Source: Gammaproteobacteria bacterium (lineage in GTDB: Bacteria > Pseudomonadota > Gammaproteobacteria > Ga0077536). From it: DNA of 64,000 bases. This document shows, piece by piece, positions 1 to 64,000 of this stretch. The stretch is from the NCBI GenBank assembly GCA_021773835.1, contig JAJFJQ010000062.1, positions 207,322 to 271,321 of the forward strand, in the 5' to 3' direction. Under the pieces are notes generated by a model. That model saw only the letters and a list, made by a program, of their open reading frames with translations. It had not been told where the DNA came from and made no database searches. The position numbers and the translations under genes were made by a program. The first letter of the stretch is position 1; every line of letters begins with the position of its first letter.

Positions 1-3000
1 CTGACACGTTTACGACAAGCGCAGCTGATGCTGGCGGTATCACCGGCGGGATCACGCTCAGCTATACGAGTTTCGAGACCCTCGGCGGCGGCGGCGGCGA
101 CGATATATTCGATATCGATCATAGCGTGACCTCAGCGAGCGGTGACGCCGGCGCGGATACTTTTAATCTCGACACGGCGCTGGTCAGTATTAGTGGCGGT
201 CTATTTGGAGGCGACAACGGCGATACCTTTAATATCCGCGCGAACGTCGCAACCGACATCGACGGCGGGCTCGGCGATGACATCGTCAACGTCGACCCGG
301 GCGGTACGGGCGGTATCGTGTTGACGGGCGATGTGTCCGGCGGCGACAACGATGACACGATTAATATCGGTATGCCGACCATGACACCACCTGCCGCGCT
401 CCCATCTTCGTCGAGGATCGTCGGTCAGGTCGATGGTGGTGCGGGCGACGATACGCTCGACTACACCGGTTCAAGCCATGCGATGGTAGTCACCGTAACC
501 GGCCCCGGGACAAGCGGTAACAATCTGGAGTTTACCGGTGCTACGACCGCGGTTGATGCTGCTGGTGACGACGTACTCAACATCGACACCGTCGATGACA
601 ACAGGCTTGGCACGTTAATTGGTCCGAATGAGGACACAACCTGGACTATCACCGGCACGAACAGCGGCATGTTTCAAGGTATCAGTGCCGCGCTGCCGAC
701 GTCGTTCACGAATTTTCAAATTGTCGGTCTCGGTGGGGCCGATACGTTTATTTTCCAAGACCTAGGACAAATCGTCGGACTTGCCGGCGGACCTGGAGTC
801 GTTGGCGGCGGCGTCACAGGTGTCGGCGTCGATTCAATCGTGGTCGCGGCGACCGGCGCATTGGGTCCGGCAAGCGAAGATATTGTTCTGACCGCTTCAG
901 ATGAAGGAACAATCACGACGACCGCTGGTATCACGGAATTTGATCTTATTCAGGCTATCGTCGGTAACGATGGATCCGGGACTGTGTTGGTGCAGTCGGC
1001 GTGGGCCGGTAGTGTCGACGGCGGCACCGGCGGCAGCACAATTGTTTGGACGGCGCTCGGCGATCAGAGCGTTACCCTAAGCGGTGGAGGAACCAGTGGT
1101 GTTGGATTTGCTGGTAGCACAGCCACGATTGCGATGGGCTTCGACAACATTACCGGACTCACAAATCCAGGCACAACCTCCACTGCAAGCCTCACTGGCA
1201 CCAATAGCGCCGCTGCGACCAACACGTGGACGATAATGAGCGACGGTGTGGTGGATATGGGCTCCGTGAGTCTCGACGGCGGCGGGCCGCTGACGTTGAA
1301 CTTCGTGGAGTTCGACAATCTTACCGGCCGCGACGATCCGGACACCTTTACCATCAGTGGTCTACACAGCGGCAATATCAGTGGTGGTAACGTCGGAACG
1401 AATAATTTCGTTTTCACCGGGATCCCAGCGACCAGTTTCATCACTGGCAGCGTTAATGGCGGTAGTGGCGTTGACGTGCTCGACTATTCGGGATTCGGTA
1501 CTGCGATCGCGATCAGCCTGACCGGCGGGACCATTGCGGACGGCTATGACGGCAATGACGGCGCTGCCACGATCAGTTCCGGGTTTAACAACATGGACGA
1601 TATCCGTGGCAATCTGACCATGGCGAATAGTTTTACTGGCATTCCTGGGCAAGATGCTACCTGGACAATTACCGCTACCGATGGGTTCGATTATGATCCG
1701 GCCTCAGCCGCCTTGCCGTTAATCAGCCTAAGCGGTTTTGCGAATTTAACCGGCAGCGCCGCCAATGACACGTTCATCATCACAACCGGTGATGTTGATT
1801 CGATCGACGGTGGCGCTGGAATCGACACATTGAGTCACAATGGCAACGCCGGGCCGATCGCGGTTGCGCTGACTGCGCTTGGTACAAGCAACGGGTTCAT
1901 GGGCATGAGCACTGACATCTCCGGTATGTTCAATAATATAAACCGGCTCGAGGGCAGTGCGAACACAGGTGATTCGTTGACTGGCGTTCCATCCGGTGTT
2001 GCTGCTAGCGCAACGTGGACGTTGGACGGCACCACTTATACGGCGGGCGGTCGAACCTTGACGTTTATTGGTGTCGACGATAGCCCATTTCTGGGTGACC
2101 CTCCTGGTGTTTATGAGGCCATAGAGAATCTCATTGGCAACGACGGCGCGGATACGTTTAATGTAACTGCTGATCGAACCGGCGATATCACCGGCGGTGC
2201 TGGTAACGACGTCGTCAACTTAGCTGCCTTACTCACCGGCAGCGTAATGCTCGGCGCCGGCAACGACACGTTGAACTTTATCGGTACCGGTATGATTGTT
2301 GGTGCGGGCAACATCGCCGATGGTGGTACGGAAATCGCAAGCCCGCCTGGCGATACCATAGATTGGTCCCTATCGAGTGTCGATCCAGTTGCACTGAGTC
2401 TGGTGGATATTACCGATCCCACAAGCATTGACGGGACCTTGAGCCTCGTTGATGGTGGCGCCGCCGGGGGGCTTGCCGAGTTTGAATCATTCTTCACGAA
2501 CAGTACGTCGACCTTGCTCGGCCCGGATACGGCGATAACCTATACCATCACCGGCCCCAATACGTTTTTCATCGATATTGGCGCGATGCCAACCTTCAGT
2601 GGATTCAGCAGCATCACTGGCGGGACCTTGAACGACACGTTTAGTTTTATGCCCGGCGGGTCATTGTCTGGGGATATTGATGGCGGCGGTGGGGTGAATA
2701 GCATCGTCACCGCGGTACTCGCCGCAGCGCCAACCGGTAATTTCTTTTTGACCACGGGCGCTAATTCTGGACGGCTCGGTACGATAGACGTTTTTCCTGT
2801 TGGTACCCCAGTTTTCGGGACTTTAGGCGGCACCTGGACGAACATCACCAACCTAACCGGAGGGACCGGAATCGACGTTTTCACGATTACCGGCGGAACT
2901 GCGTTTGCCGGTTTGATGGACGGTGGCGGCGGGATAGACGCTATCCGTGCTGATAACCTCACGAATACTTGGAATCTGCTTGGTGTCGGTAGCGGTAACA

Positions 3001-5435
3001 TCGGCGGCGTTGGGAGTAATAATTTTGTCAATATGTTGCGCGGAATCGGCGGAACAGGCGCAGATACCTTCGTATTTAATGACGGGGCATCGCTAGATTC
3101 GCTCGATGGTTTAGGTGGTACCGATACGCTCGACTACTCCGCAGTATCGACCCCCATTACAGTAAATCTGGCTACAAATAATGCGTCGTTGCTGACTTTT
3201 GCCGGTGGTAATGCAATCAATATTGAAGCGGTTGTGGGTACAGGGGGCGGGGGTGACACACTCATTGGTGAAAACAATAACAATAGCTGGATTGCCACGG
3301 CCCCTGGAATCGGAACAGTCGACGGCTTTGCCTATTCCGCAATTGAAAATATCTCCGGTGGAACGGCCATCGACAGCTTCCTGATTGGCGCCGCGGGTCG
3401 GGTAACGGGCAACCTCAATGGCGGCGGCGGCATCGATACGATCACCCAGAGCTTCGCCAGTAATTGGGTGATCACCTCTCCAAACGCGGGTACGACCGAC
3501 GGCGTTTTAGGTACGTTCGCGGGGGTCGAAAATTTGACCGCGACCGGTTCGACCGCAAACCTCGATATGGACGGTGGATCTATCTCCGGTCGTTACACCG
3601 CGACAACAGTCACCTTGAACGTCGACGGCACCAGCGTAACCGGGGGCACGCCGGTTGATGTCGCGGGTAATCTTGCCGCGAGCGCCAACCAGACCATTAC
3701 CACCGGCGGCGGTGCATTCGCTGTAAGCGGTACGCTGACGGGTACCGGCGCCGGGTTCAACGTCAATACAGGCGGCGGTACCGTAACCGTTAATGGTGCG
3801 ACCAACGCGAACAGCCTTATCGTAAATTCAGGCGGTTCGAATTTTGGCGCCGTTACCACAACCGGTGTGCAGACTTACGGCGGCTCGACGACGTTCAGAG
3901 GCGATCTCACTGGCAGTAACCTAACTTTCAATGGGACCTCGACGTTTAATGGCAACCACCTCCTACAGTCGAGCACCAACGTCTGGGATTTTAATGGAGA
4001 GGTATTGGGAACCGGCAACCTCGATATCATCCCCACCGCCAACACCGATATTTTTATTGGGAACGGTAATGGCCCGGGTAACATCGCGTCGAGTCGATTC
4101 GGCGGATTCCAAGGACATTTGATTGTCGGCGCCCAATTGGATCCCTTAGATTCACCGGCGGAAGAAGCCGTGGTAGTCATGCCGCCTGGGGTGACCGCGG
4201 ATCTCATTACCGTTGAGGAAAATTTTCTCGTAGGCGGTGACGTTACCTTGATCGGAAGCAACATCATGCTCGATTCGGGTATATCCGGCGGGGCCGGAAC
4301 TGGCCAGGTTACTCTAATTGCAGTTGGCGACTCGCAGGGTACCGGCGGCGAAGGTCCTGGCGATATCATCGGGCCGACTGGCGGTACTGCGATTATTGGC
4401 GGCAACAAGGCCGTACTAGTTGCAAATAATGGGATAGTGAATGCAGGGAATATTCGGTTGGACCTAGATGCTGGTGAGCTATTCCTCGCGGTATCCGCTT
4501 CGCAAGACGAGCCAACGTTCGACGCAAGCAGTAGCGCGACGTCGGTAAGTTTCGACCCGACGACAATTGCGATCATTGCGAGTCTCGGTTTGAATCTCCA
4601 ATCGGTACAGGTGGTCTTCAGCAACCCGGCCTCGGCCTTGACCGGTTTGCAGAATGTGCAGTTCATCGACGTCGGCCTGTTCGAGGAAGAACTGAGTCTG
4701 TTTGGCGTTATCGGTAATGGCATCGCGTTATCGCTCGATCAGTGCGAGGAAGCCGAAGGTTGCGCACCAAACGTGAGCGAAGAAGAAATCGATGCATTGA
4801 TCGCCCAAATCGAGGGAAGGATCTCAGAAATAGAACGTCGCCTCGCTTCCGGTGAGATCGACTCAGCGGAAGGGCAGCGCCTGCTGGCTGGTTTCCAACA
4901 GGAGCTACAAAATTATCAAACCTACAAAGAGCAGTTAGCGGCGTTCAACGAATCGCAACTTGAGTTTGGTGACGATTTCGGTGAACTGGATGATTTCGCC
5001 GAGGAGTTTGACGATGCCGAACCGATTGATGATGTATCTCCGACGGATACGACCGATATCGAAGCACCGCAAATAGCTGCGCCGGCACCGGAGCCGGAAG
5101 CGGAGCCGATGGAGGAGGCATTCGAAGAGCTGGAAGACGAATTTATTGAACAAGAGATCCCGGTCGATGAGTTCGAGGACCTCGAGGAAGACCTTGAAGA
5201 AGACTTTCCTGAGTTGGACGACGTCCTGGAAGAGGCGCCCGATGAGTTTGAAGACTTGGATGAGGAATTTGACGAATTTGAAGAACTCGGGAAGGAAATC
5301 GATCCTGCCTTACTTTTGCGGTTGACGCAGAATGCCAACGTAAACGAATACCGTGGGGCGCTCGGGATTGGCATGGATGGCCGGGTAGTATGGACCGGTG
5401 ACATCATATTGCCCTCGTATGCACGGCAATATTGA
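1..5435 (+). CDS. Giant secreted repeat protein, 5'-partial. It has RTX-like Ca-binding GGxGxD/DGGxGxDTLDY motifs, Gly/Thr/Asn-rich beta-helix-like repeats, a C-terminal coiled coil and a poly-acidic tail.
   Basis: The reading frame is open from nt 3 with no stop upstream of the tracked GTG at 126, so the N-terminus lies outside the window. It ends at TGA 5433-5435. The translation has dozens of DGG(A/S/G)G(x)DTLDY(S/T)G and GGAGND motifs, plus long stretches such as TGTGAGFNVNTGGGTVTVNGATNANSL. The last ~330 aa are heptad-like (EIDALIAQIEGRISEIERRL...) followed by ~170 aa that are about half Asp/Glu. Confidence 0.8.
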   Translation, partial: DTFTTSAADAGGITGGITLSYTSFETLGGGGGDDIFDIDHSVTSASGDAGADTFNLDTALVSISGGLFGGDNGDTFNIRANVATDIDGGLGDDIVNVDPGGTGGIVLTGDVSGGDNDDTINIGMPTMTPPAALPSSSRIVGQVDGGAGDDTLDYTGSSHAMVVTVTGPGTSGNNLEFTGATTAVDAAGDDVLNIDTVDDNRLGTLIGPNEDTTWTITGTNSGMFQGISAALPTSFTNFQIVGLGGADTFIFQDLGQIVGLAGGPGVVGGGVTGVGVDSIVVAATGALGPASEDIVLTASDEGTITTTAGITEFDLIQAIVGNDGSGTVLVQSAWAGSVDGGTGGSTIVWTALGDQSVTLSGGGTSGVGFAGSTATIAMGFDNITGLTNPGTTSTASLTGTNSAAATNTWTIMSDGVVDMGSVSLDGGGPLTLNFVEFDNLTGRDDPDTFTISGLHSGNISGGNVGTNNFVFTGIPATSFITGSVNGGSGVDVLDYSGFGTAIAISLTGGTIADGYDGNDGAATISSGFNNMDDIRGNLTMANSFTGIPGQDATWTITATDGFDYDPASAALPLISLSGFANLTGSAANDTFIITTGDVDSIDGGAGIDTLSHNGNAGPIAVALTALGTSNGFMGMSTDISGMFNNINRLEGSANTGDSLTGVPSGVAASATWTLDGTTYTAGGRTLTFIGVDDSPFLGDPPGVYEAIENLIGNDGADTFNVTADRTGDITGGAGNDVVNLAALLTGSVMLGAGNDTLNFIGTGMIVGAGNIADGGTEIASPPGDTIDWSLSSVDPVALSLVDITDPTSIDGTLSLVDGGAAGGLAEFESFFTNSTSTLLGPDTAITYTITGPNTFFIDIGAMPTFSGFSSITGGTLNDTFSFMPGGSLSGDIDGGGGVNSIVTAVLAAAPTGNFFLTTGANSGRLGTIDVFPVGTPVFGTLGGTWTNITNLTGGTGIDVFTITGGTAFAGLMDGGGGIDAIRADNLTNTWNLLGVGSGNIGGVGSNNFVNMLRGIGGTGADTFVFNDGASLDSLDGLGGTDTLDYSAVSTPITVNLATNNASLLTFAGGNAINIEAVVGTGGGGDTLIGENNNNSWIATAPGIGTVDGFAYSAIENISGGTAIDSFLIGAAGRVTGNLNGGGGIDTITQSFASNWVITSPNAGTTDGVLGTFAGVENLTATGSTANLDMDGGSISGRYTATTVTLNVDGTSVTGGTPVDVAGNLAASANQTITTGGGAFAVSGTLTGTGAGFNVNTGGGTVTVNGATNANSLIVNSGGSNFGAVTTTGVQTYGGSTTFRGDLTGSNLTFNGTSTFNGNHLLQSSTNVWDFNGEVLGTGNLDIIPTANTDIFIGNGNGPGNIASSRFGGFQGHLIVGAQLDPLDSPAEEAVVVMPPGVTADLITVEENFLVGGDVTLIGSNIMLDSGISGGAGTGQVTLIAVGDSQGTGGEGPGDIIGPTGGTAIIGGNKAVLVANNGIVNAGNIRLDLDAGELFLAVSASQDEPTFDASSSATSVSFDPTTIAIIASLGLNLQSVQVVFSNPASALTGLQNVQFIDVGLFEEELSLFGVIGNGIALSLDQCEEAEGCAPNVSEEEIDALIAQIEGRISEIERRLASGEIDSAEGQRLLAGFQQELQNYQTYKEQLAAFNESQLEFGDDFGELDDFAEEFDDAEPIDDVSPTDTTDIEAPQIAAPAPEPEAEPMEEAFEELEDEFIEQEIPVDEFEDLEEDLEEDFPELDDVLEEAPDEFEDLDEEFDEFEELGKEIDPALLLRLTQNANVNEYRGALGIGMDGRVVWTGDIILPSYARQY

Positions 5436-5436
5436 G

Positions 5437-6213
5437 ATGGAAAACTCGACACCTACAAGCCAGCAACCTTTATTTTATCGCGACGTGGTGCCGCTAAGTC
5501 GTGAGCGCCACGCCGATTGGTTTGTCGACATGGCGCAAGGCTATGGGTTTACCGCGGACACGAACTCGATATATGTCGCGGGAACCGAATTTCCGATGAC
5601 CTCGCGGGAATATCCGATAGTCTTCGCGATGGATGCTGCAAAAAATTTGGTCCCGGTAGCGCTGCTGGGCCTGCGACAAAACCAAAACCTCATGATTGCC
5701 GAAGATGGCAGTTGGCTCGGCGGTTATGTCCCGGCCTACATACGGCGTTACCCATTTATCTTGGCTAACGCGGATGAGCAAGCTAATAAATTCGCGGTGT
5801 GCATCGATGAGTCTTATTCTGGTTTCAATACCGCCGGTGAAGGCGATCGACTCATTAACGAGGACGGCCAACATGGCGAGATCCTATCGAATTCGGTAAA
5901 GTTTCTAGAGGAGTTCCACAAGCATAGCGAAGTCACGACGCAGTTTTGCCAGGCTATCGCCGAAGCGGGCTTAGTCGAATCGATGCAGGCCAATTTTTCA
6001 ATGAAATCCGGCAGTAGTTTTTCACTGGCTGGTCTCCATTGTGTACCTCGCAATAAGATCAAGGCATTGTCTGCAGAGCAGCTTAAACTGTTCGTCGACC
6101 GCGATTACCTAGATCTTCTTTATCTGCACATCTATTCGTTATCGAATATGGACAAACTTATCGCACGATACGACGAAGTTGATAAAGCATCGACCGCGGC
6201 AGGTGAACGTTAG
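5437..6213 (+). CDS. SapC-family protein (domain associated with S-layer/type I secretion loci)
   Basis: An in-frame ATG at 5437 lies 1 nt after the upstream stop (the tracked ORF begins earlier at 5398 and would overlap). The motif YVPAYIRRYPFIL and the ~255 aa length fit the SapC domain family as I recall it. No search was run. Confidence 0.55.
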   Translation: MENSTPTSQQPLFYRDVVPLSRERHADWFVDMAQGYGFTADTNSIYVAGTEFPMTSREYPIVFAMDAAKNLVPVALLGLRQNQNLMIAEDGSWLGGYVPAYIRRYPFILANADEQANKFAVCIDESYSGFNTAGEGDRLINEDGQHGEILSNSVKFLEEFHKHSEVTTQFCQAIAEAGLVESMQANFSMKSGSSFSLAGLHCVPRNKIKALSAEQLKLFVDRDYLDLLYLHIYSLSNMDKLIARYDEVDKASTAAGER

Positions 6214-6508
6214 AGAATAATGTGCCCGTGAATAAGCTTAATTTAGTGTCCACTATTCCGACGATCCGACGTATCGAACCATCAATAACGCCCGGCTCTC
6301 GCGTGCACCCGCTGCCGGCGCCGGAACGCGGGCGTGGCTCGGGTGAGACCTACCATTTCGACATCCCGCGCGTAGATGCTGATACCAGCAGTCAGCTACG
6401 CAGGGTCAGCTCGACGGTCTTATTGGACTCAATGATTCGGCAGATGGGCGGTGCGACGATCCCAAGCGCAAAGGGTTCCTACGTCGATATCGTGGTCTAA
6501 TCAAGCCG

Positions 6509-7036
6509 CTATTGAGTTCGCGCGGTTGCCTTCGGCGTCTCGCCGAATTTTTCGATCAACTCCAACGATAGCGCTTGAGCTGCCTTATATTCCGACGGCG
6601 ATAACAGCCCGGCTGCGCGTTTCATTGCGTCAGCGGCCCCTACGTTTCCAAGGTGTGCAGCGACGCTGTACCAAGCGTATGCACGCTCCATGTCATGCGG
6701 TACACCGCGCCCGTTTTGGTAGAGATCTCCTAGCCGGAATTGCGCATCGGCCACGCCGCGTTCAGACGCTTTACGATACCATTGGGCGGCTATTTCGCTA
6801 TCTTTATCGATCCCTTGCCCTGCCGCATACATGCGTCCAATGAAGTATTGCGCGTAGGCGTGGTCGGCAGTCTCGGCCAGCGGTATGAAAATTGATAAGG
6901 CCTTTTCGTAGTCACCAGACATGAACGCAACAACGCCGTCGTTAAAATCAGCCAGCGAATTTTGACTTAATAGCAAAATAAAAAGGATTGCGCTCAGGCG
7001 GATTTTCACTTGGACCTTTCTCCACTGCGTCTTCAT
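6509..7036 (-). CDS. Sel1-repeat (TPR-like) secreted protein
   Basis: An internal Met (MKTQWRKVQVKIRLSAILFILLLSQNSLA) gives a signal-peptide-like N-terminus. Repeated AAQWYRKASERG / AQFRLGDLYQNGRGVPHD Sel1 motifs follow. The tracked ORF extends further upstream, but the 7036 start is preferred. Confidence 0.7.
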   Translation of the reverse strand: MKTQWRKVQVKIRLSAILFILLLSQNSLADFNDGVVAFMSGDYEKALSIFIPLAETADHAYAQYFIGRMYAAGQGIDKDSEIAAQWYRKASERGVADAQFRLGDLYQNGRGVPHDMERAYAWYSVAAHLGNVGAADAMKRAAGLLSPSEYKAAQALSLELIEKFGETPKATARTQ

Positions 7037-7172
7037 AGGCACGCATAATAAACGGATCATCGGCGCCTTATAAGGTGAATTTAGTGGTAAGATTCGGCCC
7101 CCGAGCAGAGCCGGAATCCAGCGTTGGCGCGAGCCTCTCGAAACCGCGCTCATAGAATATCGATGGTGAGAC

Positions 7173-8573
7173 ATGCAGCCCAAAACACTTTACGACAAAT
7201 TGTGGGACGCGCATCTCGTCGAAAAGTTCGACGATGGTACGGCACTCATATATATCGACCGTCATATCATCCACGAGGTGACCACCCCGCAGGCCTTTGA
7301 GGGATTGCGTCTGGCTGGGCGTAAGCCATGGCGCGTCGGCGCGACTAAGGCCGTCTCGGACCACAATACCCCGACCGTTGACGTCCACAACATTACCGAT
7401 CCGATTGCCAAATTACAGCTCGACACCTTGTCGAAGAATTGCACCGAGCACGGCATAACGCACTACGACATTGGCGACGTACGACGCGGAATTGTTCACG
7501 TAACTGGACCCGAGCAGGGATGGTGTCTTCCCGGCATGAGCATCGTATGCGGGGATTCGCATACGGCAACCAATGGCGCGCTCGGTGCTTTGGCTTTCGG
7601 GATCGGGACATCAGAAGTCGAACATTGCATCGCCACCCAGTGTCTTGTGTTGCGCAAGGCGAAAAATATGCTCATTGAAGTCAACGGTGAAATGCCGATT
7701 GGTGTGTCGGCCAAAGATCTGATCCTCGCGATCATTGGAAAAATAGGCACCGCCGGCGCGACCGGTCATACGATCGAATACGCCGGTGAGGCCATCAATT
7801 CGTTGACCATCGAAGAGCGAATGACCGTTTGTAATATGTCGATAGAGGCGGGCGGACGCGCTGGTCTTGTTGCCGTCGATGACGCGACATTGGATTACAT
7901 TAAAGGACGACCGTTCAGTCCTAGTGGTGAACTTTGGGATCAAGCAGTATCAGCCTGGCGCGACCTAAAGTCTGATCCGGATGCGAAGTTCGATAGCGCC
8001 GTCAATATCGATGCGGAGGCGATCGAGCCGCAAGTCACCTGGGGGACGTCGCCCGAAATGGTTGTCCCGGTTTCCGGCAGCGTTCCCGATCCCGACACTG
8101 CAACGGACGAATCTCAACGCATCGGCATGAACAACGCGCTTCGTTACATGGATCTTAAGCCGGGGACGCGCATCGAAGACATCGAAATTGATAAAGTGTT
8201 TATCGGGTCGTGTACAAATTCCCGGATCGAGGATCTACGCGCTGCGGCGAGCGTGGTAAAAGGTCGTCGCAAGGCTGCAAATGTAAAATTGGCTTTGGTT
8301 GTACCTGGCTCTGGCTTGGTAAAAGAGCAAGCGGAGAGTGAAGGATTGGACAAGGTGTTTCTGGATGCCGGCTTTGAATGGCGCGAACCGGGATGTTCGA
8401 TGTGCCTGGGCATGAATCCCGATCAGTTATCAGAGGGCGAGCGCTGCGCGTCGACCTCGAATCGAAATTTCGAAGGGCGACAAGGACGGGGCGGACGGAC
8501 ACATCTCGTTAGCCCGGCGATGGCTGCCGCTGCCGGGATCAGCGGACATTTCGTCGACGTACGGGGGATTTGA
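7173..8573 (+). CDS. leuC: 3-isopropylmalate dehydratase large subunit
   Basis: 466 aa with an aconitase-family signature and LeuC-like N-terminus [16 protein letters not shown]. It is followed 4 nt later by leuD. Confidence 0.93.
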
Positions 8574-8577
8574 GCCG

Positions 8578-9219
8578 ATGGAACCAGTGACGAAAGTTCA
8601 TGGCATTGTGTTACCTATCGATCGTCCAAATGTTGACACCGATGCGATCATTCCCAAGCAATTTTTGAAGTCGATCAAGCGGACGGGATTCGGCGTTAAC
8701 TTGTTTGATGAATGGCGCTACTTAGATAAGGGTGAGGCCGATCAAGATTGCGCCGAGCGACCGGTAAATAAGGATTTTGTTCTCAACCAACCGCGCTATC
8801 GCGGCGCAGAGATCTTACTGGCTCGTGTCAATTTCGGTTGTGGTTCGTCGCGAGAACATGCCCCGTGGGCGCTGCATGACTATGGCATCCGCGCCATGAT
8901 CGCGCCGAGTTTCGCCGATATCTTCTACAGTAACGCGTGTAAGAACGGCCTGGTGCCCGTAACTTTGCCGGAAGACGTTGTCGATAAACTGTTCGACGCG
9001 TGTAGCGCCGTGGAAGGTTATAGCTTAACAGTTGACCTTGAAGCCCAACTTGTAACAACACCCGCTGGCGAAAGTTTTACTTTTGAGTTCAATCCAGGGC
9101 TGCGTCAACGGTTATTGAGTGGCCTCGATGACATCGGCGTCTCCTTGAAATCCGCCGACGCTATCCGCGCATACGAAGCGCGTCGGGCGGTCGAAGTGCC
9201 ATGGCTATTTCAAGACTGA
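8578..9219 (+). CDS. leuD: 3-isopropylmalate dehydratase small subunit
   Basis: 213 aa; the aconitase C-terminal swivel domain sits immediately after leuC. Confidence 0.93.
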
Positions 9220-9267
9220 GGCCTACCAACTAGGCTGTGATGGGGCATGGAGCGCCGAATTCGGTGC

Positions 9268-10920
9268 TTACAGGCTACCCAACTCATCGGCCTCAATTCG
9301 CAGTTTGAACTTTTGGATCTTACCGGTCGAGGTTTTCGGCAACTCTCGGAAAAGGACCGTCTTTGGTGCTTTGAAATGGGCAATATTCTCTCGGCAATAC
9401 GAGATGAGTTCTTCAGCGCTGACATCTGGTGCGGACGGTTTCAGATTTACGAACGCGCACGGCGTCTCACCCCATTTGTCATCCGGCCGCGCAACCACAG
9501 CAGCTTCAAGGACGTGCGGATGTTTGTAGAGCACCTCTTCGACCTCAATAGATGAAATATTCTCACCGCCGGAAATAATGATGTCTTTTGAGCGATCCTT
9601 GAGTTGAATGTAGTTTTCGGGGTGCATGACTCCTAGATCACCGGAGTGAAACCAGCCGTCGGCTAGAGATTCTTGGGTTGCCTTCGGGTTTTTTAAGTAT
9701 CCGCGCATCACAACATTGCCTTTGAACATGATTTCGCCGATCGTTTCCCCGTCGCGCGGTACGGGCTCCATCGTTTCTGGATCGATCACGTTAAGGTCTT
9801 CTAAGACGTTGTAACGAACCCCTTGACGGATCCGTTTTTCCGCCAGATCGGCTGGTGATAAAGAATCCCAGCTACTTTGGTGCGCAGTAAAAACTGCCGG
9901 ACCGTAGACCTCGGTAAGACCATAGGCGTGTGTCACCTTAAAGCCTTGGTCGGCCATCGACCGCAATATCGCCGCGGGTGGCGCTGCACCAGCGGTCATT
10001 ACATTGATCGATCCTTTGATCTCGCGACGATCTTCGTCGCTAGCATTCACAATGAAGTTCAACACGATTGGCGCACCGCAGAAATGGGTCACCCCATGGG
10101 TATCTATTGCGTCGTAAATATCGGCTGCGGCGATCCGGCGTAGACAAACGTTGGTACCGCCTTGCAGCGCTATCGACCATGGATAGCACCAGCCACAGCA
10201 GTGGAACATCGGTAGTGTCCATAGGTAAACCGGGTTTTGTCCCATCGTCCATGCGAGTACGTTACCGATTGAATTGAGATAGGCGCCGCGATGATGCGTC
10301 ACAACGCCTTTGGGATTCCCGGTAGTACCCGAGGTGTAGCAAAGTGATATCGCCTGCCATTCGTCCTCGGGTAGTTTCCATGGAAAGTCTGGGTCACCGG
10401 TCGCGATAAAATCTTCGTATTCAAGCTCCCCGAGGCGATCGTGGCAAAGCGCCGCCTCGTCGGCGATATCGATAACGATGGGTTCCACAGTGCATTTCGA
10501 AAGTGCTTCTTTGACCACGGGCGCAAATTCCGTATCCGTGATCAAGACCTTGGCTTCGCCGTGGTCGAGGATAAAGGCGATGGCGTCAGCGTCGAGCCTT
10601 ATATTGATTGGATTGATAACTGCGCCGCACGCTGCTACACCAAATAACGACTCGTAGAAGGCAGGAATATTCGTTGCTAATACGGCAACAGTATCGTTGA
10701 GGCCGATGCCGCGTTTGTCTAGTGCGCAGGCGAGCTGGCGGCACCGGGCAAAGGTCTCTGTCCAGGTAAATTGGCGCTCTCCATGAACGACAGCGAGTTG
10801 ATCTGGATAAACCGACGCCGCGCGCTGAATAAAACTCAACGGTGACAGGGGCGTGTAATTGGCGGTGACTTTGTCGAGGTCTTGCTCGTAGGGGCTTATG
10901 CTCGATGTAGATTTGTTCAT
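9268..10920 (-). CDS. AMP-dependent acyl-CoA synthetase/ligase
   Basis: 550 aa with the AMP-binding motif YTSGTTGNPKGV and a C-terminal GEIxxxG...K region. Confidence 0.9.
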   Translation of the reverse strand: MNKSTSSISPYEQDLDKVTANYTPLSPLSFIQRAASVYPDQLAVVHGERQFTWTETFARCRQLACALDKRGIGLNDTVAVLATNIPAFYESLFGVAACGAVINPINIRLDADAIAFILDHGEAKVLITDTEFAPVVKEALSKCTVEPIVIDIADEAALCHDRLGELEYEDFIATGDPDFPWKLPEDEWQAISLCYTSGTTGNPKGVVTHHRGAYLNSIGNVLAWTMGQNPVYLWTLPMFHCCGWCYPWSIALQGGTNVCLRRIAAADIYDAIDTHGVTHFCGAPIVLNFIVNASDEDRREIKGSINVMTAGAAPPAAILRSMADQGFKVTHAYGLTEVYGPAVFTAHQSSWDSLSPADLAEKRIRQGVRYNVLEDLNVIDPETMEPVPRDGETIGEIMFKGNVVMRGYLKNPKATQESLADGWFHSGDLGVMHPENYIQLKDRSKDIIISGGENISSIEVEEVLYKHPHVLEAAVVARPDDKWGETPCAFVNLKPSAPDVSAEELISYCRENIAHFKAPKTVLFRELPKTSTGKIQKFKLRIEADELGSL

Positions 10921-10939
10921 TTAAATCCTTATTTAGCGT

Positions 10940-11737
10940 TTATTCATTATTCCAACGGGGTTCACGTTTTTCGATAAACGCGTCAACCCCTTCAATGCCG
11001 TCATCGGACAAAAGATTGCACACAAGATCATTTGACGCACTTCGGTATGCGGCATCGAGCGGTTGTTCCATCTGGCGTTGAAACGAGGCTTTGCCGAGGC
11101 GCAAGGCATACTGAGATTTGTGGCTGAGATCTTGCGCTAGCTTCTCGACCGACGCATCTAATTCTGAGTCGTCTACGGCATAATTAATCAGTCCGATCGC
11201 AGCGGCGCGATCGGCGTCGATGAACTCGCCGGTTAACAGCATCTCCAAAGCATGTTTCCGTGCAACCGTTCGCCCGACCGCCACTGCCGGTGTCGCGCAA
11301 AATAAGCCGTTGTTGATACCGTTGGTCGCAAATCGGGCAGAACGGCCGGCGATTGCGAGATCACAGCTGGCGACGAGTTGGCATCCCGCCGCCGTCGCGA
11401 GGCCTTGTACTTTAGCTATCACGGGCTGAGGTAGGGCCACGATGCCTTGCATCATTGAAGCGCAGTCGGCGAGTAAATCCTGGTAGTACGCCTGGCCACG
11501 ATTGGCGCGCATTTGCTTTAGATTGTGGCCACTACAAAACGCTTTACCTCGGGCCGCGATCACCACCACCCGCACCTTATTATCCGCGGCGATGTCGGCG
11601 AGCGTCTTCAACATGCACTCAAGGACCTCGGCCGAGAGCGTGTTGTATTTATCCGGATCATTGAGCATTAGTTCGCAAACGCCGGCCTGATCGGTGCGGA
11701 TCAGTGGCAATGGTAATTCTCGGTCAACAGCGGCCAT
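10940..11737 (-). CDS. Enoyl-CoA hydratase/isomerase (crotonase family)
   Basis: 265 aa with the crotonase fold and GKAFCSGHNL-type oxyanion-hole motifs. Likely co-transcribed with the ligase. Confidence 0.88.
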   Translation of the reverse strand: MAAVDRELPLPLIRTDQAGVCELMLNDPDKYNTLSAEVLECMLKTLADIAADNKVRVVVIAARGKAFCSGHNLKQMRANRGQAYYQDLLADCASMMQGIVALPQPVIAKVQGLATAAGCQLVASCDLAIAGRSARFATNGINNGLFCATPAVAVGRTVARKHALEMLLTGEFIDADRAAAIGLINYAVDDSELDASVEKLAQDLSHKSQYALRLGKASFQRQMEQPLDAAYRSASNDLVCNLLSDDGIEGVDAFIEKREPRWNNE

Positions 11738-11964
11738 CGGTGTACTCCGTTCGAGGCGAGGGTGGGACTATTTTCAGGGGCCTGGACCTAAGGTTCAAGT
11801 ACGCTGCGAGATTGCTGGCAAGGTCGTGGTTATGATGGTCGGCTGCCGAGCCCCACCCGTCGATTGCGATCGGTATCCCTATCGAGAGTCGATCGACGCT
11901 AGAATGACGCCAATTTTATCGCGATATTTGAGTCGCAGTTATTAACGCCGGTAGGAGTAGTTTC

Positions 11965-13257
11965 ATGCATTTCGAGTACAACGAGAAAACCCAGCAGCTC
12001 ATCGCACAGGTGCGTGAGTTCATGATCGAGCACCTCTATCCGAACGAGGCGGAAATGCTCGCGCAGATAGATGCAGGTGATCGCTGGGCCCCGTATCCGC
12101 TTCTGGAAGAACTCAAAGCGAAGGCCAAAGCAGCCGGGCTCTGGAATTTATTCCTACCCGAAAGCGACCGCGGTGCCGGGCTCACAAACCTTGAATATGC
12201 ACCGTTGTGCGAAGAAATGGGACGGTCCTTACTCGCGCCCGAAGTCTTTAATTGTTCCGCTCCCGATACGGGCAATATGGAAGTGCTAGCCCGCTATGGG
12301 ACCGAGGAGCATAAGAAGAAGTGGTTGACTCCACTACTCGCCGGCGAAATTCGCTCGGCCTTCGCGATGACCGAGATCGAGGTCGCCTCATCGGACGCCA
12401 CCAATATCGAGACGCGAATCGAGCGCAATGGCGACGATTACGTTATCAACGGTCGTAAGTGGTGGACCTCAGGCGCGCTCGATCCGCGTTGCAAGATATT
12501 AATCTTGATGGGTAAGACTGATCCTGATAATCCAAACCGATACGAACAACAATCGATGGTACTGGTGCCGATGGATACCGCCGGTATCAAAATCAAGCGC
12601 ATGCTGCCGGTATTCGGCTTCGACGACGCGCCGCATGGTCATGCAGAAGTCCACTTCGATAATGTCCGCGTTCCGGTGCCAAATATTCTGCTCGGCGAAG
12701 GTCGTGGTTTCGAAATCGCCCAGGGTCGGCTGGGGCCCGGCCGGATCCATCATTGCATGCGTTTAATTGGCGCCACGGAGCGTGCCCTCGAGCGGATGTG
12801 TCGACGCACCAAGGCACGGGTCGCCTTCGGCAAGCCGGTGGCTGAGCAAACCGTGACGCAAGAGCGCATTGCGGAATCTCGCATCATGATCGAGCAAGCG
12901 CGTCTGCTTACTTTAAAGGCGGCTTATATGATGGATACGGTCGGCAACAAAGTTGCGCGAAAAGAAATCGCGATGATTAAAGTCGTGGTGCCGAACATGG
13001 CCTGCCAAATCATCGACTGGGCGATCCAGGCATTCGGTGCGGCCGGGGTAACGACCGATTACGGCTTACCCCACGCCTACGCCAATGCACGTTTGATCCG
13101 GATCGCCGATGGCCCTGACGAAGTCCACCGCAATCAGCTTGCACGACTAGAACTCAGAGAGTACGACGACACGCCAAGCAAACGCGGCGGTAATGCGTTT
13201 GTGCCGCCGCTAGACGAAAGCGGTGGATTCATCGAAAAACCGTTGTTGGTTGTCTAA
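11965..13257 (+). CDS. Acyl-CoA dehydrogenase
   Basis: 430 aa with acyl-CoA dehydrogenase N, middle and C-terminal domain features (WWTSGA, catalytic region near the C-terminus). Divergent from the ligase and hydratase pair. Confidence 0.88.
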
Positions 13258-13271
13258 CTGAGGAGCTATCC

Positions 13272-14036
13272 ATGCGCGGACTCGACGGAAAATCAGCAAT
13301 CGTCACCGGTGGTGGTCGTGGTATCGGTGCCGCGATCGCGAAACGATTTGGCGCGGAGGGTGTACGCGTCGCCATCTATGATATCGATGGCGACACAGCT
13401 GCCGCTACCGCGCGGGAAATTGAAGGCGCGGGCGGACAAGCGCAAGCGACACAGGTAGATTTAACCGACTACAGCGCGGTCACGGAGGCTATTGCCGGCA
13501 CGCACGCCGCGCAAGGCTTGGACATTGTCGTTAATAACGCGGGTTGGGATCAGTTCATTCCGTTTGTGGATACGACGCCGGAATTTTGGGATAAGGTCAT
13601 CGATATCAACTATCGGGCGCCTTTGAATATGCTGCACACGACGCTGCCGTTGCTCATTTCTAACGGTGGCGGTCGGGTGGTGAACATTGCGTCCGACGCA
13701 GGTCGCGGTGGCTCCTCTGGCGAAGCGGTCTATTCGGGCTGTAAGGCTGGTTTGATGGCCTTGGCGAAGTCGCTCGCGCGCGAACACTCGCGCCACAACA
13801 TCACATTCAATGTCGTGTGTCCGGGTCCAACCGAGACGCCGCTGTTCAGCGGTTTCATGGTGGAAGTGAGTAACCCGGATAAGTTGCGTGAGGCGTTCCG
13901 CCGCTCCGTGCCGATGGGGCGGCTCGGCGAAGCCGATGACTTGCCCGGTGCGGTGGCGTTTTTTGCGAGCGACGACGCGGCGTATATCACCGGCCAGGTG
14001 ATCAGCGTTTCTGGTGGACTGACAATGATCGGCTAG
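13272..14036 (+). CDS. Short-chain dehydrogenase/reductase (3-oxoacyl reductase-like)
   Basis: TGGGRGIGAAIA Rossmann motif and YSGCKAG catalytic Tyr-x3-Lys. Confidence 0.9.
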   Translation: MRGLDGKSAIVTGGGRGIGAAIAKRFGAEGVRVAIYDIDGDTAAATAREIEGAGGQAQATQVDLTDYSAVTEAIAGTHAAQGLDIVVNNAGWDQFIPFVDTTPEFWDKVIDINYRAPLNMLHTTLPLLISNGGGRVVNIASDAGRGGSSGEAVYSGCKAGLMALAKSLAREHSRHNITFNVVCPGPTETPLFSGFMVEVSNPDKLREAFRRSVPMGRLGEADDLPGAVAFFASDDAAYITGQVISVSGGLTMIG

Positions 14037-14059
14037 GCCAAAAAGCGGCCGTGGGTCGA

Positions 14060-15175
14060 TCAGCTTGTCGAAATGGAATCCCGCCACGTGATGTTCAAAT
14101 CTTTAAGTGAATCGAGGTACTCATCGAGTGTAATTAAGTCCACGCAGGCGGTTGCTCCGGTTTCTTCGAGTTTTCCATGGACCAATTTTCGGGCAAGCAA
14201 GATCGCGGGCATGCACGGAATATAGGGGCCATCGCCCTGCGTGGCCGTCAAGTTGAAGGTTACTTCAAGGCCCGCCCCGTTCGCGTCAACACCGGCCAGC
14301 GCCATATGCAGGGCACTTTTGTCGCTGCTAAAGCGATCGAATAGCTTGGATGCTCGGAGTAAGAGCGGTGCCGCGCGCTCAAGCCCCCGGACCAGGCCGA
14401 ACCGCACTAAACAGGATATGAGCCAAAGCGACACGTGCAGCGCGGGTAGCTCCAATCCGGCTCGAAACCGGATGGTCTTTAAGGTTGGATATCGTGTTGG
14501 GAAAATGTCGAGGTCGGGAACTTCGCAGTTCCCAAGCAAGCGTCGTCCGAGACCAGGGTAGTCCCGGCAATACAGATCCTGCCATCCGTAGACGCGCTGC
14601 ATATTGCCGTCGATCAAGGTTTGAAACGGGCGGCCAACGTAAGACAAGATTCCAGCCGTCGCCGCCAGCCCGCCGGACGTTTCTTGCGCTGTGGTGATGC
14701 CGTAGTCCAGTGTTTCGATTCTGTCGAAGGTCTGCTGGTAATGGTCGACCAAGGCCGCGGTAAGGCAGGGCACGGAACTCGCGCCACTGACAACCAACAC
14801 CCGCTTGTTTTGGGCGAGTTCGTCGAGAGCGCCGATACCGAACACAAAACTTCGCCCGTCGGCTAGATCGATGTAGTGGCTGCCGGCATTAATACAGGCC
14901 CGTGCTACCGCGTAGTCCTGCTCCTGAAACGGACCCGAGGTATGGATTGTGACCTCCGGGTCAATTGCCGCCAAAGAAGCATTCAGATCTTGTGTGATAT
15001 CAAGAGCAACCGACTCCGGTTTATTCGCCGCCTCCAACGCCGCGCACAATGCATTTGCTTTCTTGATCGAACGACCGGCAACGATCAACTGGATATTTGT
15101 GTCGAGCGCCAAGGATCGCGTGATGATCTCGCCGAAGTGCCCATATCCACCGATGATTAATACGCGGGTTGTCAC
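14060..15175 (-). CDS. Saccharopine-dehydrogenase-like NAD(P)-binding oxidoreductase
   Basis: The Rossmann motif RVLIIGGYGHFG occurs at the likely true start. I favour a GTG start whose GTGA overlaps the upstream gene's stop. The tracked ORF extends to 15391 and would overlap the upstream gene by ~220 nt. Confidence 0.6.
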   Translation of the reverse strand: MTTRVLIIGGYGHFGEIITRSLALDTNIQLIVAGRSIKKANALCAALEAANKPESVALDITQDLNASLAAIDPEVTIHTSGPFQEQDYAVARACINAGSHYIDLADGRSFVFGIGALDELAQNKRVLVVSGASSVPCLTAALVDHYQQTFDRIETLDYGITTAQETSGGLAATAGILSYVGRPFQTLIDGNMQRVYGWQDLYCRDYPGLGRRLLGNCEVPDLDIFPTRYPTLKTIRFRAGLELPALHVSLWLISCLVRFGLVRGLERAAPLLLRASKLFDRFSSDKSALHMALAGVDANGAGLEVTFNLTATQGDGPYIPCMPAILLARKLVHGKLEETGATACVDLITLDEYLDSLKDLNITWRDSISTS

Positions 15176-15807
15176 GCTGTTTTCGTGATCCGGAATTGCC
15201 CCTTGTATTGATAGAGCTTTCCCCACCAGGGGTGTGAAATATCGACACGCATCGCAAAGGAGTCGTCGTCCAAGGGGATTTCTTCTGCATAGCCCTGACC
15301 CAAAAGTGCGGTCAGCGGAAGCGGAATCGTTACGCCAATAAGTTGAATCCCGTAGCCACGGTGTCGCAAAATCACCTTGCCGTCTTGCCATTCATAGTAG
15401 AGCCGCCACACGATACCAAAGCGCATGATCTCGATGACCTCATTGCCGCGAACTTGCAGCATCTTAGAACGAAACCGCCACGGTGTTTTCCCCGCGAAGT
15501 GGAATGTCCGATCGAAATGAAACGCTTCGCTGTCGGCAGTACTTCTGAAATTGACAGTCACTGGAACGTCGCGGCCGCTGTACGGCGGGATACCGCCGAG
15601 CACATGCAATAGCGGGCTCAGCAACCGAAAGATGCGACCGCAGGTAACGTCAAGTGTCCCTTCCACGGCTACAAGATCATTGGAGTACGGGCGATTGGCG
15701 TAGTGTTTACGGATGGCCGTCGGCAGCGTTGGCCAATCGCCGCCAAAAATGGGCTGAAAAATCGGCTGCCGTTCTAACGCATTCGCATCTTCTGCAGAGG
15801 CATTCAT
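15172..15807 (-). CDS. Hypothetical protein, possibly the DUF4166-type partner of saccharopine-dehydrogenase-like enzymes
   Basis: 211 aa ORF translationally coupled (GTGA) to the downstream oxidoreductase. The family assignment is from memory and is low. Confidence 0.5.
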   Translation of the reverse strand: MNASAEDANALERQPIFQPIFGGDWPTLPTAIRKHYANRPYSNDLVAVEGTLDVTCGRIFRLLSPLLHVLGGIPPYSGRDVPVTVNFRSTADSEAFHFDRTFHFAGKTPWRFRSKMLQVRGNEVIEIMRFGIVWRLYYEWQDGKVILRHRGYGIQLIGVTIPLPLTALLGQGYAEEIPLDDDSFAMRVDISHPWWGKLYQYKGQFRITKTA

Positions 15808-16271
15808 AGGGGCCGGTAGACCATCAAGAAGAATATCAAAACGAGACTAATAAATGCGGGCCAGCCGAGCGTAAACCATACTTTAAACAGTGTCTGATAC
15901 TGCGGGTGCAAACTGGCGCCCGTGGCACGGCTCTCACGCAACATAGTTCTAAGTTGGATCTGTATCCACACCACCGGCAGCCAGCACAGGCCGGCTACGA
16001 CATAGAGAATCACGGTCCACTGCAGCCACGTGTCAGTCCAATGGTATCCGCTTTGCCAAACGAGCCACGCGCCAGTCAATGGTTGCAGCACAACGGCCGG
16101 CGCGGTGAATAAATAGTCGGCTAGCACCGTATTCTCGACGGCGTAAATTTTATCATCGAGATTATCGGAAAAGTGCGAGCGCAACATGAAAAAAGCAATA
16201 CCAAGGCCGGTACCGAACAATACGGTGGAACTAATAATATGGACGACTTTGACGGTTGAATACCATTCCAT
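15804..16271 (-). CDS. DUF2269-like integral membrane protein
   Basis: Hydrophobic four-helix-like profile. An internal Met start (MEWYSTVKVVHIISS) is preferred. There is an ATGA overlap with the next gene. Confidence 0.5.
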   Translation of the reverse strand: MEWYSTVKVVHIISSTVLFGTGLGIAFFMLRSHFSDNLDDKIYAVENTVLADYLFTAPAVVLQPLTGAWLVWQSGYHWTDTWLQWTVILYVVAGLCWLPVVWIQIQLRTMLRESRATGASLHPQYQTLFKVWFTLGWPAFISLVLIFFLMVYRPL

Positions 16272-16608
16272 AATTAAGCTGTTCCGGTTAAGAGCCTGCC
16301 ATTCTAAGTAATTATCCACGTTTAGGGATTCTAGATTTGAAGGTAGCGCCAAGGTGTTGATCCAGTGCCCGAAATGCGAACCCGAATATGCCTATGAATA
16401 ATGAATGGTGCACCGCGCCTTGAAGGTCTCCGAATGTTTCTTATACTCAATAAGAAGACAAATAATAATGCGCTGGAAGTGATTCGATCATCCTGAGGTT
16501 TGTGTCCTGAGTGGAACGACTCGCGATACACGCAAAAGCGCTAAACCAGAGCCCTGGGATCAGTGCCGAACCTTCCCCCGCGAATCTCATTCGAGGGAGG
16601 CCGTTTTT

Positions 16609-18657
16609 ATGCCCAACTACACCACTCAAGATATTCGCAACGTCGCATTGGTCGGCGGAGCCAATACGGGAAAAACGATGCTGGTGGACGCGTTGTTCGC
16701 GGCCGCCGGCGCCATCAAAATTAAGGGGCAGATCGAGCGGGGCACGACTATCTGCGACTACACGCCGCAGGAAAAAAGCGTGCGTCATTCCCTTGATTGC
16801 TCGGTCGCCAGCCTCGATTACGATGGAAAGCATCTGAACCTCATCGATACCCCGGGGGCCGCAGACTTTATCGGCCGATCCATTTCCGTCTTACCCGCGG
16901 CCGAGACCGTCGCGGTGGTGATCGACGCACGCGCTGGGCCCGATTTGGTGGCCAAGCGAATGATGGATTGGGCACGCGACCGTGGATTGGATCGCATTGT
17001 TATCGTAAACCATATTGATGCTGCGCCCGATGGACTTGAGGCGTGCCTGAATCAAATTCAAGAGAGTTTCGGGCCGGAGTGTCTCCCAATCAATCTACCT
17101 GCGCAGCAGGCGACTGAGGTGGTCGACTGCTTTTTTAAACCAAATGGCGCCGCTACTGATTTTTCGAGTGTCGCCGACGCCCATTCCCGGCTCGTCGATC
17201 AGGTCGTAGAGGTCGATGACGAACTAATGGAACTCTACCTCGAGCAGGGGGAGGAATTGGGCCCGGAGCAATTGCATGACCCATTTGAGAAAGCACTGCG
17301 GGAGAATCATCTAGTACCAGTGTGTTTTACGTCGGCCGAAAGCGACGCCGGTATCAATCAGTTGCTGGAAATAATCTGCCGACTGATGCCCAATCCAAAC
17401 GAAGGTAATCCACCAGATTTTTTTCGTGGCGACGGTGACATCGGGGACCCCATCCATTTCACGCCGGATCCGAACGCCCATATCCTTGCTCACACCTTTA
17501 AGGTAAATATCGATCCCTTTGTAGGCCGGTTGAGTATTTTCCGAATTCACCAAGGCACGGTATCCAAGGACAAACAACTTGTCGTCGGTGATGGGCGCCG
17601 CGCGTTTCGTGTTAGCCATTTATTCAAGCTTACCGGCGGTGAGACCAGCGAAATAGATGCGGGGATCCCGGGCGATATCTGCGCCATCGCCAAGGTAGAC
17701 GACATCGAAATTGATTCGGTGTTGCATGACTCGCATGACGAAGACGAAATCCATTTGCGCTCAATTAACCTGCCGGTCCCAATGCAGAGCGTCGCGGTTA
17801 AGGCGAAAAGCCGCGGCCAAGAGCAGAAACTATCCGACGCCCTGCACAAGATCCAAGCCGAGGACCCGAGCATTAACATCGAGCACGATCATGCGCAAAA
17901 TCAAACCATCGTCCACGCGCTCGGCGAGCTGCATTTGCGCGTGGTTCTCGAAGCACTAAAGGAACGTTTCAATGTTGACATTGAGACCAGCCCGCCGCGC
18001 ATTGCTTATCGTGAAACGATCACAACGCCGGCCGAAGGACATTATCGCCACAAGAAGCAAACCGGCGGTGCCGGCCAGTTTGGCGAGGTTTCCCTGCGCG
18101 TTAAACCGATGCGCCGCGGGACTGGTTTTCGTTTCAATAACGAGGTGGTCGGGGGCGCTATTCCGCGCCAATTCATACCGGCAGTTGAGAAAGGCGTGCG
18201 TCAAGCGATGAGCCAAGGTGTTATCGCTGGATATCCGATAGAGGATGTGGAAGTGACGGTCTATGACGGTAAACATCACCCGGTGGATTCGAAAGAGGTC
18301 GCCTTCGTCGCCGCCGGCAAGCGCGCATTCATGGCGGCGATTGAACAAGCGGAGCCTGCTATCCTTGAACCCATTATCGACTTGCATATCAGTTTGCCGT
18401 CGGCGAATGTCGGCGATATCACCGGCAATTTAGCGTCGCGTCGCGGTCGCATCAACGAGACGACCGCCCTGGAGGACGGTCGCAGTAGCGTCAGTGCACA
18501 GCTACCATTGGCAGAGCTCGAAGGTTACCAATCCCATTTACACGCTATGACCTCAGGCGCCGGCAGCTTTACCGTCGATTTCAATCGTTATGATGTGGTC
18601 CCTGCGCGGATGCAGAAAGAACTAGCGGCTGAGTTTAAAGAGGCGCTCAAGCATTGA
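16609..18657 (+). CDS. Elongation factor G-family GTPase paralog with divergent catalytic motifs
   Basis: 682 aa. The P-loop GGANTGKT is intact. Switch II reads DTPGAADF and G4 reads NHID. EF-G domain II to V-like features continue to the C-terminus. Confidence 0.85.
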   Translation: MPNYTTQDIRNVALVGGANTGKTMLVDALFAAAGAIKIKGQIERGTTICDYTPQEKSVRHSLDCSVASLDYDGKHLNLIDTPGAADFIGRSISVLPAAETVAVVIDARAGPDLVAKRMMDWARDRGLDRIVIVNHIDAAPDGLEACLNQIQESFGPECLPINLPAQQATEVVDCFFKPNGAATDFSSVADAHSRLVDQVVEVDDELMELYLEQGEELGPEQLHDPFEKALRENHLVPVCFTSAESDAGINQLLEIICRLMPNPNEGNPPDFFRGDGDIGDPIHFTPDPNAHILAHTFKVNIDPFVGRLSIFRIHQGTVSKDKQLVVGDGRRAFRVSHLFKLTGGETSEIDAGIPGDICAIAKVDDIEIDSVLHDSHDEDEIHLRSINLPVPMQSVAVKAKSRGQEQKLSDALHKIQAEDPSINIEHDHAQNQTIVHALGELHLRVVLEALKERFNVDIETSPPRIAYRETITTPAEGHYRHKKQTGGAGQFGEVSLRVKPMRRGTGFRFNNEVVGGAIPRQFIPAVEKGVRQAMSQGVIAGYPIEDVEVTVYDGKHHPVDSKEVAFVAAGKRAFMAAIEQAEPAILEPIIDLHISLPSANVGDITGNLASRRGRINETTALEDGRSSVSAQLPLAELEGYQSHLHAMTSGAGSFTVDFNRYDVVPARMQKELAAEFKEALKH

Positions 18658-18687
18658 TCTAATTGGCGTCTGTTTCTAACGGCAATC

Positions 18688-19224
18688 TCAACCAGATCGG
18701 GCCGCCGTACCCTTTACGATTTCCATCGTGTTGCCGGCACTACTGGTCTCTGCGGCGGTTTCGATCGCGCCCGCGTGTAGTACCGGTGCCGCGTCGATAT
18801 CCTCAGCGCCCATCAGCGACGCCAGCCGTTGTAAGGCAGCCAACACGAACGATTGCTCCCAAGCTTCGAGCGCGCTGAAGCGACGGTCGAGCAAGTCCTG
18901 CAAGGTTTTCGGTGCATCGCGAATGAGTTTTCTGCCGGCGGCCGTTGGCGAAACAATAACGCGACGTTTGTCTTCTTCGCCGCGATGTTTGTCGACCAAC
19001 CCTTTGCGCTCGAGGCCGTTAACGATCGAGGTTGTTGTGGCTTGGGTCAAATTGATTTCCCTCGCGACTTCACTGACCGTAAGCGAGGTGGCGTCACTGA
19101 TCGCCTGCATCACCAGCAGTTGGGGTGTCGTCAAACCCGTGTCTTTCGCCAATCGTTTCGCACCCATATCGGTCGCCTTATGGATCTGGCGCAGCGCGAT
19201 GAGTAACTCCTGATAATTGTCCAT
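18688..19224 (-). CDS. MarR-family transcriptional regulator
   Basis: Winged-helix region LTQATTTSIVNGLERKGLVDKHRGEEDKRRVIV. Start chosen at MDNYQELL. Confidence 0.8.
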   Translation of the reverse strand: MDNYQELLIALRQIHKATDMGAKRLAKDTGLTTPQLLVMQAISDATSLTVSEVAREINLTQATTTSIVNGLERKGLVDKHRGEEDKRRVIVSPTAAGRKLIRDAPKTLQDLLDRRFSALEAWEQSFVLAALQRLASLMGAEDIDAAPVLHAGAIETAAETSSAGNTMEIVKGTAARSG

Positions 19225-19395
19225 TGTTCTCGCCCGGTGACGACAGCCCAGCATACTACCGGATACTAGGGATCAAATGCAGTGCTGATTTTATTTTGAA
19301 AATCTATGTATATTCATTCGGAAAATTATCGATTTAGTTCATCCTAATTGGCTTAAAAGCGATATTTCGCATCTTTCCGTGCAGTTTTCATTTCG

Positions 19396-19439
19396 AATCC
19401 GAATGTAATATACTTTCGGATTGAAAGTATTATTTCAAT
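19396..19439. promoter_or_regulatory. Two adjacent palindromes (AATCCGAA-N11-TTCGGATT at 19396-19422, and TTGAAA-N6-TTTCAA at 19421-19438) in the MarR / asnB-like divergent intergenic region. Candidate MarR operator.
   Basis: Both are perfect inverted repeats read directly from the sequence. Confidence 0.45.
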
Positions 19440-19500
19440 GGATCCGATCCGGCTCGAATCGATCGGCATCCGCAATTCAACGACTAAAAGGAATTCAACT

Positions 19501-21924
19501 GTGTGTGGAATCGCCGCCGTTTGGGGTGAAGGTGCCCCAAATCTCGCCAATCGTATCGCCGAGCGCATGATGCACCGAGGCCCGGACGGGCATGGTCTGC
19601 AGCAGTCGTCGCAATGCAGGCTGACTCTGGCGCATCGTCGCCTTGCGATCATTGATCCAGTGGGCGGAAAACAGCCACTTGCTGCCCCGGAAAACAGCGC
19701 GATGCTGGTCGCCAATGGCATGATTTACAACGATATCGCGCTGCGGCAGTCGCTCAACGGCGATGTCTTCGTTACGTCCTCGGACTCGGAGTCCATCCTA
19801 CGTCACTGCGTGCGGCGGGGAACCGCTGGTGTCTCCGATCTCGATGGGATGTTTGCATTCGTTATGGAACACGACGGCAGGCTAATCGCCGCACGCGACC
19901 CGGTTGGGATCAAACCGCTTTATGTCGGTCGCCGCGGCAACACATTCTGTTTCGCGTCCGAAATCAAGCCGCTCCTGCCCGAGGTCGACGAGATACACGA
20001 GTTTCCTCCAGGCCACGTATTCGATTCCAAGGTCGGGCTCCGGCGCTACTACGCGTTACCTGAGGCGTCCGACGACCTGGGTAAGTCAGATGCGGCGCTG
20101 GCGGCTATTCGACACACTTTGACCCGTGCGGTAGAAAAGCGTCTTCGCTCGGATGTGCCGCTTGGCGTGTTTCTCTCCGGCGGCCTCGATTCGAGCCTAA
20201 TTGCCGCCATCGCAAGTCAGCTTCGACCGGGACTGAAAACCTTTGCCGTCGGTCTTGACGGTAGCCCTGATCTCGTAGCAGCCCGGCGCGTGGCCGCACA
20301 CCTTGGGACTGATCATTATGAGTCGATATTGTCGGCCGAAGCGGTCATGCGTGATCTACCGCGCATCCTCTACCATCTAGAATCATTCGACCGTGATCTC
20401 GTGCGCAGCGCGGTGCCGTGCTATTACGTCTCGAAGCTCGCCTCCGAACACGTCAAGGTCGTCCTTACTGGCGAGGGTGCGGATGAAATATTCGCGGGCT
20501 ACACCTACCATAAATCATACGCCGACCCGGACGCGCTCCAGGCGGAGTTGCGCCGCTCCGTGCTGAGTATGCATGACATCAACCTGCAGCGGGTGGATCG
20601 CATGACCATGGCGCACGGCTTGGAGGCGCGGGTCCCGTTTCTCGATCGTGAAATGTTGGCCCTCGCATTCCGTATACCCGCTTCACTTAAGTTACCGCCC
20701 GAGACGCAGATCGAAAAATGGATCCTGCGCAAGGCGTTTGAGGATTTGTTGCCGCACGAGATCGTCTGGCGCAACAAACAACAGTTTGATCAGGGCAGCG
20801 GTATAGCGGATCTGCTGGAATCGGTTACGGCCGGTGCGCCGGCACAAATGGCAGACGCATTGCCAAAACAGGGGCGCGACGCCGAGGAAGCGCTCTATCG
20901 CCGACAGTTGGCCGAACAGCTCGACGAACCCGCAAAGCTCCTCGAACTCGTTACCCACTGGGAAAGTGATCATCGCGTCGAGCAGGTGCCAGCGGATCGA
21001 TTTTCCGTCACCGCGATCAACAAGACGGTGAAAGACGATAAGGCTATTGGCGACGTCGCCCTGGACGATTTCAGCGGCCTCTATGATCTACCCTCGCCGC
21101 GGCCGTATTTTGGACGCATGGCCAAGCTCGACTACCGCATACCCGAGGCAGCCGCCAACATCTATCGATGGTGTATTGATGAACTGCGCCGAATCAACGA
21201 CACCGCGGAACTAACGGTACTCGATCTTTGCGCTGGCTATGGTGTCAACGGTGCGCTGATGCAGTTAGATAAGTCGTTGGACGAAATTTACGCGCATTTC
21301 TCCGAGGCCCCTGCTACCACACGATCCGACCAGCTATTCGATCGACTTACGCTGGCGCCGCAGCGTAGCGATGCGGCGTTGAACATTGTCGGGATAGACG
21401 TCGCCGCTAACGCGCTCGCTTGCGCGCGTGATACCGGGTTCATTACCGAAGGGCACGCCGTCAATCTAGAAACGCAAGCGCTGCCCGAGGAGCTTGGGGA
21501 GTCCATCGCACGTTGTTCGCTCATTACGATCACCGGTGGATTCAGCTTTATCGGGAGCGCGACGTTCGACAAGATCCTATCTGCCGTACCGAACTCGTCG
21601 CCAAAACCGTGGATCGTAGGCTTTCCGTTACTGCATACGGATCTCGAACCGATAGTGGATGTGTTACACAACCACGGCTATGTTATCCAGCCGGGACTAC
21701 AATACCGTTATCTACAGCGGCGGTTTGCAAGCGATCGCGAACGCGACAACGAGCGGACCGCGCTCGCCGCCTCCGATTTAAACACAATTGCCGAAGACTA
21801 TTTTGAATCACGTCTACTGCTTGCCCAGCCTCCGTGTGGTCCACAAATACCTGTCGAAGTACTGGATCTTGATGCCATCGGAGACGGTGAACCGACGGTG
21901 GATTCCCGACGCTGGGCATCCTGA
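19501..21924 (+). CDS. Asparagine synthase (glutamine-hydrolysing)-like amidotransferase fused to a C-terminal Rossmann/methyltransferase-like domain
   Basis: GTG at 19501, preceded by AAAAGGA, gives the N-terminal MCGIAAVWGEG (Ntn Cys). The PP-loop SGGLDSS is present. The C-terminal ~270 aa contain VLDLCAGYGVNG and NIVGIDVAANALACA. Confidence 0.8.
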   Translation: MCGIAAVWGEGAPNLANRIAERMMHRGPDGHGLQQSSQCRLTLAHRRLAIIDPVGGKQPLAAPENSAMLVANGMIYNDIALRQSLNGDVFVTSSDSESILRHCVRRGTAGVSDLDGMFAFVMEHDGRLIAARDPVGIKPLYVGRRGNTFCFASEIKPLLPEVDEIHEFPPGHVFDSKVGLRRYYALPEASDDLGKSDAALAAIRHTLTRAVEKRLRSDVPLGVFLSGGLDSSLIAAIASQLRPGLKTFAVGLDGSPDLVAARRVAAHLGTDHYESILSAEAVMRDLPRILYHLESFDRDLVRSAVPCYYVSKLASEHVKVVLTGEGADEIFAGYTYHKSYADPDALQAELRRSVLSMHDINLQRVDRMTMAHGLEARVPFLDREMLALAFRIPASLKLPPETQIEKWILRKAFEDLLPHEIVWRNKQQFDQGSGIADLLESVTAGAPAQMADALPKQGRDAEEALYRRQLAEQLDEPAKLLELVTHWESDHRVEQVPADRFSVTAINKTVKDDKAIGDVALDDFSGLYDLPSPRPYFGRMAKLDYRIPEAAANIYRWCIDELRRINDTAELTVLDLCAGYGVNGALMQLDKSLDEIYAHFSEAPATTRSDQLFDRLTLAPQRSDAALNIVGIDVAANALACARDTGFITEGHAVNLETQALPEELGESIARCSLITITGGFSFIGSATFDKILSAVPNSSPKPWIVGFPLLHTDLEPIVDVLHNHGYVIQPGLQYRYLQRRFASDRERDNERTALAASDLNTIAEDYFESRLLLAQPPCGPQIPVEVLDLDAIGDGEPTVDSRRWAS

Positions 21925-22358
21925 GAAGGCGAGGTAACGAGTGGAGTGAGCGAGAACGGTCGGAACTGGCTAGTCGACCAATTGCCGTACGAAGGTACAC
22001 AGCTATAAGGATCGCTAACTCGATACGATTCCGCGCGGAAACGCTAGTTTCCAACCCATTCGACCGGAGCAAGTCATTCGTTCGTCAACGACGCCGTCAA
22101 TTTACGGGGCCGCGCTTACGAACAATTCGTTGAAAAGCTTTTAGAGATTTCCACGAATACTCGGTTCCAACGCTGCAATAGTTGGCAGCTTCAGTGCATT
22201 AGCCACTGTTCCATCATCGCTGACATAGCGCTTGCAATCCTTACCATGTAGGTTATTATTACATTGATATATATCTGCGTGTATTTGAAGATATTAACAT
22301 TTAAGTTTAATTGAGCTGTCCGACAGGGGTGAAGCCTGGGCGGAGACGGAGCGATGCG

Positions 22359-22703
22359 ATGCCGAGTCGAGTAGTTGTAGCGAAAGAACTGGCCGAAATC
22401 TTTAAAATTTTGGCGCATCCGGACAGGATCCGATTGATCGAGGAAATGAAGGATGGAGAAAAGGACGTCAACACGCTTGCCGAATTACTCGATCTGCCCG
22501 GTCCGCGGGTATCGCAGCATTTGGCCTTGATGCGCGCGCACCGCATCATTGAAGAAGAACGTGACGGACGCCATCGCCGATATCACCTCGTGCAGCCGGA
22601 AATCGCGCAATGGATCATTGACGGAATGGCATTTCTGGAAAATCGTTCTCATGTGATACCGAAATCGAAGATCAATGCAGCGCGGAGATTATGGGCTTCT
22701 TAG
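22359..22703 (+). CDS. ArsR/SmtB-family transcriptional regulator
   Basis: HTH region ELAEIFKILAHPDRIRLIEEM...VSQHLALMRAHRII. The tracked ORF begins at 22311. Confidence 0.75.
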   Translation: MPSRVVVAKELAEIFKILAHPDRIRLIEEMKDGEKDVNTLAELLDLPGPRVSQHLALMRAHRIIEEERDGRHRRYHLVQPEIAQWIIDGMAFLENRSHVIPKSKINAARRLWAS

Positions 22704-22762
22704 ATAGCCAAAGTTTTTGTACGACATCAAAGTTTATTTAGCAATATTTTCTGGAGTCAGAA

Positions 22763-23416
22763 ATGCCGAATTTTGCAACCGGGGTAATCCGCTTCCAACG
22801 GGACGTTTTCCCTGCAAGGCGGGAAATGTTTGAAAAATTGAGCCAGGGCCAATCGCCGGAGGCTTTGTTTATTACCTGCTCGGATTCACGGATTGAACCC
22901 GCGATGATCACGCAGACCGATCCGGGCGAGCTGTTTATCTGCCGTAATGCCGGCAATATCATACCGCCGCACACAACGGCGACCGGCGCAATGACGGCAT
23001 CGATCGAATTCGCGGCCGCTGTATTACAGGTACCGCACATCGTGATCTGCGGGCACACGGAATGCGGCGCCATGAAAGGTGCGATGGATCCGGGATCGCT
23101 GGACGGGTTACCGCATGTTAAAGAATGGCTCGGATTCTCCAAGGCCGCAGTCGACATCGTAAACGACCTTGGTGCCGAATCGGACGAGCCCGGTCGCATG
23201 CGCATGCTGTTGGAGCAGAACGTAGTACTACAGTTGCAACATTTGAAAACTCATCCGACGGTAGCATTGCGCCTTGCAAAACACGATGTACAGCTCCATG
23301 GCTGGGTCTATGACATTGCGTCCGGGGACGTGCACGCCTACGACGAACCGTCGGAAAAATTTGTGCCGGTCGCCGAACGTTATGCCGAGGCGATCAAATT
23401 GAGCCAGAGCGTTTAA
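22763..23416 (+). CDS. Beta-class carbonic anhydrase
   Basis: CSDSRIEP and HTECGAM zinc-ligand motifs. Confidence 0.9.
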   Translation: MPNFATGVIRFQRDVFPARREMFEKLSQGQSPEALFITCSDSRIEPAMITQTDPGELFICRNAGNIIPPHTTATGAMTASIEFAAAVLQVPHIVICGHTECGAMKGAMDPGSLDGLPHVKEWLGFSKAAVDIVNDLGAESDEPGRMRMLLEQNVVLQLQHLKTHPTVALRLAKHDVQLHGWVYDIASGDVHAYDEPSEKFVPVAERYAEAIKLSQSV

Positions 23417-23450
23417 TCATCCCGGGAAACCCGACGAACGAGGCCAAGCA

Positions 23451-25097
23451 ATGAAATACTTCGATACTTCGAACCTTCGCGGAGACATCTACGGCGGTGT
23501 AACGGCGGGTGTTGTCGCGCTTCCGCTTGCCCTGGCGTTTGGTGAAGCGTCTGGGGCAGGGCCGATTGCCGGATTATGGGGGGCGATCATCGTTGGGTTT
23601 TTTGCGTCTCTAATTGGCGGAACACAATCGCAGGTCTCCGGTCCGACCGGACCCATGATTGTCGTATTCGCCGGTGTATTTGGAACCTTACACGGCGATC
23701 TCTCGTTAGTCTTTGCGGCGGTGGTCCTCGCTGGACTCTTGCAAATAGTGTTTGGGATCCTGAAACTCGGCCAGTACATCAGGCTCGTCCCGTATCCCGT
23801 GATATCGGGCTTCATGAGCGGTATCGGCTGCATAATCATCGCCTTGCAACTATCTCGTCTATTTGGCCATGAACCAGAGGCCCGCGGGACGATACCGGCG
23901 TTGACCGCCGTTCCTGATGCGGTGATGGATCCAAATTTCGTGGCATTGACGATCGCAATAGTATGCCTGGTCCTAGTTTTTCGCTGGCCTCAGAGCTGGG
24001 GAAAGATCATTCCGGGACCGCTGGCAGCCTTGATCGTCGGTACGGTTCTAAGCGTTTTCTTACCCGGGGCACCGGTTTTAGGCGATATACCGACAGGGTT
24101 CCCGGACTTGGTCATCCCAAGTTTTACGCACGAAACGGTTCTCATTGTGCTCGAAGCAGCCTTCATTTTAGCGCTACTTGGCGCGGTCGACAGTTTGTTG
24201 ACGTCGCTCGTCGCCGATAACATGACACGCACGCGCCACGATTCGAATCGCGAACTAATTGGGCAGGGTGTCGGCAATACCGTTGCCGGCTTGTTCGGCG
24301 CCATTCCGGGCGCGGGCGCCACAATGCGCACGGTAGTTAACATTCGCACGGGCGGCAAAACTCGGATATCCGGCATGGTGCACGCGTTGCTATTGTTCGC
24401 GGTCGTGATCAGCCTCGCGCCGTTAGCCGAGCGGATCCCGCACGCGGTATTAGCGGGTATCCTGATCAAGGTCGGTTACGACATTATTGACTTCTCTTAT
24501 CTCAGATACGCGCACAAAGGTCCGCGCTGGGACCTGGCCTTAATGGCGTTAGTGCTCGGCCTCACGGTATTTGTGGATCTCATTACGGCGGTCGCAACTG
24601 GGGTGGTGCTCGCGGCACTCGCATTCGTGAAAATGCTGGCGGATGAACAGATGTCGCAATTCGACCAGCCAACGGTAACAACACCCGAAGAGCAGGAAGT
24701 GCTCGCGAAAGCAAAGAACCAAATTATGATGTTCGACTTCTCAGGTCCGCTGAGTTTCGGTGCGGCCGCGGATGTCGGTCACCAGGTTCGAGAACGTACG
24801 GGGCAAACTGCGCGGGCAATGATCCTTGACTTCTCGCGGGTAACCTTCATTGATGTATCGGCAGCGCGCGCCGTCGAGACGATTGGCTGCGACGCTCGTG
24901 CGCAACACACGCGCGTGTATTGCTCGGGGATGAGTGATTCAGTGCGGGCTGATCTTGCCGGATTGAACGCCGACCACTGTATCCCGAGCGACACCTACTA
25001 TGATGAACGCATCGATGCCCTGCGTGCCGCATTAACGTTTATCGAAAACGGCTCGGCGCACGGTCAGGACAAGGACGAACTGGTAGCGGCTGGATAG
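23451..25097 (+). CDS. SulP-family anion (sulfate/bicarbonate) transporter with C-terminal STAS domain
   Basis: 548 aa polytopic membrane protein plus a STAS-like C-terminus. Classic pairing with a carbonic anhydrase. Confidence 0.9.
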   Translation: MKYFDTSNLRGDIYGGVTAGVVALPLALAFGEASGAGPIAGLWGAIIVGFFASLIGGTQSQVSGPTGPMIVVFAGVFGTLHGDLSLVFAAVVLAGLLQIVFGILKLGQYIRLVPYPVISGFMSGIGCIIIALQLSRLFGHEPEARGTIPALTAVPDAVMDPNFVALTIAIVCLVLVFRWPQSWGKIIPGPLAALIVGTVLSVFLPGAPVLGDIPTGFPDLVIPSFTHETVLIVLEAAFILALLGAVDSLLTSLVADNMTRTRHDSNRELIGQGVGNTVAGLFGAIPGAGATMRTVVNIRTGGKTRISGMVHALLLFAVVISLAPLAERIPHAVLAGILIKVGYDIIDFSYLRYAHKGPRWDLALMALVLGLTVFVDLITAVATGVVLAALAFVKMLADEQMSQFDQPTVTTPEEQEVLAKAKNQIMMFDFSGPLSFGAAADVGHQVRERTGQTARAMILDFSRVTFIDVSAARAVETIGCDARAQHTRVYCSGMSDSVRADLAGLNADHCIPSDTYYDERIDALRAALTFIENGSAHGQDKDELVAAG

Positions 25098-25365
25098 CAG
25101 TCGGCCGGCTGCATTAGACACTTGCTTTAGGTTGCGCGCGATAGCGGGATCGAACCGGTGCTCCGTGCCGCATGAAGACAATCGCGCATGCATTCGGGTG
25201 CCCGGTTCTACACCATGGTGGCAGGAACACGAATTGCACAGCCTAAAGGTTTAAAAACGCAGATTTTGCACGAGCTTGTTTGCAGGATTAGAGCAGTGTC
25301 AGAACCGAGCGGTGACGCGAAGGCGTGAAACCCTCTCGACCCTGACAACTACCGCGTGACGAGAT

Positions 25366-28300
25366 CTAACCATTGTGCATCGTTACCAGTAGATCGTGTG
25401 CATCGACCGTCTCGCCACGTCGAACATTCACCTGCTTGACGGTCGCGTCCAGATCGGCCCGGATCTGAGTTTCCATTTTCATCGCTTCGATGGATAGCAG
25501 CGGATCACCCTTTTTGATTTTCTGGCCCGAGGCCACTGCGACCGAAGCGATCATGCCGGGCATCGGTGCGCCGATGTGGGCCGGATTGCCGGCCTCCGCC
25601 TTAGGTCTTTCTTCCTTCACTTCCGCCCCGGACTTTGCGACACGCACGAGTCTCGGTTGTCCGTTCAGCTCGAAAAAGAGTTTTACCTCTCCGTCCTCCG
25701 GCGCCTCTGTTCGCCCCTGCAGGCCAATTAATAACCCCTTACCAGACTCGAGTTCGACCGAGATTTCTTCACCTTCGGTCATCCCGTAGAAAAATGCCGT
25801 CGTCGGCAACCTCGATACGTCGCCGTAATGACTACGGTGGGCGGCATAATCGCGAAATACCTTTGGGTACATCAAACTCGAAGCGAGATCAGTATCGCTG
25901 ACCGTGCGGCCGATCGTTTTCTCTACGTCATCGCGCAGTGCTTCTAGGTCGACCGGCGGTATGTTTGCGCCTGGCCGTCCGACGAGCGGTTGTTCACCGG
26001 CTAATACCTTCTGTTGTAGTTGCTGCGGGAATCCGTCGGGCGGGAAACCCAGCTCTCCTTTAAAAAGCGAAATTACCGATTCGGGGAAGGCAATCTCGCG
26101 TTCGGGATCAAGCACTGCGGCAGGGTCGAGATCGTTGATAACCATAAACAGTGCCATGTCGCCGACAACCTTGGATGTCGGTGTGACTTTGATAATGTCA
26201 CCGAACATTTGATTGACCTCGGCATAAGCACGCGCGACCTCGGGCCAACGTGACGCGAGTCCGATTGCGCGGGCCTGTTCGCGCAAATTCGTATACTGGC
26301 CGCCGGGCATTTCGTGACGGTAAACATCCGACGTGCCGGATCGCATATCAGCTTCGAACGGCGCGTAATATCGCCGCACACCCTCCCAATAATGTGAAGC
26401 GGCCTGCATGGACTCGAGCGGGACTTTTGGATCCCGCTCGTGACCAGCAAGTGCAACGGCTATTGCACCAAGATTTGGCTGAGAAGTGAGACCCGACATA
26501 CTGTCGAATGCCCCGTCAACGGCGTCGCAGCCCGCCGTCACAGCCGCCAACACGGCGGCACCGCCGATGCCGCTCGTATCATGCGTATGAAAGTGTACAG
26601 GGAGGCCGATTTCTTGCTTTAAGGCCGTGATTAATTCATAGGCGGCCCGAGGACGGCATAGACCGGCCATGTCCTTGATGCCGATGATGTGCGCGCCAGC
26701 CTGCTCGAGCGCTTTGGCCATGCCGATGTAGTAGTTGAGGTTGTATTTCGAGCGGCTAGTGTCGAATAAATCTCCGGTGTAGCAAATGGCGCCTTCGCAA
26801 AGGCTGCCCGATTCGCAAACCGCGTCGATTGCGACGCGCATGTTTTCGACACCATTGAGCGCGTCGAACACTCGAAATATATCGATACCGCTGGCAGCGG
26901 CTTGCTGCACGAAATACTTCACCACGTTATCGGGATAGTTTGTGTAGCCGACCGCGTTAGATGCGCGCAGCAACATTTGCAGTAGGATATTCGGCACCGC
27001 CTCACGTAACCGCGTGAGGCGCTCCCATGGATCTTCTTTAAGAAAGCGCATCGCAACATCAAATGTCGCTCCGCCCCAGCATTCAAGCGAGAATAGCTGC
27101 GGTAGCATCCGCGCATAGTATGGTGCGATTTCGACCATATCGTGTGTTCGCATGCGCGTCGCGAATAGCGATTGATGTGCGTCGCGCATCGTCGTATCAG
27201 TAAGTAACACCTGTGGTTGATCGAGCATCCATTTGCTGAAGCGTTCGGCGCCGAGCGTTCTAAATTCATCGCGCGAGCCGCGTCTCATTTCCGAATTTCG
27301 ATCATAAGACGGCCGCACAACTGATAGCGCCTGTGTCTGCGGCGGTATACGCCCTTCCATTTCCGGATTACCGTTGACAATGACTTCCCCGAGGAAGCGT
27401 AATAAGCGTGTCGCACGATCGCGACGCTTTATTATTTTGAATAATTCCGGCGTTGAGTCGATAAATCGCGTCGTATTTTCACCCGACTGGAATACTGGAT
27501 GATTGATGATGTTTTCCAGAAACTGCAGATTGCTCGACAAACCACGGATCCGGAACTCGCGCAGGGACCGATCCATACGCTTAATCGCCTCAGCGCTAGT
27601 TGGCGCCCAGGTTGTGACCTTCACGAGCAGCGAATCGTAGTATGGCGTGATGACCGCACCTGAATAGGCGGTACCGCCGTCGAGGCGAACGCCGAAACCG
27701 GATGCACTGCGATAGGCGGTTAGGCGACCATAATCCGGAATGAAGTTATTTTCCGGGTCCTCAGTCGTGACACGACATTGCAACGCATGGCCTTTTAGCT
27801 TTATGTCATTTTGGAGCGGGACTGCGCCGTCGGGCGAACCAATGCGCTCACCCTCAGTGATGCGGATCTGTGCTTTGACGATATCAATTCCGGTAACTTC
27901 TTCGGTGACCGTGTGCTCAACCTGGATCCGTGGATTAACCTCAATAAAATAATAGTTACCGCTGTCGATATCCATCAAGAATTCGACGGTTCCGGCATGC
28001 GTGTAGCTTACTGCTCTGGCCAGATTCAGCGCCGCCTCACACAAATCTGCTCGCGTTCGCTCATCTAGGTACGGCGCCGGGGCACGCTCTACGACTTTCT
28101 GATTTCGCCGTTGCACAGAGCAATCACGCTCATACAAGTGGACGAGGGACCCGTGCATGTCACCGAGGATTTGTACTTCGACGTGCCGTGCGCGGCGAAC
28201 GAGTTTCTCCAAATAAACCTCGTCGTTGCCGAACGCCGATAGCGCCTCGCGTCGCGCACTATCCATATTCGCATCGAGTTCTGACTCCGATTCGATGATG

Positions 28301-28812
28301 CGCATACCGCGACCGCCGCCGCCCCAACTTGCCTTAAGCATTAATGGATAACCAACTTGGGCGGCGAGTCGTTTTACCTCATCGCTGTCGTGCGGCAGCG
28401 GGCCTGTCGCTGGCATAATTGGTACACCTGCGTGCTCAGCGACGTCGCGAGCTGCGATCTTATTACCAAGCGTGCGCATTACCTGTGGCCGCGGTCCAAT
28501 GAACAAGATGCCCGCCGCGGCGCAAGCGTCGGCAAATTCCGGATTCTCTGACAGAAACCCGTAACCCGGATGTATGGCATCCGCACCGGCTTGCCGAGCG
28601 ATCCCGAGGATCCCGTCGATGTCGAGGTAGGCCGCTACCGGCTGCTTGCCGTCGCCGACAAGGTAACTTTCATCGGCCTTGAACCGATGCAATGCAAAGC
28701 GGTCCTCATTCGCATAAATGGCGATCGTCTGAATTCCGAGTTCCGTGGCCGCGCGCATAACGCGGATCGCGATCTCGGAACGATTAGCAACCAGGAGTCT
28801 ACGTATGCGCAT
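25366..28812 (-). CDS. pyc: Pyruvate carboxylase (single-chain)
   Basis: 1148 aa with a biotin carboxylase N-terminus, carboxyltransferase centre and C-terminal biotinyl domain containing AMKME. Confidence 0.93.
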   Translation of the reverse strand: MRIRRLLVANRSEIAIRVMRAATELGIQTIAIYANEDRFALHRFKADESYLVGDGKQPVAAYLDIDGILGIARQAGADAIHPGYGFLSENPEFADACAAAGILFIGPRPQVMRTLGNKIAARDVAEHAGVPIMPATGPLPHDSDEVKRLAAQVGYPLMLKASWGGGGRGMRIIESESELDANMDSARREALSAFGNDEVYLEKLVRRARHVEVQILGDMHGSLVHLYERDCSVQRRNQKVVERAPAPYLDERTRADLCEAALNLARAVSYTHAGTVEFLMDIDSGNYYFIEVNPRIQVEHTVTEEVTGIDIVKAQIRITEGERIGSPDGAVPLQNDIKLKGHALQCRVTTEDPENNFIPDYGRLTAYRSASGFGVRLDGGTAYSGAVITPYYDSLLVKVTTWAPTSAEAIKRMDRSLREFRIRGLSSNLQFLENIINHPVFQSGENTTRFIDSTPELFKIIKRRDRATRLLRFLGEVIVNGNPEMEGRIPPQTQALSVVRPSYDRNSEMRRGSRDEFRTLGAERFSKWMLDQPQVLLTDTTMRDAHQSLFATRMRTHDMVEIAPYYARMLPQLFSLECWGGATFDVAMRFLKEDPWERLTRLREAVPNILLQMLLRASNAVGYTNYPDNVVKYFVQQAAASGIDIFRVFDALNGVENMRVAIDAVCESGSLCEGAICYTGDLFDTSRSKYNLNYYIGMAKALEQAGAHIIGIKDMAGLCRPRAAYELITALKQEIGLPVHFHTHDTSGIGGAAVLAAVTAGCDAVDGAFDSMSGLTSQPNLGAIAVALAGHERDPKVPLESMQAASHYWEGVRRYYAPFEADMRSGTSDVYRHEMPGGQYTNLREQARAIGLASRWPEVARAYAEVNQMFGDIIKVTPTSKVVGDMALFMVINDLDPAAVLDPEREIAFPESVISLFKGELGFPPDGFPQQLQQKVLAGEQPLVGRPGANIPPVDLEALRDDVEKTIGRTVSDTDLASSLMYPKVFRDYAAHRSHYGDVSRLPTTAFFYGMTEGEEISVELESGKGLLIGLQGRTEAPEDGEVKLFFELNGQPRLVRVAKSGAEVKEERPKAEAGNPAHIGAPMPGMIASVAVASGQKIKKGDPLLSIEAMKMETQIRADLDATVKQVNVRRGETVDAHDLLVTMHNG

Positions 28813-29364
28813 AATAAATGGGGTCGGAGTAGGTTGATTCCAGATCAGTAAAGACCGAAATTAGCATTAGGGAACACTGATTACTTAATAACTTTACGAT
28901 TAGCACAGAGACGAGAATGTCGTTGCGCAGGCTTTTACGATAACAGTGACAAAGCCAAACTTCCCGTTGCGTGCGGTCCTCCACGTCTTACTTAATTTAG
29001 CGCGCTTGGAGCCAATCATTCATGAACATTCAAGGCCCAAACAATGCAACGCATGCTTTGGGCGATTGTGCTTTGCGCTCTGACTGTAAACGCGCGGGCA
29101 CTTACACACTTCATTCATGCCCATGATATCGCGGATGGAGAAGGTAACATCTTAGGCTCAGGAGACCGTCAAAATGAAATACACCGATAAGTGTCGCCTC
29201 GATTTAGCTACTAGCCTTCCGGCACCTAGATTGCTAGAAAGCCGTCCGAAAATACGGAACCCCGTCTCCCGCCTGGCGCGCCGTTTGACGACCGACTTGG
29301 TCAAATGCACTTGACCTGCACGTACTGAGATTTTCAGTCCGAGGAATCCAGGTCGGATATCGTC

Positions 29365-29429
29365 ATAACGCATTGATTTAATTGGTGGGCGATACTGGGT
29401 TCGAACCAGTGACCCCTGCCGTGTGAAGG
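29365..29429. repeat. Partial duplicate of the tRNA-Val 3' half plus ~10 bp flank. Left att-like boundary of the island.
   Basis: ~65 bp with 2 mismatches relative to 46526-46590 (taacgcattgatttaattggtgggcgatactgggttcgaaccagtgacccctgccgtgtgaagg). Confidence 0.8.
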
Positions 29430-29534
29430 ACCTATAGCAATTTATAAATTCCGTAAAACTAATCACTTAGCGCATTCGGCCCCGCGCAATCGTGACTGGA
29501 GATGACAGTTGACGACTGGAACTGACTGCGGGTG

Positions 29535-29551
29535 GTCACGATTTGGTCACG
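29535..29551 (+). repeat. 17-mer GTCACGATTTGGTCACG, left copy (the second copy is at 46480-46496). Candidate integrase arm-type site.
   Basis: An exact 17 bp match occurs just inside both island ends in the same orientation. Confidence 0.5.
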
Positions 29552-29693
29552 TTGCCGATTAATTGCGTGGGACTACGAATTCGCCACCAATAGGTTGATT
29601 TCGCAATTACGAATATTCAGCAGGGGCAGGCCGTTTGTACCCAAAATCACTAACGATTGACGATACTAACGACATTCGTTACTATTTGGCGCA

Positions 29694-29975
29694 GTGATCA
29701 AGTCGTTCAAATGCCGGCAGACTGAGCGAATTTTCCGCGGAAACTTCTCTCGAAAATTTCCACGGGACATTCAGCGTATCGCGGCACGGAAACTTGAAAT
29801 GCTGGAAGCAGCTACCGTTTTGGGTTCGTTACGGATCCCTCCTTCCAACCGCCTTGAGAAGTTGAAAGGTGATCGCTCTGCCCAGCACAGCATTCGAATT
29901 AACGATCAATGGCGGATCTGTTTCGTTTGGAAACGCGGGGATGCGTTCAATGTAGAAATCGTGGATTACCACTAG
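29694..29975 (+). CDS. higB: HigB toxin (RelE/ParE superfamily mRNA interferase)
   Basis: 93 aa with KSFKC...RIFRGNFSRKFPRDIQRIAARKLEMLEAA...LKGDRSAQHSIRINDQWRICFVW...VEIVDYH. Confidence 0.85.
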   Translation: MIKSFKCRQTERIFRGNFSRKFPRDIQRIAARKLEMLEAATVLGSLRIPPSNRLEKLKGDRSAQHSIRINDQWRICFVWKRGDAFNVEIVDYH

Positions 29976-29986
29976 CGAGTAAACAA

Positions 29987-30286
29987 ATGACCAAGAGAGA
30001 ATTTGAACCCATCGCACCCGGCGAAATTCTGCTGGAAGAGTTTCTTCGTCCGATGGGGATCACCCAGTACCGATTAGCGAAGGACATCAGTGTTCCACAA
30101 AGGCGGGTCAGTGAGATCGTGCAAGGCAAACGCGGGATCACTGCCGATACCGCGTTACGCTTTGGACGGTTCTTTTGTATGGAGCCGCAGTTCTGGCTGA
30201 ATCTACAGTCCCGATTTGACTTACTGCGCGCTGAAGCCCAATTAGAAGAGCGCTTGGACAAGGAAGTGACCCCGCATGCTGCCTGA
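29987..30286 (+). CDS. higA: HigA antitoxin (XRE-family HTH)
   Basis: Starts at MTKREFEPIAPGEIL 12 nt after the higB stop. HTH region YRLAKDISVPQRRVSEIVQGKRGIT. The tracked ORF begins upstream in the same frame. Confidence 0.8.
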   Translation: MTKREFEPIAPGEILLEEFLRPMGITQYRLAKDISVPQRRVSEIVQGKRGITADTALRFGRFFCMEPQFWLNLQSRFDLLRAEAQLEERLDKEVTPHAA

Positions 30287-30533
30287 TTCGTTCACTCGTA
30301 TGTCTATTTGACGCGGAGGTTTTGTCAAGTTGTTACGCGCATGACAGATCGTGTCGTTGGAGAAGAAGCGCCGCCGTGCATCAGGCACACGTCACCTGTG
30401 ACCGAGTTTGAAACGCGCGCAAACGCAACCCGCGATAACTCTTCGCTCGTAATAGAAATCGACCTGGGCGAAACAGATTGTTGCACTGACCGTGCACGTT
30501 CAGGAATCGTTGCGCATTTCCGTCGGAGCGGAA

Positions 30534-31076
30534 TCAGCGCATCTGTCTTTCTTGCTCACGCGTCGGCTCATGCGAAACTTCCGCTCGATTGTCCGCGTAT
30601 CTATCCTGGCAGTGCGGCACGGATGGCATCACTAGGCGTTTGGCTGACGCGTAATTGCGAAGCTTATCGGTTGTGATCTCAATTGGAACGTTAAATGGTG
30701 AGCGCATCGCCTTCCGAAAGAAGCGCTTAGCCGCTTTCGTATCTTTGTGACTTTGCACGAGGATCTCGATCAAATCGCCGTCCTGGTCCACGGCCCGTCA
30801 AAGGTAACGACGCTTTCCTTGAACTGAAACGACGACTTCGTCGAGAAACCAGCGGTCGCCGCGAGGCCCTTGATGTTTTCTAATTCGACGAACGTAATCG
30901 GGTCCAAAGGTGAGACACCGCTGGCGAATGGTTTCGTCCGAAACCGAAACACCTCGCTTCGCTAACAGGTCTTCGACATCACGGGAGCTCAATGTGAAGC
31001 GATGATAAAGCCATACTGCCGGCGCGATGATTTCGGGTGGGAATCGGTATCCGCGGTAATCAGGAGAATTCGTCAT
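30534..31076 (-). pseudogene. IS6-family transposase remnant (frameshifted and C-terminally truncated)
   Basis: Two adjacent ORFs in different frames match the N-terminal part (FPPEIIAPAVWLYHRF...DEVVVSVQGKRRYL) and the middle part (DQDGDLIEILVQSHKDTKAAKRFFRKA...PIEITTDKLRNYASA) of IS26-like transposases. Confidence 0.65.
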
Positions 31077-31133
31077 TGCTAAGTCGTCGGCTATCCTGGG
31101 CTAACCTGACGGAACCCGCAATACGAATGCCGC

Positions 31134-32042
31134 TTAGATCTGCTTAATCAACTCGGAACTCAGCAGCAACCGATCGAGGCGCCGTTCCAGTTCCGGCGTA
31201 GCCGGTACCATTGGCAGTCGATGCTCGTTACTTCTGATCAAACCCATCTTTTTCATCATGTACTTGATCGGGATCGGATTAGTGTCCCAGAACACCGCCT
31301 GGTTCAAGTCATACAACTCGAAGTGCAGTGCGCGCCCAGTACTGAGATCCAGACGTTGCATCGCATCACACAGCGCAATAATCTTGTCTACCGCCACGTT
31401 GCCGACAGCGTTCATTACGCCTACGGCGCCAAGCGCGAGCATCGGGAAGCTCAAGGACTCAAGTCCGACAAATATGCGGAACGAACTGCCGAAGGCGAGC
31501 AGGCAATCGCTGACGAAATCGAGATCATTTACCGCGTGTTTGATCCCGACCAGGGTTGGTACACGGGTCGCGATCTGTTCTACCGTTGCAACATCGACCG
31601 ATACTGCAGCACGCCCGGGGATGTGGTAGATCAATAGCGGTCGATCGCTGCGCTCGCCGACCGCAGCGAAATAATCAACCAGCCCTCGACGCGGTGGACG
31701 GATATAGTATGGCGTCACCACGAGTATGGCATCCGCGCCACATTCGGTAGCGTGCTCGGTCAGTTGAAACGTCTCGACGAGTGACTGCGAACCGGTTGCG
31801 GCAACGACCTGGCAGCGACCGGCAGCGACGCGCACAGCCGTACTGACCAGTTCATTGCGTTCGGCAACCGTCAGTGAGCTTGGTTCGGCAGATGTTCCAT
31901 TGACGACAATTCCGTGGCCACCTTGCTCGACTTGCAGTTCGACTAGCTGCTGGAAGCTCTCAAGGTCAACCCGACCATCGTGGAACGGGGTAACGATGGG
32001 CGTGAATGAACCGCGCAATGAGTCGTCAGTAAGTGTCAGCAT
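31134..32042 (-). CDS. DapA-family (dihydrodipicolinate synthase / N-acetylneuraminate lyase superfamily) lyase/aldolase
   Basis: 302 aa with PIVTPFHDGRVD...NGTSAEPSSLT. Confidence 0.8.
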   Translation of the reverse strand: MLTLTDDSLRGSFTPIVTPFHDGRVDLESFQQLVELQVEQGGHGIVVNGTSAEPSSLTVAERNELVSTAVRVAAGRCQVVAATGSQSLVETFQLTEHATECGADAILVVTPYYIRPPRRGLVDYFAAVGERSDRPLLIYHIPGRAAVSVDVATVEQIATRVPTLVGIKHAVNDLDFVSDCLLAFGSSFRIFVGLESLSFPMLALGAVGVMNAVGNVAVDKIIALCDAMQRLDLSTGRALHFELYDLNQAVFWDTNPIPIKYMMKKMGLIRSNEHRLPMVPATPELERRLDRLLLSSELIKQI

Positions 32043-32195
32043 AAAAGTTGCCGCCCGGGCTCGTGAATATACTTAGTATGCTAAGTATATTCACGAGATC
32101 GACCGATAGCAAGCTAAGGTGAGCAGGGCCGATATCGCGCATACGGTCGTGGCCGGGATCTGCGCGGGGAATGAGTTCGCGGGTACACTATCGTC

Positions 32196-32744
32196 ATGAG
32201 CAGGCGCAGCAGAGGCAATTCCGGGGAAACGACCGAGTCGAAGTCCGCTACGACAGTCGAGTTCTCGCTCGATCAGAGCATGGGGGCGCTCGTCCGCTTT
32301 ACTCACCGCGCTTTCCTCGAGGACCTGCAGTCACACCTCGCTACGCATGACGTAAACGCGGGCATGTGGTTCTTTCTGCGGACGCTTTGGGAAGAAGACG
32401 GCATCACCCAGCGGGAGCTGAGCCGGCGGATAGGTATCTCGGAACCAACTGCGCTGCATCAGTTGCGCAAGATGGAAAGCGCGAAGCTGCTCGAGCGCCG
32501 ACGATCGAAAACGGATCGTCGTAAATTTGACGTCGTGTTGACCGCCAAGGGCCGCAGGCTGAAACAGAAACTACTGCCGTACGCGGTCGATCTCAATGCG
32601 GACGCACTGATGGGGATTCCGAAAAGCGATGTCCAGATCGCGCGGCGCGTGCTTGCCGATATTCGCGATAACCTCAGCAAACGGCGCCAGGAACGCGATG
32701 TCGCCATCCGTAAAAAGGCTGGCCCGGGGGCTAGCAAGGACTGA
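32196..32744 (+). CDS. MarR-family transcriptional regulator
   Basis: RELSRRIGISEPTALHQLRKMESAKLLERRRSKTDRRKFDVVLTAKG. Confidence 0.75.
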   Translation: MSRRSRGNSGETTESKSATTVEFSLDQSMGALVRFTHRAFLEDLQSHLATHDVNAGMWFFLRTLWEEDGITQRELSRRIGISEPTALHQLRKMESAKLLERRRSKTDRRKFDVVLTAKGRRLKQKLLPYAVDLNADALMGIPKSDVQIARRVLADIRDNLSKRRQERDVAIRKKAGPGASKD

Positions 32745-32796
32745 ATTGCGGACTCGCACCAGGCTCACGAACCTAGCGGGCCACGGCCGCCCGGAC

Positions 32797-33090
32797 CTAC
32801 TCTTCGATAGCGGCCAGACGCCAGTTTCTAAAAACCGGTTCGTCGGCCGGCACGATCTCAGTCCGCAGCAATGCGTAACATCCAGGGCAGAAGGCCTGTC
32901 GTAGAACAATTTCGCGTTTTGTGTAATGACTCGGATCGGCATGGACACCGGGTCCGGCGTCAGCGGCCGGGCGCACCCGTTGCAGCGCGCCTGATAATGG
33001 ATCGGTTCGCGCATTCCCAATCGTCGCTGAGCAATGCCGACACTGCACGACCCCGGCACTGTCAACTGTGAGATTGTCATCGATGTTCAT
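32797..33090 (-). CDS. Small Cys-rich subunit resembling the acetone carboxylase gamma subunit
   Basis: ~97 aa from the internal Met MNIDDNL. Two Cys pairs (CRHC...CPGC). Positioned immediately after the hydantoinase B-type gene, as in acxABC. The family call is from memory. Confidence 0.45.
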   Translation of the reverse strand: MNIDDNLTVDSAGVVQCRHCSATIGNARTDPLSGALQRVRPAADAGPGVHADPSHYTKREIVLRQAFCPGCYALLRTEIVPADEPVFRNWRLAAIEE

Positions 33091-33109
33091 GCTGCTACTC
33101 CCGTCGGTT

Positions 33110-35086
33110 TTATCCGGCTTTGCGATCTCCGGCCCGCACTTCGCGTAATTGGTTGCGCCGCGTCTGGGTAGCCGCATCGTCCAGCGTGCCGTCGGCGTCA
33201 CAAACGACACCGTAAATCATGTCCGCGGCATGGGCAGAAACACGCTGCCGATGGATGTCGTGCACGACTTCGTGTGGGTCGCGCAGTAACGGATCGCCAT
33301 AGCCGCCGCCCCCCTGCCAATGGGTGTAGTACACGTCGCCCGGATCAAGGTCTGTTTCAGCATGTGAAGGCAGCTCATCATGTTGCCCGACAATATCCTG
33401 CAGATTGCGCGGGATCCGGCCCGCGGCGAACTGCTGGTGCACATCGGTGGCGCGCACCAGTACGTCGTAGCTGTTGTTTGCGGGATATCCGCCGCACAAA
33501 CCGTGGGCCAGCGGCAGCGCTTTCCCTGGCGAGGAAACGACCAGGTGCACGCGACCGGCGGGCGAGTCATGTGGAATAAAGCAGCTCGAAGCACCAAGTC
33601 CGCCACGAAAGCGCCCAGGACCACCAGAATCCACCTCCTCACGCCGCCAGAGGTAAAGCATCGGAAAACTGAATTCGTTGATTTCTACATCCGCGATGCG
33701 GCCCATCGGAATGCAACTCTGGCCTCCGGTATCAACTCCATCGCGATCTGTGCGGGCGCCGAGGCCGCCGGACATGGAGTCGCACAGCATGGTTACGAAT
33801 GGTCCGCCGCGCTGATCCACACCTGCCAGTACGGTCAGATCCCAAGTCCCTTCGCAAACCGACATTGCGCCACGGCAATGCTGCGGATGCGTGACCAGCA
33901 TACTGGCGATAGTTTCCGACACTGCATTTTGCGTCGCCCAGGCCGAAGCAACGGAGGCTTTGCCGACGCCCGCCGGGAAAGTGCAATTGTTGATCGTACC
34001 CTGCTCGCTGATGATATTCAGGCAACGGTATATGCCGCCGGGGACCCAGGGAATGTCGTTACACAGCATGGTCAATACGATCGGCATAATGCCGCCACGC
34101 AAACCGGCGAAGGTGCAGTTAATAAAGCCCTCGACCTGCTTGTCAGTACCGGTGAAGTCGAACGTAAGGCTGTCGCCCTGTTTACTCATCTGAAGCACGA
34201 TCTTGTAGATACCGTCATCCCCGGCGCGCGCGCCGTCCTGGTGGGCCACCGCCCCCCAGGTGCCGTTCGGCAGGCTGCTCAGTTTTGCGCGGAGACGCTT
34301 TTCAGCATCCGCCATCATGCGTTTCATGACCGCCTTGACCGTGTCGGGGCCATATTTCCCGATTAACTGGTCAAGACGCTCCTGTGCAACGTTATTGGCG
34401 CCAAGCTTGGCGCGCAGATCGAGCGCGATAAGCTTCGGGACACGGGAACGACGCAGGTACATGTCCTCGATGTCCGGACGTAGCTCTCCGCCCTCTATGA
34501 TCTTGACGGGCGGTACCGGCGTCGATTCCCAAAATACGTCGCGCCCGGATACCGACCAGCTGCCGGGCGATACGCCGCCAAGGTCAACCTGATGGCACAC
34601 CGCGCCGGTCCACGCGAACAGCTTACCGTCGTGGAACAGCGGTGCGAACAAGCTCACGTCGTTTTGATGCAGTCCGCCACCAACCCAGGGGTCGTTGCAC
34701 AAAAACATATCGCCGGGCTTGATCCCGGGGCGTTCGCAGCGGTGCTCCAGAGTCCACTTAATCGCCATGTCGAGCGATGCAGCGAGTTGCGTGTTGTAAA
34801 CCCCGACCAGCACGAGATCGCCGGTTTCGTCGGCAATCGCCGCGCTGAAGTCATTGCAGTCGGTAACCACAACGGAGCCGGACATGCGCTTCAGGGCGTC
34901 ACCCATATCTTCGGTGATGGCCGCGAGGCGGTGCCGGATGACTTCGAACGTCAACGGGTCGACCGCTTCAATGGCGCGTTCGTCAATTGTATGGATCGCC
35001 AGGTTCGACGCAGCGGCAAGCAGTTCCGCCGGACTGCGTTGGACGAAATTAAAGCGTTCGGAGCCGGAAACGTGGGTGATCGTCAT
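33110..35086 (-). CDS. Hydantoinase B / oxoprolinase-family subunit (acetone-carboxylase alpha-like)
   Basis: 658 aa with DPLTFEVIRHRLAAITEDMGDALKRMSGSVVVTDCNDFSAAI. A 4 nt overlap with the upstream hydantoinase A gene. Confidence 0.88.
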   Translation of the reverse strand: MTITHVSGSERFNFVQRSPAELLAAASNLAIHTIDERAIEAVDPLTFEVIRHRLAAITEDMGDALKRMSGSVVVTDCNDFSAAIADETGDLVLVGVYNTQLAASLDMAIKWTLEHRCERPGIKPGDMFLCNDPWVGGGLHQNDVSLFAPLFHDGKLFAWTGAVCHQVDLGGVSPGSWSVSGRDVFWESTPVPPVKIIEGGELRPDIEDMYLRRSRVPKLIALDLRAKLGANNVAQERLDQLIGKYGPDTVKAVMKRMMADAEKRLRAKLSSLPNGTWGAVAHQDGARAGDDGIYKIVLQMSKQGDSLTFDFTGTDKQVEGFINCTFAGLRGGIMPIVLTMLCNDIPWVPGGIYRCLNIISEQGTINNCTFPAGVGKASVASAWATQNAVSETIASMLVTHPQHCRGAMSVCEGTWDLTVLAGVDQRGGPFVTMLCDSMSGGLGARTDRDGVDTGGQSCIPMGRIADVEINEFSFPMLYLWRREEVDSGGPGRFRGGLGASSCFIPHDSPAGRVHLVVSSPGKALPLAHGLCGGYPANNSYDVLVRATDVHQQFAAGRIPRNLQDIVGQHDELPSHAETDLDPGDVYYTHWQGGGGYGDPLLRDPHEVVHDIHRQRVSAHAADMIYGVVCDADGTLDDAATQTRRNQLREVRAGDRKAG

Positions 35087-37212
35087 GCCAGTTTCTCCTT
35101 CTCGCTTCCGTTAACGGTCGCGACGTAAGTAATTCTGAGATTACCGAGTTCGTCGACCCGTGCATCGCAACCGAACGGTATGGCAACGGTGGTCGTCGGC
35201 GCCTCAACCACGGCTGGTCCTTTCAGGGTATCGCCCGGTCCGAGATCGAGATAATCGTAAATCGCAGTGCGTTCAAATCCACGCCGTATATCCAGGAATA
35301 CGTCGCGACTACCCCGAGCTTGCGCGCTTGCAGGCTTGCGTTCTGCGTGCGGCAATTCCGGCCGTATCGGCAGGCGGCCGCGGACCCGCATGCGATATGT
35401 GATCAACTGCATGCCCGCATCCCGATAGCCGGCATCCTTACCATACAGCTCCGCATACAGTGCTTCGAACGATTGTCCGATGGAGTCGACCTTCTCGGCG
35501 TCCAGTTCCCCGGCTGGAACCGGGGTCGTTACCTCGGCCAGCTGCATGGTGTAGCGAACGTCGACCTCGCGCTCGTAGGTCACGTCCGTAAAACTTAATC
35601 CCTGCTCGTCAAGGTAAGCGCTAAGTTCCCGCTCCAGGTCGCTGAAAATGTCCTGTAGCTGTTGCGGATCCGGTGGAAAATTTTCAGGTTGCGAGCGTTC
35701 GCGGGTCAGGACGATGTCTGAGCTGGCAAGACCGTACGCCGAGAACACAGCCGCAGTTGACCCGAGCGGAACCAGTACTTCGATGACGCCAAGATCGGCC
35801 GCATAGCTTGCGCAATGCATGGGGCCTGCGCCACCGAACGCATAGAGAACGAAATCGCGCGGATCGCGGCCGCTGTTTACAACCACCTTGCGTACCAAGT
35901 CAGCAGCCTGTGCATTCTGGATTGCGTAGATGGCTGCAGCCGCATCGCTAACGCTCATGCCGAGCGGGTCAGCGATATGTTTTTTGATCGATGCTTTCGC
36001 ACTCGCGACGGATAGTGGTTTTTTGCCGCCCAGGAAGTAATCCGGATTAATGATGCCGAGCACCAGGTCCGCGTCGGTCAATGTGGGGCGCTCACCGCCC
36101 TCGTCATAGCAAGCCGGACCAGGGTGCGCGCCGGCGCTATCCGGACCGACGCGCAGGTTGCCACCCTGGTCAAGCCACGCGATCGCGCCACCGCCAGCTC
36201 CAATGGTATGCACGTCGACCATGGAACTCGAAATCAGATACTGATTGATGACCACTGTATTGGTCGAGACAGGCTTGCCGTCCACCAACAAGCCAACCAG
36301 AAATGTTGTGCCGCCGATATCGGTCGAGATTACGTTGTCATGGTTAAGGATTCGGCCCAGATTCGCGCAACCGACGAGGCCGCCGGTAAGCACCGAACCA
36401 AGCGTTGTGACGGCATGACGAGGTGCCTCGCGAGCGCGAACGCAGCCGCCAGAACCTTGCATCACAAGTAGCGAGCCGTCAAAGCCACGCCCACGCAACT
36501 CGTCTTCCAGCGGGTACAAGTAGCCACGGAGGATAGGCGCGACCTGGGTATTAACTATCGTGGTGGCGCTGCGCGGAAATTCACGAATGCGCGGACTGAC
36601 ATCTGAAGATAGTGCGACGTAGAGGTCGGGCGCTATTTCACCAATAATGTCGCGGACTCGATGTTCGTGCGCCGGATTGCTGAACGACCAGAGAAAAGAC
36701 ACCGCTAGCGCTTCGACGCCTTTATCGATCAGCCGCCGGGTCGCCTGGCGAACGCCGCCCTCATCAAGACACACAATTTCCGCCCCTTTGTAGTCGATCC
36801 GCTCGTTGATTTCCTCGATCAATTGACGCGGCACCAGGGCTGGCGGTTTGCTGGTGTTGGCCATGTTCTGGATTTCTTCTGCATCCAGGCCAGCATAGCG
36901 TCCCTCAACATTCATAATCGAAATAGAATCGGCGTGCCCCTGAGTGGTCATGAATCCGACTTTGGACACATTGCCCGTGACCAGTGCGTTAAGCGTGGAA
37001 GTTGTACCGTGCACGATATAGTCCGTATTGCCGAGCAACTCTGGCGTGCTGATCCCGACTACTGCGGCCAGTTCGTCGACGACATTCAGGAACCCGAGCG
37101 AAAAATCGTGCGGTGTAGACGGTGATTTTGCTGCGAACAGGATGCCCGCTTCATCGGCCAGGAAACCATCCGTAAAGGTACCCCCGGTATCGATACCCAT
37201 AACATATGCCAT
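35083..37212 (-). CDS. Hydantoinase A / oxoprolinase-family subunit (acetone-carboxylase beta-like)
   Basis: 709 aa with the N-terminus MAYVMGIDTGGTFTDGF and ASKHA-fold ATP-binding motifs. Confidence 0.88.
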   Translation of the reverse strand: MAYVMGIDTGGTFTDGFLADEAGILFAAKSPSTPHDFSLGFLNVVDELAAVVGISTPELLGNTDYIVHGTTSTLNALVTGNVSKVGFMTTQGHADSISIMNVEGRYAGLDAEEIQNMANTSKPPALVPRQLIEEINERIDYKGAEIVCLDEGGVRQATRRLIDKGVEALAVSFLWSFSNPAHEHRVRDIIGEIAPDLYVALSSDVSPRIREFPRSATTIVNTQVAPILRGYLYPLEDELRGRGFDGSLLVMQGSGGCVRAREAPRHAVTTLGSVLTGGLVGCANLGRILNHDNVISTDIGGTTFLVGLLVDGKPVSTNTVVINQYLISSSMVDVHTIGAGGGAIAWLDQGGNLRVGPDSAGAHPGPACYDEGGERPTLTDADLVLGIINPDYFLGGKKPLSVASAKASIKKHIADPLGMSVSDAAAAIYAIQNAQAADLVRKVVVNSGRDPRDFVLYAFGGAGPMHCASYAADLGVIEVLVPLGSTAAVFSAYGLASSDIVLTRERSQPENFPPDPQQLQDIFSDLERELSAYLDEQGLSFTDVTYEREVDVRYTMQLAEVTTPVPAGELDAEKVDSIGQSFEALYAELYGKDAGYRDAGMQLITYRMRVRGRLPIRPELPHAERKPASAQARGSRDVFLDIRRGFERTAIYDYLDLGPGDTLKGPAVVEAPTTTVAIPFGCDARVDELGNLRITYVATVNGSEKEKLA

Positions 37213-37288
37213 CGCAAATTCCTCTTATACCTTCTCGCGCCAGTGGGTGATCGGCTTATTTATCGATAGTGCGCCTTGTGCAATGCAA

Positions 37289-38776
37289 TCAATCGAGGCG
37301 CACATGAATGTTCTTGACTTGCGTGTAGGACAACAATTCTGACAACCCCTCTTCGCGGCCGAGCCCGGATTTCTTGTAGCCCCCGAACTCAGCGCCGATG
37401 AAATGGCTGGTCATATGGTTGATCCAGACGTAGCCCGATTCGATGCGGCTTGCGAGGCGGTGAGCGCGTTGCAGGTCGCGGGTCCAGATTGAGGCTGTTA
37501 GACCGTAATCGACCGAGTTAATTTGGGTCACCAGTTCGTCTTCGTCACTCCACGGAATTACCGACAGAACGGGACCAAATACTTCCTCGCGAAACAGCCG
37601 CATCGCGGGCGTGACATCAGCGAATACCGTCGGTTCGACGAACCAACCCTTTGATAAAGTCTGGTCCGCAGACGGCCTGCCGCCGCATAACAAGCGGGCG
37701 CCCTCTTCTTTGGCCCCCTCGATGAAGGCCATAACCTTGTTGAATTGAGGTTCCGAAATAAGGCTGCCCATCGTTGTGTTCATATTCGTGGGGTCACCGC
37801 ATCGGTGAAGCTTCGGTATCAGTTCCGTAATTCCGGCACAGACTTCATCGTAAACTGAGCTGTGCGCGAAACAGCGCGAGGTTGAGCCACAGGACTGCCC
37901 CGCCCAGGTGAAGTTCATACCACCGACTGCGCCGGTGACGGCGCGCTCTAGATCAGCATCCGGGCATATGACCAGAGGATTCTTACCTCCAAGTTCGAGT
38001 GTTACCGGAATGATCTTCTCGGCAGCGGCACGCAATATGTTGCTACCAGTCTGGACCGAACCGATGAGTGCTACTTTGCGCACCAATGGGTGGTCGACAA
38101 GTGCCGCGCCGCATTCGCTGCCACCGGTGACGATGTTCACCACGCCTGGGGGCAACGTGTCGGCTATTATTTCGGCTAAGCGATACGAAGACAGCGGTGC
38201 CTGCGCTGGAGGTTTCATCACGACCGTGTTGCCGGCAGCGATTGCGGGCGCGAGCTTACCCGCGAGAAACATCAAGGGGTGGTTATAGGCCACGATGCGG
38301 GCAACGACGCCCAGCGGTTCGCGCAGCGAATAATTCAGCACGCCAGATCCCATGGGCAACGTGTCGCCTTTGAGTTCGTGGACCAGGCCGGCGTAGTAGT
38401 CGATTTGTGCTGCAGCGATGACCGCGTCCCTGGTCATCTCGCGCACCGGATTACCGCAGTTGATAGCATCGATTAAAGCGAATTCGTCGGCCGAAGCACG
38501 TATTTTCGCGGCTAGTTCACGCATAAAGGTGGCGCGCGCACCCGGTGCCGTATCCCGCCAGGTTGCGAACGCCGTGTGCGCAGCCTGCACGGCACGATCG
38601 ACGTCCGTGGCGTTAGCAACGGCGCAGTTACCGAGTTCGTCCTGGTTGGCCGGGTTAACGGTTGCTGCATATCCACCATCCGGCCGGTGCCAGGCGTTCC
38701 CGAAAAAAAGATCGCGAGTGCGGGGTAAAACGCCGTACTTTTCCGACGGATTGATGATGGCTCGATTTTCAGTCAT
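37289..38776 (-). CDS. NAD(P)-dependent aldehyde dehydrogenase
   Basis: 495 aa with LELGGKNP and a catalytic Cys region. Confidence 0.9.
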   Translation of the reverse strand: MTENRAIINPSEKYGVLPRTRDLFFGNAWHRPDGGYAATVNPANQDELGNCAVANATDVDRAVQAAHTAFATWRDTAPGARATFMRELAAKIRASADEFALIDAINCGNPVREMTRDAVIAAAQIDYYAGLVHELKGDTLPMGSGVLNYSLREPLGVVARIVAYNHPLMFLAGKLAPAIAAGNTVVMKPPAQAPLSSYRLAEIIADTLPPGVVNIVTGGSECGAALVDHPLVRKVALIGSVQTGSNILRAAAEKIIPVTLELGGKNPLVICPDADLERAVTGAVGGMNFTWAGQSCGSTSRCFAHSSVYDEVCAGITELIPKLHRCGDPTNMNTTMGSLISEPQFNKVMAFIEGAKEEGARLLCGGRPSADQTLSKGWFVEPTVFADVTPAMRLFREEVFGPVLSVIPWSDEDELVTQINSVDYGLTASIWTRDLQRAHRLASRIESGYVWINHMTSHFIGAEFGGYKKSGLGREEGLSELLSYTQVKNIHVRLD

Positions 38777-38836
38777 GTGCCTGCCCTGTACAGAGGTGTT
38801 GCAACAATCGGGAACGCTGGTTACTGCGCGCGTGGA

Positions 38837-39643
38837 TCAGAGAAAAGTCAGACCACCGTCCACTGTTAAGGACTGCCCGGTCATAAACGCGCTGGCGTCG
38901 CTCGACAAGAACAGAATGGTGCCGACCAGGTCATCCGGCGCTTGCGGGCGCGATACACAACGCATCGCGATCATCGCGTCGCGCTGCTGCGGTGTGACGG
39001 TTTCGCGCTCGATTTCCGTTTCTACGGCGCCCGGCAGGATCGTATTGACGGTGATTCCATGTGGGCCAAGTTCGCGCGCGAGACTGCGCGACATTCCAAC
39101 CAGGGATGACTTCGAGGTTGTGTAGTGGAGATAGTTACCGCGGCCCATGGTGACTGAGGCGGAACCCATGTTGACGATGCGACCATAGTTCTGGTCAACC
39201 ATCACCGGAGCGGCGGCTCGCGCCATCAGGAATGGTCCGGTAATGTTGACGCGTAGTACCTGGTCCCACTCGTCGAGTGGAATTTCAGTAAACGGGCGCA
39301 TCTTAATAGTCGAGAAAATTCCGGCATTGTTGATCAGGATGTCGAGGCGACCGAATGCCGCTACAGCTGCAGTAACTGCAGCGTTCGCCGAATCGGCCTG
39401 TGCGACATCGGTTTGGCAGGCCAGGGCTTCGCCGCCCGCAGCGCGGATAGCCGTAGCTACTCGCTCCCCGCTTTCAGCATTACGCTCCGCGATGACAACC
39501 GCGGCGCCGGCATCGGCGAATGCGTGCGCGAAAACCTGTCCGATGCCTTGACCGCCGCCGGTAACCATGGCGACGCGCCCGGCCAGATCGATTTGATTAC
39601 TCACTGCATAGTCTCCCATTGTTTGCTCGTCCCTCGCGACCAC
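38837..39643 (-). CDS. Short-chain dehydrogenase/reductase
   Basis: VTGGGQGIG motif and YTTSKSS catalytic Tyr/Lys. The true start may be the internal MGDYAV. Confidence 0.88.
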   Translation of the reverse strand: MVARDEQTMGDYAVSNQIDLAGRVAMVTGGGQGIGQVFAHAFADAGAAVVIAERNAESGERVATAIRAAGGEALACQTDVAQADSANAAVTAAVAAFGRLDILINNAGIFSTIKMRPFTEIPLDEWDQVLRVNITGPFLMARAAAPVMVDQNYGRIVNMGSASVTMGRGNYLHYTTSKSSLVGMSRSLARELGPHGITVNTILPGAVETEIERETVTPQQRDAMIAMRCVSRPQAPDDLVGTILFLSSDASAFMTGQSLTVDGGLTFL

Positions 39644-39931
39644 TGGCGTCGGGTTGATAACTCCGCAGCGTCAGTGGACCGGGCGAAAATGACGAGAATA
39701 TCCTGCAGCCGAACCGCCCTAAGGTGCCAGCGTTAACGCTCACGGGTTTGATACAGCCTAGCGCAAAATACTTAGTAAGCAAAGTATTTATTCAGAGCGA
39801 GTTCAGACTGACGCGGACGATGCGCATTACTTGAAAGAAGTGGTCGCCGAGCGCAGGAAAGTGGTTTCCGGCTGCGCAATCAGCGGCATCCTAGCAGGGG
39901 CAACAGCGGTGAAGATGAACTTAGGCGAGCC

Positions 39932-40549
39932 CTAGTTGCTACCTGGCCGCTTCATCTCGAAGGTTTCACCGAGACGGGCGTAAGTGGCGCCACCCATCCG
40001 CATTATCGGCGCTGCTTCCACGGTGTCGAAACGGTCATCCTCGGTCAGAAGGACGTCTTGGACATGAACTGCGACCACGCGTCCGACAACCAACGCGGAA
40101 TGGCGTTCACCGGGCTGACTGGGTGGTAGATCGACGATACGGACGACTCTGCATTCTAGATTGGCGGCCGCCGCTTTGACGCGCGGAACCCCGACTGTGA
40201 CGCCTGGAGCGCACTCGAGACCTGCAAGTTCAAACTCGCTGACACCGGGCGCCGCAGTAGCAGAGGTGACATTCACAGCTTCGCGTAGGGCGTAGGAAGC
40301 AAAATTGGCGACAAATTCAGGTACCACTCTCACGTTGGCGAGCGTGTCCTTTTCTTCCCGGTCTGCGGCACCGTTGACGGAGAATGCGACCATTGGAGGT
40401 GAGGTCGAGATCGCGTTGAAGTAGGAAAACGGTGCAAGGTTTGGTCCGCCAAGCGCATTGACCGTACTAATCCAGCCGATTGGTCGCGGCGCAACAATCG
40501 CGTTCACAATCGATGGACGAAAATGCTCGTCGGTGCTTTTCATGAACAT
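39932..40549 (-). CDS. Flavin reductase (HpaC/NADH:FMN oxidoreductase-like domain)
   Basis: 205 aa with IVAPRPIGWISTVNALGGPNLAPFSYFNAISTSPPMVAFSV. Confidence 0.85.
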   Translation of the reverse strand: MFMKSTDEHFRPSIVNAIVAPRPIGWISTVNALGGPNLAPFSYFNAISTSPPMVAFSVNGAADREEKDTLANVRVVPEFVANFASYALREAVNVTSATAAPGVSEFELAGLECAPGVTVGVPRVKAAAANLECRVVRIVDLPPSQPGERHSALVVGRVVAVHVQDVLLTEDDRFDTVEAAPIMRMGGATYARLGETFEMKRPGSN

Positions 40550-40666
40550 GGCAGTTCCCTTGGCTGGCCTCAGACTTTAGTCCGGGTGAACGAGCAGGCC
40601 CGTTCTTCCGTAGCTATACAATTGACGAGAGTATGCTAAATTACTTAGCAAGCAAAGCATTATGCC

Positions 40667-41242
40667 TTGGCATCGATGACGACTAATCAGGACGTTCCGC
40701 GAATTCCTTTCGAGGATTTGCGTGAAGATATTGCCGATTCTCTCCGCGCCAAGTTCGAGCGCCTGGGTTACCTCGGTGAATTCTTCTCCGCAACGGCGCA
40801 CCAGCCTGACGCGCTGATGGCGTTCATACTTTTTACAGACGCAGCGAAGGCTGAACTCGATCTAAAATCGGTCGAATTGATCGCACTGACGGTTGCGACC
40901 ATGAAGGCCGTAGCCTACGAAAAGAATCAGCACGAACGCCTTAGCGTCAAGTCCGGTTTCGGACGTAAATGGGTGGCCGCCGTAGAAGCACTCGCACCTG
41001 AACGGCATGACACACTTAGCGAGAGCGAAAAGCGCATGCAGCGTTTCGTGATCGAAGCCGTACGTGCAGATGGCAAAAATATTACGCTATGGCGGCGCGC
41101 GCTCTGCGATGACCTTGGCCACGTCAAGACCATTGCCGTGATGATGGTTATGGCGCGTTATACGAGCCACGCCTTATTGGTCAACGCCCTAGACATTGGT
41201 GCTCCGGTACCTTCCATATTTGACAATACTGAAGGTGGCTGA
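40667..41242 (+). CDS. Carboxymuconolactone decarboxylase/AhpD-like family protein
   Basis: All-helical ~190 aa protein with a CxxxxH-like element (ALCDDLGH). The assignment is tentative. Confidence 0.45.
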   Translation: MASMTTNQDVPRIPFEDLREDIADSLRAKFERLGYLGEFFSATAHQPDALMAFILFTDAAKAELDLKSVELIALTVATMKAVAYEKNQHERLSVKSGFGRKWVAAVEALAPERHDTLSESEKRMQRFVIEAVRADGKNITLWRRALCDDLGHVKTIAVMMVMARYTSHALLVNALDIGAPVPSIFDNTEGG

Positions 41243-41269
41243 CGGTCAAAGCCACGAGGGAAATCCGAT

Positions 41270-42391
41270 ATGAACAACGCTGAACCAGTTATCGCGGATG
41301 AGAGCGGGAAACCGCTTGGGACTGTCACGCCCGACGCTGCGCGCCCGGGCGAGGATTGGCCACCATTGACAATCCGGCGCGCTGTCATCGAACGGGAGAT
41401 TGAGCGTCTGTGCGATATTTCAGTGCCCGAAAACGGTCGGCGTCAGGTGCAGTTTATCCACCCATCGGCTAATCCAGCAACACCCGGGCTCAATCCGGGA
41501 GTGCGTGTGATGTTGGAGGTGTTGCTGCCAGGTGAGCAAACCGCGCTCGGCCGGCACAATTCGACACAGGTCAATTTTTGTATTCGCGGGGCCGGTACGA
41601 CCGTGGTCGGCGCACGGCAGGTCCATTTCTCGCAATACGACGTGTGGAACATACCTTCTTACTCGCCTTACAGACATGTCAACGATTCCAAAGACGTGCA
41701 GGTTAGGCTGACCTATTCGAACGCGCCGCTATTGGAGATGTTACGGGTCCATTTGGTCGAAGAGAATCCATTGCCCGGCGCGAGTCTCGAATTGGCAGCG
41801 GCATCCACACCAAGTGCGAATAACCGTGGTCAGAGCCCATTCGGCACCTTCGCGATCGGTGACGATGGTGCACACCTGATGCCGTACGAGACGCTGATCA
41901 GTCCGTCACAGGTCGATTCACGCGCATTGCACTGGCCGTGGGCGGTGGTACAGGAAAAACTCGACCAACTGGCCGGGCTAGGCAGCGAGTACACTGGCCG
42001 GCGCCTGTATCTCATGTATAACCCGATGACCGGCCGCTCCAACGGCACCACGCCCAACTTTTTCGCAACCATTACGATCAGACCACCGAAGATTATCGAC
42101 CGGCCGCATCGCCACGTGTCTTCGGCAATCAACTATTATTTTCGGGGAAGCGGCTACAGCGTAGTCGAAGGTCAGCGTTACGAGTGGGAGGCTGGCGACC
42201 TGATGGTGTCTGCGCCGGGCTGGGCCGTGCATAACCATGCCTCGTATGACGAACCGGTTTACGAGCTGACGGTGCAGGATCAACCACTGCACATCATGAT
42301 GGAATCGCTGTTGTGGCAGGAAAGTATGAAGGAGCCCGCCGCGATTCTGGGCTCGGCGGTGGGTTTTGCGACCAACCGCGCAGCAGGCTGA
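41270..42391 (+). CDS. Bicupin protein, gentisate 1,2-dioxygenase-like
   Basis: 373 aa with two cupin modules (LLPGEQTALGRHNSTQ... and RPHRHVSSAINYYFRGSGYSVVEGQ). Confidence 0.55.
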   Translation: MNNAEPVIADESGKPLGTVTPDAARPGEDWPPLTIRRAVIEREIERLCDISVPENGRRQVQFIHPSANPATPGLNPGVRVMLEVLLPGEQTALGRHNSTQVNFCIRGAGTTVVGARQVHFSQYDVWNIPSYSPYRHVNDSKDVQVRLTYSNAPLLEMLRVHLVEENPLPGASLELAAASTPSANNRGQSPFGTFAIGDDGAHLMPYETLISPSQVDSRALHWPWAVVQEKLDQLAGLGSEYTGRRLYLMYNPMTGRSNGTTPNFFATITIRPPKIIDRPHRHVSSAINYYFRGSGYSVVEGQRYEWEAGDLMVSAPGWAVHNHASYDEPVYELTVQDQPLHIMMESLLWQESMKEPAAILGSAVGFATNRAAG

Positions 42392-42569
42392 GTCGATTAT
42401 CTGAGCGAGACTAGTGACACACCGAGCGTGCGCTACGACGTGCGCGCCGATTCACCAGTACAAACCACACGCCATCACCTCAGGATGACTTCCAGCCTCA
42501 GGGTCTGATGGTTTCAGAATCGCGTTATCGTGCGAACGGCTGATGTTCGTCAAATCGCTATCGCCTGCA

Positions 42570-42640
42570 ACTGTTAGGGGGTGACAAATTGTCACCAGCC
42601 TCTGACAACGATGACAGTACACCGGGTCATGGGCATCAGG
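42570..42640. promoter_or_regulatory. Cluster of TGACA-containing palindromes: GGTGACAAATTGTCACC at 42570-42586 and GTCATGGGCA-N5-TGCCCATGAC at 42616-42640
   Basis: Perfect inverted repeats ~140-200 bp upstream of the 42780 ORF. Confidence 0.4.
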
Positions 42641-42779
42641 TGCCCATGACAACCCCAGAAACACCACTAAAACCCAAATAGAATCACCACCACTATCAAA
42701 CCGCAACCCCGGAAAAGGCGCTCGCGGATCCACTATAAGTGGCGGTAGGGATTTACGTGATCTTGGATACCCGAGTGCT

Positions 42780-43445
42780 ATGTTGCCGATCGAATGCAGA
42801 GAAGCTCGCGCGAAGCTGGTGGGGCTTGCTGACGAGTTGGCGCAGCAGTTTCTCGACGAACTCGCGGCGAGTATCAAAAAGGGTGTCATCAAAACGACAC
42901 CGTTTGCCTATCTACGTGGATTGGTTAAATGTGCACGCGTCGGCACGTATGCCCCGGAGGGTGCGCTGACGATAGCGCGTCAACGACAATGTAAGGCCGC
43001 GGTCGACCTGGCATTAACGCGCGTAGTGCCGCTGGTACCGCTTATCCGATTGAGCCGGTCGACCCAGACAGCGCGTTGGTCAAGAGATTGCTCAACATCC
43101 GACAGCGCTCGGGTAGGTCAAACCACACAACGAATTAGTGACGTCGCCGACCTGTACGGCGGACGCTCGTGCGTGCGTATGTACGAAAAACGGCGATATC
43201 CGCAAGGCAATAGGAACGCACGGTTTAGAGCGAATTTATTGGATCGCATCGGCCACAACAAGACGTTGCGAGTATTAGTTAAAGTCAATAGGTTGGTGCC
43301 CTGGGCTCCAATTGAGCAAAAAGTAACCACCTGTCGAATATCGACACTTAACCGTGGATCGACGATTTTTTATTCCGATGGCGTATTTGGTAGTGACGGC
43401 TTAGTCGGTATTCGTTGGACCAGAGAGAAAATAACAAATCGTTAG
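42780..43445 (+). CDS. Hypothetical island protein (no recognisable family)
   Basis: 221 aa tracked ORF. Only the N-terminal ~90 aa look protein-like (ARAKLVGLADELAQQFLDELAASIKKG...). Confidence 0.3.
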   Translation: MLPIECREARAKLVGLADELAQQFLDELAASIKKGVIKTTPFAYLRGLVKCARVGTYAPEGALTIARQRQCKAAVDLALTRVVPLVPLIRLSRSTQTARWSRDCSTSDSARVGQTTQRISDVADLYGGRSCVRMYEKRRYPQGNRNARFRANLLDRIGHNKTLRVLVKVNRLVPWAPIEQKVTTCRISTLNRGSTIFYSDGVFGSDGLVGIRWTREKITNR

Positions 43446-44306
43446 ACGGACATCTTAAAGTCAATAGGTTGATGCCGCCGGCATCAAGATAGTGACTCTA
43501 GAATTCGTAGATGGGAGGAGTACCCGCCGGCGCGCCGGGCCCACGAGCATTGGCCTAGGGCCAATGCAACGTGTTTGTGTCTACGACACGCTGCAGTCGC
43601 CGACGTTGAGCGAAGGTCCGCGTCACTACACAAGCGAAGCGCAGTAGTGACGCGGACGAAATCGGTGCCTTGGGCCTTGCCCGCTGGGCCGATTCCTGAA
43701 CTGTGCACGAATGCCCCGCGAATTACGGTGGGAACCCCGCACGTCGGTGACTTGATTTATCCGGATGCCAGCTTCGCGCCCGTCTAGACTCATCCGGCGT
43801 GAACGATTTTATCCGTGGCCACTACGGCAAAGTGGCAACCAAGGCATCGTCGGACCGTGTAACCGATGCATCGGCGCAAGCCGCGGTCCATCTTCAAGCA
43901 AATGACAAACCAATCGGAGCGTCCATCCTCGCCGGCAGTTGCCAGCGATTCAATCATCGAGCGTCCGTTTAGCGAATGTTGCTTAGTGCTCATTTTTTTT
44001 AATGCAGTTAGCCGCTGCAATCTTAAAAGGAGGTGTTTAACCATTGTCGAAACTCACCCGGAAACGGGATCGTTGGATTGCGCGAGAACTTCTTCAACAG
44101 AGGAAAGCTCGCGTTGCCTGTAACCAGGCGCTTTTAGGTTGACTGGGACTGGTGCCCCATGACTGCTCCGCTGTAGCGGTCTTGCCAGCTTCGGCTGTCA
44201 GGAAAGTCGGAAACACTTACCGAAAATCGGAAGCACTGTGAGAAGCCTGAACTACCAACTGAAAATGCTGTGTCGGCATTCCCGCGAAGGGAGTTATGCG
44301 ACGCAG

Positions 44307-45101
44307 ATGAATCGCGAACGCATGCTGACTTTGATCGCGAATGAATTGCACGAGCTCGGATATCGCAAGATGAGCGAGCGTTCCTTGAAACCGAAACATA
44401 TCGATGCGTTAGTGAAGCATTGGTTTGATCAGCGCTTGTCGATCGGAACCATTAAGAACCGCATGGCCGTGATCCGCTGGTGGGCGCACAAGGCCGATAA
44501 GCAGAATGTCGTTGCACGTAGCAACGATCACTATGGGATCTCGGATCGACGATTCATTGCCGATGAATCGAAGGCTAAGTCGGTTACCGAATCGCAATTG
44601 GAAAAGATCGTAGATGCGCACGTCCGCATGAGCCTCGAACTTCAGCAAGCTTTCGGATTGCGTCGAGAAGAGGCGATGAAGATTCAACCGAGCTTCGCCG
44701 ACCGCGGTGACCACATCGTTCTGAAACCAAGTTGGACGAAAGGCGGTAAGGATCGTGCGATCCCGATCCGGACAGAAGCGCAGCGAGACGTGCTCGATCG
44801 TGCGCGGCAACTCGCCGGTCTTGGCTCGTTAATACCGAGCAATCGAAATTATGTCCAGCAGATGCGGATCTACGAGCGCGACACCGTGCGCGCTGGTCTG
44901 TCGAATATGCATGGACTACGGCACGCCTACGCACAGAATCGATACGAAGAATTAACTGGTTGGAAATGCCCCGCGGCCGGCGGCCCGGCAAAGGCATCGC
45001 TGATGTTTGAGCAACGGGTAGTCGATAGAGAGATGCGGCTAACGATCAGCCGTGAATTGGGCCATGAGCGCGAGCAAATCACGGCAGCCTATTGCGGGTA
45101 G
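44307..45101 (+). CDS. Tyrosine recombinase-family protein (second recombinase of the island)
   Basis: C-terminal HGLRHAYAQNRY...GHEREQITAAY motif (His-x-x-Arg ... Tyr). Start chosen at MNRERML with AAGGGAG upstream. The tracked ORF begins at 44238. Confidence 0.6.
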   Translation: MNRERMLTLIANELHELGYRKMSERSLKPKHIDALVKHWFDQRLSIGTIKNRMAVIRWWAHKADKQNVVARSNDHYGISDRRFIADESKAKSVTESQLEKIVDAHVRMSLELQQAFGLRREEAMKIQPSFADRGDHIVLKPSWTKGGKDRAIPIRTEAQRDVLDRARQLAGLGSLIPSNRNYVQQMRIYERDTVRAGLSNMHGLRHAYAQNRYEELTGWKCPAAGGPAKASLMFEQRVVDREMRLTISRELGHEREQITAAYCG

Positions 45102-45227
45102 CGATATCGTTCGTGAAGCGGACACACGCAGCCTGAAAAAACTACGCACTTCGTTGAATTGAATTACTGCAGCGGATCCGGTGCGTCCCTCGTAAGCTCC
45201 CGTTAAGCACACTTAACCAACCTGCGA

Positions 45228-45644
45228 ATGGCCGAAACCATACTGTTAACGATACCTGAAGTCGCAGAACATTTACGCGTCTCAGCCCGGACTGTTCACC
45301 GGCTTATCGCTGCGAAATCGTTACCGGTTTGCAAGGTTGGTCGCTCTGTTCGAATCAGAAGAGTCGACCTCGAGCGTTTTCTGGACCCCGAATCCACGAC
45401 GCCTGATAATAAGACCTGCACGGGGCCGGGTGTGCGTAACCGAGAGGAAAACGTATGCCATACCGTCGCAAAGACAGTACCGTTTGGTGGGCGTCTTACG
45501 TCGATGCAAGCGGACAAAGAGTTAGACGAACTACTGGAACAACGGACCATAAGGAGGCAAAAGCGCTCGAAGCCAAATGGAAGCTTGAAGCGTTCCGAAC
45601 AGGGCAGTGGGGCGAAGAGCCGAGCCGAACGTTCGCGGAGTTGA
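45228..45644 (+). CDS. AlpA-family (MerR-like HTH) excisionase/regulator
   Basis: MAETILLTIPEVAEHLRVSARTVHRLIAAKSLPVCKVGRSVRIRRVDLERFL. The tracked ORF runs on to 45644 and overlaps the integrase start out of frame, so the functional end is uncertain. Confidence 0.6.
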   Translation: MAETILLTIPEVAEHLRVSARTVHRLIAAKSLPVCKVGRSVRIRRVDLERFLDPESTTPDNKTCTGPGVRNREENVCHTVAKTVPFGGRLTSMQADKELDELLEQRTIRRQKRSKPNGSLKRSEQGSGAKSRAERSRS

Positions 45645-46543
45645 TGGTGCCTTATCTAAAGGCGACAGCAACTAAGAAACGCAGTCATGAACGCGATCGA
45701 TACCTAGTCGCGAGATTGCGCGAATTTTTCGGTGAGCATGATCTTCGGTCTTTAAGTCCCCGAGACGTTCGAGCCTATATTGAGCATCGCCAAAGCAAGC
45801 ACGTAGGGCCGGCGACTATAAATCGGGAACTGGGCCTCTTATCCGCGGCACTCAATTGGGCAAAGCGGGACCTGGAGTGGCAGTTACCGAACCCAATAAT
45901 GGGTCGTCTGCTGCAGCCGCCGGAAGGACGGCTACGTTGGCTAAGTCGGCAGGAAGCAGACCGATTGATCGCGGCGGCGCGTAAGCAAAGCCGAGCGAAA
46001 TATTTGGTCGACTTTCTTGAACTGGCTTTGCACACGGGCATGCGCCGGGGCGAGATGCTCAACCTGGAGTGGCAGCGGGTCGATCTTGATGAGGGGCTGG
46101 TCTACTTACGCGGGGCGAATCAGAAGAACGGCAAGTTTGGGAGCGTGCCATTGAACGCAACCGCGAAAGCCGCTTTGGTACGTCGCGATGCGTTCAGACG
46201 GGAAAACTGTCCCTCGTCGTCCTGGGTGTTCGCGCACAAGGACGGCGAACGCGTTGCATCTGTGAAATGCTCGTTCGCAACTGCGTGCGCCACGGCCGGG
46301 ATCGAGGATTTTCGGATCCACGATTTACGCCATTGTTGTGCCGCGTGGCTGGTGCAGGCGGGTGTTTCAATCCGGGCTGTCGCCGAGCTGCTGAGGCACT
46401 CGGATATCCGCGTCACGATGCGCTACGCCCATTTGGCACCGGAAACTGTGCGCGCCGCGGTCTCAGTCTTGGATGCTGAGTCACGATTTGGTCACGGTGC
46501 AGACTTGGATAAACGCGAAAAGGAGGTTAACGCGTTGATTTAA
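45455..46543 (+). CDS. int: Site-specific tyrosine integrase (phage/P4-like)
   Basis: 362 aa with an arm-binding-like N-terminus and HDLRHCCAAWLVQAGVSIRAVAELLRHSDIRVTMRYAHL catalytic box. Its stop lies 1 nt before the tRNA-Val 3' end. Confidence 0.9.
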   Translation: MPYRRKDSTVWWASYVDASGQRVRRTTGTTDHKEAKALEAKWKLEAFRTGQWGEEPSRTFAELMVPYLKATATKKRSHERDRYLVARLREFFGEHDLRSLSPRDVRAYIEHRQSKHVGPATINRELGLLSAALNWAKRDLEWQLPNPIMGRLLQPPEGRLRWLSRQEADRLIAAARKQSRAKYLVDFLELALHTGMRRGEMLNLEWQRVDLDEGLVYLRGANQKNGKFGSVPLNATAKAALVRRDAFRRENCPSSSWVFAHKDGERVASVKCSFATACATAGIEDFRIHDLRHCCAAWLVQAGVSIRAVAELLRHSDIRVTMRYAHLAPETVRAAVSVLDAESRFGHGADLDKREKEVNALI

Positions 46544-46544
46544 T

Positions 46545-46619
46545 TGGTGGGCGATACTGGGATCGAACCAGTGACCCCTGCCGTGTGAAGGCAGTGCTCT
46601 CCCGCTGAGCTAATCGCCC
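46545..46619 (-). tRNA. tRNA-Val (anticodon CAC)
   Basis: The reverse complement GGGCGATTAGCTCAGCGGGAGAGCACTGCCTTCACACGGCAGGGGTCACTGGTTCGATCCCAGTATCGCCCACCA folds as a cloverleaf, with CCA encoded. Confidence 0.85.
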
Positions 46620-46807
46620 CGAATTGGAGCCGGCATTCTAGGTTGGGCCTAGGGGGCGGTCAAATTCATCTAGTGCCGAGCTCCGCGCGGCCGCTGCGCC
46701 CTAAACGCTCAATAATTGTGAATTATTACCGAAATAATTATTGAACCAGTTCTCAGCCACGGGTACTCACCAGGTATAGTTACAATAGTGTGACGGGGAG
46801 CACAGAC

Positions 46808-47386
46808 ATGACTAATTTTACCAGGGCGTTGGTCTTAAGCATCGCCTTATCGTTACCGGTTGCTGCCAATGCAGCGATGTGGGAATTCGCCGGCTTTATG
46901 GATGACGACCAAGCAATGACGTCAACCGTGCCTGATCCATACTTCGGCGGCGGCTTCGTTAGCGCGTTGCTGGATACGGATACGGGTGTCCTTGAATGGT
47001 TCATCTCGTTCGGCGGGCTTACCTCGGACGAGACCGTCTCCCATTTTCATTTGGCACCACCCGGTGCGGGGGGCGGAGTCGTGCAAACGCTTGTTAGTGA
47101 GAGCGTTAGGGCCGGTAGCCCGACGGCCGGTTCCTATGTCGGCTCGGCCATCCTGGATGCGGGCAAGATCGCCTCTCTTACGACGAACTCACTTACCGAC
47201 ATGGAAGAACACATCGTAGGGGACGTGACGGACTGGTACGTCAATATCCATACGGAAAATTGGACGGGCGGGGAAATTCGTGGTCAGCTTATTGTAAGCG
47301 GTATAACTGTTGTCCCGTTGCCTGCTGCTGTGTGGTTGTTCCTACCTGCGATTGCCATGTTGGCGAGGGTGGGACGAAGACAGTAA
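46808..47386 (+). CDS. CHRD-domain secreted protein with VPLPA-type C-terminal sorting tail (PEP-CTERM variant)
   Basis: Signal peptide MTNFTRALVLSIALSLPVAANA. CHRD-like VNIHTENWTGGEIRGQL. C-terminus VPLPAAVWLFLPAIAMLARVGRRQ (motif, TM helix, basic tail). Confidence 0.6.
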   Translation: MTNFTRALVLSIALSLPVAANAAMWEFAGFMDDDQAMTSTVPDPYFGGGFVSALLDTDTGVLEWFISFGGLTSDETVSHFHLAPPGAGGGVVQTLVSESVRAGSPTAGSYVGSAILDAGKIASLTTNSLTDMEEHIVGDVTDWYVNIHTENWTGGEIRGQLIVSGITVVPLPAAVWLFLPAIAMLARVGRRQ

Positions 47387-47503
47387 GCAGCTCGATACCG
47401 TAGAACAAAAAATCTCGCTTATAGCGGGATTTTTTTTGTTTCGAGCATTAAACAGCAGTGGAATTGCCTATAATTCGCCCTCGTTCAAACACAGCAGCAC
47501 GCC

Positions 47504-48913
47504 ATGTCCGTCGTTACCCGTTTCCCACCCAGCCCTACCGGCTACCTACACGTCGGTAGTGTACGCACCGCCTTATTTAATTGGCTTTACGCGCGCAAAG
47601 TGGGTGGTAAGTTTATCCTACGCATCGAAGACACCGACCGCGCGCGTTCAAGCCAGGAGGCGGTGGATATTATTTTTGCGGGCATGGAATGGCTTGGCCT
47701 CGACTACGACGAAGGGCCGTATTTTCAGACGCAACGCTTCGATCGCTATGGCGAAGTGATTGAGCAATTACTCGCGCAAGATAAGGCCTACCATTGTTAC
47801 TGTTCAAAAGACCGCCTCGAAACACTGCGCGCAGAGCAAATGGCGCAAAAACTGAAGCCGCGCTATGACGGTCGATGTCGAGATCGAATAGGTGCGCCGC
47901 CTCAGGGTATTGCGCCGGTTGTTCGCTTGAAGACGCCGCGAGAAGGTGCGGTAGCGATCGAGGATAAAGTGCACGGCTATATAACGACCAGCAATTTAGA
48001 ACTCGACGACCTTGTAATTTCGCGTTCCGACGGTACGCCAACCTACCATCTGACGGTTGTCGTCGACGATATCGACATGGGCGTTACCCATATCATCCGC
48101 GGCGACGATCACATTAACAACACACCGCGCCAAGTTCACATCATCGAAGCACTTGATGCGCCGCGTCCGCTTTATGCGCATGTACCGATGATCAATGGCG
48201 CGGACGGTAAAAAATTGTCGAAACGCCATGGCGCCGTGAGCGTGCTCGAATTTCGCGAACAGGGATTCCTACCCGATGCGCTCACGAACTATTTAGCTCG
48301 CCTCGGCTGGGCACATGGCGATCAAGAAATATTCACCCGCGCTGAACTCATCAACGCGTTTGATTTCGATGGCTTAAACAAATCAGCCGCAACCTTCGAT
48401 TGGGACAAGCTCTTATGGCTGAACCAACAGTACATACAAAACGCTGAACCGGCAGCGCTGCTGGCATTGGCCGCACCATACCTCGAGAGTGCGCAGCTGC
48501 AGCTCGACAAAGGCCCGGATATCGCCGCGGCGGTTGAAGCGCAGCGCACTAGAGCGAAGACCTTGGTCGAGATTGCCGAGCAAAGCCATATGTTCTACGG
48601 TGAATTCATACGCGATGAAGCCGCCGCCAAGAAACATCTGCGGCCGGTTATCGGGCCCGCTTTAAAGGCGATCCAAGGAAAGTTCGCCGCCGTTGAGACG
48701 TGGCATGGAACAGAGCTTAAAGACATCGTTGAGCAGACGGCGGCAGAATTCGATATGAAGATGGGCAAAGTTGCGCAGCCCCTGCGCGTCGCTGTGACGG
48801 GGTCGTCTGCGTCGCCTTCGATCGACACCACGCTCGAACTGATTGGCCGTGAACGTTGCTTGGAGCGTCTCGATGCAGCACTTATTTACATCGCTGAGCG
48901 TGCGGTTGCTTGA
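47504..48913 (+). CDS. gltX: Glutamyl-tRNA synthetase
   Basis: 469 aa with HVGSVRTALFNWLYARK (HIGH region) and KLSKRHG (KMSKS). Confidence 0.95.
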   Translation: MSVVTRFPPSPTGYLHVGSVRTALFNWLYARKVGGKFILRIEDTDRARSSQEAVDIIFAGMEWLGLDYDEGPYFQTQRFDRYGEVIEQLLAQDKAYHCYCSKDRLETLRAEQMAQKLKPRYDGRCRDRIGAPPQGIAPVVRLKTPREGAVAIEDKVHGYITTSNLELDDLVISRSDGTPTYHLTVVVDDIDMGVTHIIRGDDHINNTPRQVHIIEALDAPRPLYAHVPMINGADGKKLSKRHGAVSVLEFREQGFLPDALTNYLARLGWAHGDQEIFTRAELINAFDFDGLNKSAATFDWDKLLWLNQQYIQNAEPAALLALAAPYLESAQLQLDKGPDIAAAVEAQRTRAKTLVEIAEQSHMFYGEFIRDEAAAKKHLRPVIGPALKAIQGKFAAVETWHGTELKDIVEQTAAEFDMKMGKVAQPLRVAVTGSSASPSIDTTLELIGRERCLERLDAALIYIAERAVA

Positions 48914-49038
48914 CACCTAATAGCGCCTAACGTAGTCTGCGCGACCTCGAACGAGTAGCCGCTAAAGAGCTGAAAAAGCAAAGGTTTATTCCAGCTTTTA
49001 CTTTTTCACCAAGCACCTTAAACTGCCTGCTCGCGCAT

Positions 49039-49114
49039 GGGGCCATAGCTCAGCTGGGAGAGCGCCGCAATGGCATTGCGGAGGTCGGCGGTTCGATCCC
49101 GCCTGGCTCCACCA
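49039..49114 (+). tRNA. tRNA-Ala (anticodon GGC)
   Basis: GGGGCCATAGCTCAGCTGGGAGAGCGCCGCAATGGCATTGCGGAGGTCGGCGGTTCGATCCCGCCTGGCTCCACCA. A G3:U70 wobble pair is present. Confidence 0.85.
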
Positions 49115-49319
49115 TTCTTTATTCCCGTCGTATCGGATACTTACCTTATCCGTCATCCTTCAATCGCCGCGGCGCCCATTTTGCGTGCGGAGGGCCTTAT
49201 ACTCACAGCCACAAGGCAGCGTGATATTTTAATCTTAAAACAAATCTATTTTAATGTTAAAGTAATTTCCACGAGGATTAAGACCGGAGCGCCGCGGTCC
49301 GTTGGTGAGGAGGAAACAT

Positions 49320-52073
49320 ATGTCAGCTCGTCCTGAAACACCCGTCAAAAATAAGAAAAAAGTCCCCACTTATTGCTACCAATGTGTCAACGGTCCTGAT
49401 CTGCTTACCGTAGAAGTCGTCGACGGCATCGCGACACAGGTTGAGCCCAATTTCGCTGCCAATAAAGACCATCCGGCCGAAGGCAAGGTTTGTGTTAAGC
49501 CGTACGGCCTGGTGCAGAAGGTGTACAACCCGCATCGCATTCTTACGCCAATGAGACGCACTAACCCCAAAAAAGGCCGGCACGAAGATCCGGGTTGGGT
49601 TGAGACTACTTGGGACGAGGCGCTCGATTTGATCGCGGAAAAGATGAAGGCGACTCGGGAAAAGGGTCTCCTCGACGAGAACGGTGATCCGCGATTCGCT
49701 TTTACGACCGGCGGCGCAGCCACACCCTTTTATTACGCCGGCACGCTCAGTGCGTTTCTCGGGGCCTGGGGACCGTACGACAACAGTCTCGGCGCCGGTG
49801 GTACGGTGAAGTGCTATCACAGTGAACACATGTACGGCGAACTCTGGCACAAGGCCTTCACCGTGATGCCGGATACGCCACGCGCCCAATACGTTATTTC
49901 ATTCGGCAACAATATCGACGCCTCCGGCGGCGTGACCGCTGTGTACCGCCAAGCGAATGCGCGGGCGCGGGGATGGACGCGGATCCAATTCGAACCACAT
50001 CTATCGGTGACCGGCGCTAAGGCAACGGAATGGGTGCCAATCAAGACCAAGACCGATGGCGCCGTGCTGTATGCGATGCTCCACGTGTTGTTGCATGAGC
50101 ACTCGGCCGATGAACTCGATATCAACTTCCTCAAACACACGACCTCTTCACCTTATTTGGTAGCTCCAAACGGCTATTACCTGCGCGATCCGGAAACCAA
50201 GAAACCGCTGATATGGGATCTGCAGATCAATGGACCGGTGCCGTTCGATACGCCAAACACCGATCCAGCGATTGAAGGAAGCTTCGTCGTCCCGCACGCG
50301 ATCGAGGTCGGTGCGGACGACGAGACGTGGACGCATACGGATACGTCAGTCACGACCGCACACGAAAAACTTAAAGCGCACGTTCGCGAAAACACGCCAG
50401 AGTGGGCGGCTGAGATCTCCGACGTACCAGCGGATACTCTGCGGCGCATCGCCAATGAGTTTCTGGGCGCCGCCTGTATCGGCGAAACACATGAGGTCGA
50501 AGGGCGCGTGCTGCCGTTTCGGCCGGTCACGGTTGTCCTAGGTAAGTCGGTGAACAACGGTTGGGGCGCCTACGAATGCGTATGGGCACGCACCGTGATG
50601 CAGGTGCTTGTCGGTGCACTCGAAGTGCCGGGCGGAATGCTCGGTAGCACGACGATCATATCCGGACCCGACTGGGATCGCATGGCCAACGTCTTTCCGG
50701 GCGAAGACGGGTTTATGCATTTTCCATTCAACCCAACCGATAAAGAAAATTGGTTGCAAGCGAATGAAATGCGGCACGCTCATAAGCTGTTAACACCGAT
50801 GGTCGGGGATTCGATGTTCTCCGGCTTGTTCGGATCGACTTCGATTGCCTGGTTGCGTCTGCAAGGCCGCGCGGCCGAGTCGTGGGCGAAACCGCAGCCA
50901 CCGGATGTGTGGTTCGTCTATAAATGCAATCCATCGATATCGTTTTCGGAGACCTCACGTCTCGGTGAGTCGATGGCGCAATTTCCCTTTATGGTCTCGT
51001 TCGCCTATACCGAGGATGAAACCAACCATTTCGCAGACCTGATGCTGCCCGAGGCGATCGACCTCGAGTCGACGCAATTGATCCGCGTCGGTGGGCAACA
51101 CTATTTTGAGCAGCAATGGGAAGCCGAGGGTTGGGTGCTGCGGCAGAAAGTGGTTGAACCACAGGGCGAAGCCAGAGATTTCTCTTGGATTTGTAATGAA
51201 CTCGCACGCAGGGTTGGCATCCTCGAGGCCTACAACGACATGATCAATGTGGGTGCCTGCGGTATACCGTTGAAAACCGATAGTTACGATTACTCGCTCG
51301 ATCCAACGACGGTACACGAACCGGATGTAATTTGGGACGCTGTGTGTAAGGCGGCGAGTGCGGATCTGACCGATGGCAAGGAGGTCAACGATCTCGAATG
51401 GTTCCAAGAAAAGGGTTACAAGGTTCGGCCGTTTTCAAGCATCAATTGGTACCTGTATCCGAAGTTGGTCGATCAGGGCCTGCGCTTCGAATTGCCTTAC
51501 CAAGAACGGATCCTGCGAGTTGGCCAACAACTTGCCAACCGCTTACACGAAAACGGCGTCGATTGGTGGGACACGCAGCTTGAAGAATACGAAGCGTTAC
51601 CGACGTGGAAGGATCTGAACAAACTGTGGGACAACATCATCGAGAAAAATTACGATGTGAAGGCCACTGATTTCCCGTTCTGGCTATTGAGCGCTCGTAG
51701 CATGCAATACGCCTGGGGCGGCAACACCAGCTTACAATTTATTCACGAGGTGGCGAGCAACGTCGCCGGGCACGATGGCATTTTGATCAACGCGAATAAG
51801 GCCGCGGAGTTGGGGATCGGGGAGGGCGACTGGATGGAAGTCAGCTCACCAGTCGGCAAGGCCCATGGTCAGGCACGCTTGCGCCAGGGCATTCGCGAAG
51901 ACGTGATCGTTATGATTGGCCAGTTCGGCCATTGGAAGATGCCATTCGCGAAGGACCTTAAGGTGCCGAGTTTAAACGCGCTCGTTCCCATGCACCCGGA
52001 TTTCCTCGATGGCCATGGTTCGAGCATTGATGCGACAAAAGCTGCGGTTAAAAAAGTGGAGAAGCTAGTATGA
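49320..52073 (+). CDS. Molybdopterin-dependent oxidoreductase catalytic subunit (Mo-bisPGD/DMSO-reductase superfamily) without Tat signal
   Basis: ATG at 49320 lies 7 nt after GAGGAGG. 917 aa. N-terminus CYQCVNGPD...(33)...CVKPYG. RILTPMRRTNPKKG...WDEALD is typical of the family. No RRxFLK. Confidence 0.8.
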   Translation: MSARPETPVKNKKKVPTYCYQCVNGPDLLTVEVVDGIATQVEPNFAANKDHPAEGKVCVKPYGLVQKVYNPHRILTPMRRTNPKKGRHEDPGWVETTWDEALDLIAEKMKATREKGLLDENGDPRFAFTTGGAATPFYYAGTLSAFLGAWGPYDNSLGAGGTVKCYHSEHMYGELWHKAFTVMPDTPRAQYVISFGNNIDASGGVTAVYRQANARARGWTRIQFEPHLSVTGAKATEWVPIKTKTDGAVLYAMLHVLLHEHSADELDINFLKHTTSSPYLVAPNGYYLRDPETKKPLIWDLQINGPVPFDTPNTDPAIEGSFVVPHAIEVGADDETWTHTDTSVTTAHEKLKAHVRENTPEWAAEISDVPADTLRRIANEFLGAACIGETHEVEGRVLPFRPVTVVLGKSVNNGWGAYECVWARTVMQVLVGALEVPGGMLGSTTIISGPDWDRMANVFPGEDGFMHFPFNPTDKENWLQANEMRHAHKLLTPMVGDSMFSGLFGSTSIAWLRLQGRAAESWAKPQPPDVWFVYKCNPSISFSETSRLGESMAQFPFMVSFAYTEDETNHFADLMLPEAIDLESTQLIRVGGQHYFEQQWEAEGWVLRQKVVEPQGEARDFSWICNELARRVGILEAYNDMINVGACGIPLKTDSYDYSLDPTTVHEPDVIWDAVCKAASADLTDGKEVNDLEWFQEKGYKVRPFSSINWYLYPKLVDQGLRFELPYQERILRVGQQLANRLHENGVDWWDTQLEEYEALPTWKDLNKLWDNIIEKNYDVKATDFPFWLLSARSMQYAWGGNTSLQFIHEVASNVAGHDGILINANKAAELGIGEGDWMEVSSPVGKAHGQARLRQGIREDVIVMIGQFGHWKMPFAKDLKVPSLNALVPMHPDFLDGHGSSIDATKAAVKKVEKLV

Positions 52074-52717
52074 CGCGCTATGTAATGACGGCCGACCTAA
52101 ACCGTTGCGTCGGCTGCCAAACCTGCACTGCGGCGTGCAAGCATACCAACGCAACGCCGCCTGAGATCCAATGGCGTAAGGTCTTGGACGTCGAGATGGG
52201 TGAATTCCCCGATGTCGAACGTATCTTTATGCCGGTCGGTTGCCAACATTGCGCCGATCCACCATGCATGCATGTGTGTCCAAGTCAGGCCACCGCGCAG
52301 CGCGACGACGGTATTGTTACCATCGACTACGACCTTTGCATCGGCTGCGGTTACTGCATGGTGGCATGTCCGTATGACGCGCGTTACAAAGTCGACGAGG
52401 CGCGATTTGCCTACGGTAAAAAACCAAGTCTGACAGAGGCCTTGCGGCATGATGAAGGTCGCCTCGGCGTTGCGCAGAAATGTACGTTTTGCGCCGACAG
52501 GATCGATGAGGGCACGGCGAAGGGTTTAACTCCAGGAGTAGATCCCGAGGCGACGCCAGCGTGCGTCAACTCTTGCATCGCCAACGCACTGCAATTCGGT
52601 GATATAGAAGACGAGAACAGCAACGTATCGGAATTGTTGGCCGAGAATACCTATTTTCAAATGCACGAAGAACTCGGTACCGAAACCGGATTTTACTACT
52701 TATGGAATGAAAAGTGA
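52070..52717 (+). CDS. Four-cluster [4Fe-4S] ferredoxin-type electron-transfer subunit (DmsB/PsrB/SoeB-like)
   Basis: Four Cys clusters (CVGCQTCTAAC, CQHCADPPC, CIGCGYCMVAC, CTFCADR). ATGA overlap with the catalytic gene. Confidence 0.88.
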   Translation: MTRYVMTADLNRCVGCQTCTAACKHTNATPPEIQWRKVLDVEMGEFPDVERIFMPVGCQHCADPPCMHVCPSQATAQRDDGIVTIDYDLCIGCGYCMVACPYDARYKVDEARFAYGKKPSLTEALRHDEGRLGVAQKCTFCADRIDEGTAKGLTPGVDPEATPACVNSCIANALQFGDIEDENSNVSELLAENTYFQMHEELGTETGFYYLWNEK

Positions 52718-53592
52718 CGATAAGCTTCGGATCGAAATTACAGACAAACTGGGACTGGCGCGCGGCGTTCAATTTTATGTTCGGCGGAAGCGGTAGCGCG
52801 CTGTTGCTCATGATGGCAATATTCGCCGCGCCGCAGGCCGCACCGTTGGCCTTGGCGCTAGTGGCGCTCGTATTGGTTGGGTTTGGTCTGTTGATGGTGT
52901 GGCTAGAGATTGGCCGACCGTGGCGTTTCTTGCATGTCTTTTTTCATCCGCAGACATCGTGGATGACCCGAGAGGGCTCGGTCGGAACGGTGCTGTTCCC
53001 GGTAACAATCGCCGGGGCGCTAATGCATTCCGTGATGCTGCTGGCGTTTGCTGCAGTCCTCGGCTTCGTCTTCCTCTATTGCCAAGCCCGTATATTGAAA
53101 GCGGCGGCCGGCATACCGGCGTGGCGTGAACCGGCCATTGTTCCGCTGATCATCTCAACCGGTTTGGTCGAAGGGACCGCTATCGCGATGATGTTTTTCC
53201 AAGGAATGAATTCAGCAGCACTGTGGATGCCCGGATTATTCACCCTATTTATCGCTGCGAGGCTATGGATGTGGTTTGCCTACCGCGACGCGTTAGCGCG
53301 CGGCAAGGCGCCGGCAGGGACATTGCAGGCGCTAACGAAAATGCACCGCGAATTCATCATCGCCGGCTGCATTGTGCCGTTGCTGTGCGTATTAATGACC
53401 TTCGCATTCGAACTCGGGAGTTGGGGCACCTTCCTTGGCGGCGCGGTTGCGCTCATATCCGGTTGGCGCTTGAAATATGCCATTGTCGTCAAAGCGTCCT
53501 TCAAGCAAGGCTACGGGATCGGGAAGCTCAGAAAAGGGCGGCCAATCATAAAACCGCCGGTACGCAGAGCAGGCGATCCGATCCAACTTTAA
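52714..53592 (+). CDS. Integral membrane anchor subunit (NrfD/DmsC-type)
   Basis: 292 aa, polytopic and hydrophobic. Start overlaps the FeS gene stop (GTGA). Confidence 0.7.
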   Translation: MTISFGSKLQTNWDWRAAFNFMFGGSGSALLLMMAIFAAPQAAPLALALVALVLVGFGLLMVWLEIGRPWRFLHVFFHPQTSWMTREGSVGTVLFPVTIAGALMHSVMLLAFAAVLGFVFLYCQARILKAAAGIPAWREPAIVPLIISTGLVEGTAIAMMFFQGMNSAALWMPGLFTLFIAARLWMWFAYRDALARGKAPAGTLQALTKMHREFIIAGCIVPLLCVLMTFAFELGSWGTFLGGAVALISGWRLKYAIVVKASFKQGYGIGKLRKGRPIIKPPVRRAGDPIQL

Positions 53593-53833
53593 CGACTAGA
53601 ATCGTGTGTGAATCGAGCCACGATTTGCGGCTGCGCTCGTGCAGGTCCACGCGTACTAGTGGACAACCCCAAAAACCGTTAGAATGCGCCACTCGGTTTT
53701 GCCAACGCAATCGCATCTCATTGATTTACAAACAGATGTTCAGCGGCAATAGCGCGGACCTGCACGGCTCTAAAACGTGTAGATCGACCAAACGTCGGGC
53801 TCGTAAAACCAGCCCACTGTTATTGGACAACAT

Positions 53834-53909
53834 GTCCCCATCGTCTAGAGGCCTAGGACACTGCCCTTTCACGGCGGCAACAGGGGTTCGAATCCCCTTG
53901 GGGACGCCA
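53834..53909 (+). tRNA. tRNA-Glu (anticodon TTC)
   Basis: GTCCCCATCGTCTAGAGGCCTAGGACACTGCCCTTTCACGGCGGCAACAGGGGTTCGAATCCCCTTGGGGACGCCA. Confidence 0.9.
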
Positions 53910-53916
53910 AAAAAAT

Positions 53917-53946
53917 AAACCCGCCTTATGGCGGGTTTAATTTTTT
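53917..53946 (+). terminator. Rho-independent terminator of tRNA-Glu
   Basis: CCCGCC-TTAT-GGCGGG hairpin followed by TTTAATTTTTT. Confidence 0.75.
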
Positions 53947-54400
53947 GTGTCCCCAAGGATTGATTCTCACCCCCCTGGTTCGACAGATTGCGCAAAGCAA
54001 TCTGGACGCACGCAGTGCGCCCCGCAGGGGTGAGCAAACAAGCCTTTGTTTGCGAATCTATCTCCGCGATCTGTCTAGCACGATCCCACACACTGGCGGG
54101 TTTAATTTTTTGTGTCCCCAAGGATTGATTCTCACCCCCCTGGTTCGACAGATTGCGCAAAGCAATCTGGACGCACGCAGTGCGCCCCGCAGGGGTGAGC
54201 AAACAAACCTTTGTTTGCGAATCTATCCCCGCGATCTGTCTAGCACGATCCCACACACTGGCGGGTTTAATTTTTTGTGTCCCCAAGGATTGATTCTCAC
54301 CCCTCTGGTTCGACAGATTGCGCAAAGCAATCTGGACGCACGCAGTGCGCCCCGCAGGGGAGAGCAAACAAGCCTTTGTTTGCGAATCTATCCCCGCGAT
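53929..54400 (+). repeat. Three tandem copies of a ~165 bp structured repeat
   Basis: Unit boundaries at 53929, 54094 and 54259 (period 165). Copies differ by 1-4 substitutions. The third copy decays after ~54395. Confidence 0.85.
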
Positions 54401-54511
54401 CGATTTGTCACCGAGGTGCTTCAATTGGGGGGGTATTCTATGAGCCCCTAATAAGTAAATATCCCAAAAACGTTTCCGCGGAAACGTTTTCATTAGACTC
54501 AGCAGAAAAAT

Positions 54512-55306
54512 TCAGTAAACCAACACCACAGGCCGCACGCCCATGCCGTCGCCGTCCTGAATGTTCAGCGGCGCACCAACGAAATACATGCGTTGTTTAC
54601 CCAACAGCCGCTCGACGTTGACCAATTGTTCATAAATCGCGATACCGCGGGAAAGAAAGGCGTGATGGGCGGGGAACGCTCTCGCGGCCTCTGATTCGGC
54701 ATTCACCGGCGTCTTGTCGGTCATGCTCCAGACACTGAAGGCGTCTGTGCCGAACGCGCGTACGGGAATCTTCGCCAGGTATTCGGCCGCTTCGTACGTT
54801 AATGCGATGGTTTCCGGCACCTCGGTATCGGAGCGCGGTGGCGTAAACCCTGTGTAAATTACGACGATATCCCCGGATTCAATTCCCCGATCTTCGACCA
54901 TCTTTTGGGTAATCGATCTGCCAACCGAAAGATCGCTGAAATCGAACACTTTCAAGGGGCCAGCGAACGATTCGATCGAGTAACTGTCGAGGCCGCCGCC
55001 AAGTCCCATGTGGTTCGGTGCGTCCACGTGCGGGCCGGCATGATTGAACAAGGTGTAGTATGCGTCCGAACCGGACACCGGTCCGAACTTCCACGGGATG
55101 ACGTTAAACGAGTTCGATTCCGTAAAGCCGAAGTCTGCCATCAGTTTCTTACCCCAGAATCGCTGTGGTAGATCCTCCGTGACGAGTGCGCCGAGATCGA
55201 TGATTTCTTTTGGCTGCGGTACCTCTGCTTGTGGGTTGCGATCAGGTTGGCCGCAGGCGAGCAACGATCCGTACAGAAATGTTGCGAGGATGAATCTTGA
55301 CGTCAT
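54512..55306 (-). CDS. Cyclase-family (kynurenine-formamidase-like) lipoprotein
   Basis: Lipobox LLACG after an N-terminal hydrophobic segment. Metal motif NHAGPHVDAPNHMG. Confidence 0.7.
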   Translation of the reverse strand: MTSRFILATFLYGSLLACGQPDRNPQAEVPQPKEIIDLGALVTEDLPQRFWGKKLMADFGFTESNSFNVIPWKFGPVSGSDAYYTLFNHAGPHVDAPNHMGLGGGLDSYSIESFAGPLKVFDFSDLSVGRSITQKMVEDRGIESGDIVVIYTGFTPPRSDTEVPETIALTYEAAEYLAKIPVRAFGTDAFSVWSMTDKTPVNAESEAARAFPAHHAFLSRGIAIYEQLVNVERLLGKQRMYFVGAPLNIQDGDGMGVRPVVLVY

Positions 55307-55468
55307 TGCCTGTCCTCTACCTGACTGAGTACCCGTTGAAGGATACTCGAAATGCGGAAGGCAGGAGGCCGATCACCTTTTAGGTTCTGAGGAAAGGTGG
55401 TCTGCCCCCTGTTTCCCTCGCCCAAAGCCTCGCGTTTCCAGCATCCTGGATCATGTTCCACGGGATCG

Positions 55469-56392
55469 CTACTCAACACCCAACACCAGGTTCCGATACC
55501 CGAAGAACGTCGGCCTGTCCTGCCCCCTGCCAAGGTCACGACTCGTGCTGTGGATGAGTGCCGCGATATTGTCGATAGGTGTCAGGTAAGACATTTTGCA
55601 TTGCCTTTCGGCGACAACCTTGCCATTAACAGTTGCCGTGAATTCGATCATTAAGTTGTCGTAATCCTTCGTGACTCGGTGTGTGGCCCACGTGTCCGCC
55701 GGTGGCAGATACTTGATCCGACAATCTGCCTCTGCCTCGTAATGACCAGCGTCACGGACCCACACTTCCCCCCGATTGGGAATTAGCGTAAACGTACCGG
55801 AAGTATTCTGTTTGACATCCCGCTTTTGATTGTTGTAGATCCGAAATGTCTTGATCGAACTCCACCCGAGGTTGGAATTCTCGAAGAGTTTGTAAAAAGA
55901 CGACGGCACATAGAAATCCCATTGGGCATACACGCGGCCAGTCGTAGGTGCCGGTACAGAAAGGCGATCATTACGCGCGCTCGACGGCGTATCACCCACA
56001 ATTATTGGGAAATTTGCACCGTTTATTGTTTCGTCAAAAAAACCGGACCTAGGGTCGTTTGCTTTGTAGTACATCGAGTCAACAAAGTGCAGTGCGTCGA
56101 TCTCAGCATCAGATTTCAACGGCCTCGATATCAAAACGCCAGGGGCCGACTGCGATGTTAGCGCTGGGTCCTGTTTTGGTGGCCGATTAGGATCTGGCTC
56201 CGGTTCCGACTGAGGTCGGGACGCTGCTTCTAATAACGTGACACGCTTGGCCAGCGCCTCGATCGCTGCATCGATCTCGGCGCCGCCAGCAGCATAGGCC
56301 AGTCCGTGACCACACAGCATGGCGAACGCTATCCATGTCAAAGTGACCTTGATTCGCGACTCTCGGGTTATTAAATCAATATCTTTATCCAT
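55469..56392 (-). CDS. Secreted hypothetical protein (signal peptide; unknown fold)
   Basis: 307 aa with N-terminal TLTWIAFAMLCGHGLAYAAGG and a Pro/Gln-rich linker. A fragmentary paralog lies at 59157-59498. Confidence 0.55.
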   Translation of the reverse strand: MDKDIDLITRESRIKVTLTWIAFAMLCGHGLAYAAGGAEIDAAIEALAKRVTLLEAASRPQSEPEPDPNRPPKQDPALTSQSAPGVLISRPLKSDAEIDALHFVDSMYYKANDPRSGFFDETINGANFPIIVGDTPSSARNDRLSVPAPTTGRVYAQWDFYVPSSFYKLFENSNLGWSSIKTFRIYNNQKRDVKQNTSGTFTLIPNRGEVWVRDAGHYEAEADCRIKYLPPADTWATHRVTKDYDNLMIEFTATVNGKVVAERQCKMSYLTPIDNIAALIHSTSRDLGRGQDRPTFFGYRNLVLGVE

Positions 56393-56817
56393 GTTTATTC
56401 CTTAAAAAGGGGTCGGAGTAAGTTATTACGATTGAGACTTTTGCTACGAATAGCAAGAACGACATTGTAAGAATACAGCGACTAAATTGAGGAAACGTAA
56501 TAGCAGAAAAGCCAACCGGCCGTCGCAGAGTGTGCATGTCACGTGGTGTAACGGGGAAATGATCGGTAAGCCGTTTTATATTCTACTATCGGCTATGGGG
56601 TGTGTCCTGAAAGGTTAGATCTCGCGTATCCAAGAGTACGACAGTAATTCGCGCAGGTAATTCGATTTCGAATCATCGAAGTATCGTAATTGACTCCGAC
56701 CCCATTTACCATTTACCCAATTTCCGTTTGGCGCAAATGCAGTTGTCGATACCTTGACCGAGTGTGACATTTTGCTAGGGTGTATTTACTGTATCAACCA
56801 GAGAGACAACATCGGCA

Positions 56818-57441
56818 ATGGTGGATAGTCCCAAGGGACAGGGCTTCGTCGCGCACGTTCGCTACGGGTTGCAGCGCAAGTCTTGGTACGACATGGTATT
56901 TTTGCTGGGATTGTTGGTATTTCTTTGCTCGTTGCTTACTGGATTGGTACATCAACTATCGTCTGAATCACGGCTTCCTAGCATTGTGTTAAACCACCTT
57001 GCCAATGGCGAGAAATTTTTCGCCCAGGGAGACCTCAACAAGGCGTTGAAGGAGTTTCGTCTTGCGATCGCCATCGCTCCTGATGATGATCAAGCACATC
57101 GTCGGCTTGGCATAGTCGCGCACTCGTTAGGTGATGTCGAAGAGGCGGTTCATGAATTTAAGGAGGCGCTACGTCGCAAACCTAGCGATTTTGTCGCCCA
57201 CTACATGCTCGGTCTCATTTACCTACAGCAAGGGCGCCTGGAGCAAGCCGAGAGCCACAATCAATTTGCTATCCAGTATCGACCGGGATTTGCTGACGCC
57301 TATAACAACTTGGCGACCGCACAACTCAGGCAGGGTGATGTCGAAACTGCCGTGCGCAACTATCGACAGGCTTTAGCACTGGATCCAACTCTAGTGCCGG
57401 CTCGCCGGAGTCTTCAAGCTCTGGGTCGCGAACCTCAATGA
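56818..57441 (+). CDS. TPR-repeat protein with N-terminal transmembrane helix
   Basis: One TM helix followed by at least four TPR units (AIAIAPDDDQAHRRLG..., AYNNLATAQLRQGD...). Confidence 0.7.
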   Translation: MVDSPKGQGFVAHVRYGLQRKSWYDMVFLLGLLVFLCSLLTGLVHQLSSESRLPSIVLNHLANGEKFFAQGDLNKALKEFRLAIAIAPDDDQAHRRLGIVAHSLGDVEEAVHEFKEALRRKPSDFVAHYMLGLIYLQQGRLEQAESHNQFAIQYRPGFADAYNNLATAQLRQGDVETAVRNYRQALALDPTLVPARRSLQALGREPQ

Positions 57442-58529
57442 ATGCACCTGGCGCTTCAAACCAGACTTTGGCGACCCGGCATGTTGTTGGGAATTGTTTC
57501 GTTAATCCTTACTTCGACTACGTTATTGTCGGCGGCCTTTGGAGCATTCTTGCAGCGGGCGTGTTTCTCTACAGACCGACCCTTGTACAGGGTATGGATA
57601 TGTTCACCCTGGCAGTGTTAATTCTGTTAGTTAACAGTGCTCACTTCGCCGCTTCCACCGTTCGCCTGTATAGCAAACCGATTTACTTTCAAGACCATCC
57701 TTTCGTTACCCTCGCCTTGCCGATCATCACGCTCCTCGGACTGACGGTGTTCATTTTAGTTCCGAACACTCTCGGCAAGCACTTGCAGGCTTTGAGCTTG
57801 ACCTGGTCGCCCTACCACTATGCTGCGCAGACCTATGGTCTGGTCGTAATGTATAGCTTCCGCTCAGGTTGCAGGCTGACAAACTCTGAAAAGACGTTGC
57901 TGTGGTGGACATGCATGTTGCCATTTCTCCGGGCTTTTCTCGGCGCTCCGGATTCGGGGTTGGGCTGGTTCGTGTCGCGCGAAACTCTTGCAACCATTAC
58001 GTATTTGCCGAGCGTGTTGTTTATGGTCACCGACGTGATATTCGCCGCTATTTTCGTCGTGCCTGCGGTTCTCGCCTGGCGGATATATAGTAAAAAACGT
58101 CAGTTCCTACCGCTGATTTGTCTCGTCCTCATGTTGTCGAATGGGCTTTGGTGGACAGTGCTCGATTTCGTCGATGGCTTCGTAGTCGCGACCATAGCCC
58201 ATGGACTCCAATATTTGGCGATCGTGATCGTGTACCACGTGCGCGAACGGCTGCGTGAATCTGATAACAAACATGCTTGGCTTGTTCACGCGCTCAGTTT
58301 CTACGGAAAATGCTTGCTGCTCGGTTACGGTTTGTTTTACTGCTGGCCGCACGCGTACGTCTGGGCGGGAGCTGGATTGGTAGAGAGCATGCTGCTGGTG
58401 TCAGCAGCCATTAATATCCATCATTTCGTAGTCGACCGATATATATGGCGGTTAAGCACACCGGCAAATACACGAACGATGATGGATGCGCCGGTCACTG
58501 GTTCGATCCCAGGACCGCTCACCAATTAA
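57438..58529 (+). CDS. Polytopic integral membrane protein of unknown function, translationally coupled to the TPR protein
   Basis: ATGA overlap with the TPR gene. ~10 hydrophobic segments across 363 aa. Confidence 0.6.
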   Translation: MNAPGASNQTLATRHVVGNCFVNPYFDYVIVGGLWSILAAGVFLYRPTLVQGMDMFTLAVLILLVNSAHFAASTVRLYSKPIYFQDHPFVTLALPIITLLGLTVFILVPNTLGKHLQALSLTWSPYHYAAQTYGLVVMYSFRSGCRLTNSEKTLLWWTCMLPFLRAFLGAPDSGLGWFVSRETLATITYLPSVLFMVTDVIFAAIFVVPAVLAWRIYSKKRQFLPLICLVLMLSNGLWWTVLDFVDGFVVATIAHGLQYLAIVIVYHVRERLRESDNKHAWLVHALSFYGKCLLLGYGLFYCWPHAYVWAGAGLVESMLLVSAAINIHHFVVDRYIWRLSTPANTRTMMDAPVTGSIPGPLTN

Positions 58530-58569
58530 ATCAATGAGGGATAGTTTTTTCGAATACCGCCGCCAGCTC

Positions 58570-58640
58570 TTTCGAGTCCGTGCCGGGAGCACGTTATAGC
58601 GATTGAAATCGACGGTGAAGCTGCCGGCACCGGAGGTCAT
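58570..58640 (-). pseudogene. Orphan 3' fragment of the EF-G-like gene
   Basis: The translation MTSGAGSFTVDFNRYNVLPAR matches the C-terminus ...AMTSGAGSFTVDFNRYDVVPAR of the 16609-18657 product. ~85% nt identity over ~60 nt. Confidence 0.6.
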
Positions 58641-59156
58641 TTTATGCAGATCGGATTGGTAGCCTTCGAGTTCCGCTAACGGAAGCTGTGCGCTTCCGCT
58701 ATTGCGGTCGTCCTCACGGGATAGTTCTCACCCCTTCGGTTTGACAATTTGCTATCAAGCAACGGGCGCACGCGGCGCGCCGCTACTCAACACCTAAAAT
58801 GCAATAGCGGAAACCGAAAAATGTTGGTGCATGGTTTGAACTACCGTGGTGATTTCGGCTCGTGCTGTGTAGCAGCGCGGCGAAATTATCGACATATGGC
58901 CGATCACCGGTGGCTGCAAGCTCGGTCGCGCCCGCAAATTACTGGTTGCCGCTGTCCAGTTCGTTACCCCCTCATCGGTTGCCAAAAAACTCCCATCGAC
59001 GGGCGGTGTAGTCGATCGTTATCCTGAATGTCGTCCATTGGGCCGTTGGCGGAAACCCATCCATCCGGAGTTCAGGCTACCCGCCGCCTCTCAGCCAAAC
59101 TTTGGACGGCGGAATCAACGTGACCGTGCGCGTGCCGTCAGGAAGACCGCCGTGCT

Positions 59157-59498
59157 TTAATCGAGATCGATAAAACTTTGCGGCACGTACATCGAAAATT
59201 GAACGTAAACCCTGCCCTCGTTGGGGGCTAGCGTCCATTCATTATCGTCACGTAGTTTCGGAAGACTCTCATAAGCGAGAATCGGCAATACGCAGCTGTC
59301 GATCCCTGGGTCATATTTCACCCAGTTTTCCCAATGCGGCTGGATCACTCGCCGAACACTGTACATATACTTATCGCATTCCGCCTGCGTGCGAAATTCG
59401 CGACGGATCAATTCACCCGGAAGCTTCGGCGGCAGGCGATGAGCACGATATCGGACCGGCACCAGTGGCCGCCGCCACGAGTAAAAGCTTGAATGCAA
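59157..59498 (-). pseudogene. Fragmentary paralog of the secreted protein encoded at 55469-56392
   Basis: GRVYVQFSMYVPQSFIDLD versus GRVYAQWDFYVPSSFYKLFE. Covers only ~110 aa and lacks an N-terminal signal. Confidence 0.45.
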
Positions 59499-59822
59499 AC
59501 GGTATCGGTAGCCCGCCTGTTCTTCCGTTGCTAAGGCTCATGCTCATTGGTGCTTCCTGTACTCGGTCCTGTGTGACCAATAGAGCACTAATCGGACCGG
59601 GCGCGCCATGGAGAGGCTAGAGACCGCCCAACGATCGCGTTATTGTAACGGCGGGTTAACGTAACCGCAGGGGCATGCTGCAAATCGCATGAGTCAATCT
59701 ACAAGCTGAGTTGCTCTTGATGCGAAACAAAATACCTTGGGTCCTCGATATCGACAAGCGCGTGTAACGTTAATCTAGTCTCCAATACCCAGGGCGAACG
59801 ATTCGACATTAGACACACAAAA

Positions 59823-61376
59823 TTGACAGCCCGTATGATTGCTCGTGTTAAGCCGTTTGTATGTGCCTTACTTCTTTGGTGGTCACCGCCAGGCACGGCA
59901 ATCCCCGCGTTCAATGGGGCGGAAGGTTTTGGCTCTGAGACGCATCATGCGAGAGGCGCTATCGTTTGCCGAGTTACACAAACGACCGACGATAGTAACG
60001 CTACGAAATCGTATCTAGCGATGCCGGGCGAATTCCGTTTTTGCCTATTGAAAGCGAAGGAGTTTTCCGGTGCTTATATCGTGTTCGACGTGTCCGGCAC
60101 CATTACGCTGAAGACTCCGGTTCGGATCCCGTCCAATGTATATATCGCAGGTCAAACGTCCCCAGGGGGAATTGCGTTTGCAGGAAACGCGATCGTACTA
60201 AAAGATTCAAGTGACGTTGTAATTCGTCATATCAGGCACAGAGAAGCAGCTCGTAAGGGCGATGCATTCACCATCGACAATTCTAGTGATGTCGTTCTTG
60301 ACCATGTTTCTGTTAGCTTTTTCAAAGATGGCGCGGTTGATATCGTAAATAACGCTCATGACATTACTATCCAGTGGAGTCATATGGGTGATGCCATCGA
60401 TAGCGGTTCAAAAAAGGAACGCTATCACGGTCAGCCGAACCTTCTACGCAATGGCGTCGACCGCGTGTCATTGCATCACAATTTTTACACGCATGGGCAT
60501 TCGCGGATGCCACTGGCGCATCACACGGTAGGTCAGCCACATTTTCTGATCGAATTTTCAAACAACGTAATCTATAACTATGGAAAATATCCGTCACGGT
60601 TTGCAGCTGTCGAAGGGTTAGGTAACGTAATCGGTAACTTTTACATACCTGGCCGCAATACACATTCCGATCTTGCAGCCAATGTCACAAGCGATCGCGT
60701 TCCAAAAAACCCGGTTGATATCGGGGGCAGGCAGACGAAAACGCTATCCGAAGATCTCGATATCAGCGACGCGCTAAAACCACCAGTGTTAATTGAGAAC
60801 GGCATGTCGTTGTACGTCAAAGGAAATCTAATGATCGACGGTTTCGGCCATGATGCCACGATCTATACGGACAAATACGGCAAACAGATCGAGCTAGGTG
60901 TTCCCGGACTTGTTACCGGCGTACGGCCAGTCGACTCCATACCGGATGAACGGATTGTCAAAAGCGGGAGCGGGAAGGTCATCGCAGAGGCGGCGCCATT
61001 TAGACCCTTGAGAGCCTCTGTCGTTGGTATACCGATAATAACTACGGTCCCGGCAAGGGAAAATCTCCCACGGGTTCTCGAGTCATTTGGCGCTTTACCG
61101 CGGGATAACACGGACAAACGTTTGGTTGAGGAGCTGCGGAGCCGATCGGGACGATGGAAGTATATGAAACCACAGGACAACAATGTTTATGCAGGGCATC
61201 CGCCGGCAGACTCTGATTCGGACGGCTTACCCGATTATTTCGAGGACAAAGTAGGGCGCGACATTAAACCGACCGGACACGACTTCGACGGCACTTTGGA
61301 CAACATTGAGATCTATCTCGACGAATTAGCCGACACGCTACTTAAGGCTACTCCTGCAATCAATATCGATAATTAG
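59823..61376 (+). CDS. Pectate lyase (polysaccharide lyase family 1-like) with C-terminal Asp-rich Ca-binding-like extension
   Basis: Signal peptide, then AFNGAEGFG. Parallel beta-helix region with LDHVS and HNFYTHGHSRMPLAHH (RxP motif). C-terminal PADSDSDGLPDYFED. Confidence 0.7.
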   Translation: MTARMIARVKPFVCALLLWWSPPGTAIPAFNGAEGFGSETHHARGAIVCRVTQTTDDSNATKSYLAMPGEFRFCLLKAKEFSGAYIVFDVSGTITLKTPVRIPSNVYIAGQTSPGGIAFAGNAIVLKDSSDVVIRHIRHREAARKGDAFTIDNSSDVVLDHVSVSFFKDGAVDIVNNAHDITIQWSHMGDAIDSGSKKERYHGQPNLLRNGVDRVSLHHNFYTHGHSRMPLAHHTVGQPHFLIEFSNNVIYNYGKYPSRFAAVEGLGNVIGNFYIPGRNTHSDLAANVTSDRVPKNPVDIGGRQTKTLSEDLDISDALKPPVLIENGMSLYVKGNLMIDGFGHDATIYTDKYGKQIELGVPGLVTGVRPVDSIPDERIVKSGSGKVIAEAAPFRPLRASVVGIPIITTVPARENLPRVLESFGALPRDNTDKRLVEELRSRSGRWKYMKPQDNNVYAGHPPADSDSDGLPDYFEDKVGRDIKPTGHDFDGTLDNIEIYLDELADTLLKATPAINIDN

Positions 61377-61553
61377 ACGTCATACGCCACATCGCTGTTT
61401 AATAGAGTCGCAACGTCAAACTTACCTTGGGTTTAGACCACAGCGCCACGATCGACGAACATGGCAGCAGAACTCAGCTTTTCGTCCACCGTTACGTTCG
61501 GATTGTCTCGGTGTGCGATATTGACCGAAGCATATCGTTGCAACAAGGTCAGG

Positions 61554-62519
61554 CTACAATTTTGCGTACGGACCAAACACTTGCGCCGGGCCTAGCGGGA
61601 CCATTCCGCCCGGGTTCAGTTTTTCGACACTGTAATAAGTTTTTTTAATGTGATCGAAATCAACCGTATCCGACACCCCAGGCACGTCGTACAAGCGTTT
61701 CAAATATCGCGATAAGTTGGGGTAGTCGATTAGGCGTCGTAAGTTGCATTTAAATAAACCATGGTAAGCCACATCGAAGCGGATCAAGGTGACGAATGCG
61801 CGCCAGTCGGTTTCAGTGATTTGATCGCCGACGAGATAGGAGTGGTTATCTAAGCGCGACTCGAGTTCGTCGAGGCAGGCAAAGACATCGGTCACGGCTT
61901 CTTCGTGTGCGGCTTGGGATGAGGCGAAAGCAGCGCGATAGACGCCGTTATTCAATCCATCGTAGATCCGATCGTTCATTACATCGATATCCGTTTGTAG
62001 CGCCGCCGGGTAAAAATCGAGGCTTGAATCGCCGAACGCATCGAAGGCCTTGTTAAACATCCGCATGATGTCCACGGACTCGTTGTTAACTATCGTGTCG
62101 TTAGCCTTGTCCCACAGGACGGGCACGGTCGGGCGGCCGGTGAATTTGGGATCGGCGTGTGAATATAATTGATGGACATAGCGCACATTGTGCAGCGGAT
62201 CGACTATCGCACCTTCGCATTCGCGAAAACCGTACCCTTGGTCGGTAAACTCTGGCGCCGCGATCGACAGCGATATCACATCATCAAGTTTTTTCAGCTT
62301 GCGATAGATCAGCGCGCGGCATGCCCATGGGCAATTTAGCGCGATGTAAAGATGGTAGCGACCTGGCTCGGCCGTGAAACCACCGTCGCCCGTTGGCCCT
62401 GGGTTGCCGTCGGCTGTGACCCAATGTCGGAACGTCGATGACTCGCGAACATACCGACCGTCGGCATCGCTGCGTGAGCGCTTCTGCCAATCTCCTTCCC
62501 ACTTGCCGTCAATTAACAT
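61554..62519 (-). CDS. Xi-class glutathione S-transferase (glutathionyl-hydroquinone reductase, YqjG family)
   Basis: Start at MLIDGKW. GRYHLYIALNCPWACRALI (CPWA motif). Confidence 0.85.
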   Translation of the reverse strand: MLIDGKWEGDWQKRSRSDADGRYVRESSTFRHWVTADGNPGPTGDGGFTAEPGRYHLYIALNCPWACRALIYRKLKKLDDVISLSIAAPEFTDQGYGFRECEGAIVDPLHNVRYVHQLYSHADPKFTGRPTVPVLWDKANDTIVNNESVDIMRMFNKAFDAFGDSSLDFYPAALQTDIDVMNDRIYDGLNNGVYRAAFASSQAAHEEAVTDVFACLDELESRLDNHSYLVGDQITETDWRAFVTLIRFDVAYHGLFKCNLRRLIDYPNLSRYLKRLYDVPGVSDTVDFDHIKKTYYSVEKLNPGGMVPLGPAQVFGPYAKL

Positions 62520-62709
62520 GATGTAGTCCTTGCGTCGAAGCAACGACGCCTATTGTCACGAACGAGTTGTCATTGCTCAAGGGCCTCGTCGGTGGGCGCT
62601 GTATTTTGACGAGCCCATGGCGCAAAAATGAATTCACGTGACCGGACTATTTCATTTTTCGCCAACTAATGACACGATGCTGCCCTCGGTCAATTAGTGG
62701 GGACGGCAT

Positions 62710-63483
62710 TTGGACCATCGCGAAACACGCATTGACGTACGGGGCAAAAGCACGCAAGTGTTGACCGGTGGTTCTGGGCCGCCGATCTTATATCTTCATG
62801 GCGCCGGCGGCGAGCTGGCGTGGCTGCCGTTTTTCCAAGCGCTAGCGGAGCATTTCGAAGTGTTTGTACCGGGGCATCCAGGTTTTGCCGGGTCGGACGG
62901 ACTCGATCAAATCGACTCGATGGAAGATCTGGTGCTGCACTATACCGATTTGATTGAAATCCTGGACATCAAGCAACCCGCGCTTGTTGGCCTATCGCTC
63001 GGTGGTTGGCTTGCCGCTGAATTTGCGACGCGTTACACCGATTGCATTAGTGCACTGGCGATGATTGCACCTGTTGGCTTGCGCCCGCCAGTGCTGGATA
63101 TCTTCTCGGCATCGCCAAGCGAAACACGCGCCATGGTTTTCAGCGAACCTGAGTCCGAGCTAGCTCAGCAATTTATCTCAGACGACCCGGATCCCGAAGC
63201 CTACGACAATTATCTTAAGGCGCGTGAAGCAACGGCGCGTCTTGGATGGAACCCGTATCTGCACAATCGCAAACTTGAGGGTCGGCTGTACCGCATTAAA
63301 GTGCCAACACTTGTTATTGCGGCAGGTGCTGATCTGTTGGTACCTGAAGCGCATTGTCGGCTTTATGAAGCCGGCATCGATGGCGCCCAATACGTTGAAA
63401 TCGCGGGCGCGGGGCATGCCGTTCCGTTTGAGCGACCCGCCGAGACAGCGGCTAGCGTTATTCAGTTTTTGGCCAGCAACTAG
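62710..63483 (+). CDS. Alpha/beta-hydrolase fold protein
   Basis: ILYLHGAGG and GLSLGGW nucleophile elbow. 257 aa. Confidence 0.8.
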   Translation: MDHRETRIDVRGKSTQVLTGGSGPPILYLHGAGGELAWLPFFQALAEHFEVFVPGHPGFAGSDGLDQIDSMEDLVLHYTDLIEILDIKQPALVGLSLGGWLAAEFATRYTDCISALAMIAPVGLRPPVLDIFSASPSETRAMVFSEPESELAQQFISDDPDPEAYDNYLKAREATARLGWNPYLHNRKLEGRLYRIKVPTLVIAAGADLLVPEAHCRLYEAGIDGAQYVEIAGAGHAVPFERPAETAASVIQFLASN

Positions 63484-63518
63484 TTTGCACGTAAACCTGT
63501 ATCGACGAGGAGACGCTC

Positions 63519-64000
63519 GTGCGCTTTTATAATTTTCACTTGATGCCCTGGCCAGATCTTCCGGCCGACTACGATGACATTAGCAAACATCCGTCAGCTT
63601 GGGTGACACTCTCCAACAGTAACTACGACCCCGAAAAAGGCCATCATCTATATAACGAGTATCTCGATCAGCTTGAATATGCAGAGGAGCTGGGTTTCGA
63701 TGGCGTTTGCGTGAACGAGCATCACCAAAATGCCTACGGCACAATGCCGTCGCCAAACCTCGTTGCTGCAATGTTGGCGCGGCGAACGAAGCGCATCAGC
63801 ATATGCATGGTCGGCAATGGACTGCCATTGCGCGACCACCCTCTGAGGGTGGCCGAAGAAGTTGCGATGCTCGACGTGGTCACGGGCGGGCGAATAATTT
63901 CAGGCTTCGTGCGTGGTATTGGCGACGAGTACACGTCGATGGGTGTCAACCCAACTTATTCGCTAGAGCGTTTTCGCGAGGCCCATGATCTGATAATCAG
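63519..64000 (+). CDS. Luciferase-like flavin-dependent monooxygenase/oxidoreductase (3'-partial)
   Basis: GTG start 7 nt after GAGGAG. FHLMPWP...GFDGVCVNEHHQNAYGTMPSPNLVAAMLA. Runs off the window end. Confidence 0.75.
   Translation, partial: MRFYNFHLMPWPDLPADYDDISKHPSAWVTLSNSNYDPEKGHHLYNEYLDQLEYAEELGFDGVCVNEHHQNAYGTMPSPNLVAAMLARRTKRISICMVGNGLPLRDHPLRVAEEVAMLDVVTGGRIISGFVRGIGDEYTSMGVNPTYSLERFREAHDLII

What the first reader, a model, noticed from the sequence alone, without database searches (positions are those of the whole stretch)
5437..7036. SapC-family gene translationally adjacent to the giant repeat protein, with a convergent Sel1-repeat secreted protein
The SapC-like start is 1 nt after the giant gene's stop, so the two are almost certainly co-transcribed. 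SapC is named from the Campylobacter S-layer/type-I secretion operon, where its function is still unknown. A fixed partnership with a >1770-aa RTX-like substrate would point to an accessory role in secretion, folding or surface anchoring. The convergent Sel1-repeat protein is a plausible periplasmic adaptor.
Basis: partly seen in the sequence, partly recalled or inferred. Interest (0 to 1): 0.55.

Follow-up and report, generated by a model that had tools for sequence, protein, structure and literature searches.

The report
SapC gene in two-partner secretion operon
The SapC-family gene sits at the tail of an operon that exports a giant surface protein through the two-partner (type Vb) pathway, not through type I secretion. 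The same pairing recurs in several bacterial phyla, which gives this function-unknown protein family a testable role as a helper of giant-protein export.

Summary
The giant ORF stops at 5433-5435. A full-length SapC gene (PF07277, E=2.6e-65) starts at 5437. A Sel1-repeat gene with a signal peptide converges at 6509-7036.

The giant is not an RTX or type I substrate: it has no HemolysinCabind match, and there are no T1SS genes nearby. Full-length relatives carry an N-terminal TPS domain. A close relative (L097, SapC 85% identical) shows the whole locus: parvulin, tpsB (POTRA_2+ShlB), tpsA (4320 aa), sapC, small ORF, convergent Sel1, leuCD.

SapC also lies inside TPS operons in Desulfobulbus, Smithella, Desulfuromonadales, Geobacterales, Chlorobiaceae (next to a Skp-like gene) and Nitrospirota, in two gene orders. 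In a one-genome-per-species sample, 23 of 80 SapC loci have an adjacent giant gene or TPS genes.

SapC has no signal peptide and is as conserved as LeuC, while the giant diverges quickly. A confident AF2 model (pLDDT 92.7) has no relative in the PDB. The best reading is a cytoplasmic accessory factor acting on the TpsA before export; its biochemical activity is unknown. Sel1 linkage is confined to one gammaproteobacterial clade. I found no paper linking SapC to TPS.

The parts
1..5435 (+). 3' part (at least 1810 codons) of a giant tpsA-type exoprotein gene. The N-terminus, where the TPS domain is expected, and the tpsB gene lie upstream of the window.
   Evidence: The ORF is open to the left edge. 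The window fragment has no Pfam or NCBIfam hit. A full-library search gave 1949 relatives. Five full-length relatives tested (P0139, P0140, P0142, P0202, P0225; 3994-7005 aa) have an N-terminal TPS domain, PF05860, E~1e-34. The product is 46-60% identical to the 4320-aa TpsA of L097, which is preceded by tpsB. Composition: Gly 16.6%, Thr 11.6%, Asp 8.5%, Lys 0.2%.
4653..4922 (+). Conserved C-terminal module of the giant: GLFEEELSLFGVIGNGIALSLDQCEEAEGCAPNV followed by a coiled-coil-like stretch. It holds the only two Cys residues of the visible protein.
   Evidence: The module is conserved in every clade giant. In some relatives it also occurs as a separate ~190-aa protein with a signal peptide, encoded between the giant and SapC. 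Cys is present only at residues 1581 and 1587.
4953..5432 (+). Highly acidic, Pro-containing linker (up to 56% D+E per 50 aa), followed by the conserved extreme C-terminal tail ...GRVVWTGDIILPSYARQY.
   Evidence: The tail motif is conserved in P0137, P0139, P0140, P0143, P0202, L001, L004-L007, L013 and L017.
5437..6213 (+). SapC-family protein, 258 aa, no signal peptide. Predicted to be a soluble cytoplasmic accessory factor of the TPS operon.
6222..6500 (+). Small conserved ORF (92 codons, GTG start 8 nt after the SapC stop). The N-terminal part is variable. The C-terminal motif is conserved: LLxSMIxQMGGxxxxSAKGxYVDIxV.
   Evidence: The ORF is called at the same position in relatives, at 84-110 aa. 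The motif is conserved in L001, L004, L007, L013-L017, L026 and L097. A low-GC variant (NLLNEIVNKMSG...PGHxVEYYA) occurs in L019-L025. No match in Pfam, NCBIfam or the PDB.
6509..7036 (-). Sel1-repeat protein (175 aa) with an N-terminal signal peptide, convergent with the operon. Its membership of the system is tentative.
   Evidence: PF08238, E=6.8e-21. Signal-peptide-like N-terminus. Convergent 0.5-1.1 kb downstream of SapC in 19 of the 20 distinct clade loci that have it, and 2.6 kb downstream in L019. No hit in SapC loci outside the clade.
6531..6547 (+). Terminator-like hairpin followed by a T-run, 31 nt after the small ORF's stop and inside the 3' end of the Sel1 coding region. It may mark the end of the + strand operon.
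   Evidence: The evidence is weak: the number of such sites found in the region equals the number expected from shuffled sequence.

Best explanation
The window holds the 3' end of a two-partner secretion (type Vb) operon: (parvulin-type chaperone gene) - tpsB - giant tpsA - sapC - small ORF.

The giant protein is a TpsA exoprotein. By analogy with characterised TPS systems, it would cross the inner membrane through Sec and be threaded through a ShlB/FhaC-type TpsB barrel. Its Cys-pair, coiled-coil, acidic-linker and conserved-tail C-terminus may play a part like the periplasm-retained prodomain of FhaB; that last point is inference only.

SapC is a soluble protein without a signal peptide, translationally coupled to tpsA. 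I propose it is a dedicated cytoplasmic accessory factor that acts on the newly made, still unfolded TpsA before Sec export. It would either modify the TpsA covalently or hold and deliver it. I lean towards a catalytic or ligand-binding role. SapC is as conserved as LeuC, and it keeps a set of invariant polar and aromatic residues (E51, N84, W93, Y97, R103, R104, Y105, H231, within the YxPAYxRRYPF and CIDExxxGFN motifs). That pattern is unusual for passive secretion chaperones.

Shown here: SapC family membership, the TPS nature of the operon, and the recurrent SapC-TPS linkage. Inferred: cytoplasmic location, action on TpsA, and the type of activity.
For: 1. SapC identity: PF07277, full length, E=2.6e-65.
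2. The giant is a TpsA. Five full-length relatives tested have a TPS domain at E~1e-34.
3. L097 (SapC 85% identical) reads rotamase, tpsB (POTRA_2+ShlB), tpsA 4320 aa, SapC, a 108-aa ORF, Sel1, leuCD.
4. SapC is embedded in TPS operons in other lineages:
- Desulfobulbus: tpsB-tpsA-sapC.
- Smithella: tpsB-sapC-tpsA.
- Chlorobiaceae: tpsB-skp/OmpH-sapC-tpsA.
- Desulfuromonadales: tpsB-sapC.
- Oryzomonas: tpsB-sapC-giant.
- Nitrospirota: tpsB-sapC-tpsA with ESPR+TPS.
- My own TPS and ShlB HMMs confirm these and add L046, L052 and L071.
5. In a one-genome-per-species sample, 18 of 80 SapC loci have a same-strand giant ORF within 1.5 kb, and 23 of 80 have a giant or TPS/ShlB genes.
6. Giant-to-SapC gaps of -4 to +13 nt are conserved.
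7. No signal peptide in 116 SapC sequences.
8. SapC is 85% identical between the window and L097. LeuC is 85%, and the giant is 46-60%.
9. Invariant residues across two clades that are 31-37% identical to each other.
10. In non-TPS contexts SapC sits beside protein-modifying enzyme genes: GT41 glycosyltransferase and Trp-halogenase.

Against: Most distant SapC genes (about 57 of 80) are not next to any secretion gene. They sit among housekeeping genes (FAD oxidase, UDP-glucose dehydrogenase, ribosomal genes). The family's activity therefore need not be specific to TPS.

The TPS-embedded SapCs outside the gamma clade belong to one SapC subclade. The cross-phylum pattern could reflect horizontal spread of one module rather than many independent associations.

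The N-terminus of the window's own giant and its tpsB are outside the window. They are inferred from relatives.
Confidence: 0.55

Rival explanations
1. SapC is an accessory of a type I secretion system that exports a giant RTX-like substrate, as suggested by the Campylobacter fetus sapCDEF operon.
For: The family name comes from the C. fetus S-layer/T1SS locus (my own knowledge; the locus is mentioned in 10.1101/2024.07.26.605372). One distant SapC locus (L034, Sulfuritalea) has a downstream giant with DUF4347 and RTX repeats. The window's giant contains scattered GGxGxD motifs.
Against: The window's giant has no HemolysinCabind match. Full-length relatives have TPS domains. tpsB lies directly upstream in L097. 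No ABC, MFP or TolC genes were found among the ORFs scanned in the window or called in relatives' loci.
Confidence: 0.04
2. SapC is a CdiI-like immunity or antidote protein against a toxic C-terminal domain of the TpsA. Its position is the same as cdiI in cdiBAI loci.
For: The gene order tpsB-tpsA-sapC and the minimal gap mirror cdiB-cdiA-cdiI (TPS review PMC5422565).
Against: SapC is 85% conserved while the giant is 46-60%, whereas immunity genes co-diversify with their toxins. The giant's C-terminus is an acidic linker plus a conserved tail with no toxin or pre-toxin Pfam domain. In five other lineages sapC lies upstream of tpsA, between tpsB and tpsA. Many SapC genes are solitary.
Confidence: 0.04
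3. SapC is a passive, substrate-specific cytoplasmic holdase or targeting chaperone (like SecB or a T3SS chaperone). It keeps giant Gly/Asp-rich beta-helix proteins unfolded for Sec (TPS) or ABC (T1SS) export, with no catalysis.
For: The link to giant exoproteins is the same as for the main explanation. SapC occurs with both TPS and (by name and in L034) T1SS-type giants, which share only size and repeat character. In Chlorobiaceae it is encoded beside a Skp-like holdase gene, and in L097 the operon begins with a parvulin chaperone gene.
Against: The very high sequence conservation and the many invariant charged and aromatic residues are atypical for holdases. SapC also occurs with TonB-receptor, halogenase and GT41 genes and alone among housekeeping genes.
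Confidence: 0.22
4. There is no functional link. SapC is a neighbour by lineage synteny, and its function is unrelated to the giant protein, for example a metabolic or regulatory role.
For: Within the gamma clade the whole block giant-SapC-small-Sel1-leuCD is syntenic. Most distant SapC loci have no secretion genes.
Against: Linkage persists where the flanks differ (L010). It recurs inside TPS operons in six other lineages, in two different gene orders. The 1-nt gap implies co-expression.
Confidence: 0.1

Closest known systems
Two-partner secretion (type Vb) systems with a third, cytoplasmic accessory gene: HMW1A/B/C and EtpBAC (GT41 N-glycosyltransferase HMW1C/EtpC), and CdiC (lysine acyltransferase)
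   Same: The operon encodes a TpsB barrel, a giant TpsA and a co-transcribed small cytoplasmic protein with no signal peptide. In these known systems that protein acts on TpsA before export (review PMC5422565).
   Different: SapC has no GT41 or acyltransferase match and no fold relative in the PDB, so its activity is unknown. The review's list of TPS accessory proteins does not include SapC.
Bordetella FhaB/FhaC with its C-terminal prodomain and the periplasmic parvulin chaperone Par27
   Same: A giant beta-helical TpsA with a distinct, conserved extreme C-terminus preceded by a Pro-containing, low-complexity linker. A parvulin-type PPIase gene heads the operon in the close relative L097.
   Different: There is no sequence similarity to FhaB's prodomain. 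The prodomain-like role of the window's C-terminal module is inference only. Par27's role is recalled from my own knowledge and was not checked here. FhaB loci have no SapC.
Campylobacter fetus sapCDEF (S-layer type I secretion locus), the source of the family name
   Same: A SapC-family gene is encoded next to the export machinery for large surface proteins, and its function is unknown there too.
   Different: That machinery is a T1SS (ABC, MFP, TolC-like). Here it is TPS/type Vb. C. fetus SapC itself was not retrieved or compared here; this row rests on my own knowledge.
TonB-dependent receptor / tryptophan-halogenase / SapC gene clusters of marine and plant-associated proteobacteria
   Same: The same Pfam family. 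Seen here in L030 (GT41 - SapC - Trp halogenase) and L059 (two SapC genes flanking a TonB-dependent receptor).
   Different: Those clusters have no giant exoprotein, and their function is also unknown.
CDI systems (cdiBAI)
   Same: The gene order: transporter, giant TpsA, then a small cytoplasmic protein.
   Different: There is no polymorphic toxin tip. SapC is highly conserved rather than polymorphic, and it precedes tpsA in other lineages.

Membership tests
SapC family (Pfam PF07277) | HMM match above the gathering score over the whole domain | tested here: met
   220.5 bits against a cut-off of 28.9, E=2.6e-65, model positions 1-220 of 220. All homologues found carry PF07277.
Sel1-repeat proteins (PF08238) | Sel1 repeat HMM matches above the gathering score | tested here: met
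   74.4 bits against 30.7, two repeats scored. NCBIfam gave only generic partial hits (MerG, MotX, AlgK, ExoR), all far below their cut-offs.
Two-partner secretion system (type Vb) | TpsA substrate with an N-terminal TPS secretion domain (PF05860) | tested here: inconclusive
   The N-terminus of the window's giant lies outside the window. The feature is met in five full-length relatives (P0139, P0140, P0142, P0202, P0225; E~1e-34). P0139 is 46-60% identical to the window's fragment over its whole length.
Two-partner secretion system (type Vb) | Cognate Omp85-type TpsB transporter (POTRA_2 + ShlB) encoded with the substrate | tested here: inconclusive
   No TpsB among the 18 ORFs scanned by Pfam downstream in the window. 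One is present directly upstream of the orthologous giant in L097 and in L027, L033, L036, L040, L058, L094 and L095.
Two-partner secretion system (type Vb) | Beta-helical passenger | not tested
   The structure of the giant was not predicted. Its composition and repeats are compatible with a beta-helix.
RTX / type I secretion substrate | Tandem RTX nonapeptide repeats (PF00353 HemolysinCabind) | tested here: not met
   No Pfam hit at E<=0.01 for the 1810-aa fragment. The 11 GGxGxD motifs are dispersed.
RTX / type I secretion substrate | Linked ABC transporter, membrane-fusion protein and TolC-like genes | tested here: not met
   None among the window ORFs scanned or the called genes of relatives' loci.
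CDI toxin/immunity (CdiA-CT/CdiI) | Polymorphic C-terminal toxin after a VENN-type pre-toxin motif, with a co-varying immunity gene | tested here: not met
   No pre-toxin or toxin Pfam domain. The C-terminus is conserved across relatives. SapC is 85% conserved.
HMW1C-type TPS accessory glycosyltransferase (GT41) | GT41 catalytic domain | tested here: not met
   SapC matches only PF07277 and has no fold match to any PDB glycosyltransferase. The resemblance is in operon role only.

The most novel reading that the evidence does not exclude
SapC proteins are a previously unrecognised class of cytoplasmic maturation factor, with a fold absent from the PDB. They would be needed to make giant repeat exoproteins export-competent, for example through a new post-translational modification. 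They would serve type Vb systems in at least seven bacterial lineages and possibly type I systems as well, which would settle what SapC does in the Campylobacter S-layer locus. The conserved small ORF and the periplasmic Sel1 protein could be further components of this module.
Probability: 0.3. Interest if true: 0.75.

Novelty: new variant of a known kind. Interest (0 to 1): 0.55.

Why it matters
Two-partner secretion is usually presented as a minimal two-protein pathway. Only a handful of accessory genes are known (HMW1C, CdiC, CdiI, BcpO). A widespread, highly conserved third gene embedded in TPS operons of environmental Gammaproteobacteria, Desulfobacterota, Chlorobiota and Nitrospirota would add a new component. 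It may explain how cells handle exoproteins of 3000-7000 residues before export.

It also gives the first concrete, testable context for Pfam family PF07277. To my knowledge the family's function has been unknown since it was named in the C. fetus sap locus, and its predicted fold has no solved relative.

In the library searched, no paper combines SapC with two-partner secretion, and in the ranked results of a broader search no paper containing TpsA, TpsB, ShlB or FhaC mentions SapC.

Tried and rejected

2. A homology search with the giant's C-terminal region returned only short fragments, because the candidate list was saturated by low-complexity words. The full-library representative search solved this.

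3. An exact-match metagenome scan meant to extend locus L002 upstream found nothing. A direct look-up of P0139 gave the complete locus instead.

4. The C-terminal module of the giant and the small ORF have no PDB sequence relatives and no Pfam or NCBIfam match.

5. The promoter and terminator scan of 5200-7400 found no promoter-like sites. It found only a hairpin at 6531-6547, which is no more than shuffled sequence would give.

6. A crude ORF caller mis-handled high-GC loci. A GC3-aware version and stop-to-stop ORFs were used for the counts. L032, counted among the 18 adjacent giants, is a 70% GC locus and may be spurious.

7. I expected Trp-halogenase or TonB-receptor genes to dominate distant SapC neighbourhoods. 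Only single examples were seen. FAD-oxidase and UDP-glucose dehydrogenase neighbours were more common.
Full report
**Observation**

The giant ORF is open from the left edge of the window and ends with TGA at 5433-5435. An ATG at 5437 opens a 258-codon ORF that ends at 6213. A 175-codon ORF runs on the opposite strand from 7036 to 6509.

The 5437-6213 product matches Pfam SapC (PF07277) over the entire model (220.5 bits, E=2.6e-65). The convergent product matches Sel1 repeats (E=6.8e-21). The Sel1 protein has a typical signal-peptide N-terminus, and SapC has none.

It starts 8 nt after the SapC stop, and it turns out to be conserved.

**What the giant protein is**

The visible 1810 residues have no Pfam or NCBIfam match, and in particular no RTX (HemolysinCabind) match. 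The protein is rich in Gly, Thr, Ala and Asp and almost free of Lys. It contains 11 dispersed GGxGxD motifs, mostly tens to hundreds of residues apart within longer repeat units, and only two cysteines.

It ends in a conserved module: GLFEEELSLFGxIGxGIALSLDQCExxEGCAPNV, then a coiled-coil-like stretch, then a very acidic Pro-containing linker, then the tail GRVVWTGDIxLPSxxRxY.

A full-library HMMER search with residues 450-1640 found 1949 relatives. Five full-length relatives of 3994-7005 residues were scanned. All have an N-terminal TPS secretion domain (PF05860, E~1e-34). P0139, P0140 and P0202 have the same C-terminal tail.

Looking up P0139 gave the complete locus of a close relative, L097:
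- a membrane-anchored parvulin-type rotamase;
- tpsB (POTRA_2 + ShlB, 604 aa);
- tpsA (4320 aa);
- SapC (255 aa);
- a 108-aa ORF;
- convergent Sel1;
- leuC and leuD.

The right-hand part of this order is exactly what the window shows. The window therefore carries the 3' end of a two-partner (type Vb) secretion operon, not a type I/RTX system. The 18 ORFs scanned by Pfam in the 58 kb downstream are housekeeping genes, with no T1SS or TpsB among them.

**Is SapC really partnered with giant exoproteins?**

Yes. Within the clade of SapC proteins that are 43-93% identical to the query (uncultured Gammaproteobacteria), the giant is immediately upstream on the same strand in essentially every locus long enough to judge. 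The gaps are -4 to +13 nt. In some loci a ~190-aa signal-peptide protein lies in between; it is a stand-alone paralogue of the giant's Cys-pair and coiled-coil module. The linkage survives where the downstream flank is completely different (L010).

SapC proteins only 31-42% identical to the query are embedded in bona fide TPS operons in other lineages:
- Desulfobulbus: tpsB-tpsA-sapC;
- Smithella: tpsB-sapC-tpsA;
- Chlorobiaceae: tpsB-skp(OmpH)-sapC-tpsA;
- Desulfuromonadales: tpsB-sapC;
- Oryzomonas: tpsB-sapC-giant;
- Nitrospirota: tpsB-sapC-tpsA, with ESPR and TPS domains.

These come, and were confirmed with my own TPS and ShlB HMMs.

In the one-genome-per-species sample, 18 of 80 SapC loci have a same-strand giant ORF within 1.5 kb, and 23 of 80 have a giant or TPS/ShlB genes. 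My rough expectation for a random locus is about 1%; this is an estimate, not a computed value.

Four alpha- and betaproteobacterial loci (L037, L050, L064, L093) also have an upstream giant of more than 3300 aa. It belongs to a different family, and its secretion route could not be determined. One locus (L034) has an RTX-type giant.

The remaining loci show SapC next to unrelated housekeeping genes, or with GT41, Trp-halogenase or TonB-receptor genes. The family is therefore not exclusively tied to TPS.

**What SapC might do**

No SapC sequence has a hydrophobic N-terminus, and the AF2 model is a compact globular protein (pLDDT 92.7, pTM 0.87). SapC is therefore most likely cytoplasmic.

Between the window and L097, SapC is 85% identical. 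That equals LeuC (85%) and LeuD (81%). The giant is 46-60%, Sel1 is 70%, and the small ORF is conserved only over its last 33 residues.

Thirteen residues are invariant across two SapC clades that share only 31-37% identity. They include E51, N84, W93, Y97, R103, R104, Y105 and H231.

This pattern argues against a CdiI-like immunity role. It also fits a passive holdase rather poorly. It fits an enzyme or a specific ligand-binding protein better.

By analogy with the known cytoplasmic third genes of TPS operons (HMW1C/EtpC glycosyltransferases, the CdiC acyltransferase; PMC5422565), I propose that SapC acts on the unfolded TpsA before Sec export, either modifying it or holding and delivering it. 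This is inference. The linkage is shown; the activity is not.

**The other genes**

The small ORF (6222-6500) is a real conserved gene of the module. It has a variable N-terminal part and a conserved C-terminal motif of about 28 residues. It matches no known family.

The Sel1 gene is convergent in 20 of 23 distinct loci of the gammaproteobacterial clade. Two of the three exceptions (L009, L021) are contigs that end too soon to judge. In 19 of the 20 loci it lies 0.5-1.1 kb downstream of SapC, and in L019 2.6 kb downstream. It tends to stay next to SapC when genes are inserted between it and leuC. It is absent from all SapC loci outside that clade. Its role as a periplasmic partner, for example for the giant's periplasmic C-terminal module, is possible but untested.

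Periplasmic chaperone genes appear at the head of, or inside, these operons: a parvulin in L097 and Skp-like genes in Chlorobiaceae. This is consistent with the demands of exporting very large unfolded substrates.

**Comparison with what is known, and novelty**

Each piece belongs to a known family: SapC, Sel1, and TpsA/TpsB by homology. What appears to be new is the recurrent placement of SapC, and here also the small ORF, as a third component of TPS operons.

In the searched literature, no paper combines SapC with two-partner secretion, and none of the ranked papers that contain TpsA, TpsB, ShlB or FhaC mentions SapC. The main TPS review does not list it among accessory proteins. The two papers that mention SapC alongside type I secretion only note its presence. 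I therefore rate this a new variant of a known kind.

**Verdict**

The 'RTX/type I' part is rejected in favour of two-partner secretion. The Sel1 adaptor idea remains undecided. Interest is moderate (0.55): this is a solid lead from gene neighbourhoods to the function of an uncharacterised, structurally unprecedented family, but no mechanism has been demonstrated.

Noticed in passing
Its N-terminal part is variable and probably disordered. Its C-terminal motif LLxSMIxQMGGxxxxSAKGxYVDIxV is conserved across the clade, with a low-GC variant NLLNEIVNKMSG..PGHxVEYYA. It matches no known family.
   Followed up: partly
L010:9405-10004, L012:9407-9991, L019:2993-3562, L020-L025 (between the giant and SapC): In part of the clade a separate ~190-aa protein with a signal peptide is encoded between tpsA and sapC. 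It is a stand-alone paralogue of the giant's C-terminal module (xGxGIALSxAQCExxxxCxxxV, coiled coil, acidic tail). In those loci the giant lacks the GRVxWTGDIVLPS tail.
   Followed up: partly
L097:2724-3746 (+); L033:9447-9983, L058:5102-5668 (+): Periplasmic chaperone genes are built into SapC-containing TPS operons. A membrane-anchored parvulin/PpiC-type rotamase lies upstream of tpsB in the close relative. A Skp/OmpH-like gene lies between tpsB and sapC in Chlorobiaceae.
   Followed up: partly
L004:~100-6500, L005:1-776, L007-L009:5600-8700: In several relatives the giant tpsA gene is broken or truncated by IS elements (rve, DDE_Tnp_1, IS240 transposases). SapC, the small ORF and Sel1 stay intact. 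The same SapC protein (P0028) is found next to giants called at 1167, 1864 (runs off the contig start) and 2850 aa in three assemblies.
   Followed up: no
L037, L050, L064, L093 (upstream of SapC, ~1-9900): SapC of Nitrospirillum, Rhodospirillaceae, Thalassospira and Achromobacter follows a different family of giant ORFs of more than 3300 aa. These share a C-terminus (..TNGDITMxGLxGPxTxLTMxSG.. GAPYFINDTPWGP) and have no Pfam match in the last ~1000-1200 residues. Their secretion route is unknown.
   Followed up: partly
L030:8225-12361; L059:5356-10669: Other SapC contexts were seen. One is a TPR + GT41 glycosyltransferase (the family of HMW1C), then SapC, then a Trp-halogenase. The other is two SapC paralogues flanking a TonB-dependent receptor.
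   Followed up: partly
L027:10940-15538: In Desulfobulbus the tpsB-tpsA-sapC unit is followed by FHA-domain proteins and a type VI secretion TssK/VasE gene.
   Followed up: no
window 6531-6547 (+): A GC-rich hairpin plus T-run lies 31 nt after the small ORF's stop, inside the 3' end of the convergent Sel1 coding region. It may be a terminator for the + strand operon. Such sites are no more frequent in this region than in shuffled sequence.
   Followed up: partly
window 7173-64000: The rest of the window is ordinary chromosomal housekeeping. It includes leuCD, acyl-CoA ligase, enoyl-CoA hydratase and acyl-CoA dehydrogenase, an EF-G paralogue, asparagine synthase, a SulP transporter, pyruvate carboxylase, hydantoinase A/B, aldehyde dehydrogenase, a molybdopterin oxidoreductase, and three tRNAs (Val, Ala, Glu).
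   Followed up: partly

Follow-up and report, generated by a model that had tools for sequence, protein, structure and literature searches.

The window, by which we mean the whole 64 kb stretch of DNA analysed, carries on its + strand an open reading frame of 682 codons and a stop codon (16609..18657, ATG start) that encodes an elongation factor G (EF-G) paralog of the EFGII, or EF-G2, type. A strong Shine-Dalgarno sequence, GGGAGG (16595..16600, + strand), can be read 8 nt upstream of the ATG, and GGAG-type sites lie upstream of the start codons of most EFGII family members. The neighbours are DUF2269 and DUF4166 genes, a saccharopine dehydrogenase-like gene, an AsnB-like gene and, downstream of the EF-G paralog on the other strand, a MarR-family gene (18688-19254). 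Adjoining rpsL, rpsG or tuf genes are absent, which places the gene outside the str operon, the loci of E. coli, Paenibacillus and Legionella serving for comparison. A further EF-G-like gene was not found within the 64 kb, which come from a 455-kb contig. Both results agree with the original prediction of a standalone gene with no fusA, rpsL or rpsG context. EFG II is reported always to occur with another EF-G in the genome, usually EFG I (PMC3150367), and the EFGII paralog would work alongside a canonical EF-G whose gene lies at another place in the genome.

Upstream region and gene neighbourhood

A block of ~100 nt upstream of the gene (16400-16497) is conserved with a relative. It contains a predicted sigma-70-like promoter, TTGAAG-16-TATACT (16420..16447, + strand); in two relatives of 71-75% identity, TTGAAG-N17-TATAAT is found 266-272 nt upstream of the ATG. 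A perfect inverted repeat, TTCTTAT-N5-ATAAGAA (16438..16456, + strand), overlaps the -10 box and is a candidate operator. The repeat is identical in one relative (L091) and was not found in the wider EFGII family, and the pattern of promoter and leader is confined to the closest clade. A leader RNA element was considered and rejected: the predicted leader of 160 nt has no Rfam match even at E<=5, the whole window has none at gathering thresholds, and the fold z-score is -1.45.

The ten neighbouring genes were compared by tblastn with 80 loci of the family, and none was recovered (0/80 for MarR, DUF2269, DUF4166 and the rest). When 704 flanking ORFs were clustered de novo, no family turned up in more than 6 of the 80 loci, and no operon partner or shared regulator emerged. 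The MarR gene, to which the original prediction drew attention, does adjoin the paralog in the window and is not a constant companion of it: besides its absence from the 80 other loci, its site is occupied by an IS66 element in a relative of 93% identity. The promoter block and the inverted repeat are unchanged in that relative, and no further copy of the repeat motif was found close to MarR. A role of MarR as the cognate regulator was therefore rejected. Neither a conserved neighbour nor a known regulator points to the condition under which the paralog is used.

Domain architecture and G-domain motifs

All five EF-G domains were matched in the 682-residue protein by Pfam (GTP_EFTU, EF-G_D2, EFG_III, EFG_IV and EFG_C), which bears out its description as a full-length EF-G paralog. 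Beyond the G domain, the approximate boundaries (all on the + strand) are residues 281-387 for domain II (17449..17769; PF22042 / PF03144), 388-462 for domain III (17770..17994; PF14492), 463-584 for domain IV (17995..18360; PF03764, E 2e-41) and 585-682 for domain V (18361..18654; PF00679). T. thermophilus EF-G (1efg) matches the protein with an E value of 9e-115 in HMMER, and the identity to canonical EF-G is about 30% over the full length. The AF2 model (pLDDT 83.5) aligns with EF-G and EF-G2 chains across about 690 columns, i.e. as a whole-chain fold match, with TM scores of 0.84-0.88: 0.88 for ribosome-bound Bacteroides EF-G2 (Bt EF-G2, 8dmf), 0.85 for Mycobacterium EF-G2 (Msm EF-G2, 9k0z) and 0.84 for Thermus EF-G2 (Tth EF-G2, 1wdt).

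Compared with canonical EF-G (fusA of the str operon, TIGR00484), the window protein is without AHxDAGKT, RGITI, DTPGH and the Lys of NKxD. Its P-loop (G1), with the codons read directly, is GGANTGKT (G16-T23; 16654..16677, + strand). The Walker A is intact, as in the original prediction; in the MAFFT alignment, however, Gly, Ala and Asn stand where the translational GTPase (trGTPase) motif AHxDAGKT has its His, Ile and Asp. In switch I (G2), VRHSL (16780..16794, + strand) stands in place of RGITI and has the signature xxHSL. Ser61 falls at the Mg-coordinating Thr position of RGITI, and His60 at the position of the hydrophobic-gate Ile; both gate residues are replaced in the beta/gamma EFGII family, the other one being reduced to Gly or Ala. 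Switch II (G3) reads DTPGAADF (D80-F87; 16846..16869, + strand), with Ala84 (GCC, 16858-16860) at the position of the catalytic His. In G4, NHID (N134-D137; 17008..17019, + strand), the Asn and Asp are kept and His135 (CAT, 17011-17013) occupies the Lys position of NKxD. G5 is TSA (S242, A243; 17329..17337, + strand), with S in 116/120 and A in 101/120 homologs.

The two replacements on which the original prediction was built are column-aligned. In HMMER, 'idtpgaadf' falls on 'idtpghvdf' and 'ivnhid' on 'fankmd' of 1efg, and MAFFT gives the same columns when TetM/TetO and the EF-Gs of E. coli, Paenibacillus, Legionella and Thermus are aligned. The picture of two losses in an otherwise conserved EF-G scaffold had to be abandoned. 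Since the P-loop AHxDAGKT and the switch I RGITI are also replaced, the scaffold is, judged by its motifs, a divergent EFGII G domain and not a canonical one with two isolated changes, and the changes are family-wide.

The residues that bind GTP and Mg are all kept (K22, T23, S61, D80, G83, N134, D137 and S242-A243), which makes nucleotide binding with poor hydrolysis, as originally proposed, a reasonable inference; it also matches the experiments on Msm and Bt EF-G2. A further suggestion, altered nucleotide specificity, fares less well. The Asn of G4 (Asn134) is found in 113/120 and the Asp (Asp137) in 120/120 homologs, and with the Ser-Ala of G5 conserved as well, the protein probably still recognises guanine. 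Only the Lys is relaxed, to K/R/Q/H.

Classification and conservation within the EFGII family

Of the NCBIfam models, NF009891 was passed (964.7 bits vs a cutoff of 597), whereas canonical EF-G (TIGR00484; 453.2 vs 659.4 bits) and the Tet model (NF012153; 272.2 vs 775) were failed. Also failed were the actinobacterial EF-G2 model NF009377 (537.3 vs 890 bits) and the Bacteroides EF-G2 model NF058620 (473.1 vs 1000), i.e. those of both characterised GTPase-deficient families, the Msm type and the Bt type. Reference proteins behaved as expected when scored with these models; for NF009891, a Paraburkholderia member scores 1061.8, and E. coli EF-G (554.5) and Tth EF-G2 (591) stay below the cutoff. 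In a neighbour-joining tree (200 bootstraps, distance-based only), the EFGII family groups with Msm EF-G2 at 100% bootstrap, and a clade of all EFGII-type proteins, in which Tth EF-G2 and the alphaproteobacterial copies also fall, is set apart from the str-operon EF-Gs at 72-76%. The alignment and tree proposed as a check thus place the protein with the EF-G2s of Thermus (DAPGY), Mycobacterium (DTPGY) and Bacteroides (DCPGS, NQLD). With the G domain alone as the query against the PDB, only Tth, Msm and Bt EF-G2 are found at E<1e-20.

The xxHSL motif is the G2 signature of the beta/gamma-proteobacterial EFG II sub-subgroup, EFG II as a whole relaxing RGITI to xxxSx (Margus et al. 2011, PMC3150367), and the EFGII P-loop has been given as GhxxxGKT, in which Gly replaces the cation-binding Asp (Atkinson 2015, PMC4342817). 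The sub-subgroup (PMC3150367, PMC4342817, NF009891) has the same five-domain EF-G architecture with G', the same xxHSL, a GxxxxGKT P-loop without the trGTPase Asp, and DxPG without His; it likewise lies outside the str operon and has well conserved domains IV and V, and nothing in the comparison with the window protein excludes membership. The gene is thus very probably an EFGII (EF-G2) member of the beta/gamma-proteobacterial sub-subgroup, NF009891, as far as sequence can assign it.

Conservation was followed in 200 relatives, namely the 120 closest proteins (full-length homologs, 60-100% identity to the window protein) and 80 loci analysed from the at least 599 relatives confirmed in a genome scan. 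Among named relatives, the nearest are MAGs of uncultured Gammaproteobacteria, Chromatiales and Steroidobacteraceae. Cultured hosts with an ortholog include Ralstonia pickettii (chr2), Paraburkholderia sprentiae (pl1) and Sedimenticola selenatireducens. The 80 loci are mostly from Gamma- and Betaproteobacteria, and among the matches listed are Ralstonia, Paraburkholderia, Variovorax, Luteimonas, Rhodanobacter and sulfur-oxidising symbionts; the scan shows a chromosomal family, widespread among environmental Proteobacteria.

G21, K22 and T23 are invariant in the 120 homologs. The P-loop Asp position is G107 N8 S4 A1, the window carrying the rarer Asn here; at the 'h' position it has a Gly where the P-loop usually has His. 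In switch I, H is present in 118/120, S in 119/120 and L in 118/120 homologs, and HS[LI] in 72/80 genome loci. DTPG is invariant in the 120 closest proteins, and the next residue, position 84, is Y82 A20 S16 L1 F1 there and Y52 A6 M5 F5 L5 S4 G2 H1 in the 80 loci, i.e. a single His among the 200 relatives; the loss of the His, to which the original prediction pointed, is common to the EFGII/EF-G2 subfamily. The Lys position of G4 is also variable (K42 R32 Q29 H15 in the homologs and K52 R20 G6 Q1 H1 in the loci). NKxD was described as conserved in EFG II by Margus et al.; in the beta/gamma sub-subgroup the Lys is kept in only 35-65%. Ala at the switch-II His position occurs in 20/120 homologs, His at the G4 Lys position in 15/120, and both together in 10/120; by these residues the window's clade is the degenerate end of the EFGII family. 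The subfamily itself was already described in 2007-2011 and is poorly understood, and the window gene is an ordinary member of it.

The gene is under strong purifying selection. Against one relative, at a dS of about 0.95, near saturation, dN/dS comes to 0.043 for the whole gene and 0.057 for the G domain. The original prediction had named a pseudogene as a possible refutation, and a decaying, non-functional fusA copy would be in keeping with the loss of the canonical catalytic residues. The reading was rejected because of the low dN/dS and is hardly credible: the frame is open over its full length, the homologs and confirmed relatives are numerous (120 of full length, at least 599 in all), and the Shine-Dalgarno sequence and promoter are conserved.

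Among the domains, conservation is highest in domain IV (mean column identity 0.83 in the 120 homologs). Its tip loops, KKQTGGAGQFGEV (482-494) and GKHHPVDSKE (554-563), are of the EF-G type and invariant in these homologs, and canonical EF-G has the same five domains and the same tip residues (GGxGQ[YF]G and H-x-VDS). This speaks against the ribosome-protection-like factor of the original prediction, i.e. an antibiotic-resistance protein of the Tet(M)/Tet(O) kind. There is distant homology to the Tet proteins (E 1e-43), the Bt EF-G2 chain bears the PDB label 'Tetracycline resistance protein TetQ', and a MarR-type regulator adjoins the gene. TetM/TetO, however, keep AHVDAGKT, RGITI, DTPGH and NKID, and their domain IV loops are E[EV]PPNPFWAS and GLYYSPVST, compared with QTGGAGQFGE and GKHHPVDSK in the window protein. 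The Tet proteins also root outside the whole EF-G/EFGII clade in the tree, the Tet model is failed (272 vs 775 bits), the MarR gene is not conserved with the paralog, and the family is a chromosomal one of environmental Proteobacteria. Such a role is very improbable.

Possible mode of action on the ribosome

The switch-II His, three P-loop residues (His, Ile and Asp) and RGITI, which canonical translational GTPases use when the ribosome activates hydrolysis, are by alignment missing from the window protein. We favour, with some reserve, the reading in which this EFGII member binds GTP and the ribosome, has weak or no GTP hydrolysis, and serves as a slow translocase or stress factor. The factor would bind the ribosomal factor site in a GTP-dependent conformation, with domain IV entering the A site as that of EF-G does and with hydrolysis being weak or absent, and its role would be that of an accessory, slow, energy-saving translocase or of a ribosome-bound stress factor. 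The first of these roles, slow translocation independent of hydrolysis, is drawn by analogy and is tentative, falling somewhat short of probable. The behaviour proposed is that reported for the Bacteroides and Mycobacterium EF-G2. In the literature, no functional or biochemical study of the beta/gamma EFGII sub-subgroup was found, the one match being C. metallidurans fusA2, mentioned in a genome paper only.

Bt EF-G2 (fusA2, BT2167; PDB 7uvp/8dmf) shows the same pair of changes, with DCPGS (His to Ser) and NQLD (Lys to Gln), together with a GSSGSGKT P-loop and YGYSV instead of RGITI. According to the passage of PMC10294740 that cites Han et al. 2022, it has no GTPase and enables GTP-independent, slow translation; it is induced by carbon starvation (PMC10294740, PMC6989115). 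EFGII has also been reported to be able to replace EF-G, at a much slower rate (PMC4342817). With relatives that carry the same changes translocating slowly (PMC4342817; PMC10294740), the original conclusion that the protein is not a translocase does not follow. As a model for the window protein Bt EF-G2 is a distant one, being only about 30% identical and, with 718 residues, 36 residues longer, and its regulator, Cur/BT4338, is Bacteroides-specific. Its properties, as studied by Han et al. in 2022, are reportedly due in part to a 26-residue region of its own.

Msm EF-G2 (PDB 9k0z/9k10) is closer. It is the best PDB sequence match (389.8 bits, 34% identity) and the sister in the neighbour-joining tree, and its motifs DTPGY, GPSGGGKT and QQRSV depart from the canonical P-loop, G2 and G3 in a similar manner. 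Its G4, TKLD, has lost the Asn and kept the Lys, the opposite of the window protein, and it has no switch-I His. Ribosome-dependent GTPase activity is absent from Msm EF-G2 (Seshadri 2009, as summarised in PMC3150367; bioRxiv 10.64898/2026.05.25.727771), and the H88Y change nearly abolishes the GTPase of Msm EF-G1 (bioRxiv 10.64898/2026.05.25.727771). The same preprint describes Msm EF-G2 as a stress factor on the non-rotated 70S and not a translocase, with no recycling and no stabilisation of rotated ribosomes; the characterised GTPase-deficient relatives therefore differ in role. Msm EF-G2 has also been treated by Baid & Sengupta 2025.

The window protein could, by the same token, be a stress-specific, non-translocating factor that binds 70S or 50S in the non-rotated state, with its G domain displaced from the sarcin-ricin loop, and modulates or parks ribosomes under stress. 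The match to Msm EF-G2, its place as tree sister, the shared motif changes and its reported binding to non-ratcheted 70S without GTPase or recycling activity all agree with this reading. Against it, conservation in the family is strongest in the tip loops of domain IV, by which tRNA and mRNA are contacted, and this would be hard to explain if the loops were held away from the tRNA. The protein moreover fails the actinobacterial EF-G2 model (537 vs 890 bits), and other EFGII members translocate. We consider such a factor rather unlikely.

The third solved relative, Tth EF-G-2 (PDB 1wdt/2dy1; Connell et al. 2007), is the top PDB match for the window G domain alone. It has DAPGY in switch II, a GHAGSGKT P-loop, HRTTV in switch I with no RGITI, and TKLD as G4. 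Despite a Tyr at the His position, which we confirmed in its sequence, it is able to bind GTP, to hydrolyse it and to sustain poly(Phe) synthesis (PMC3150367); the loss of the His alone is therefore no proof of GTPase loss. This example also allows for an active GTPase with a different catalytic arrangement, in which His60 or another residue takes over from the switch-II His in a GTP-consuming alternative translocase or recycling factor. His60 is near-invariant (118/120), both hydrophobic-gate residues are replaced, and the L7/L12-contacting acidic patch of G' is conserved, with E201, D203 and E212 invariant (PMC3150367). The active example has Thr and not His at the His60 position, however; the P-loop Asp that binds a monovalent cation cofactor is also lost (PMC4342817), and residue 84 is free to vary (Y/A/S/L/F/M/G), which fits a position without a catalytic role. 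Catalysis of this kind is less probable than a stress-specific factor, and weak or absent hydrolysis remains the preferred reading. It is more doubtful still that His60 might be a relocated catalytic or gamma-phosphate-sensing residue, with GTP hydrolysis or sensing by a mechanism undescribed for translational GTPases, or, more broadly, that the beta/gamma sub-subgroup may have a ribosome-associated role unlike that of the Bacteroides and Mycobacterium EF-G2. A His60 mechanism, if true, would be comparable to the HAS-GTPases, in which the catalytic residue is supplied from elsewhere.

The window gene alone adds little, as a further EFGII member for which three solved and partly characterised relatives are known. 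Across the family, the positions of the switch-II His and the G4 Lys drift, whereas the residues that bind GTP and those that contact the A site are fixed, a pattern that favours the view that EF-G paralogs include a whole class working on the ribosome without EF-G-type GTPase activation. Such a class bears on bacterial translation when energy is scarce, and its beta/gamma sub-subgroup is very widespread. Current annotation fails to separate EFGII from the essential translocase: NF009891 carries the name 'elongation factor G', and 'fusA' is the annotation given to a Paraburkholderia member, so automated reconstructions can miscount EF-G.

Gene structure and GTPase motifs

The EF-G2 gene is an uninterrupted open reading frame of 682 codons (16609-18657, + strand), with the sequence GGGAGG located eight bases 5' of its ATG start. 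All five EF-G domains are found by Pfam (GTP_EFTU, EF-G_D2, EFG_III, EFG_IV and EFG_C). The codons, read from the DNA, give the P-loop GGANTGKT (16654-16677, +), the switch II sequence DTPGAADF (16846-16869, +), where Ala84 is GCC at 16858-16860, and the G4 motif NHID (17008-17019, +), where His135 is CAT at 17011-17013. When aligned by HMMER with T. thermophilus EF-G (E 9e-115), the protein has DTPGA opposite DTPGH and VNHID opposite ANKMD; a MAFFT alignment that included TetM/TetO and the EF-Gs of E. coli, Paenibacillus, Legionella and Thermus assigns both substitutions to the same columns. The replacement of the catalytic His and the G4 Lys described in the original prediction is therefore real, but, as was not noted there, the remaining catalytic apparatus is also non-canonical: AHxDAGKT has become GGANTGKT, and RGITI has become VRHSL. 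Three sets of residues are missing: the switch-II His; three P-loop residues (His, Ile and Asp), which in the canonical type make contacts with the sarcin-ricin loop and with the cation cofactor; and, from RGITI, Arg, Gly and Ile.

In the sequence, the residues for GTP-Mg binding and gamma-phosphate sensing (K22, T23, S61, D80, G83) and for guanine recognition (N134, D137, S242, A243) are kept. Since Asn and Asp of G4 are retained, the altered nucleotide specificity proposed earlier is unlikely. At the hydrophobic-gate Ile position the family has a nearly invariant His, the switch-I His60, and the gate residue in the P-loop has become Gly or Ala. That His60 is a relocated catalytic or sensing His is conceivable but, judged from sequence, improbable; the active T. 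thermophilus EF-G2 has Thr where the family has His60, and no compensating change was seen in family members devoid of it.

Variation and placement of the family

A search of 5.8 billion proteins yielded 120 full-length homologs (60-100% identity), mostly from Gammaproteobacteria. The P-loop G, K and T, DTPG, the G4 Asn and Asp, and the G5 Ser-Ala are invariant or nearly so among them. The catalytic His position is Tyr in 82, Ala in 20, Ser in 16, and Leu and Phe in one each (His in 0/120), and the G4 Lys position is Lys in 42, Arg in 32, Gln in 29 and His in 15. The Ala and His pair is found in 10 of the 120 and marks the clade of the studied protein. A genome scan with one genome per species gave at least 600 pattern matches, with 599 confirmed relatives among the matches listed. 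The 80 loci kept are spread across Gamma- and Betaproteobacteria (Ralstonia, Paraburkholderia, Variovorax, Ramlibacter, Luteimonas, Rhodanobacter, Pseudomonas spp., Sedimenticola, Thiodiazotropha); here the His position reads Y52 A6 M5 F5 L5 S4 G2 H1 and the Lys position K52 R20 G6 Q1 H1. The two positions drift freely, whereas the adjacent nucleotide-binding residues are fixed.

The sole His-bearer (DTPGHPDF) among about 200 family sequences, locus L062 (3564-5588) of the MAG 'Planctomycetes bacterium UBA1146', is otherwise family-like (P-loop GHSSAGKT, switch I KHSL), and its His could be a reversion. Together with L014, L023 ('Streptomycetaceae') and L037 (Phycisphaeraceae), it belongs to non-proteobacterial MAG carriers with 51-57% identity, which could reflect horizontal transfer or mis-binning; L037 clusters with Luteimonas in the tree.

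Family members are full-length throughout, most with GGAG-type ribosome-binding sites. In the comparison with the relative whose protein is 93% identical (L091), 54% of synonymous sites differ (dS about 0.95, dN 0.040). The dN/dS ratio is not elevated, at 0.043 over the full gene and 0.057 within the G domain, which excludes the recent pseudogene considered in the original prediction.

With 964.7 bits the protein clears the cutoff of NCBIfam NF009891 (597), and it fails the models of canonical EF-G (TIGR00484, 453/659 bits), actinobacterial EF-G2 (NF009377, 537/890), Bacteroides EF-G2 (NF058620, 473/1000) and Tet (NF012153, 272/775). Controls run on these models sorted as they should: NF009891 gives 1062 bits to a plasmid copy from Paraburkholderia, NF009379 accepts copies from Rhizobium and Sphingobium plasmids, and TIGR00484 accepts E. 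coli EF-G together with a copy on a Ralstonia megaplasmid. The EFG II subfamily and its sub-subgroup-specific G2 motifs were defined by Margus et al. 2011 (PMC3150367), with xxHSL for the gamma- and beta-proteobacterial members (section 13). VRHSL of the studied protein has this form, and H, S and L are found in 118, 119 and 118 of the 120 homologs; the P-loop position of the trGTPase Asp is G107 N8 S4 A1. In a neighbor-joining tree (200 bootstraps, Tet proteins as outgroup) the protein is nested in the beta/gamma family, and the whole EFGII-type clade, including T. thermophilus EF-G2 and alphaproteobacterial copies, is separate from the str-operon EF-Gs with 72-76% support. The protein is very probably an EFGII/EF-G2 member of the beta/gamma-proteobacterial sub-subgroup; the His and Lys substitutions were accurately observed, yet they are a defining character of a known subfamily.

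Annotation of EF-G2-type proteins is inconsistent. The solved B. thetaiotaomicron chain (PDB 7uvp/8dmf) is labelled 'Tetracycline resistance protein TetQ', a Paraburkholderia sprentiae plasmid member (L083, 1498-3552) is 'fusA: elongation factor G', and the entire His-less family goes under 'elongation factor G' in NF009891. The extra fusA of a Ralstonia solanacearum megaplasmid (L085, 1270-3372), standing alone beside a Crp/Fnr regulator, is a different kind of EF-G duplication, fully canonical (AHIDAGKT, RGITI, DTPGH, NKMD; TIGR00484 1191 bits). A literature search for a functional study of the beta/gamma sub-subgroup found none; as this group is large, apparently unstudied by experiment and annotated as plain 'elongation factor G', its recognition has modest practical value.

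Solved relatives and possible mode of action

Searched against the PDB on its own, the G domain hits just three chains at E<1e-20: 1wdt (T. thermophilus EF-G-2), 9k0z (M. smegmatis EF-G2) and 7uvp (B. thetaiotaomicron EF-G2). Like the studied protein, all three lack the catalytic His (DAPGY, DTPGY and DCPGS, respectively), and the B. thetaiotaomicron protein also lacks the G4 Lys (NQLD). The AF2 model (pLDDT 83.5) shows TM values of 0.88 with ribosome-bound B. thetaiotaomicron EF-G2, 0.85 with M. smegmatis EF-G2, 0.84 with T. thermophilus EF-G2, and up to 0.88 with ribosome-bound EF-G. Conservation across the 120-homolog alignment is highest in domain IV (mean column identity 0.83), whose EF-G-type tip loops QTGGAGQFGE and GKHHPVDSK are invariant, and the acidic G' patch is conserved in the family. 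A Tet-like protection factor, as suggested originally, is unlikely: in TetM/TetO every canonical GTPase motif is intact and the domain IV loops differ.

The protein would take up a GTP-dependent conformation, bind the factor site and insert domain IV into the A site in the manner of EF-G, presumably with no activation for fast hydrolysis. Loss of GTPase activity is likely from the motifs but not proven, because T. thermophilus EF-G2, with Tyr at the catalytic His position, still hydrolyses GTP (PMC3150367). A slow, hydrolysis-independent translocase or stress factor is a tentative reading, with somewhat less than an even chance. According to two reports (PMC10294740, PMC6989115), B. thetaiotaomicron EF-G2 has no GTPase activity, 'enables GTP-independent translation' and is induced by carbon limitation, and EFGII is able to stand in for EF-G at a much slower rate (PMC4342817). 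The main rival is a stress factor of the M. smegmatis type, acting without translocation; M. smegmatis EF-G2 joins the family with 100% support in the tree.

Genomic context

The gene lies outside the str operon as a monocistronic unit, and its neighbors bear out the standalone position noted before. According to Margus et al. (PMC3150367), genomes with EFG II always carry another EF-G as well; no second EF-G homolog was found within the 64-kb window. The window neighbors (MarR, DUF2269, DUF4166 and others) occur at 0/80 family loci, and no flanking family is shared by more than 6/80. L091 keeps the upstream DUF2269-DUF4166-saccharopine dehydrogenase genes, and an IS66-family element (TnpB_IS66 and DDE transposase, L091 8243-10500) takes the place of the MarR gene (18688-19254, -); in relatives at 71-75% identity every neighbor is different. 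The MarR adjacency, offered earlier as context, therefore carries no functional signal.

About 100 nt 5' of the gene (16400-16497) are nearly identical to L091, despite the synonymous divergence of the gene itself. Within this block are a predicted promoter, TTGAAG-16-TATACT (16420-16447, +), from which the leader would be about 160 nt long, and a perfect inverted repeat, TTCTTAT-N5-ATAAGAA (16438-16456, +), overlapping the -10 box. The relatives at 71-75% identity share TTGAAG-N17-TATAAT 266-272 nt upstream of the ATG, a pattern absent from the wider family. An Rfam search of the leader gave no match, and its fold z-score is -1.45. A possible four-codon upstream ORF, ATG CGC TGG AAG TGA (MRWK*, 16468-16482), with no obvious SD, is located where the conserved leader starts; L091 has the identical sequence, the comparison locus L094 has MRR*, and L093 has none. 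This ORF may be a coincidence.

Elsewhere in the window, a 1769-aa ORF (126-5435, +), rich in Gly, Thr and Asp, has many GGxGxD-like repeats (such as GGAGNDTL and GGTGADTF), a C-terminal stretch of about 150 aa that is very acidic, and no Pfam match at E<=1e-5; its sequence resembles that of a large secreted protein of the repeat or adhesin type. An 828-aa asparagine synthase-like protein (19438-21924, +; GATase_7 and Asn_synthase) carries ~300 extra C-terminal residues outside the Pfam coverage, with the SAM-methyltransferase-like motif VLDLCAGYGVNG. A glutamyl/glutaminyl-tRNA synthetase-type gene (47504-48913, +) lies between tRNA Val-CAC (46545-46619, -) and tRNA Ala-GGC (49039-49114, +), and tRNA Glu-TTC is found at 53834-53909 (+).

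Follow-up and report, generated by a model that had tools for sequence, protein, structure and literature searches.

AsnB-type asparagine synthetases serve as a textbook example of how enzymes channel ammonia, and the human enzyme, ASNS, is a drug target. Their glutamine site holds a conserved network of residues (Arg49, Asn74, Gly75, Glu76 and Asp98 in E. coli numbering; PMC6748925), and in human ASNS the region of the glutaminase site and tunnel entrance is described as taking part in the gating of ammonia transfer (PMC11615228). We analysed a 64,000-nucleotide stretch of gammaproteobacterial DNA (the window), in which a gene at positions 19501–21924 of the forward strand joins an AsnB to a C-terminal methyltransferase-like domain in a single protein of 807 aa, with a GTG start and a TGA stop. 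In public records the fusion goes by ‘asparagine synthase’ alone and is therefore probably misinterpreted in metabolic models built from genomes. Literature searches on AsnB–methyltransferase fusions and on the biosynthesis of free N-methylasparagine returned nothing relevant, and, as the initial annotation had anticipated, no characterised equivalent of the fusion was found in the literature or among solved structures.

The longest open reading frame covers 19438–21924 and would give 828 aa from an ATG, with the GTG at 19501 located 21 codons further downstream. Translation from this GTG reads M/V-C-G-I-A-A-V-W, placing a Cys directly after the initiator Met, as in AsnB, and the initial annotation had preferred it for this reason. 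Comparison with related loci agreed: the codon preceding the Cys is ATG in 19 orthologous loci, and the Shine-Dalgarno sequence read at 19488–19493 (AAGGAA, forward strand, 7 nt before the GTG) recurs unchanged ahead of the ATG in L004, L005, L010 and L016, the gammaproteobacterial loci closest to this one. The extension upstream of the GTG is not conserved, most orthologous loci having no alternative in-frame start there, and a public copy with identical protein sequence (P0174) is likewise 807 aa long. This comparative evidence supports the GTG at 19501 as the start.

Residues 1–490 are a complete AsnB as judged by Pfam, the NCBIfam cut-offs and the match to E. coli AsnB, in line with the initial annotation. 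An Ntn (class II) glutaminase domain (aa 2–190; 19504–20070, forward strand) was delimited by the Pfam GATase_7/GATase_6 match (aa 28–159), alignment with 1CT9 and column counts. It is followed by an asparagine synthetase (PP-loop ATP pyrophosphatase) domain (aa 191–490; 20071–20970, forward strand; Pfam Asn_synthase, E 4e-80), in which the PP-loop SGGLDSS (aa 226–232; 20176–20196, forward strand) is invariant in the AsnB alignment. The NCBIfam model for asparagine synthase B (NF006949) was passed marginally, with 503.9 bits where 499 are required, and TIGR01536 with 398.7 against 267.1. Among proteins of solved structure the fusion is closest to E. coli AsnB (1CT9; E 2.2e-81, 36% identity by sequence, and the best fold match with a Foldseek target TM-score of 0.87) and human ASNS (6GQ3), both of which share the two-domain architecture, the Cys nucleophile and SGGLDSS with the fusion. 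The synthetase-site residues Glu348, Asp351, Arg387 and Lys449 have conserved equivalents in the fusion (E325, D328, R364 and K426). The glutaminase domain has Cys2, Arg47, Asn72, Gly73 and Asp95, but carries Met74 (codon 19720–19722, forward strand) where AsnB and ASNS have Glu76, so that the glutamine-site network is retained except for this residue. Further differences from E. coli AsnB are Asp for His80, DLVR for the TTIR motif, and the replacement of the last ~50 residues by a subclade-specific LVxHW motif ending the synthetase domain, followed by a linker and by the methyltransferase domain of 270 aa; unlike either solved relative, the fusion also has an attached MarR gene.

The linker (aa 491–522; 20971–21066, forward strand) is poorly conserved, with a mean conservation of 0.29 against 0.57–0.73 in the domains, and is predicted to be disordered, with pLDDT < 50 at aa 499–521 of the predicted model. 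Unfused AsnBs terminate just before it. The model of the full-length protein has a pTM of 0.87 and its disorder is confined to the linker, which suggests a defined docking of the two domains.

The C-terminal part (aa 523–790; 21067–21870, forward strand) resembles a class I SAM-dependent methyltransferase. Motif I reads VLDLCAGYG (aa 573–581) and is followed by the strand-2 acid Asp633, Glu657 and TGGFSF (aa 678–683). Across 29 fusions, motif I, Asp633, Glu657 and TGG show no variation, and the first two are also invariant throughout the methyltransferase family, although motif I departs from the canonical GxGxG. AlphaFold models, with pLDDT about 90 over the domain, show a predicted Rossmann-like seven-stranded alpha/beta fold; the one used for methyltransferase identity has a pTM of 0.80. 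No Pfam or NCBIfam model matched the last ~330 aa (328 aa), with thresholds relaxed to E = 10 or 1 (E = 10 for Pfam). Standalone relatives match Methyltransf_25 (14 of 26) or Methyltransf_12 weakly, with a best E of 5.3e-5, below gathering-level confidence. The methyltransferase assignment made in the initial annotation is supported by the predicted fold, motif I and the strand-2 acid; the strings quoted there, VLDLCAGYGVNG and IVGIDVAANALACA, are present in the translation, as is the PP-loop. From these motifs and the fold, we infer that the domain binds SAM. It has the Rossmann-like beta/alpha core in common with TehB-like 3CGG, cap guanine-N7 methyltransferases, TmtA and UbiE/COQ5-like proteins, and shares the glycine-rich motif I and the acidic residue after strand 2 with generic class I methyltransferases. 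However, its identity to these is only 11–16%, and it differs from them in a conserved N-terminal lid of its own (DFSxLY..P.PRPYF...LDY.IP) and a QRRF motif.

Two described S-methyltransferases were considered and rejected. The DMSP synthesis enzymes DsyG/DSYE were prompted by a tandem-domain eukaryote-like relative; they were dropped since DsyG is of another lineage and contains the Pfam domain PF08241. MddH, which acts on H2S and methanethiol, was considered since one standalone relative adjoins TusA and TauE, but this enzyme is UbiE-like, 207 aa long and has the canonical GxGxG.

The fusion occurs more widely, and the idea of a one-off was not sustained. It forms 33 clusters at 90% identity from uncultured Gammaproteobacteria, with 58–100% identity, and is the fused form of a two-gene operon. 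With the C-terminal domain alone as query, a word-based search yielded no more than 11 standalone proteins and none of the fusions, which were recovered using the full-length query and an exhaustive HMMER search. Likewise, scanning contigs with a single C-terminal sequence gave no match, and an alignment of the methyltransferase subfamily recovered relatives in genomes. At each of the two unfused AsnB loci closest to the fusion, a gene homologous to the C-terminal domain begins 66 bp further downstream, and in Alphaproteobacteria asnB is directly followed by a methyltransferase gene. These split operons (e.g. L014/L030, L015, L041 from Kiloniellales and L042 from Rhodospirillales) have the same gene order as the fusion, differing in that the two genes are separate and usually have no MarR neighbour; some pairs overlap or lie < 70 bp apart. 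Their AsnBs belong to the same subclade (54–60% identical to the fusion, with NGMIYND and LVxHW), and their methyltransferases to the same subfamily (31–39% identical, with C[AC]GYG and TGG motifs). Among 31 species-representative genomes with the methyltransferase subfamily, it is fused in 4, preceded directly by asnB on the same strand in 13 and divergent from it in 1, so that, of the 18 genomes with a linked AsnB, 17 share order and strand. No AsnB accompanies the subfamily in 11 Streptomyces species and 2 Alphaproteobacteria; the methyltransferase can work alone.

A metagenome scan found a partner only for AsnBs at least 56% identical to the fusion protein, and no methyltransferase partner at about 60 AsnB loci with 32–52% identity. 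Pairwise identities of the two parts are correlated (r = 0.95, reached by 0 of 2000 permutations), although such co-inheritance of adjacent genes is expected under vertical descent and is no proof of a shared substrate. The methyltransferase is poorly catalogued: its family comprises about 900 cluster representatives, mostly standalone, from Proteobacteria, cultured Streptomyces and eukaryote-like plankton sequences, and is named by no Pfam or NCBIfam model. Streptomyces homologue loci, inspected for a biosynthetic cluster, showed no conserved neighbour at all, and proteobacterial loci showed none beyond asnB and MarR, so that the module is self-contained.

The informative contrast at the active site was that between partnered and unpartnered AsnBs rather than between fused and unfused partnered ones, the latter two being discriminated by only two positions (A44 and H337). 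Met occupies the Glu76 position in 22 of 24 partnered AsnBs, whereas Glu is kept in 53 of 58 unpartnered AsnBs with 40–53% identity. Partnered AsnBs also have Asp for His80 and the C-terminal LVxHW, and the changes at Glu76 and His80 are largely confined to them. Synthetase-site residues, on the other hand, do not differ between the two groups. A natural AsnB subclade in which the conserved Glu76 is largely gone, and whose members are fused to a methyltransferase or neighbour one at every locus examined, offers a testable case of repurposing or coupling of the AsnB scaffold.

A divergent gene for a MarR-family regulator (18688–19224, reverse strand; Pfam MarR and MarR_2) encodes 178 aa in the public copy (L009), or 188 aa from an alternative start at 19254. 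Such a regulator, 74–75% identical, lies divergently beside every fused orthologue examined, which bears out the dedicated MarR proposed earlier. An inverted repeat of 12 nt, AATCCGAATGTA / TACTTTCGGATT, at 19396–19422 is a candidate MarR operator. It sits in an intergenic block conserved in six loci and overlaps a promoter-like site at 19385–19414; the promoter-like match alone is no better than chance, and the evidence lies in the conservation. The winged-helix domain, the divergent arrangement and the palindromic site in the shared intergenic region are those expected of a MarR repressor. An Rfam scan near the gene found no riboswitch or other RNA.

We consider it slightly better than an even bet, at a probability of roughly 0.55, that the gene encodes a MarR-controlled bifunctional enzyme that carries out amidation and methylation in two steps and represents the fused form of the asnB–methyltransferase module. 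This reading takes up the two-step modification enzyme of the initial annotation and is based on the conserved gene order. Because other bacteria encode the two parts side by side, the fused parts probably act together, and as the fusion is a joined form of the alphaproteobacterial two-gene module, the activities are most likely successive on one small molecule; both domains would then be catalytically active and share a substrate. Removal of Met would leave Cys2 as the N-terminal nucleophile of the glutaminase, and ammonia would pass to the PP-loop synthetase site, where a carboxylate, most likely the aspartate beta-carboxylate, would be adenylated. The linker would serve as a flexible tether of about 30 residues, and the C-terminal third would be a class I SAM-dependent methyltransferase of a family outside the Pfam and NCBIfam models. 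Asp, Gln, ATP and SAM would in this way yield a methylated amide, e.g. a methylated asparagine derivative, and the divergent MarR protein probably represses the gene when bound to the palindrome overlapping the promoter. A new methylated amino-acid amide, if that is the product, could serve marine bacteria as an osmolyte or signal that has so far gone unrecognised.

Another explanation, which we regard as unlikely though credible, is that the C-terminal domain has a regulatory role in an otherwise ordinary asparagine synthetase, tuning asparagine synthesis by sensing SAM/SAH or modifying proteins instead of catalysing a second step on one metabolite. With its score above the NCBIfam equivalog cut-off and synthetase-site residues identical to those of unpartnered AsnBs, the AsnB part may simply make asparagine. 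The sole active-site change falls at the glutaminase site and tunnel entrance, the region linked to ammonia gating in human ASNS (PMC11615228), and the best PDB sequence match of the methyltransferase family is, weakly (E 0.0095–0.015), a protein-lysine methyltransferase. However, the invariant SAM motifs are of the catalytic type, the family is mostly standalone, and its occurrence without AsnB in Streptomyces is more in keeping with an enzyme than with a regulator dedicated to AsnB.

The same substitutions allow a more speculative extension of the coupled amidation and methylation. Given Glu76-to-Met and His80-to-Asp, which lie in the glutamine pocket and at the mouth of the tunnel, the AsnB subclade may no longer simply channel ammonia from glutamine, and it is conceivable, although quite unlikely, that the subclade and its methyltransferase consume or produce a nitrogen donor or acceptor that is methylated. 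N4-methylasparagine, for example, might arise if a tunnel of greater hydrophobicity conducted methylamine, or an N-methylated asparagine-type compatible solute might be formed. If true, this would be a new small-molecule pathway from a single MarR-controlled gene, hosted by uncultured marine Gammaproteobacteria and Alphaproteobacteria.

That two unrelated neighbours were fused by chance, each enzyme serving its own pathway, appears very unlikely. The disordered, unconserved linker and the lack of a third conserved gene hinting at a pathway are consistent with it; against this, the adjacency holds across two proteobacterial classes with its order and strand conserved, the split pairs are sometimes closely spaced or overlapping, and the partner is found in one AsnB subclade only, which carries its own signature substitutions.

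We likewise see very little prospect for a specialised AsnB-like amidotransferase, as had been suggested by analogy to beta-lactam synthetase and EPS-locus enzymes, that would amidate a substrate other than aspartate before its methylation. Glu76-to-Met and His80-to-Asp do mark a subclade that is not textbook AsnB, and DLVR replaces TTIR, but DLVR is also common to unpartnered AsnBs of the same broad clade. The fusion passes the AsnB cut-offs and falls far below those of the PEP-CTERM/EPS amidotransferase (TIGR03108, 257.8 against 816.9), the NAGGN amidotransferase (TIGR03104, 248.1 against 570.1) and the lasso/macrolactam cyclase families of NCBIfam. Beta-lactam synthetase (E 2.4e-26) and CarA (E 1.7e-20) are far more remote from the fusion in a sequence search than AsnB and ASNS are. 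Beta-lactam synthetase, carbapenam synthetase and TsnB9 share the AsnB fold at target TM-scores of 0.61–0.78; the fusion differs from the BLS/CarA type in retaining the glutaminase Cys nucleophile, and no biosynthetic-cluster neighbours accompany it.

Finally, although a related contig from a long-read assembly (L001) has the same gene split into five frame pieces, the idea that the long reading frame is an artefact, in which a frameshift or read-through merged two genes in the assembly, is refuted by intact orthologues, the ~800-aa frame being uninterrupted in 33 clusters that come independently from many samples and assemblers, and the identical protein being known from two independent sources.

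The AsnB-methyltransferase fusion (19501-21924, +, 807 aa) lies within a longest ORF of 828 aa that starts from an ATG (19438-21924, +). A GTG at 19501, 21 codons inside this ORF, gives the N-terminus M/V-CGIAAVW and is preceded, 7 nt 5', by the ribosome-binding site AAGGAA (19488-19493, +). A comparison of 19 orthologous or related loci showed ATG at the codon preceding the Cys, with the identical AAGGAA in front of it in close gammaproteobacterial loci; most of the 19 have only a short in-frame extension upstream, or one devoid of start codons. The exact same protein in NCBI and Logan (P0174) has 807 aa, and gene callers assigned the MCG... N-terminus in 28/33 fusions. No ribosome-binding site was found for the upstream ATG at 19438, which sits ~16 nt 3' of a conserved operator and promoter-like block. 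The GTG start exposing the Cys, as proposed in the initial annotation, is well supported by the orthologue ATGs, the 807-aa public copy and the poor context of the 19438 ATG. The motifs named there (SGGLDSS, VLDLCAGYGVNG and IVGIDVAANALACA) were all recovered in the protein.

Pfam placed a class II glutaminase domain (GATase_7 and GATase_6) at residues 28-159 and matched Asn_synthase with E 4e-80. The NCBIfam cut-offs were passed for TIGR01536 (398.7 vs 267.1) and, marginally, for NF006949 ‘asparagine synthase B’ (503.9 vs 499), and the protein scored far under those for PEP-CTERM amidotransferase, NAGGN amidotransferase and lasso/macrolactam cyclase. By sequence, the solved relatives were E. 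coli AsnB (1CT9, E 2e-81), human ASNS (E 8e-65), beta-lactam synthetase (E 2e-26) and CarA (E 2e-20). Cys2, Arg47, Asn72, Gly73, Asp95 and the PP-loop are conserved, as are the equivalents of Glu348, Asp351, Arg387 and Lys449. In view of the curated scores, nearest structures and conserved residues, the N-terminal part is therefore AsnB proper, with the score, nucleophile and synthetase residues of that family but not its Glu76. The beta-lactam-synthetase-like or EPS-type homologue suggested initially was rejected, since AsnB and ASNS are far nearer and the amidotransferase and cyclase cut-offs were missed. The AlphaFold model of the full-length protein (mean pLDDT 89.4, pTM 0.87) had 1CT9 as its top PDB fold match (target TM-score 0.87), and no solved chain in this search spans beyond the AsnB part (query TM-score ≤0.54).

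A Pfam scan of the last ~330 residues gave no match even at E = 10. The predicted fold and SAM-type motifs invariant in 29 fusions (VLDLCAGYG, Asp633, Glu657 and TGGFSF) nevertheless support the Rossmann/methyltransferase-like domain postulated earlier, and place it with the class I methyltransferases, although its family has no curated model. An exhaustive HMMER search for the family returned 914 cluster representatives at E ≤1e-3 and 354 at E ≤1e-30, nearly all of them standalone proteins of ~290 aa. The family shares a lid motif (..IY..PDPR.YF..L..LDY.IP), motif I (DLGCSYGVN), a strand-2 acid (VG.D) and the further motifs NLE, STGC.GY, PW..FVLRMF and QRRF. Weak matches to Pfam Methyltransf_25 and Methyltransf_12 were seen in 14/26 and 13/26 typical members, respectively; the window domain matches neither. 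Two other arrangements occur in the standalone family (P0023 and P0039): a Mycobacteriales MAG (MEN3359317.1) has it joined to a carnitine/choline O-acyltransferase-like domain, and eukaryote-like plankton sequences have it duplicated in tandem. As a lead only, the acyltransferase fusion and tandem forms hint at small quaternary-amine or hydroxy-acid substrates.

A full-length search retrieved 33 fusion clusters (~800 aa, 58-100% identity), followed by unfused AsnBs (~495 aa, 55-61% identity). For the two closest unfused AsnBs whose loci were looked up, a gene for a 281-285-aa protein begins 66 bp after asnB, and its product resembles the window C-terminal domain (31-32% identity, E 7e-47 and 5e-45). 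Scanning species-representative genomes with the methyltransferase subfamily alignment gave 31 loci: fused in four (Gammaproteobacteria MAGs, including UBA981), with asnB directly upstream on the same strand in 13 (mostly Alphaproteobacteria MAGs and one Gammaproteobacterium), with asnB divergent in one (Aestuariivirga), and with the methyltransferase gene alone in 13 (11 cultured Streptomyces species and two Alphaproteobacteria). Conversely, when metagenomes were scanned with the AsnB alignment (80 loci), only the two AsnBs at least 56% identical to the window protein had a downstream partner; it was absent from all of ~60 loci of 32-52% identity, in each of which at least 900 bp followed asnB. 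Pairwise identities of the AsnB and methyltransferase parts were correlated across 21 pairs (r = 0.95, reached in 0/2000 permutations). Residues 491-522, the linker, are unconserved and predicted to be disordered, and unfused AsnBs terminate right before this position, at ...LVAHWDERPAA. These comparisons show the fusion to be a family of proteins and a fused operon. No further conserved genes were found around the pair or around the Streptomyces homologues. A long-read metagenome contig (L001, 2318-4694) carries the same fusion, colinear but in five reading-frame pieces between seemingly intact genes, reflecting either sequencing indels or a pseudogene.

Columns were compared between 24 partnered AsnBs, fused or gene-adjacent to the methyltransferase, and 58 unpartnered ones (40-53% identity). 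The E. coli Glu76 position is Met in 22/24 partnered and Glu in 53/58 unpartnered AsnBs; Asp at the His80 position, Arg replacing Met before the PP-loop and a C-terminal LVxHW also discriminate the two groups, whereas the synthetase-site residues do not differ. Glu76 belongs to a conserved glutaminase-site hydrogen-bond network (PMC6748925) and adjoins the residue that gates the tunnel in human ASNS (PMC11615228). Only two positions separate fused from split partnered AsnBs. In the split forms the very C-terminus is conserved, which suggests contact with the partner. DLVR, in place of E. coli TTIR, was rejected as a diagnostic motif because it is common also to unpartnered relatives. Another AsnB subclade, with Glu76 retained and the motif RKWMVADVE, adjoins genes of the same methyltransferase family (divergent in L020, 959-3545; convergent in L061, 3501-5428), which may represent a second, independent association.

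Most likely, the fusion is a self-contained two-step module for amidation and methylation, working like an AsnB and a class I methyltransferase combined. With nitrogen from glutamine, the AsnB half would amidate an adenylated carboxylate, most probably aspartate; the methyltransferase half would methylate the substrate or product, and fusion or tight operon coupling would hold both enzymes together. For the product, the simplest guess is a methylated asparagine derivative. As the main rival reading, the protein would be an ordinary asparagine synthetase whose methyltransferase is regulatory or acts independently, in keeping with the canonical-looking synthetase site and the occurrence of the subfamily without AsnB in Streptomyces. 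No such fusion or operon was found in the literature or among solved structures. Public databases already list the protein simply as ‘asparagine synthase’, the named records reading ‘MAG: asparagine synthase (glutamine-hydrolyzing) [Gammaproteobacteria bacterium]’.

A MarR-family gene (18688-19224, -) lies divergently upstream of the fusion. The dedicated regulator proposed at the outset recurs in every fused locus examined, at 74-75% identity, above that of the fusion itself, while other neighbours vary; in one split locus (L048), the MarR lying upstream is 40% identical. A block common to the intergenic regions of six loci contains, in the window, an inverted repeat (AATCCGAATGTA / TACTTTCGGATT, 19396-19422) overlapped by a promoter-like site (19385-19414), a match that by itself is at chance level, so that the intergenic conservation carries the weight. 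By analogy with the usual behaviour of its family, the MarR protein would repress the fusion gene.

Immediately upstream of the MarR gene, a 682-aa EF-G homologue (16609-18657, +; NF009891, 965 bits) with no ribosomal-protein operon around it appears to be a second copy of EF-G. Downstream of the fusion, a small ArsR/HTH_20-type regulator (22359-22703, +), a beta-carbonic anhydrase (22763-23416, +) and a BicA/SulP-type bicarbonate transporter (23451-25097, +) apparently form a separate unit, followed on the opposite strand by pyruvate carboxylase (25366-28812, -). At ~11 kb from the fusion, a second MarR gene (32196-32744, +) adjoins a hydantoinase/oxoprolinase A+B pair (33110-37212, -). In the orthologous UBA981 locus (L010, 8593-12902), a hydantoinase A+B pair lies directly 3' of the fusion gene, convergent with it, which may reflect residual synteny or hint at function. 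Farther away, a 1769-aa ORF (126-5435, +) without a Pfam match at E ≤1e-4 is directly followed by a SapC-family gene (5398-6213, +), and two integrase genes (44238-46543, +) next to a tRNA gene (46548-46619, -) resemble the boundary of an integrated element. A Psr/Phs-type respiratory reductase set (49302-53592, +) comprises a molybdopterin oxidoreductase, a 4Fe-4S subunit and an NrfD-like membrane subunit.

Follow-up and report, generated by a model that had tools for sequence, protein, structure and literature searches.

Integration into tRNA genes includes an anticodon-loop sublocation class, reportedly described by Williams in 2002. Genomic islands at tRNA genes, as defined for the Islander database (PMC4383910), restore the target tRNA with island sequence, leave the displaced 3' fragment at the far end, carry a tyrosine integrase gene beside the tRNA, and show an identity block that starts at the anticodon loop and continues past the 3' end, as do the anticodon-loop islands. 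In phage lambda, a heterobivalent integrase (an arm-binding-type N-terminus and a catalytic domain) is combined with repeated arm-type motifs on either side of the attP core and a small excisionase gene upstream of int. Salmonella Genomic Island 1 (SGI1) is an integrative mobilizable element that contains int, xis, rep, oriT, sgm-sRNA, and mpsA/mpsB (PMC6414798, PMC9299015). MpsA is genetically required for SGI1 transfer, and PF12835 serves as the signature of MpsA-type proteins (PMC10484663).

Within a 64-kb stretch of DNA that was analysed as a whole (hereafter, the window), positions 29366-46591 are highly likely to represent a 17.16-kb integrative genomic island that was put into tRNA-Val(CAC) by a lambda-type, arm-binding tyrosine integrase. 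The island shares the listed characters of the Islander-type and anticodon-loop islands and of the lambda system, and is an ordinary member of a well-known kind of mobile element. It is a mosaic that consists of a xis-int-att module, a HigBA addiction module, nine catabolic-type genes beside a dead IS6 copy, and the remains of a rep/repeats/non-coding/MpsA-like core. The features are as follows.

29366-29429, minus strand: distal att copy, the displaced tRNA-Val 3' part (47 nt) with 17 nt of downstream flank (repeat identity)
29430-29560, plus strand: distal attP arm (P'-like), with an inverted half-site within 29484-29506 and the tandem GTCACG-N5-GTCACG at 29535-29551
29694-29975, plus strand: HigB-like toxin gene (PF05015, 65.5 bits, profile positions 1-91 of 91)
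29987-30286, plus strand: HigA antitoxin gene (TIGR02607, 103 bits against a cut-off of 47.7)
30375-31076, minus strand: IS6-family transposase pseudogene (NF033587, profile positions 2-86 and 91-179 of 202)
31134-42391, strand not assigned: catabolic-type cargo block, nine enzyme/regulator genes (Pfam and NCBIfam matches), given in the next nine lines
31134-32042, minus strand: DapA/HpaI-like aldolase
32196-32744, plus strand: MarR regulator
33110-35086, minus strand: hydantoinase B
35083-37212, minus strand: hydantoinase A
37289-38776, minus strand: aldehyde dehydrogenase
38837-39643, minus strand: SDR
39932-40549, minus strand: flavin reductase
40667-41242, plus strand: CMD-like
41270-42391, plus strand: bicupin dioxygenase-like
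42502-43129, plus strand: HTH_36 Rep-like pseudogene (tblastn with the 271-aa protein of locus L122; three pieces in three frames)
43279-43311 and 43455-43487, plus strand: two copies of a 33-nt repeat (repeat search)
43616-43657, plus strand: perfect hairpin (14-bp arms, 14-nt loop; inverted repeat search), a candidate for the oriT core
43790-44237, plus strand: conserved, apparently structured non-coding element upstream of the tyrosine-recombinase-like (TR-like) gene (RNAalifold)
44238-45101, plus strand: intact TR-like gene, 287 aa, homologue of SGI1 MpsA (PF12834 and PF12835)
45228-45644, plus strand: excisionase-family gene, 138 aa (HTH_17/TIGR01764)
45455-46543, plus strand: 362-aa tyrosine integrase whose N-terminus is of the Int_N arm-binding type (PF00589, 121.5 bits; PF24624, 33.3 bits)
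46480-46496, plus strand: proximal arm-type motif GTCACG-N5-GTCACG, inside the 3' coding end of int
46528-46591, minus strand: att copy on the tRNA side, which covers part of the functional tRNA and the final int codons
46545-46619, minus strand: intact tRNA-Val(CAC), the integration target (ARAGORN; Rfam RF00005, 66.1 bits)

The boundaries are marked by a direct repeat of 64 nt (62/64 identical, spacing 17,162 bp; blastn, E 2e-27). The first-pass annotation had found this repeat, which it gave as 65 bp with the right copy at 46526-46590, 1-2 nt off the actual coordinates, and had otherwise described accurately. The block comprises the 3' 47 nt of tRNA-Val and 17 nt downstream of the tRNA, and ends 2 nt inside the 5' strand of the anticodon stem. 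As was also noted in that annotation, the stop codon of int (46541-46543) is separated by 1 nt from the 3' end of the intact tRNA at 46545; compared with Islander-type islands, the identity block extends 17 nt past the tRNA and includes the last five int codons and the stop, and the integrase family is an uncharacterised one. Counted by eye, 20/26 nt just outside the left copy agree with the sequence that natively follows tRNA-Val in L144, the closest relative. The crossover would have occurred at the anticodon loop of tRNA-Val, with the island providing the replacement 3' part of the tRNA (46545-46591) and the original 3' part being moved, along with its native flank, 17 kb off to the distal end.

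The circular attP is predicted to consist of a core with GTCACG-N5-GTCACG arm-type sites about 100 nt on either side. One of these lies inside the 3' end of int, its partner in the non-coding DNA of the distal end; both would be bound by the N-terminal domain of the integrase, and excision would be directed by the HTH_17 Xis encoded upstream. In the 64 kb, the 17-mer is confined to the two island ends (one copy each, at 29535 and 46480), and the 299 nt of the arms contain 6 GTCACG hexamers against 0.19 expected (P 5e-8). The proximal motif is present in 18/18 loci of the integrase family with a tRNA, in 13 of the 18 at 47-50 nt from the tRNA 3' end; it lies in coding sequence (S-R-F-G-H), so that its conservation is possibly in part protein-level. 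L104, an element of 3.24 kb that occupies tRNA-Lys and has both att copies, also carries the motif at each end with the same spacing (48 nt; about 105-107 nt), and the distal arms of L104 and the island align without internal gaps. The attP layout, with this motif on both arms, is conserved, being matched in the unrelated L104, and is new here. Unlike in lambda, the core is the anticodon stem-loop of a tRNA, an arm site falls inside the coding part of int, phage genes are absent, and the Xis is of the HTH_17 type, has a long tail, and overlaps int by 190 nt. The arm-type sites, along with the MpsA homologue and the Rep-like pseudogene, had been missed in the first-pass annotation.

In the alignment of the integrase family, R197, K224, H289, R292, H315, and Y324 are invariant, and the integrase is equal in length to its homologues. 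The excisionase had been described as AlpA-like; the gene does belong to an excisionase family, of the HTH_17/TIGR01764 type rather than the Pfam AlpA family, and both its length and the overlap with int are kept in L083, L084, L086, and L104. The xis-int-att module (45228-46664) is shared, at 81% DNA identity, with the elements L083-L086 from other organisms, in which the integrases are 86-90% identical and the arm motif is identical. The 86%-identical integrases are found in the same geometry at tRNA-Val(CAC) beside gltX, together with BREX-type cargo (L084, L085, and L086; BREX/PglZ in L084 and L085); in L084 and L086, int ends 1 nt from the tRNA, beyond which gltX, tRNA-Ala, and tRNA-Glu follow in L084. 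The 90%-identical integrase (L083) is accompanied by TraC/TraU/TraG conjugation genes and resides at tRNA-Pro(CGG), which shares with tRNA-Val 14 nt and 10 nt around a 4-nt difference in the anticodon loop. The cargo of these sister elements is completely different from that of the island, and the module itself is, judging from these comparisons, mobile. Across the family, a tRNA directly follows int in 18/29 metagenome loci, and 8 of the 11 contigs without one stop no more than about 150 nt from the match; the tRNAs used are Val, Pro, Met, Ala, Arg, Lys, and Leu. In both the tRNA-Val island and L104, the identity block begins at the anticodon loop, which, along with the sequence shared by tRNA-Pro(CGG) and tRNA-Val around that loop, speaks for a crossover there.

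The comparison with relatives supports the original proposal of an integrative island that occupies tRNA-Val and has intact att repeats, a xis gene, and an int gene, and indicates that the island was acquired rather than ancestral. In the closest relatives, L144 and L145, tRNA-Val, CHRD, gltX, tRNA-Ala, and Mo-oxidoreductase are syntenic at 81-85% (gltX of the closest one, 89%), and the similarity to the window ends at the att block; no int and nothing from 29430-46527 was found in either. In L122, a different island, with a different integrase (327 aa, 31% identical) beside the tRNA, occupies the same tRNA-Val. The uninterrupted pyc/tRNA-Val/gltX arrangement proposed for comparison in relatives was not found: pyc does not adjoin tRNA-Val in any relative examined, so that a clean empty site of this form is not seen. 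Composition, which had been suggested as a check, gives a weak signal, with a GC content of 0.565 in the island and 0.579 in the catabolic block against 0.53-0.55 in the flanks, and a tetranucleotide distance of 0.19-0.21 that is matched in one flank window (0.227).

HigBA and an IS6 element are present at the left end as first described, but IS6 is not truncated: the transposase gene is full length in a single frame and is interrupted by two in-frame TGA stops. The Logan contig L082, in which HigA is called as 99 aa, stops at about 30588, within the transposase gene. The claim of a complete catabolic module is not supported. None of the pathway-specific equivalog models in Pfam and NCBIfam scores above its own cut-off for any cargo gene; for the aldolase, the generic DapA model alone passes its cut-off and an HpaI-type aldolase model scores higher. 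The same searches detected no transporter gene in the cargo and no oxygenase partner for the flavin reductase.

The segment between the cargo and xis contains the remains of a core that small islands of a widespread family typically have. The island's own replication gene is dead: the Rep-like pseudogene lacks the N-terminal 58 aa and contains one in-frame stop and two frameshifts. Decay of this gene and of the IS6 transposase implies that the element has been resident long enough for it to occur. The two 33-nt repeats, both of which end in a hairpin, are possible iteron remnants; in L122, their homologues are three tandem repeats of 116 bp that separate the rep gene from the TR-like gene. Around the 43616-43657 hairpin, where the similarity to L122 starts exactly, a 50-nt stretch is 90-92% conserved in L130, L132, L137, L138, and L140. 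The downstream non-coding element has an RNAalifold consensus of 94 pairs, 24 of them with compensatory changes, compared with 9.0 +/- 2.1 in shuffled alignments (0/500) and 2-8 with partners slid; an Rfam search with the element gave no match. The adjacent 287-aa protein is 34% identical over 171 aa (BLASTP, E 4e-24) to a 321-aa Salmonella protein with the published residues of MpsA; the similarity is confined to the catalytic half, and the R, H-x-x-R-H, and Y residues align.

The island resembles SGI1 in the possession of Int and Xis, an MpsA homologue, and a Rep-type gene, in having no conjugation machinery of its own, and in the long non-coding region upstream of the mpsA-type gene, with inverted repeats and an apparently structured element; this region showed no sequence similarity to that of the MpsA-type locus L142. 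Unlike SGI1, which is inserted at the 3' end of trmE, the island resides in a tRNA gene, lacks mpsB as a separate gene (in its place, PF12834 is present as a fused N-terminal domain), has no traN, traG, or traH and no functional rep, and carries catabolic-type cargo rather than a resistance integron. A gene for a T4 coupling protein is absent as well.

It is extremely improbable that the repeat is a second tRNA copy or segmental duplication, or that the enclosed genes are ancestral, for which there is nothing beyond the repeat itself. The left copy is a tRNA fragment that stops at the anticodon loop, with no tRNA called by ARAGORN or Rfam, and relatives with the same right flank carry other DNA or other islands left of tRNA-Val. 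The island might be a fixed relic that integrated as proposed, has since lost excision and transfer, and is now simply chromosomal. The two pseudogenes and the 2/64 mismatches between the att copies fit such a state, as does the failure to find a circular junction or a same-species empty site in the data reached, which record the organism from a single sample. We consider this unlikely, however, because the catalytic hexad and length of int and the length of xis are preserved, the two att copies are identical in their anticodon-loop part, the conserved motifs of both arms are still in register with those of the distant relative L104, and decay is limited to cargo and replication functions. A less remote scenario, although still somewhat short of an even chance, is successive accretion, in which a rep/MpsA-like island and a xis-int element inserted at tRNA-Val and were fused by deletion, with an IS6-mediated event importing the catabolic block and cutting off rep. 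The 42502-45101 block is 70-87% identical in DNA to that of L122, which is accompanied by the different integrase at the same tRNA-Val; in typical family members the core has its own integrase on the other side; the similarity to L083-L086 begins sharply at the xis start codon, 45228 (45179 in L083); rep is truncated at 42502, which is 111 nt beyond the end of the catabolic block; and at the opposite end of the catabolic block, the IS6 copy lies directly adjacent. Nevertheless, there is only a single IS6 copy, and neither an internal att copy nor an integrase remnant was detected by repeat search and blastn at any former junction. Such a history would be compatible with integration at tRNA-Val as proposed here.

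A further reading concerns the 287-aa protein, which could be a true site-specific recombinase involved in multimer resolution of an excised or plasmid form, or a second integrase, leaving the island with no transfer function of its own. In this protein, the tyrosine-recombinase catalytic set is complete and is preceded by a SAM-like core-binding domain at the N-terminus; the gene is always beside a Rep-like gene and repeats, and homologues are found on very small Rep plus toxin-antitoxin plasmids, where a resolvase is expected, such as a 3978-bp Francisella plasmid. This role appears doubtful, given the homology to a protein needed for SGI1 transfer, the fact that pSIO1 and a Pleionea plasmid, neither with an annotated relaxase gene, carry a homologue immediately next to the gene for a T4 coupling protein, and the reported location of relaxases of the recombinase-related class near an integrase in 96% of cases. 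We therefore prefer to regard the 287-aa protein as a putative atypical relaxase.

The integrated island is probably still excisable, since int, xis, the two att copies, and the two arms are all intact. We infer relaxase function of the 287-aa protein and oriT function of the hairpin region; the intact MpsA homologue, the conserved upstream hairpin, and the covarying non-coding element of about 450 nt together make it probable that a helper conjugative element could mobilize the island. The mobilization module is the moderately interesting part of an otherwise ordinary island.

The tRNA-Val(CAC) gene at one end of the 17.16-kb island is intact (46545-46619, minus strand; ARAGORN; Rfam, 66.1 bits), and its 3' part recurs at the other end. 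A repeat search recovered a 64-nt direct repeat (29366-29429 versus 46528-46591; 62 of 64 positions identical; E = 2e-27) with a start-to-start spacing of 17,162 bp. The repeated block consists of the 3' 47 nt of the tRNA and 17 nt downstream, and takes in 2 nt of the anticodon stem's 5' strand, where it stops. At the left end only a fragment is present, in which no tRNA is called by ARAGORN or Rfam. The stop codon of the integrase gene (46541-46543) lies 1 nt before the tRNA 3' end, so that the last five int codons are inside the repeat. The first-pass annotation, which had reported a direct repeat of tRNA-Val bracketing this segment, is borne out by ARAGORN, Rfam and the repeat search; its description of the repeat stands, and its right-hand coordinates were off by 1-2 nt.

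Features of the island
29366-29429: distal att copy
29694-29975: HigB-like toxin (PF05015, 65.5 bits)
29987-30286: HigA antitoxin (TIGR02607, 103 bits)
30375-31076, minus strand: IS6-family transposase, a single frame of 233 codons, full length, with two in-frame TGA stops
Catabolic block, nine catabolic-type genes: DapA/HpaI-like aldolase, MarR regulator, hydantoinase/oxoprolinase-type subunits B and A, aldehyde dehydrogenase, SDR, flavin reductase, CMD-like protein, bicupin
44238-45101: 287-aa protein resembling tyrosine recombinases (TR-like; Pfam PF12834 and PF12835)
45228-45644: excisionase-family gene, xis (HTH_17/TIGR01764)
45455-46543: integrase gene, int, the last island gene before tRNA-Val
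46528-46591: tRNA-proximal att copy

An intact tRNA at one end, a displaced 3' fragment at the other and a tyrosine integrase inside, near the end, are the hallmarks of Islander-type islands, the regenerated target and displaced fragment being the general principle used by Islander (PMC4383910). The finding is real, and the island is an ordinary member of a well-known class, the tRNA-integrated genomic islands. It does not read as an ICE, with no Pfam family of type IV secretion or coupling proteins among the 20 island ORFs scanned, nor as a prophage, with no capsid, terminase, tail or lysis genes among the island ORFs. An IS6 (IS26-type) composite transposon does not fit either, given that there is only one IS copy, which is a pseudogene, and no clear terminal inverted repeats. 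The first stop in the IS6 transposase is found at a position that in typical IS6 transposases is normally W, and the second at one that is probably R. An inverted repeat around the cargo (31864/40857; 73%) was considered and judged to have arisen by chance.

Several genomic loci bear on the question of whether the island was acquired. The closest relatives by gltX (89%), L144 and L145, share with the window tRNA-Val(CAC), CHRD, gltX, tRNA-Ala, a molybdopterin oxidoreductase and tRNA-Glu, at 81-85% DNA identity. In L144, positions 9027-9393 match 46528-46893 and positions 9024-9090 match 29363-29429, with the similarity ending at the att block; there is no integrase after the tRNA, and nothing of 29430-46527 is present in the 9 kb beyond. 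L122, which is more distant and has the same CHRD-gltX flank, carries a different island at the same tRNA, with a 327-aa integrase that is 31% identical, and L084 also has another island at this tRNA-Val. The different island in L122 and the absence of the 17 kb from L144 show that tRNA-Val is a hot spot with variable occupancy and that the 17 kb are acquired rather than ancestral. Together with the repeat, the tRNA and int, the absence of the island from L144 and L145 makes the original interpretation of this region as an integrative island essentially right.

The first-pass annotation had also suggested a search among relatives for an uninterrupted pyc/tRNA-Val/gltX arrangement. A precise empty site of this kind was found in none of the relatives compared, because pyc is not adjacent in L144. 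In a pyc-anchored scan of GTDB species genomes, the best match was 78% identical, none of the nine loci inspected (the top five matches and four others) has a tRNA close to pyc, and none of the 80 loci contains the att sequence; a CHRD-anchored scan of JGI metagenomes yielded no relatives. Exact-protein look-ups of gltX and pyc matched only the source sample (Logan SRR15505512), the contigs of which break at ~46583 and ~30588. We judged these breaks to be uninformative about excision because the former lies in tRNA sequence that other community members may share and the latter in the IS6 gene. The composition signal of the island is weak: the GC content of the catabolic block (0.579) is higher than that of the flanks (0.53-0.55), and its tetranucleotide distance is 0.19-0.21 versus 0.12-0.15 for most flank windows, with one flank window reaching 0.227.

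The flanks of the island have some features of their own. A CHRD-domain gene (46808-47386 in the window) separates tRNA-Val from gltX here as well as in L122 and L144/L145, and is absent from this position in L084; one protein entry (P0274, 701 aa) combines CHRD and GltX domains, which may be a fusion or a miscalled gene. An isolated fragment resembling a tRNA-Val 3' end (58493-58540, plus strand), consisting of the T arm, acceptor strand and CCA followed by ATTAAATCAATG, matches the real tRNA-Val over 42-44 nt at 91-93%; relative to that gene, it is inverted and 12 kb away, and it overlaps the end of the ORF 57438-58529. No integrase was found near this fragment, which may be a relic att site. 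A segment of ~4.4 kb (54407-58783) that encodes a cyclase, a TPR protein and two unknown proteins is missing from L144, the sequence of which jumps from 54407 to 58783. It follows tRNA-Glu (53834-53909), is bordered by short repeats (53928-54074, 54106-54407 and 58709-58781), and looks like a second insertion.

The cargo begins with a HigBA type II toxin-antitoxin pair, a HigB-like toxin followed by an HTH antitoxin. Among the catabolic proteins, none reaches the cut-off of a pathway-specific model in searches with Pfam/NCBIfam-type models. For the aldolase, the generic DapA model alone passes its cut-off and an HpaI-type aldolase model scores higher on the same protein; the bicupin protein is related to gentisate or 5-aminosalicylate dioxygenases. 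The cargo includes neither a transporter nor an oxygenase partner for the flavin reductase. For these reasons, neither the initial description of a complete catabolic module nor the assignment of a substrate is supported. Between the catabolic block and the gene for the 287-aa protein lie ~1.8 kb without an intact gene.

The island is a mosaic, with the xis-int-att module common to L083-L086 and a rep/TR-like core common to L122 (87% over 43616-45101). The catabolic block lies between the dead IS6 copy, with 57 nt separating the IS6 start codon from the stop codon of the aldolase gene, and a truncated rep gene; these borders suggest an IS6-associated insertion or deletion. The truncated gene (42502-43129) is a pseudogene of a Rep-like gene that has lost the N-terminal 58 aa and contains one stop and two frameshifts.

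The integrase looks functional, as judged from its sequence: it has the length of its relatives, and the catalytic residues R197, K224, H289, R292, H315 and Y324 are invariant in an alignment of seven family members. Its N-terminal domain is PF24624 Int_N (residues 57-148, 33.3 bits versus a cut-off of 27). Hundreds of relatives were retrieved in a protein search. The cargo of L084, L085 and L086, whose integrases are 86% identical to that of the window, is of the BREX type. In L084 and L086, 1 nt separates the end of int from tRNA-Val(CAC), which in L084 is followed by gltX, tRNA-Ala and tRNA-Glu. In L083, a 90% identical integrase is located at the end of a conjugation gene set, adjoining tRNA-Pro(CGG). 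The DNA similarity between the window and L083-L086 is confined to 45228-46664 (81%), starting exactly at the xis start codon, and the rest differs. In a metagenome scan that yielded 33 integrase loci, a tRNA directly follows int in 18 of the 29 scanned for tRNAs, and 8 of the remaining 11 contigs end within ~150 nt of the match. The targets across the family include tRNAs for Val, Pro, Met, Ala, Arg, Lys and Leu. These observations point to an integration module that is mobile and tRNA-directed.

In every element examined (window, L083, L084, L086 and L104), the xis ORF encodes 124-138 aa and overlaps the start of int by 133-190 nt in another frame. The xis gene is unusually long, and the tails overlapping int share the motif MQAxxELxxLL in these same five elements. 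L104 (1-3392) is a complete 3.24-kb element at tRNA-Lys(TTT) with 55-nt att repeats, xis, int, a 149-aa ORF and a 289-aa protein that by motif resembles a rolling-circle replication initiator (putative); it is the smallest member of the integrase family seen here.

In the window, as in L104, an independent element with both att copies, the stretch of identity starts at the anticodon loop. The tRNA-Val and tRNA-Pro targets, used by integrases that are 86-90% identical, share AGAGCACTGCCTTC (14 nt) and GGCAGGGGTC (10 nt), which flank an anticodon-loop difference of 4 nt (ACAC versus GGGA). L083 (10001-11168) and the window (45455-46619) also agree in all 23 nt up to and including the TAA that forms the int stop codon of the window. 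The shared flanks and the 4-nt difference would fit an integrase that binds the core at the anticodon stem and exchanges strands across the loop, the crossover being expected within TTCACAC; an anticodon-loop class of integration was reportedly described by Williams (2002). The left att copy would be the original, displaced chromosomal 3' part of the tRNA. In line with this, its outer flank shares 20 of 26 nt with the native flank downstream of tRNA-Val in L144, whereas int precedes the right copy. Excision would then produce an attP consisting of GAAAAGGAGGT, the 64-nt block and ACCTATAGCAATTTATAAATT, and an attB consisting of CAGGTCGGATATCGTCA, the 64-nt block and CAGTGCTCTCCCGCTGAGC. The 17 nt of identity beyond the tRNA were considered as the scar of an earlier element; no scar is needed because the native flank of L144 already resembles this stretch.

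The 64-kb window contains two copies of the 17-mer GTCACGATTTGGTCACG and no more. The first, at 46480, is part of the int 3' end and 48 nt away from the tRNA end; the second, at 29535, is in non-coding sequence, 105 nt inward of the distal att copy. The hexamer GTCACG has an inverted copy at 29491, and altogether six copies are present in the 299 nt of the two arms versus 0.19 expected (Poisson P = 5e-8). All 18 family loci with a tRNA contain the arrangement GTCACG-N5-GTCACG, which in 13 of these is 47-50 nt from the tRNA 3' end. Each end of L104 likewise has the motif, at a distance of 48 nt from the tRNA and, at the other end, ~107 nt inward of the distal copy. Except for a 7-nt offset at the core start, its distal arm can be aligned to that of the window with no internal gaps, and three blocks are conserved, despite different tRNAs and only 52% identity between the integrases.

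Given the motif at both island ends together with the Int_N domain, we read the GTCACG repeats as putative arm-type sites on both sides of the core, a layout similar to that of phage lambda, where arm-type sites flank the core on both sides. The left GTCACG copy was also considered as a remnant of the 3' end of an older integrase gene; for such a remnant, however, the order is wrong, given that it lies between the att copy and the island interior, and the layout recurs in L104. Part of the conservation of the proximal motif could be at the protein level, given that it encodes S-R-F-G-H. A readable attP layout for this large, uncharacterised integrase family is new here.

The 287-aa protein belongs to a very abundant family, with 7,938 proteins at E <= 1e-5, many of these 76-91% identical. 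In chromosomes, it is part of a recurring core that runs from an integrase and small ORFs through an HTH_36 Rep-like gene and 0.8-1.4 kb of repeat-containing non-coding DNA to the TR-like gene, followed by cargo, often defence genes, such as SIR2-HerA, AbiE and restriction-modification systems. The window retains two diverged copies of the repeats, at 43279 and 43455 (176 bp apart). In L122, three tandem, iteron-like 116-bp repeats (8757-9104) are found between the HTH_36 Rep-like gene and the TR-like gene.

One of the two domains of this protein, PF12835, has been used as the signature of MpsA, the atypical relaxase of SGI1 (PMC10484663), for which residues R162, H247, R250, H251 and Y319 have been reported (PMC6414798). 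We made the comparison with a 321-aa Salmonella protein (L142), checked against the published MpsA residue numbers, that carries all five residues exactly as MpsA does. In a BLASTP alignment, the 287-aa protein is 34% identical to it over 171 aa (E = 4e-24), with all five residues aligned. The family is also common on plasmids; in pSIO1 (4.9 kb) and a Pleionea plasmid, both with no annotated relaxase gene, the TR-like gene directly precedes that of a T4 coupling protein. Recombinase-related 'MOB_M' relaxases of this kind are reported to be the most frequent relaxases of chromosomes, 96% of them near an integrase (bioRxiv 10.64898/2026.01.13.699239). Unlike SGI1, which has a separate accessory protein MpsB, the window contains no small gene between 45101 and 45228, and the 287-aa protein itself carries the N-terminal PF12834 domain. 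A rival explanation is that the 287-aa protein serves as a resolvase for the excised form. The MpsA homology, PF12835, the coupling protein neighbours and the proximity of MOB_M relaxases to integrases favour the reading as a putative MpsA-type relaxase, and by the same evidence the island is probably an integrative mobilizable element. Many homologues are encoded by small plasmids typed by MOB-suite as non-mobilizable (156 of 250 records), for example NC_006860 (pSIO1), NZ_CP009352 and 14.6-kb Acinetobacter plasmids; these assignments would be in error if the protein is a relaxase.

Among islands with TR-like proteins that are 78-91% identical, conservation extends over the 620 nt upstream of the TR-like gene. 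At the 5' end of this region is a perfect hairpin with 14-bp arms (43616-43657), and the 50-nt stretch around it is 90-92% conserved in five other loci. For an alignment of nine sequences (about six distinct lineages), RNAalifold gave a consensus of 94 pairs, 24 of which show compensatory double changes, compared with 9.0 +/- 2.1 in column shuffles (0 of 500 reached 24) and 2-8 after the partners were shifted by 1-3 columns. Several G-U pairs are invariant, which favours the strand of the TR-like gene. The ~450-nt element together with the hairpin (43616-44237; also in L122, L124, L129, L130 and L132) contains invariant AAGGAGGTG and GAAACACTYACC; the latter also has a weak match (E = 1.6) at the corresponding position of a Francisella plasmid. 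Rfam, at gathering thresholds and at E <= 1, returned only tRNAs and no match to the element; an nhmmer profile of the element had no real matches in the MpsA-type locus L142 and three plasmids, the DNA of 42400-44240 had none in plasmids, and a conserved 28-nt non-coding pattern had none in a viral contig collection.

The small sample and the derivation of the structure from the same alignment make the candidate structured element a lead rather than a result. In SGI1, the order is oriT, sgm-sRNA, mpsA (PMC9299015), and the hairpin, structured element and relaxase-like gene of the window parallel it in arrangement only, given the lack of sequence similarity to the upstream region of L142. A broader scenario, which we put forward tentatively as a rather unlikely one, is that 43616-45101 serves as the mobilization unit of small islands that form a very abundant and hitherto undescribed family in gammaproteobacteria from the environment, apparently mostly marine ones. 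The element would then act as an RNA, like sgm-sRNA of SGI1, or as folded single-stranded DNA for transfer, and the hairpin would be an oriT nicked by a relaxase of the tyrosine-recombinase type.

As for the present state of the island, decay affects the replication and transposition functions, and all that is needed for excision appears, from sequence, to be intact. It seems somewhat probable that the island can still be excised, and helper-dependent transfer is somewhat less likely than not.

The island itself is textbook, with a tRNA gene as the docking site for swappable cargo: one xis-int-att module is combined with catabolic genes, with a BREX-type defence system or with a complete conjugation apparatus. 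Three features are out of the ordinary: an attP layout that is readable, the pairing of Val and Pro targets, and the MpsA-like module together with the apparently structured region upstream of it. An attP layout that can be read from sequence would help to delimit such islands automatically, and the use of tRNA-Val versus tRNA-Pro at 90% integrase identity, with a shared anticodon stem, may be viewed as a natural experiment on shifts of target choice. The MpsA-like gene and the structured region upstream of it would link this environmental island family to the atypical relaxase system of SGI1.
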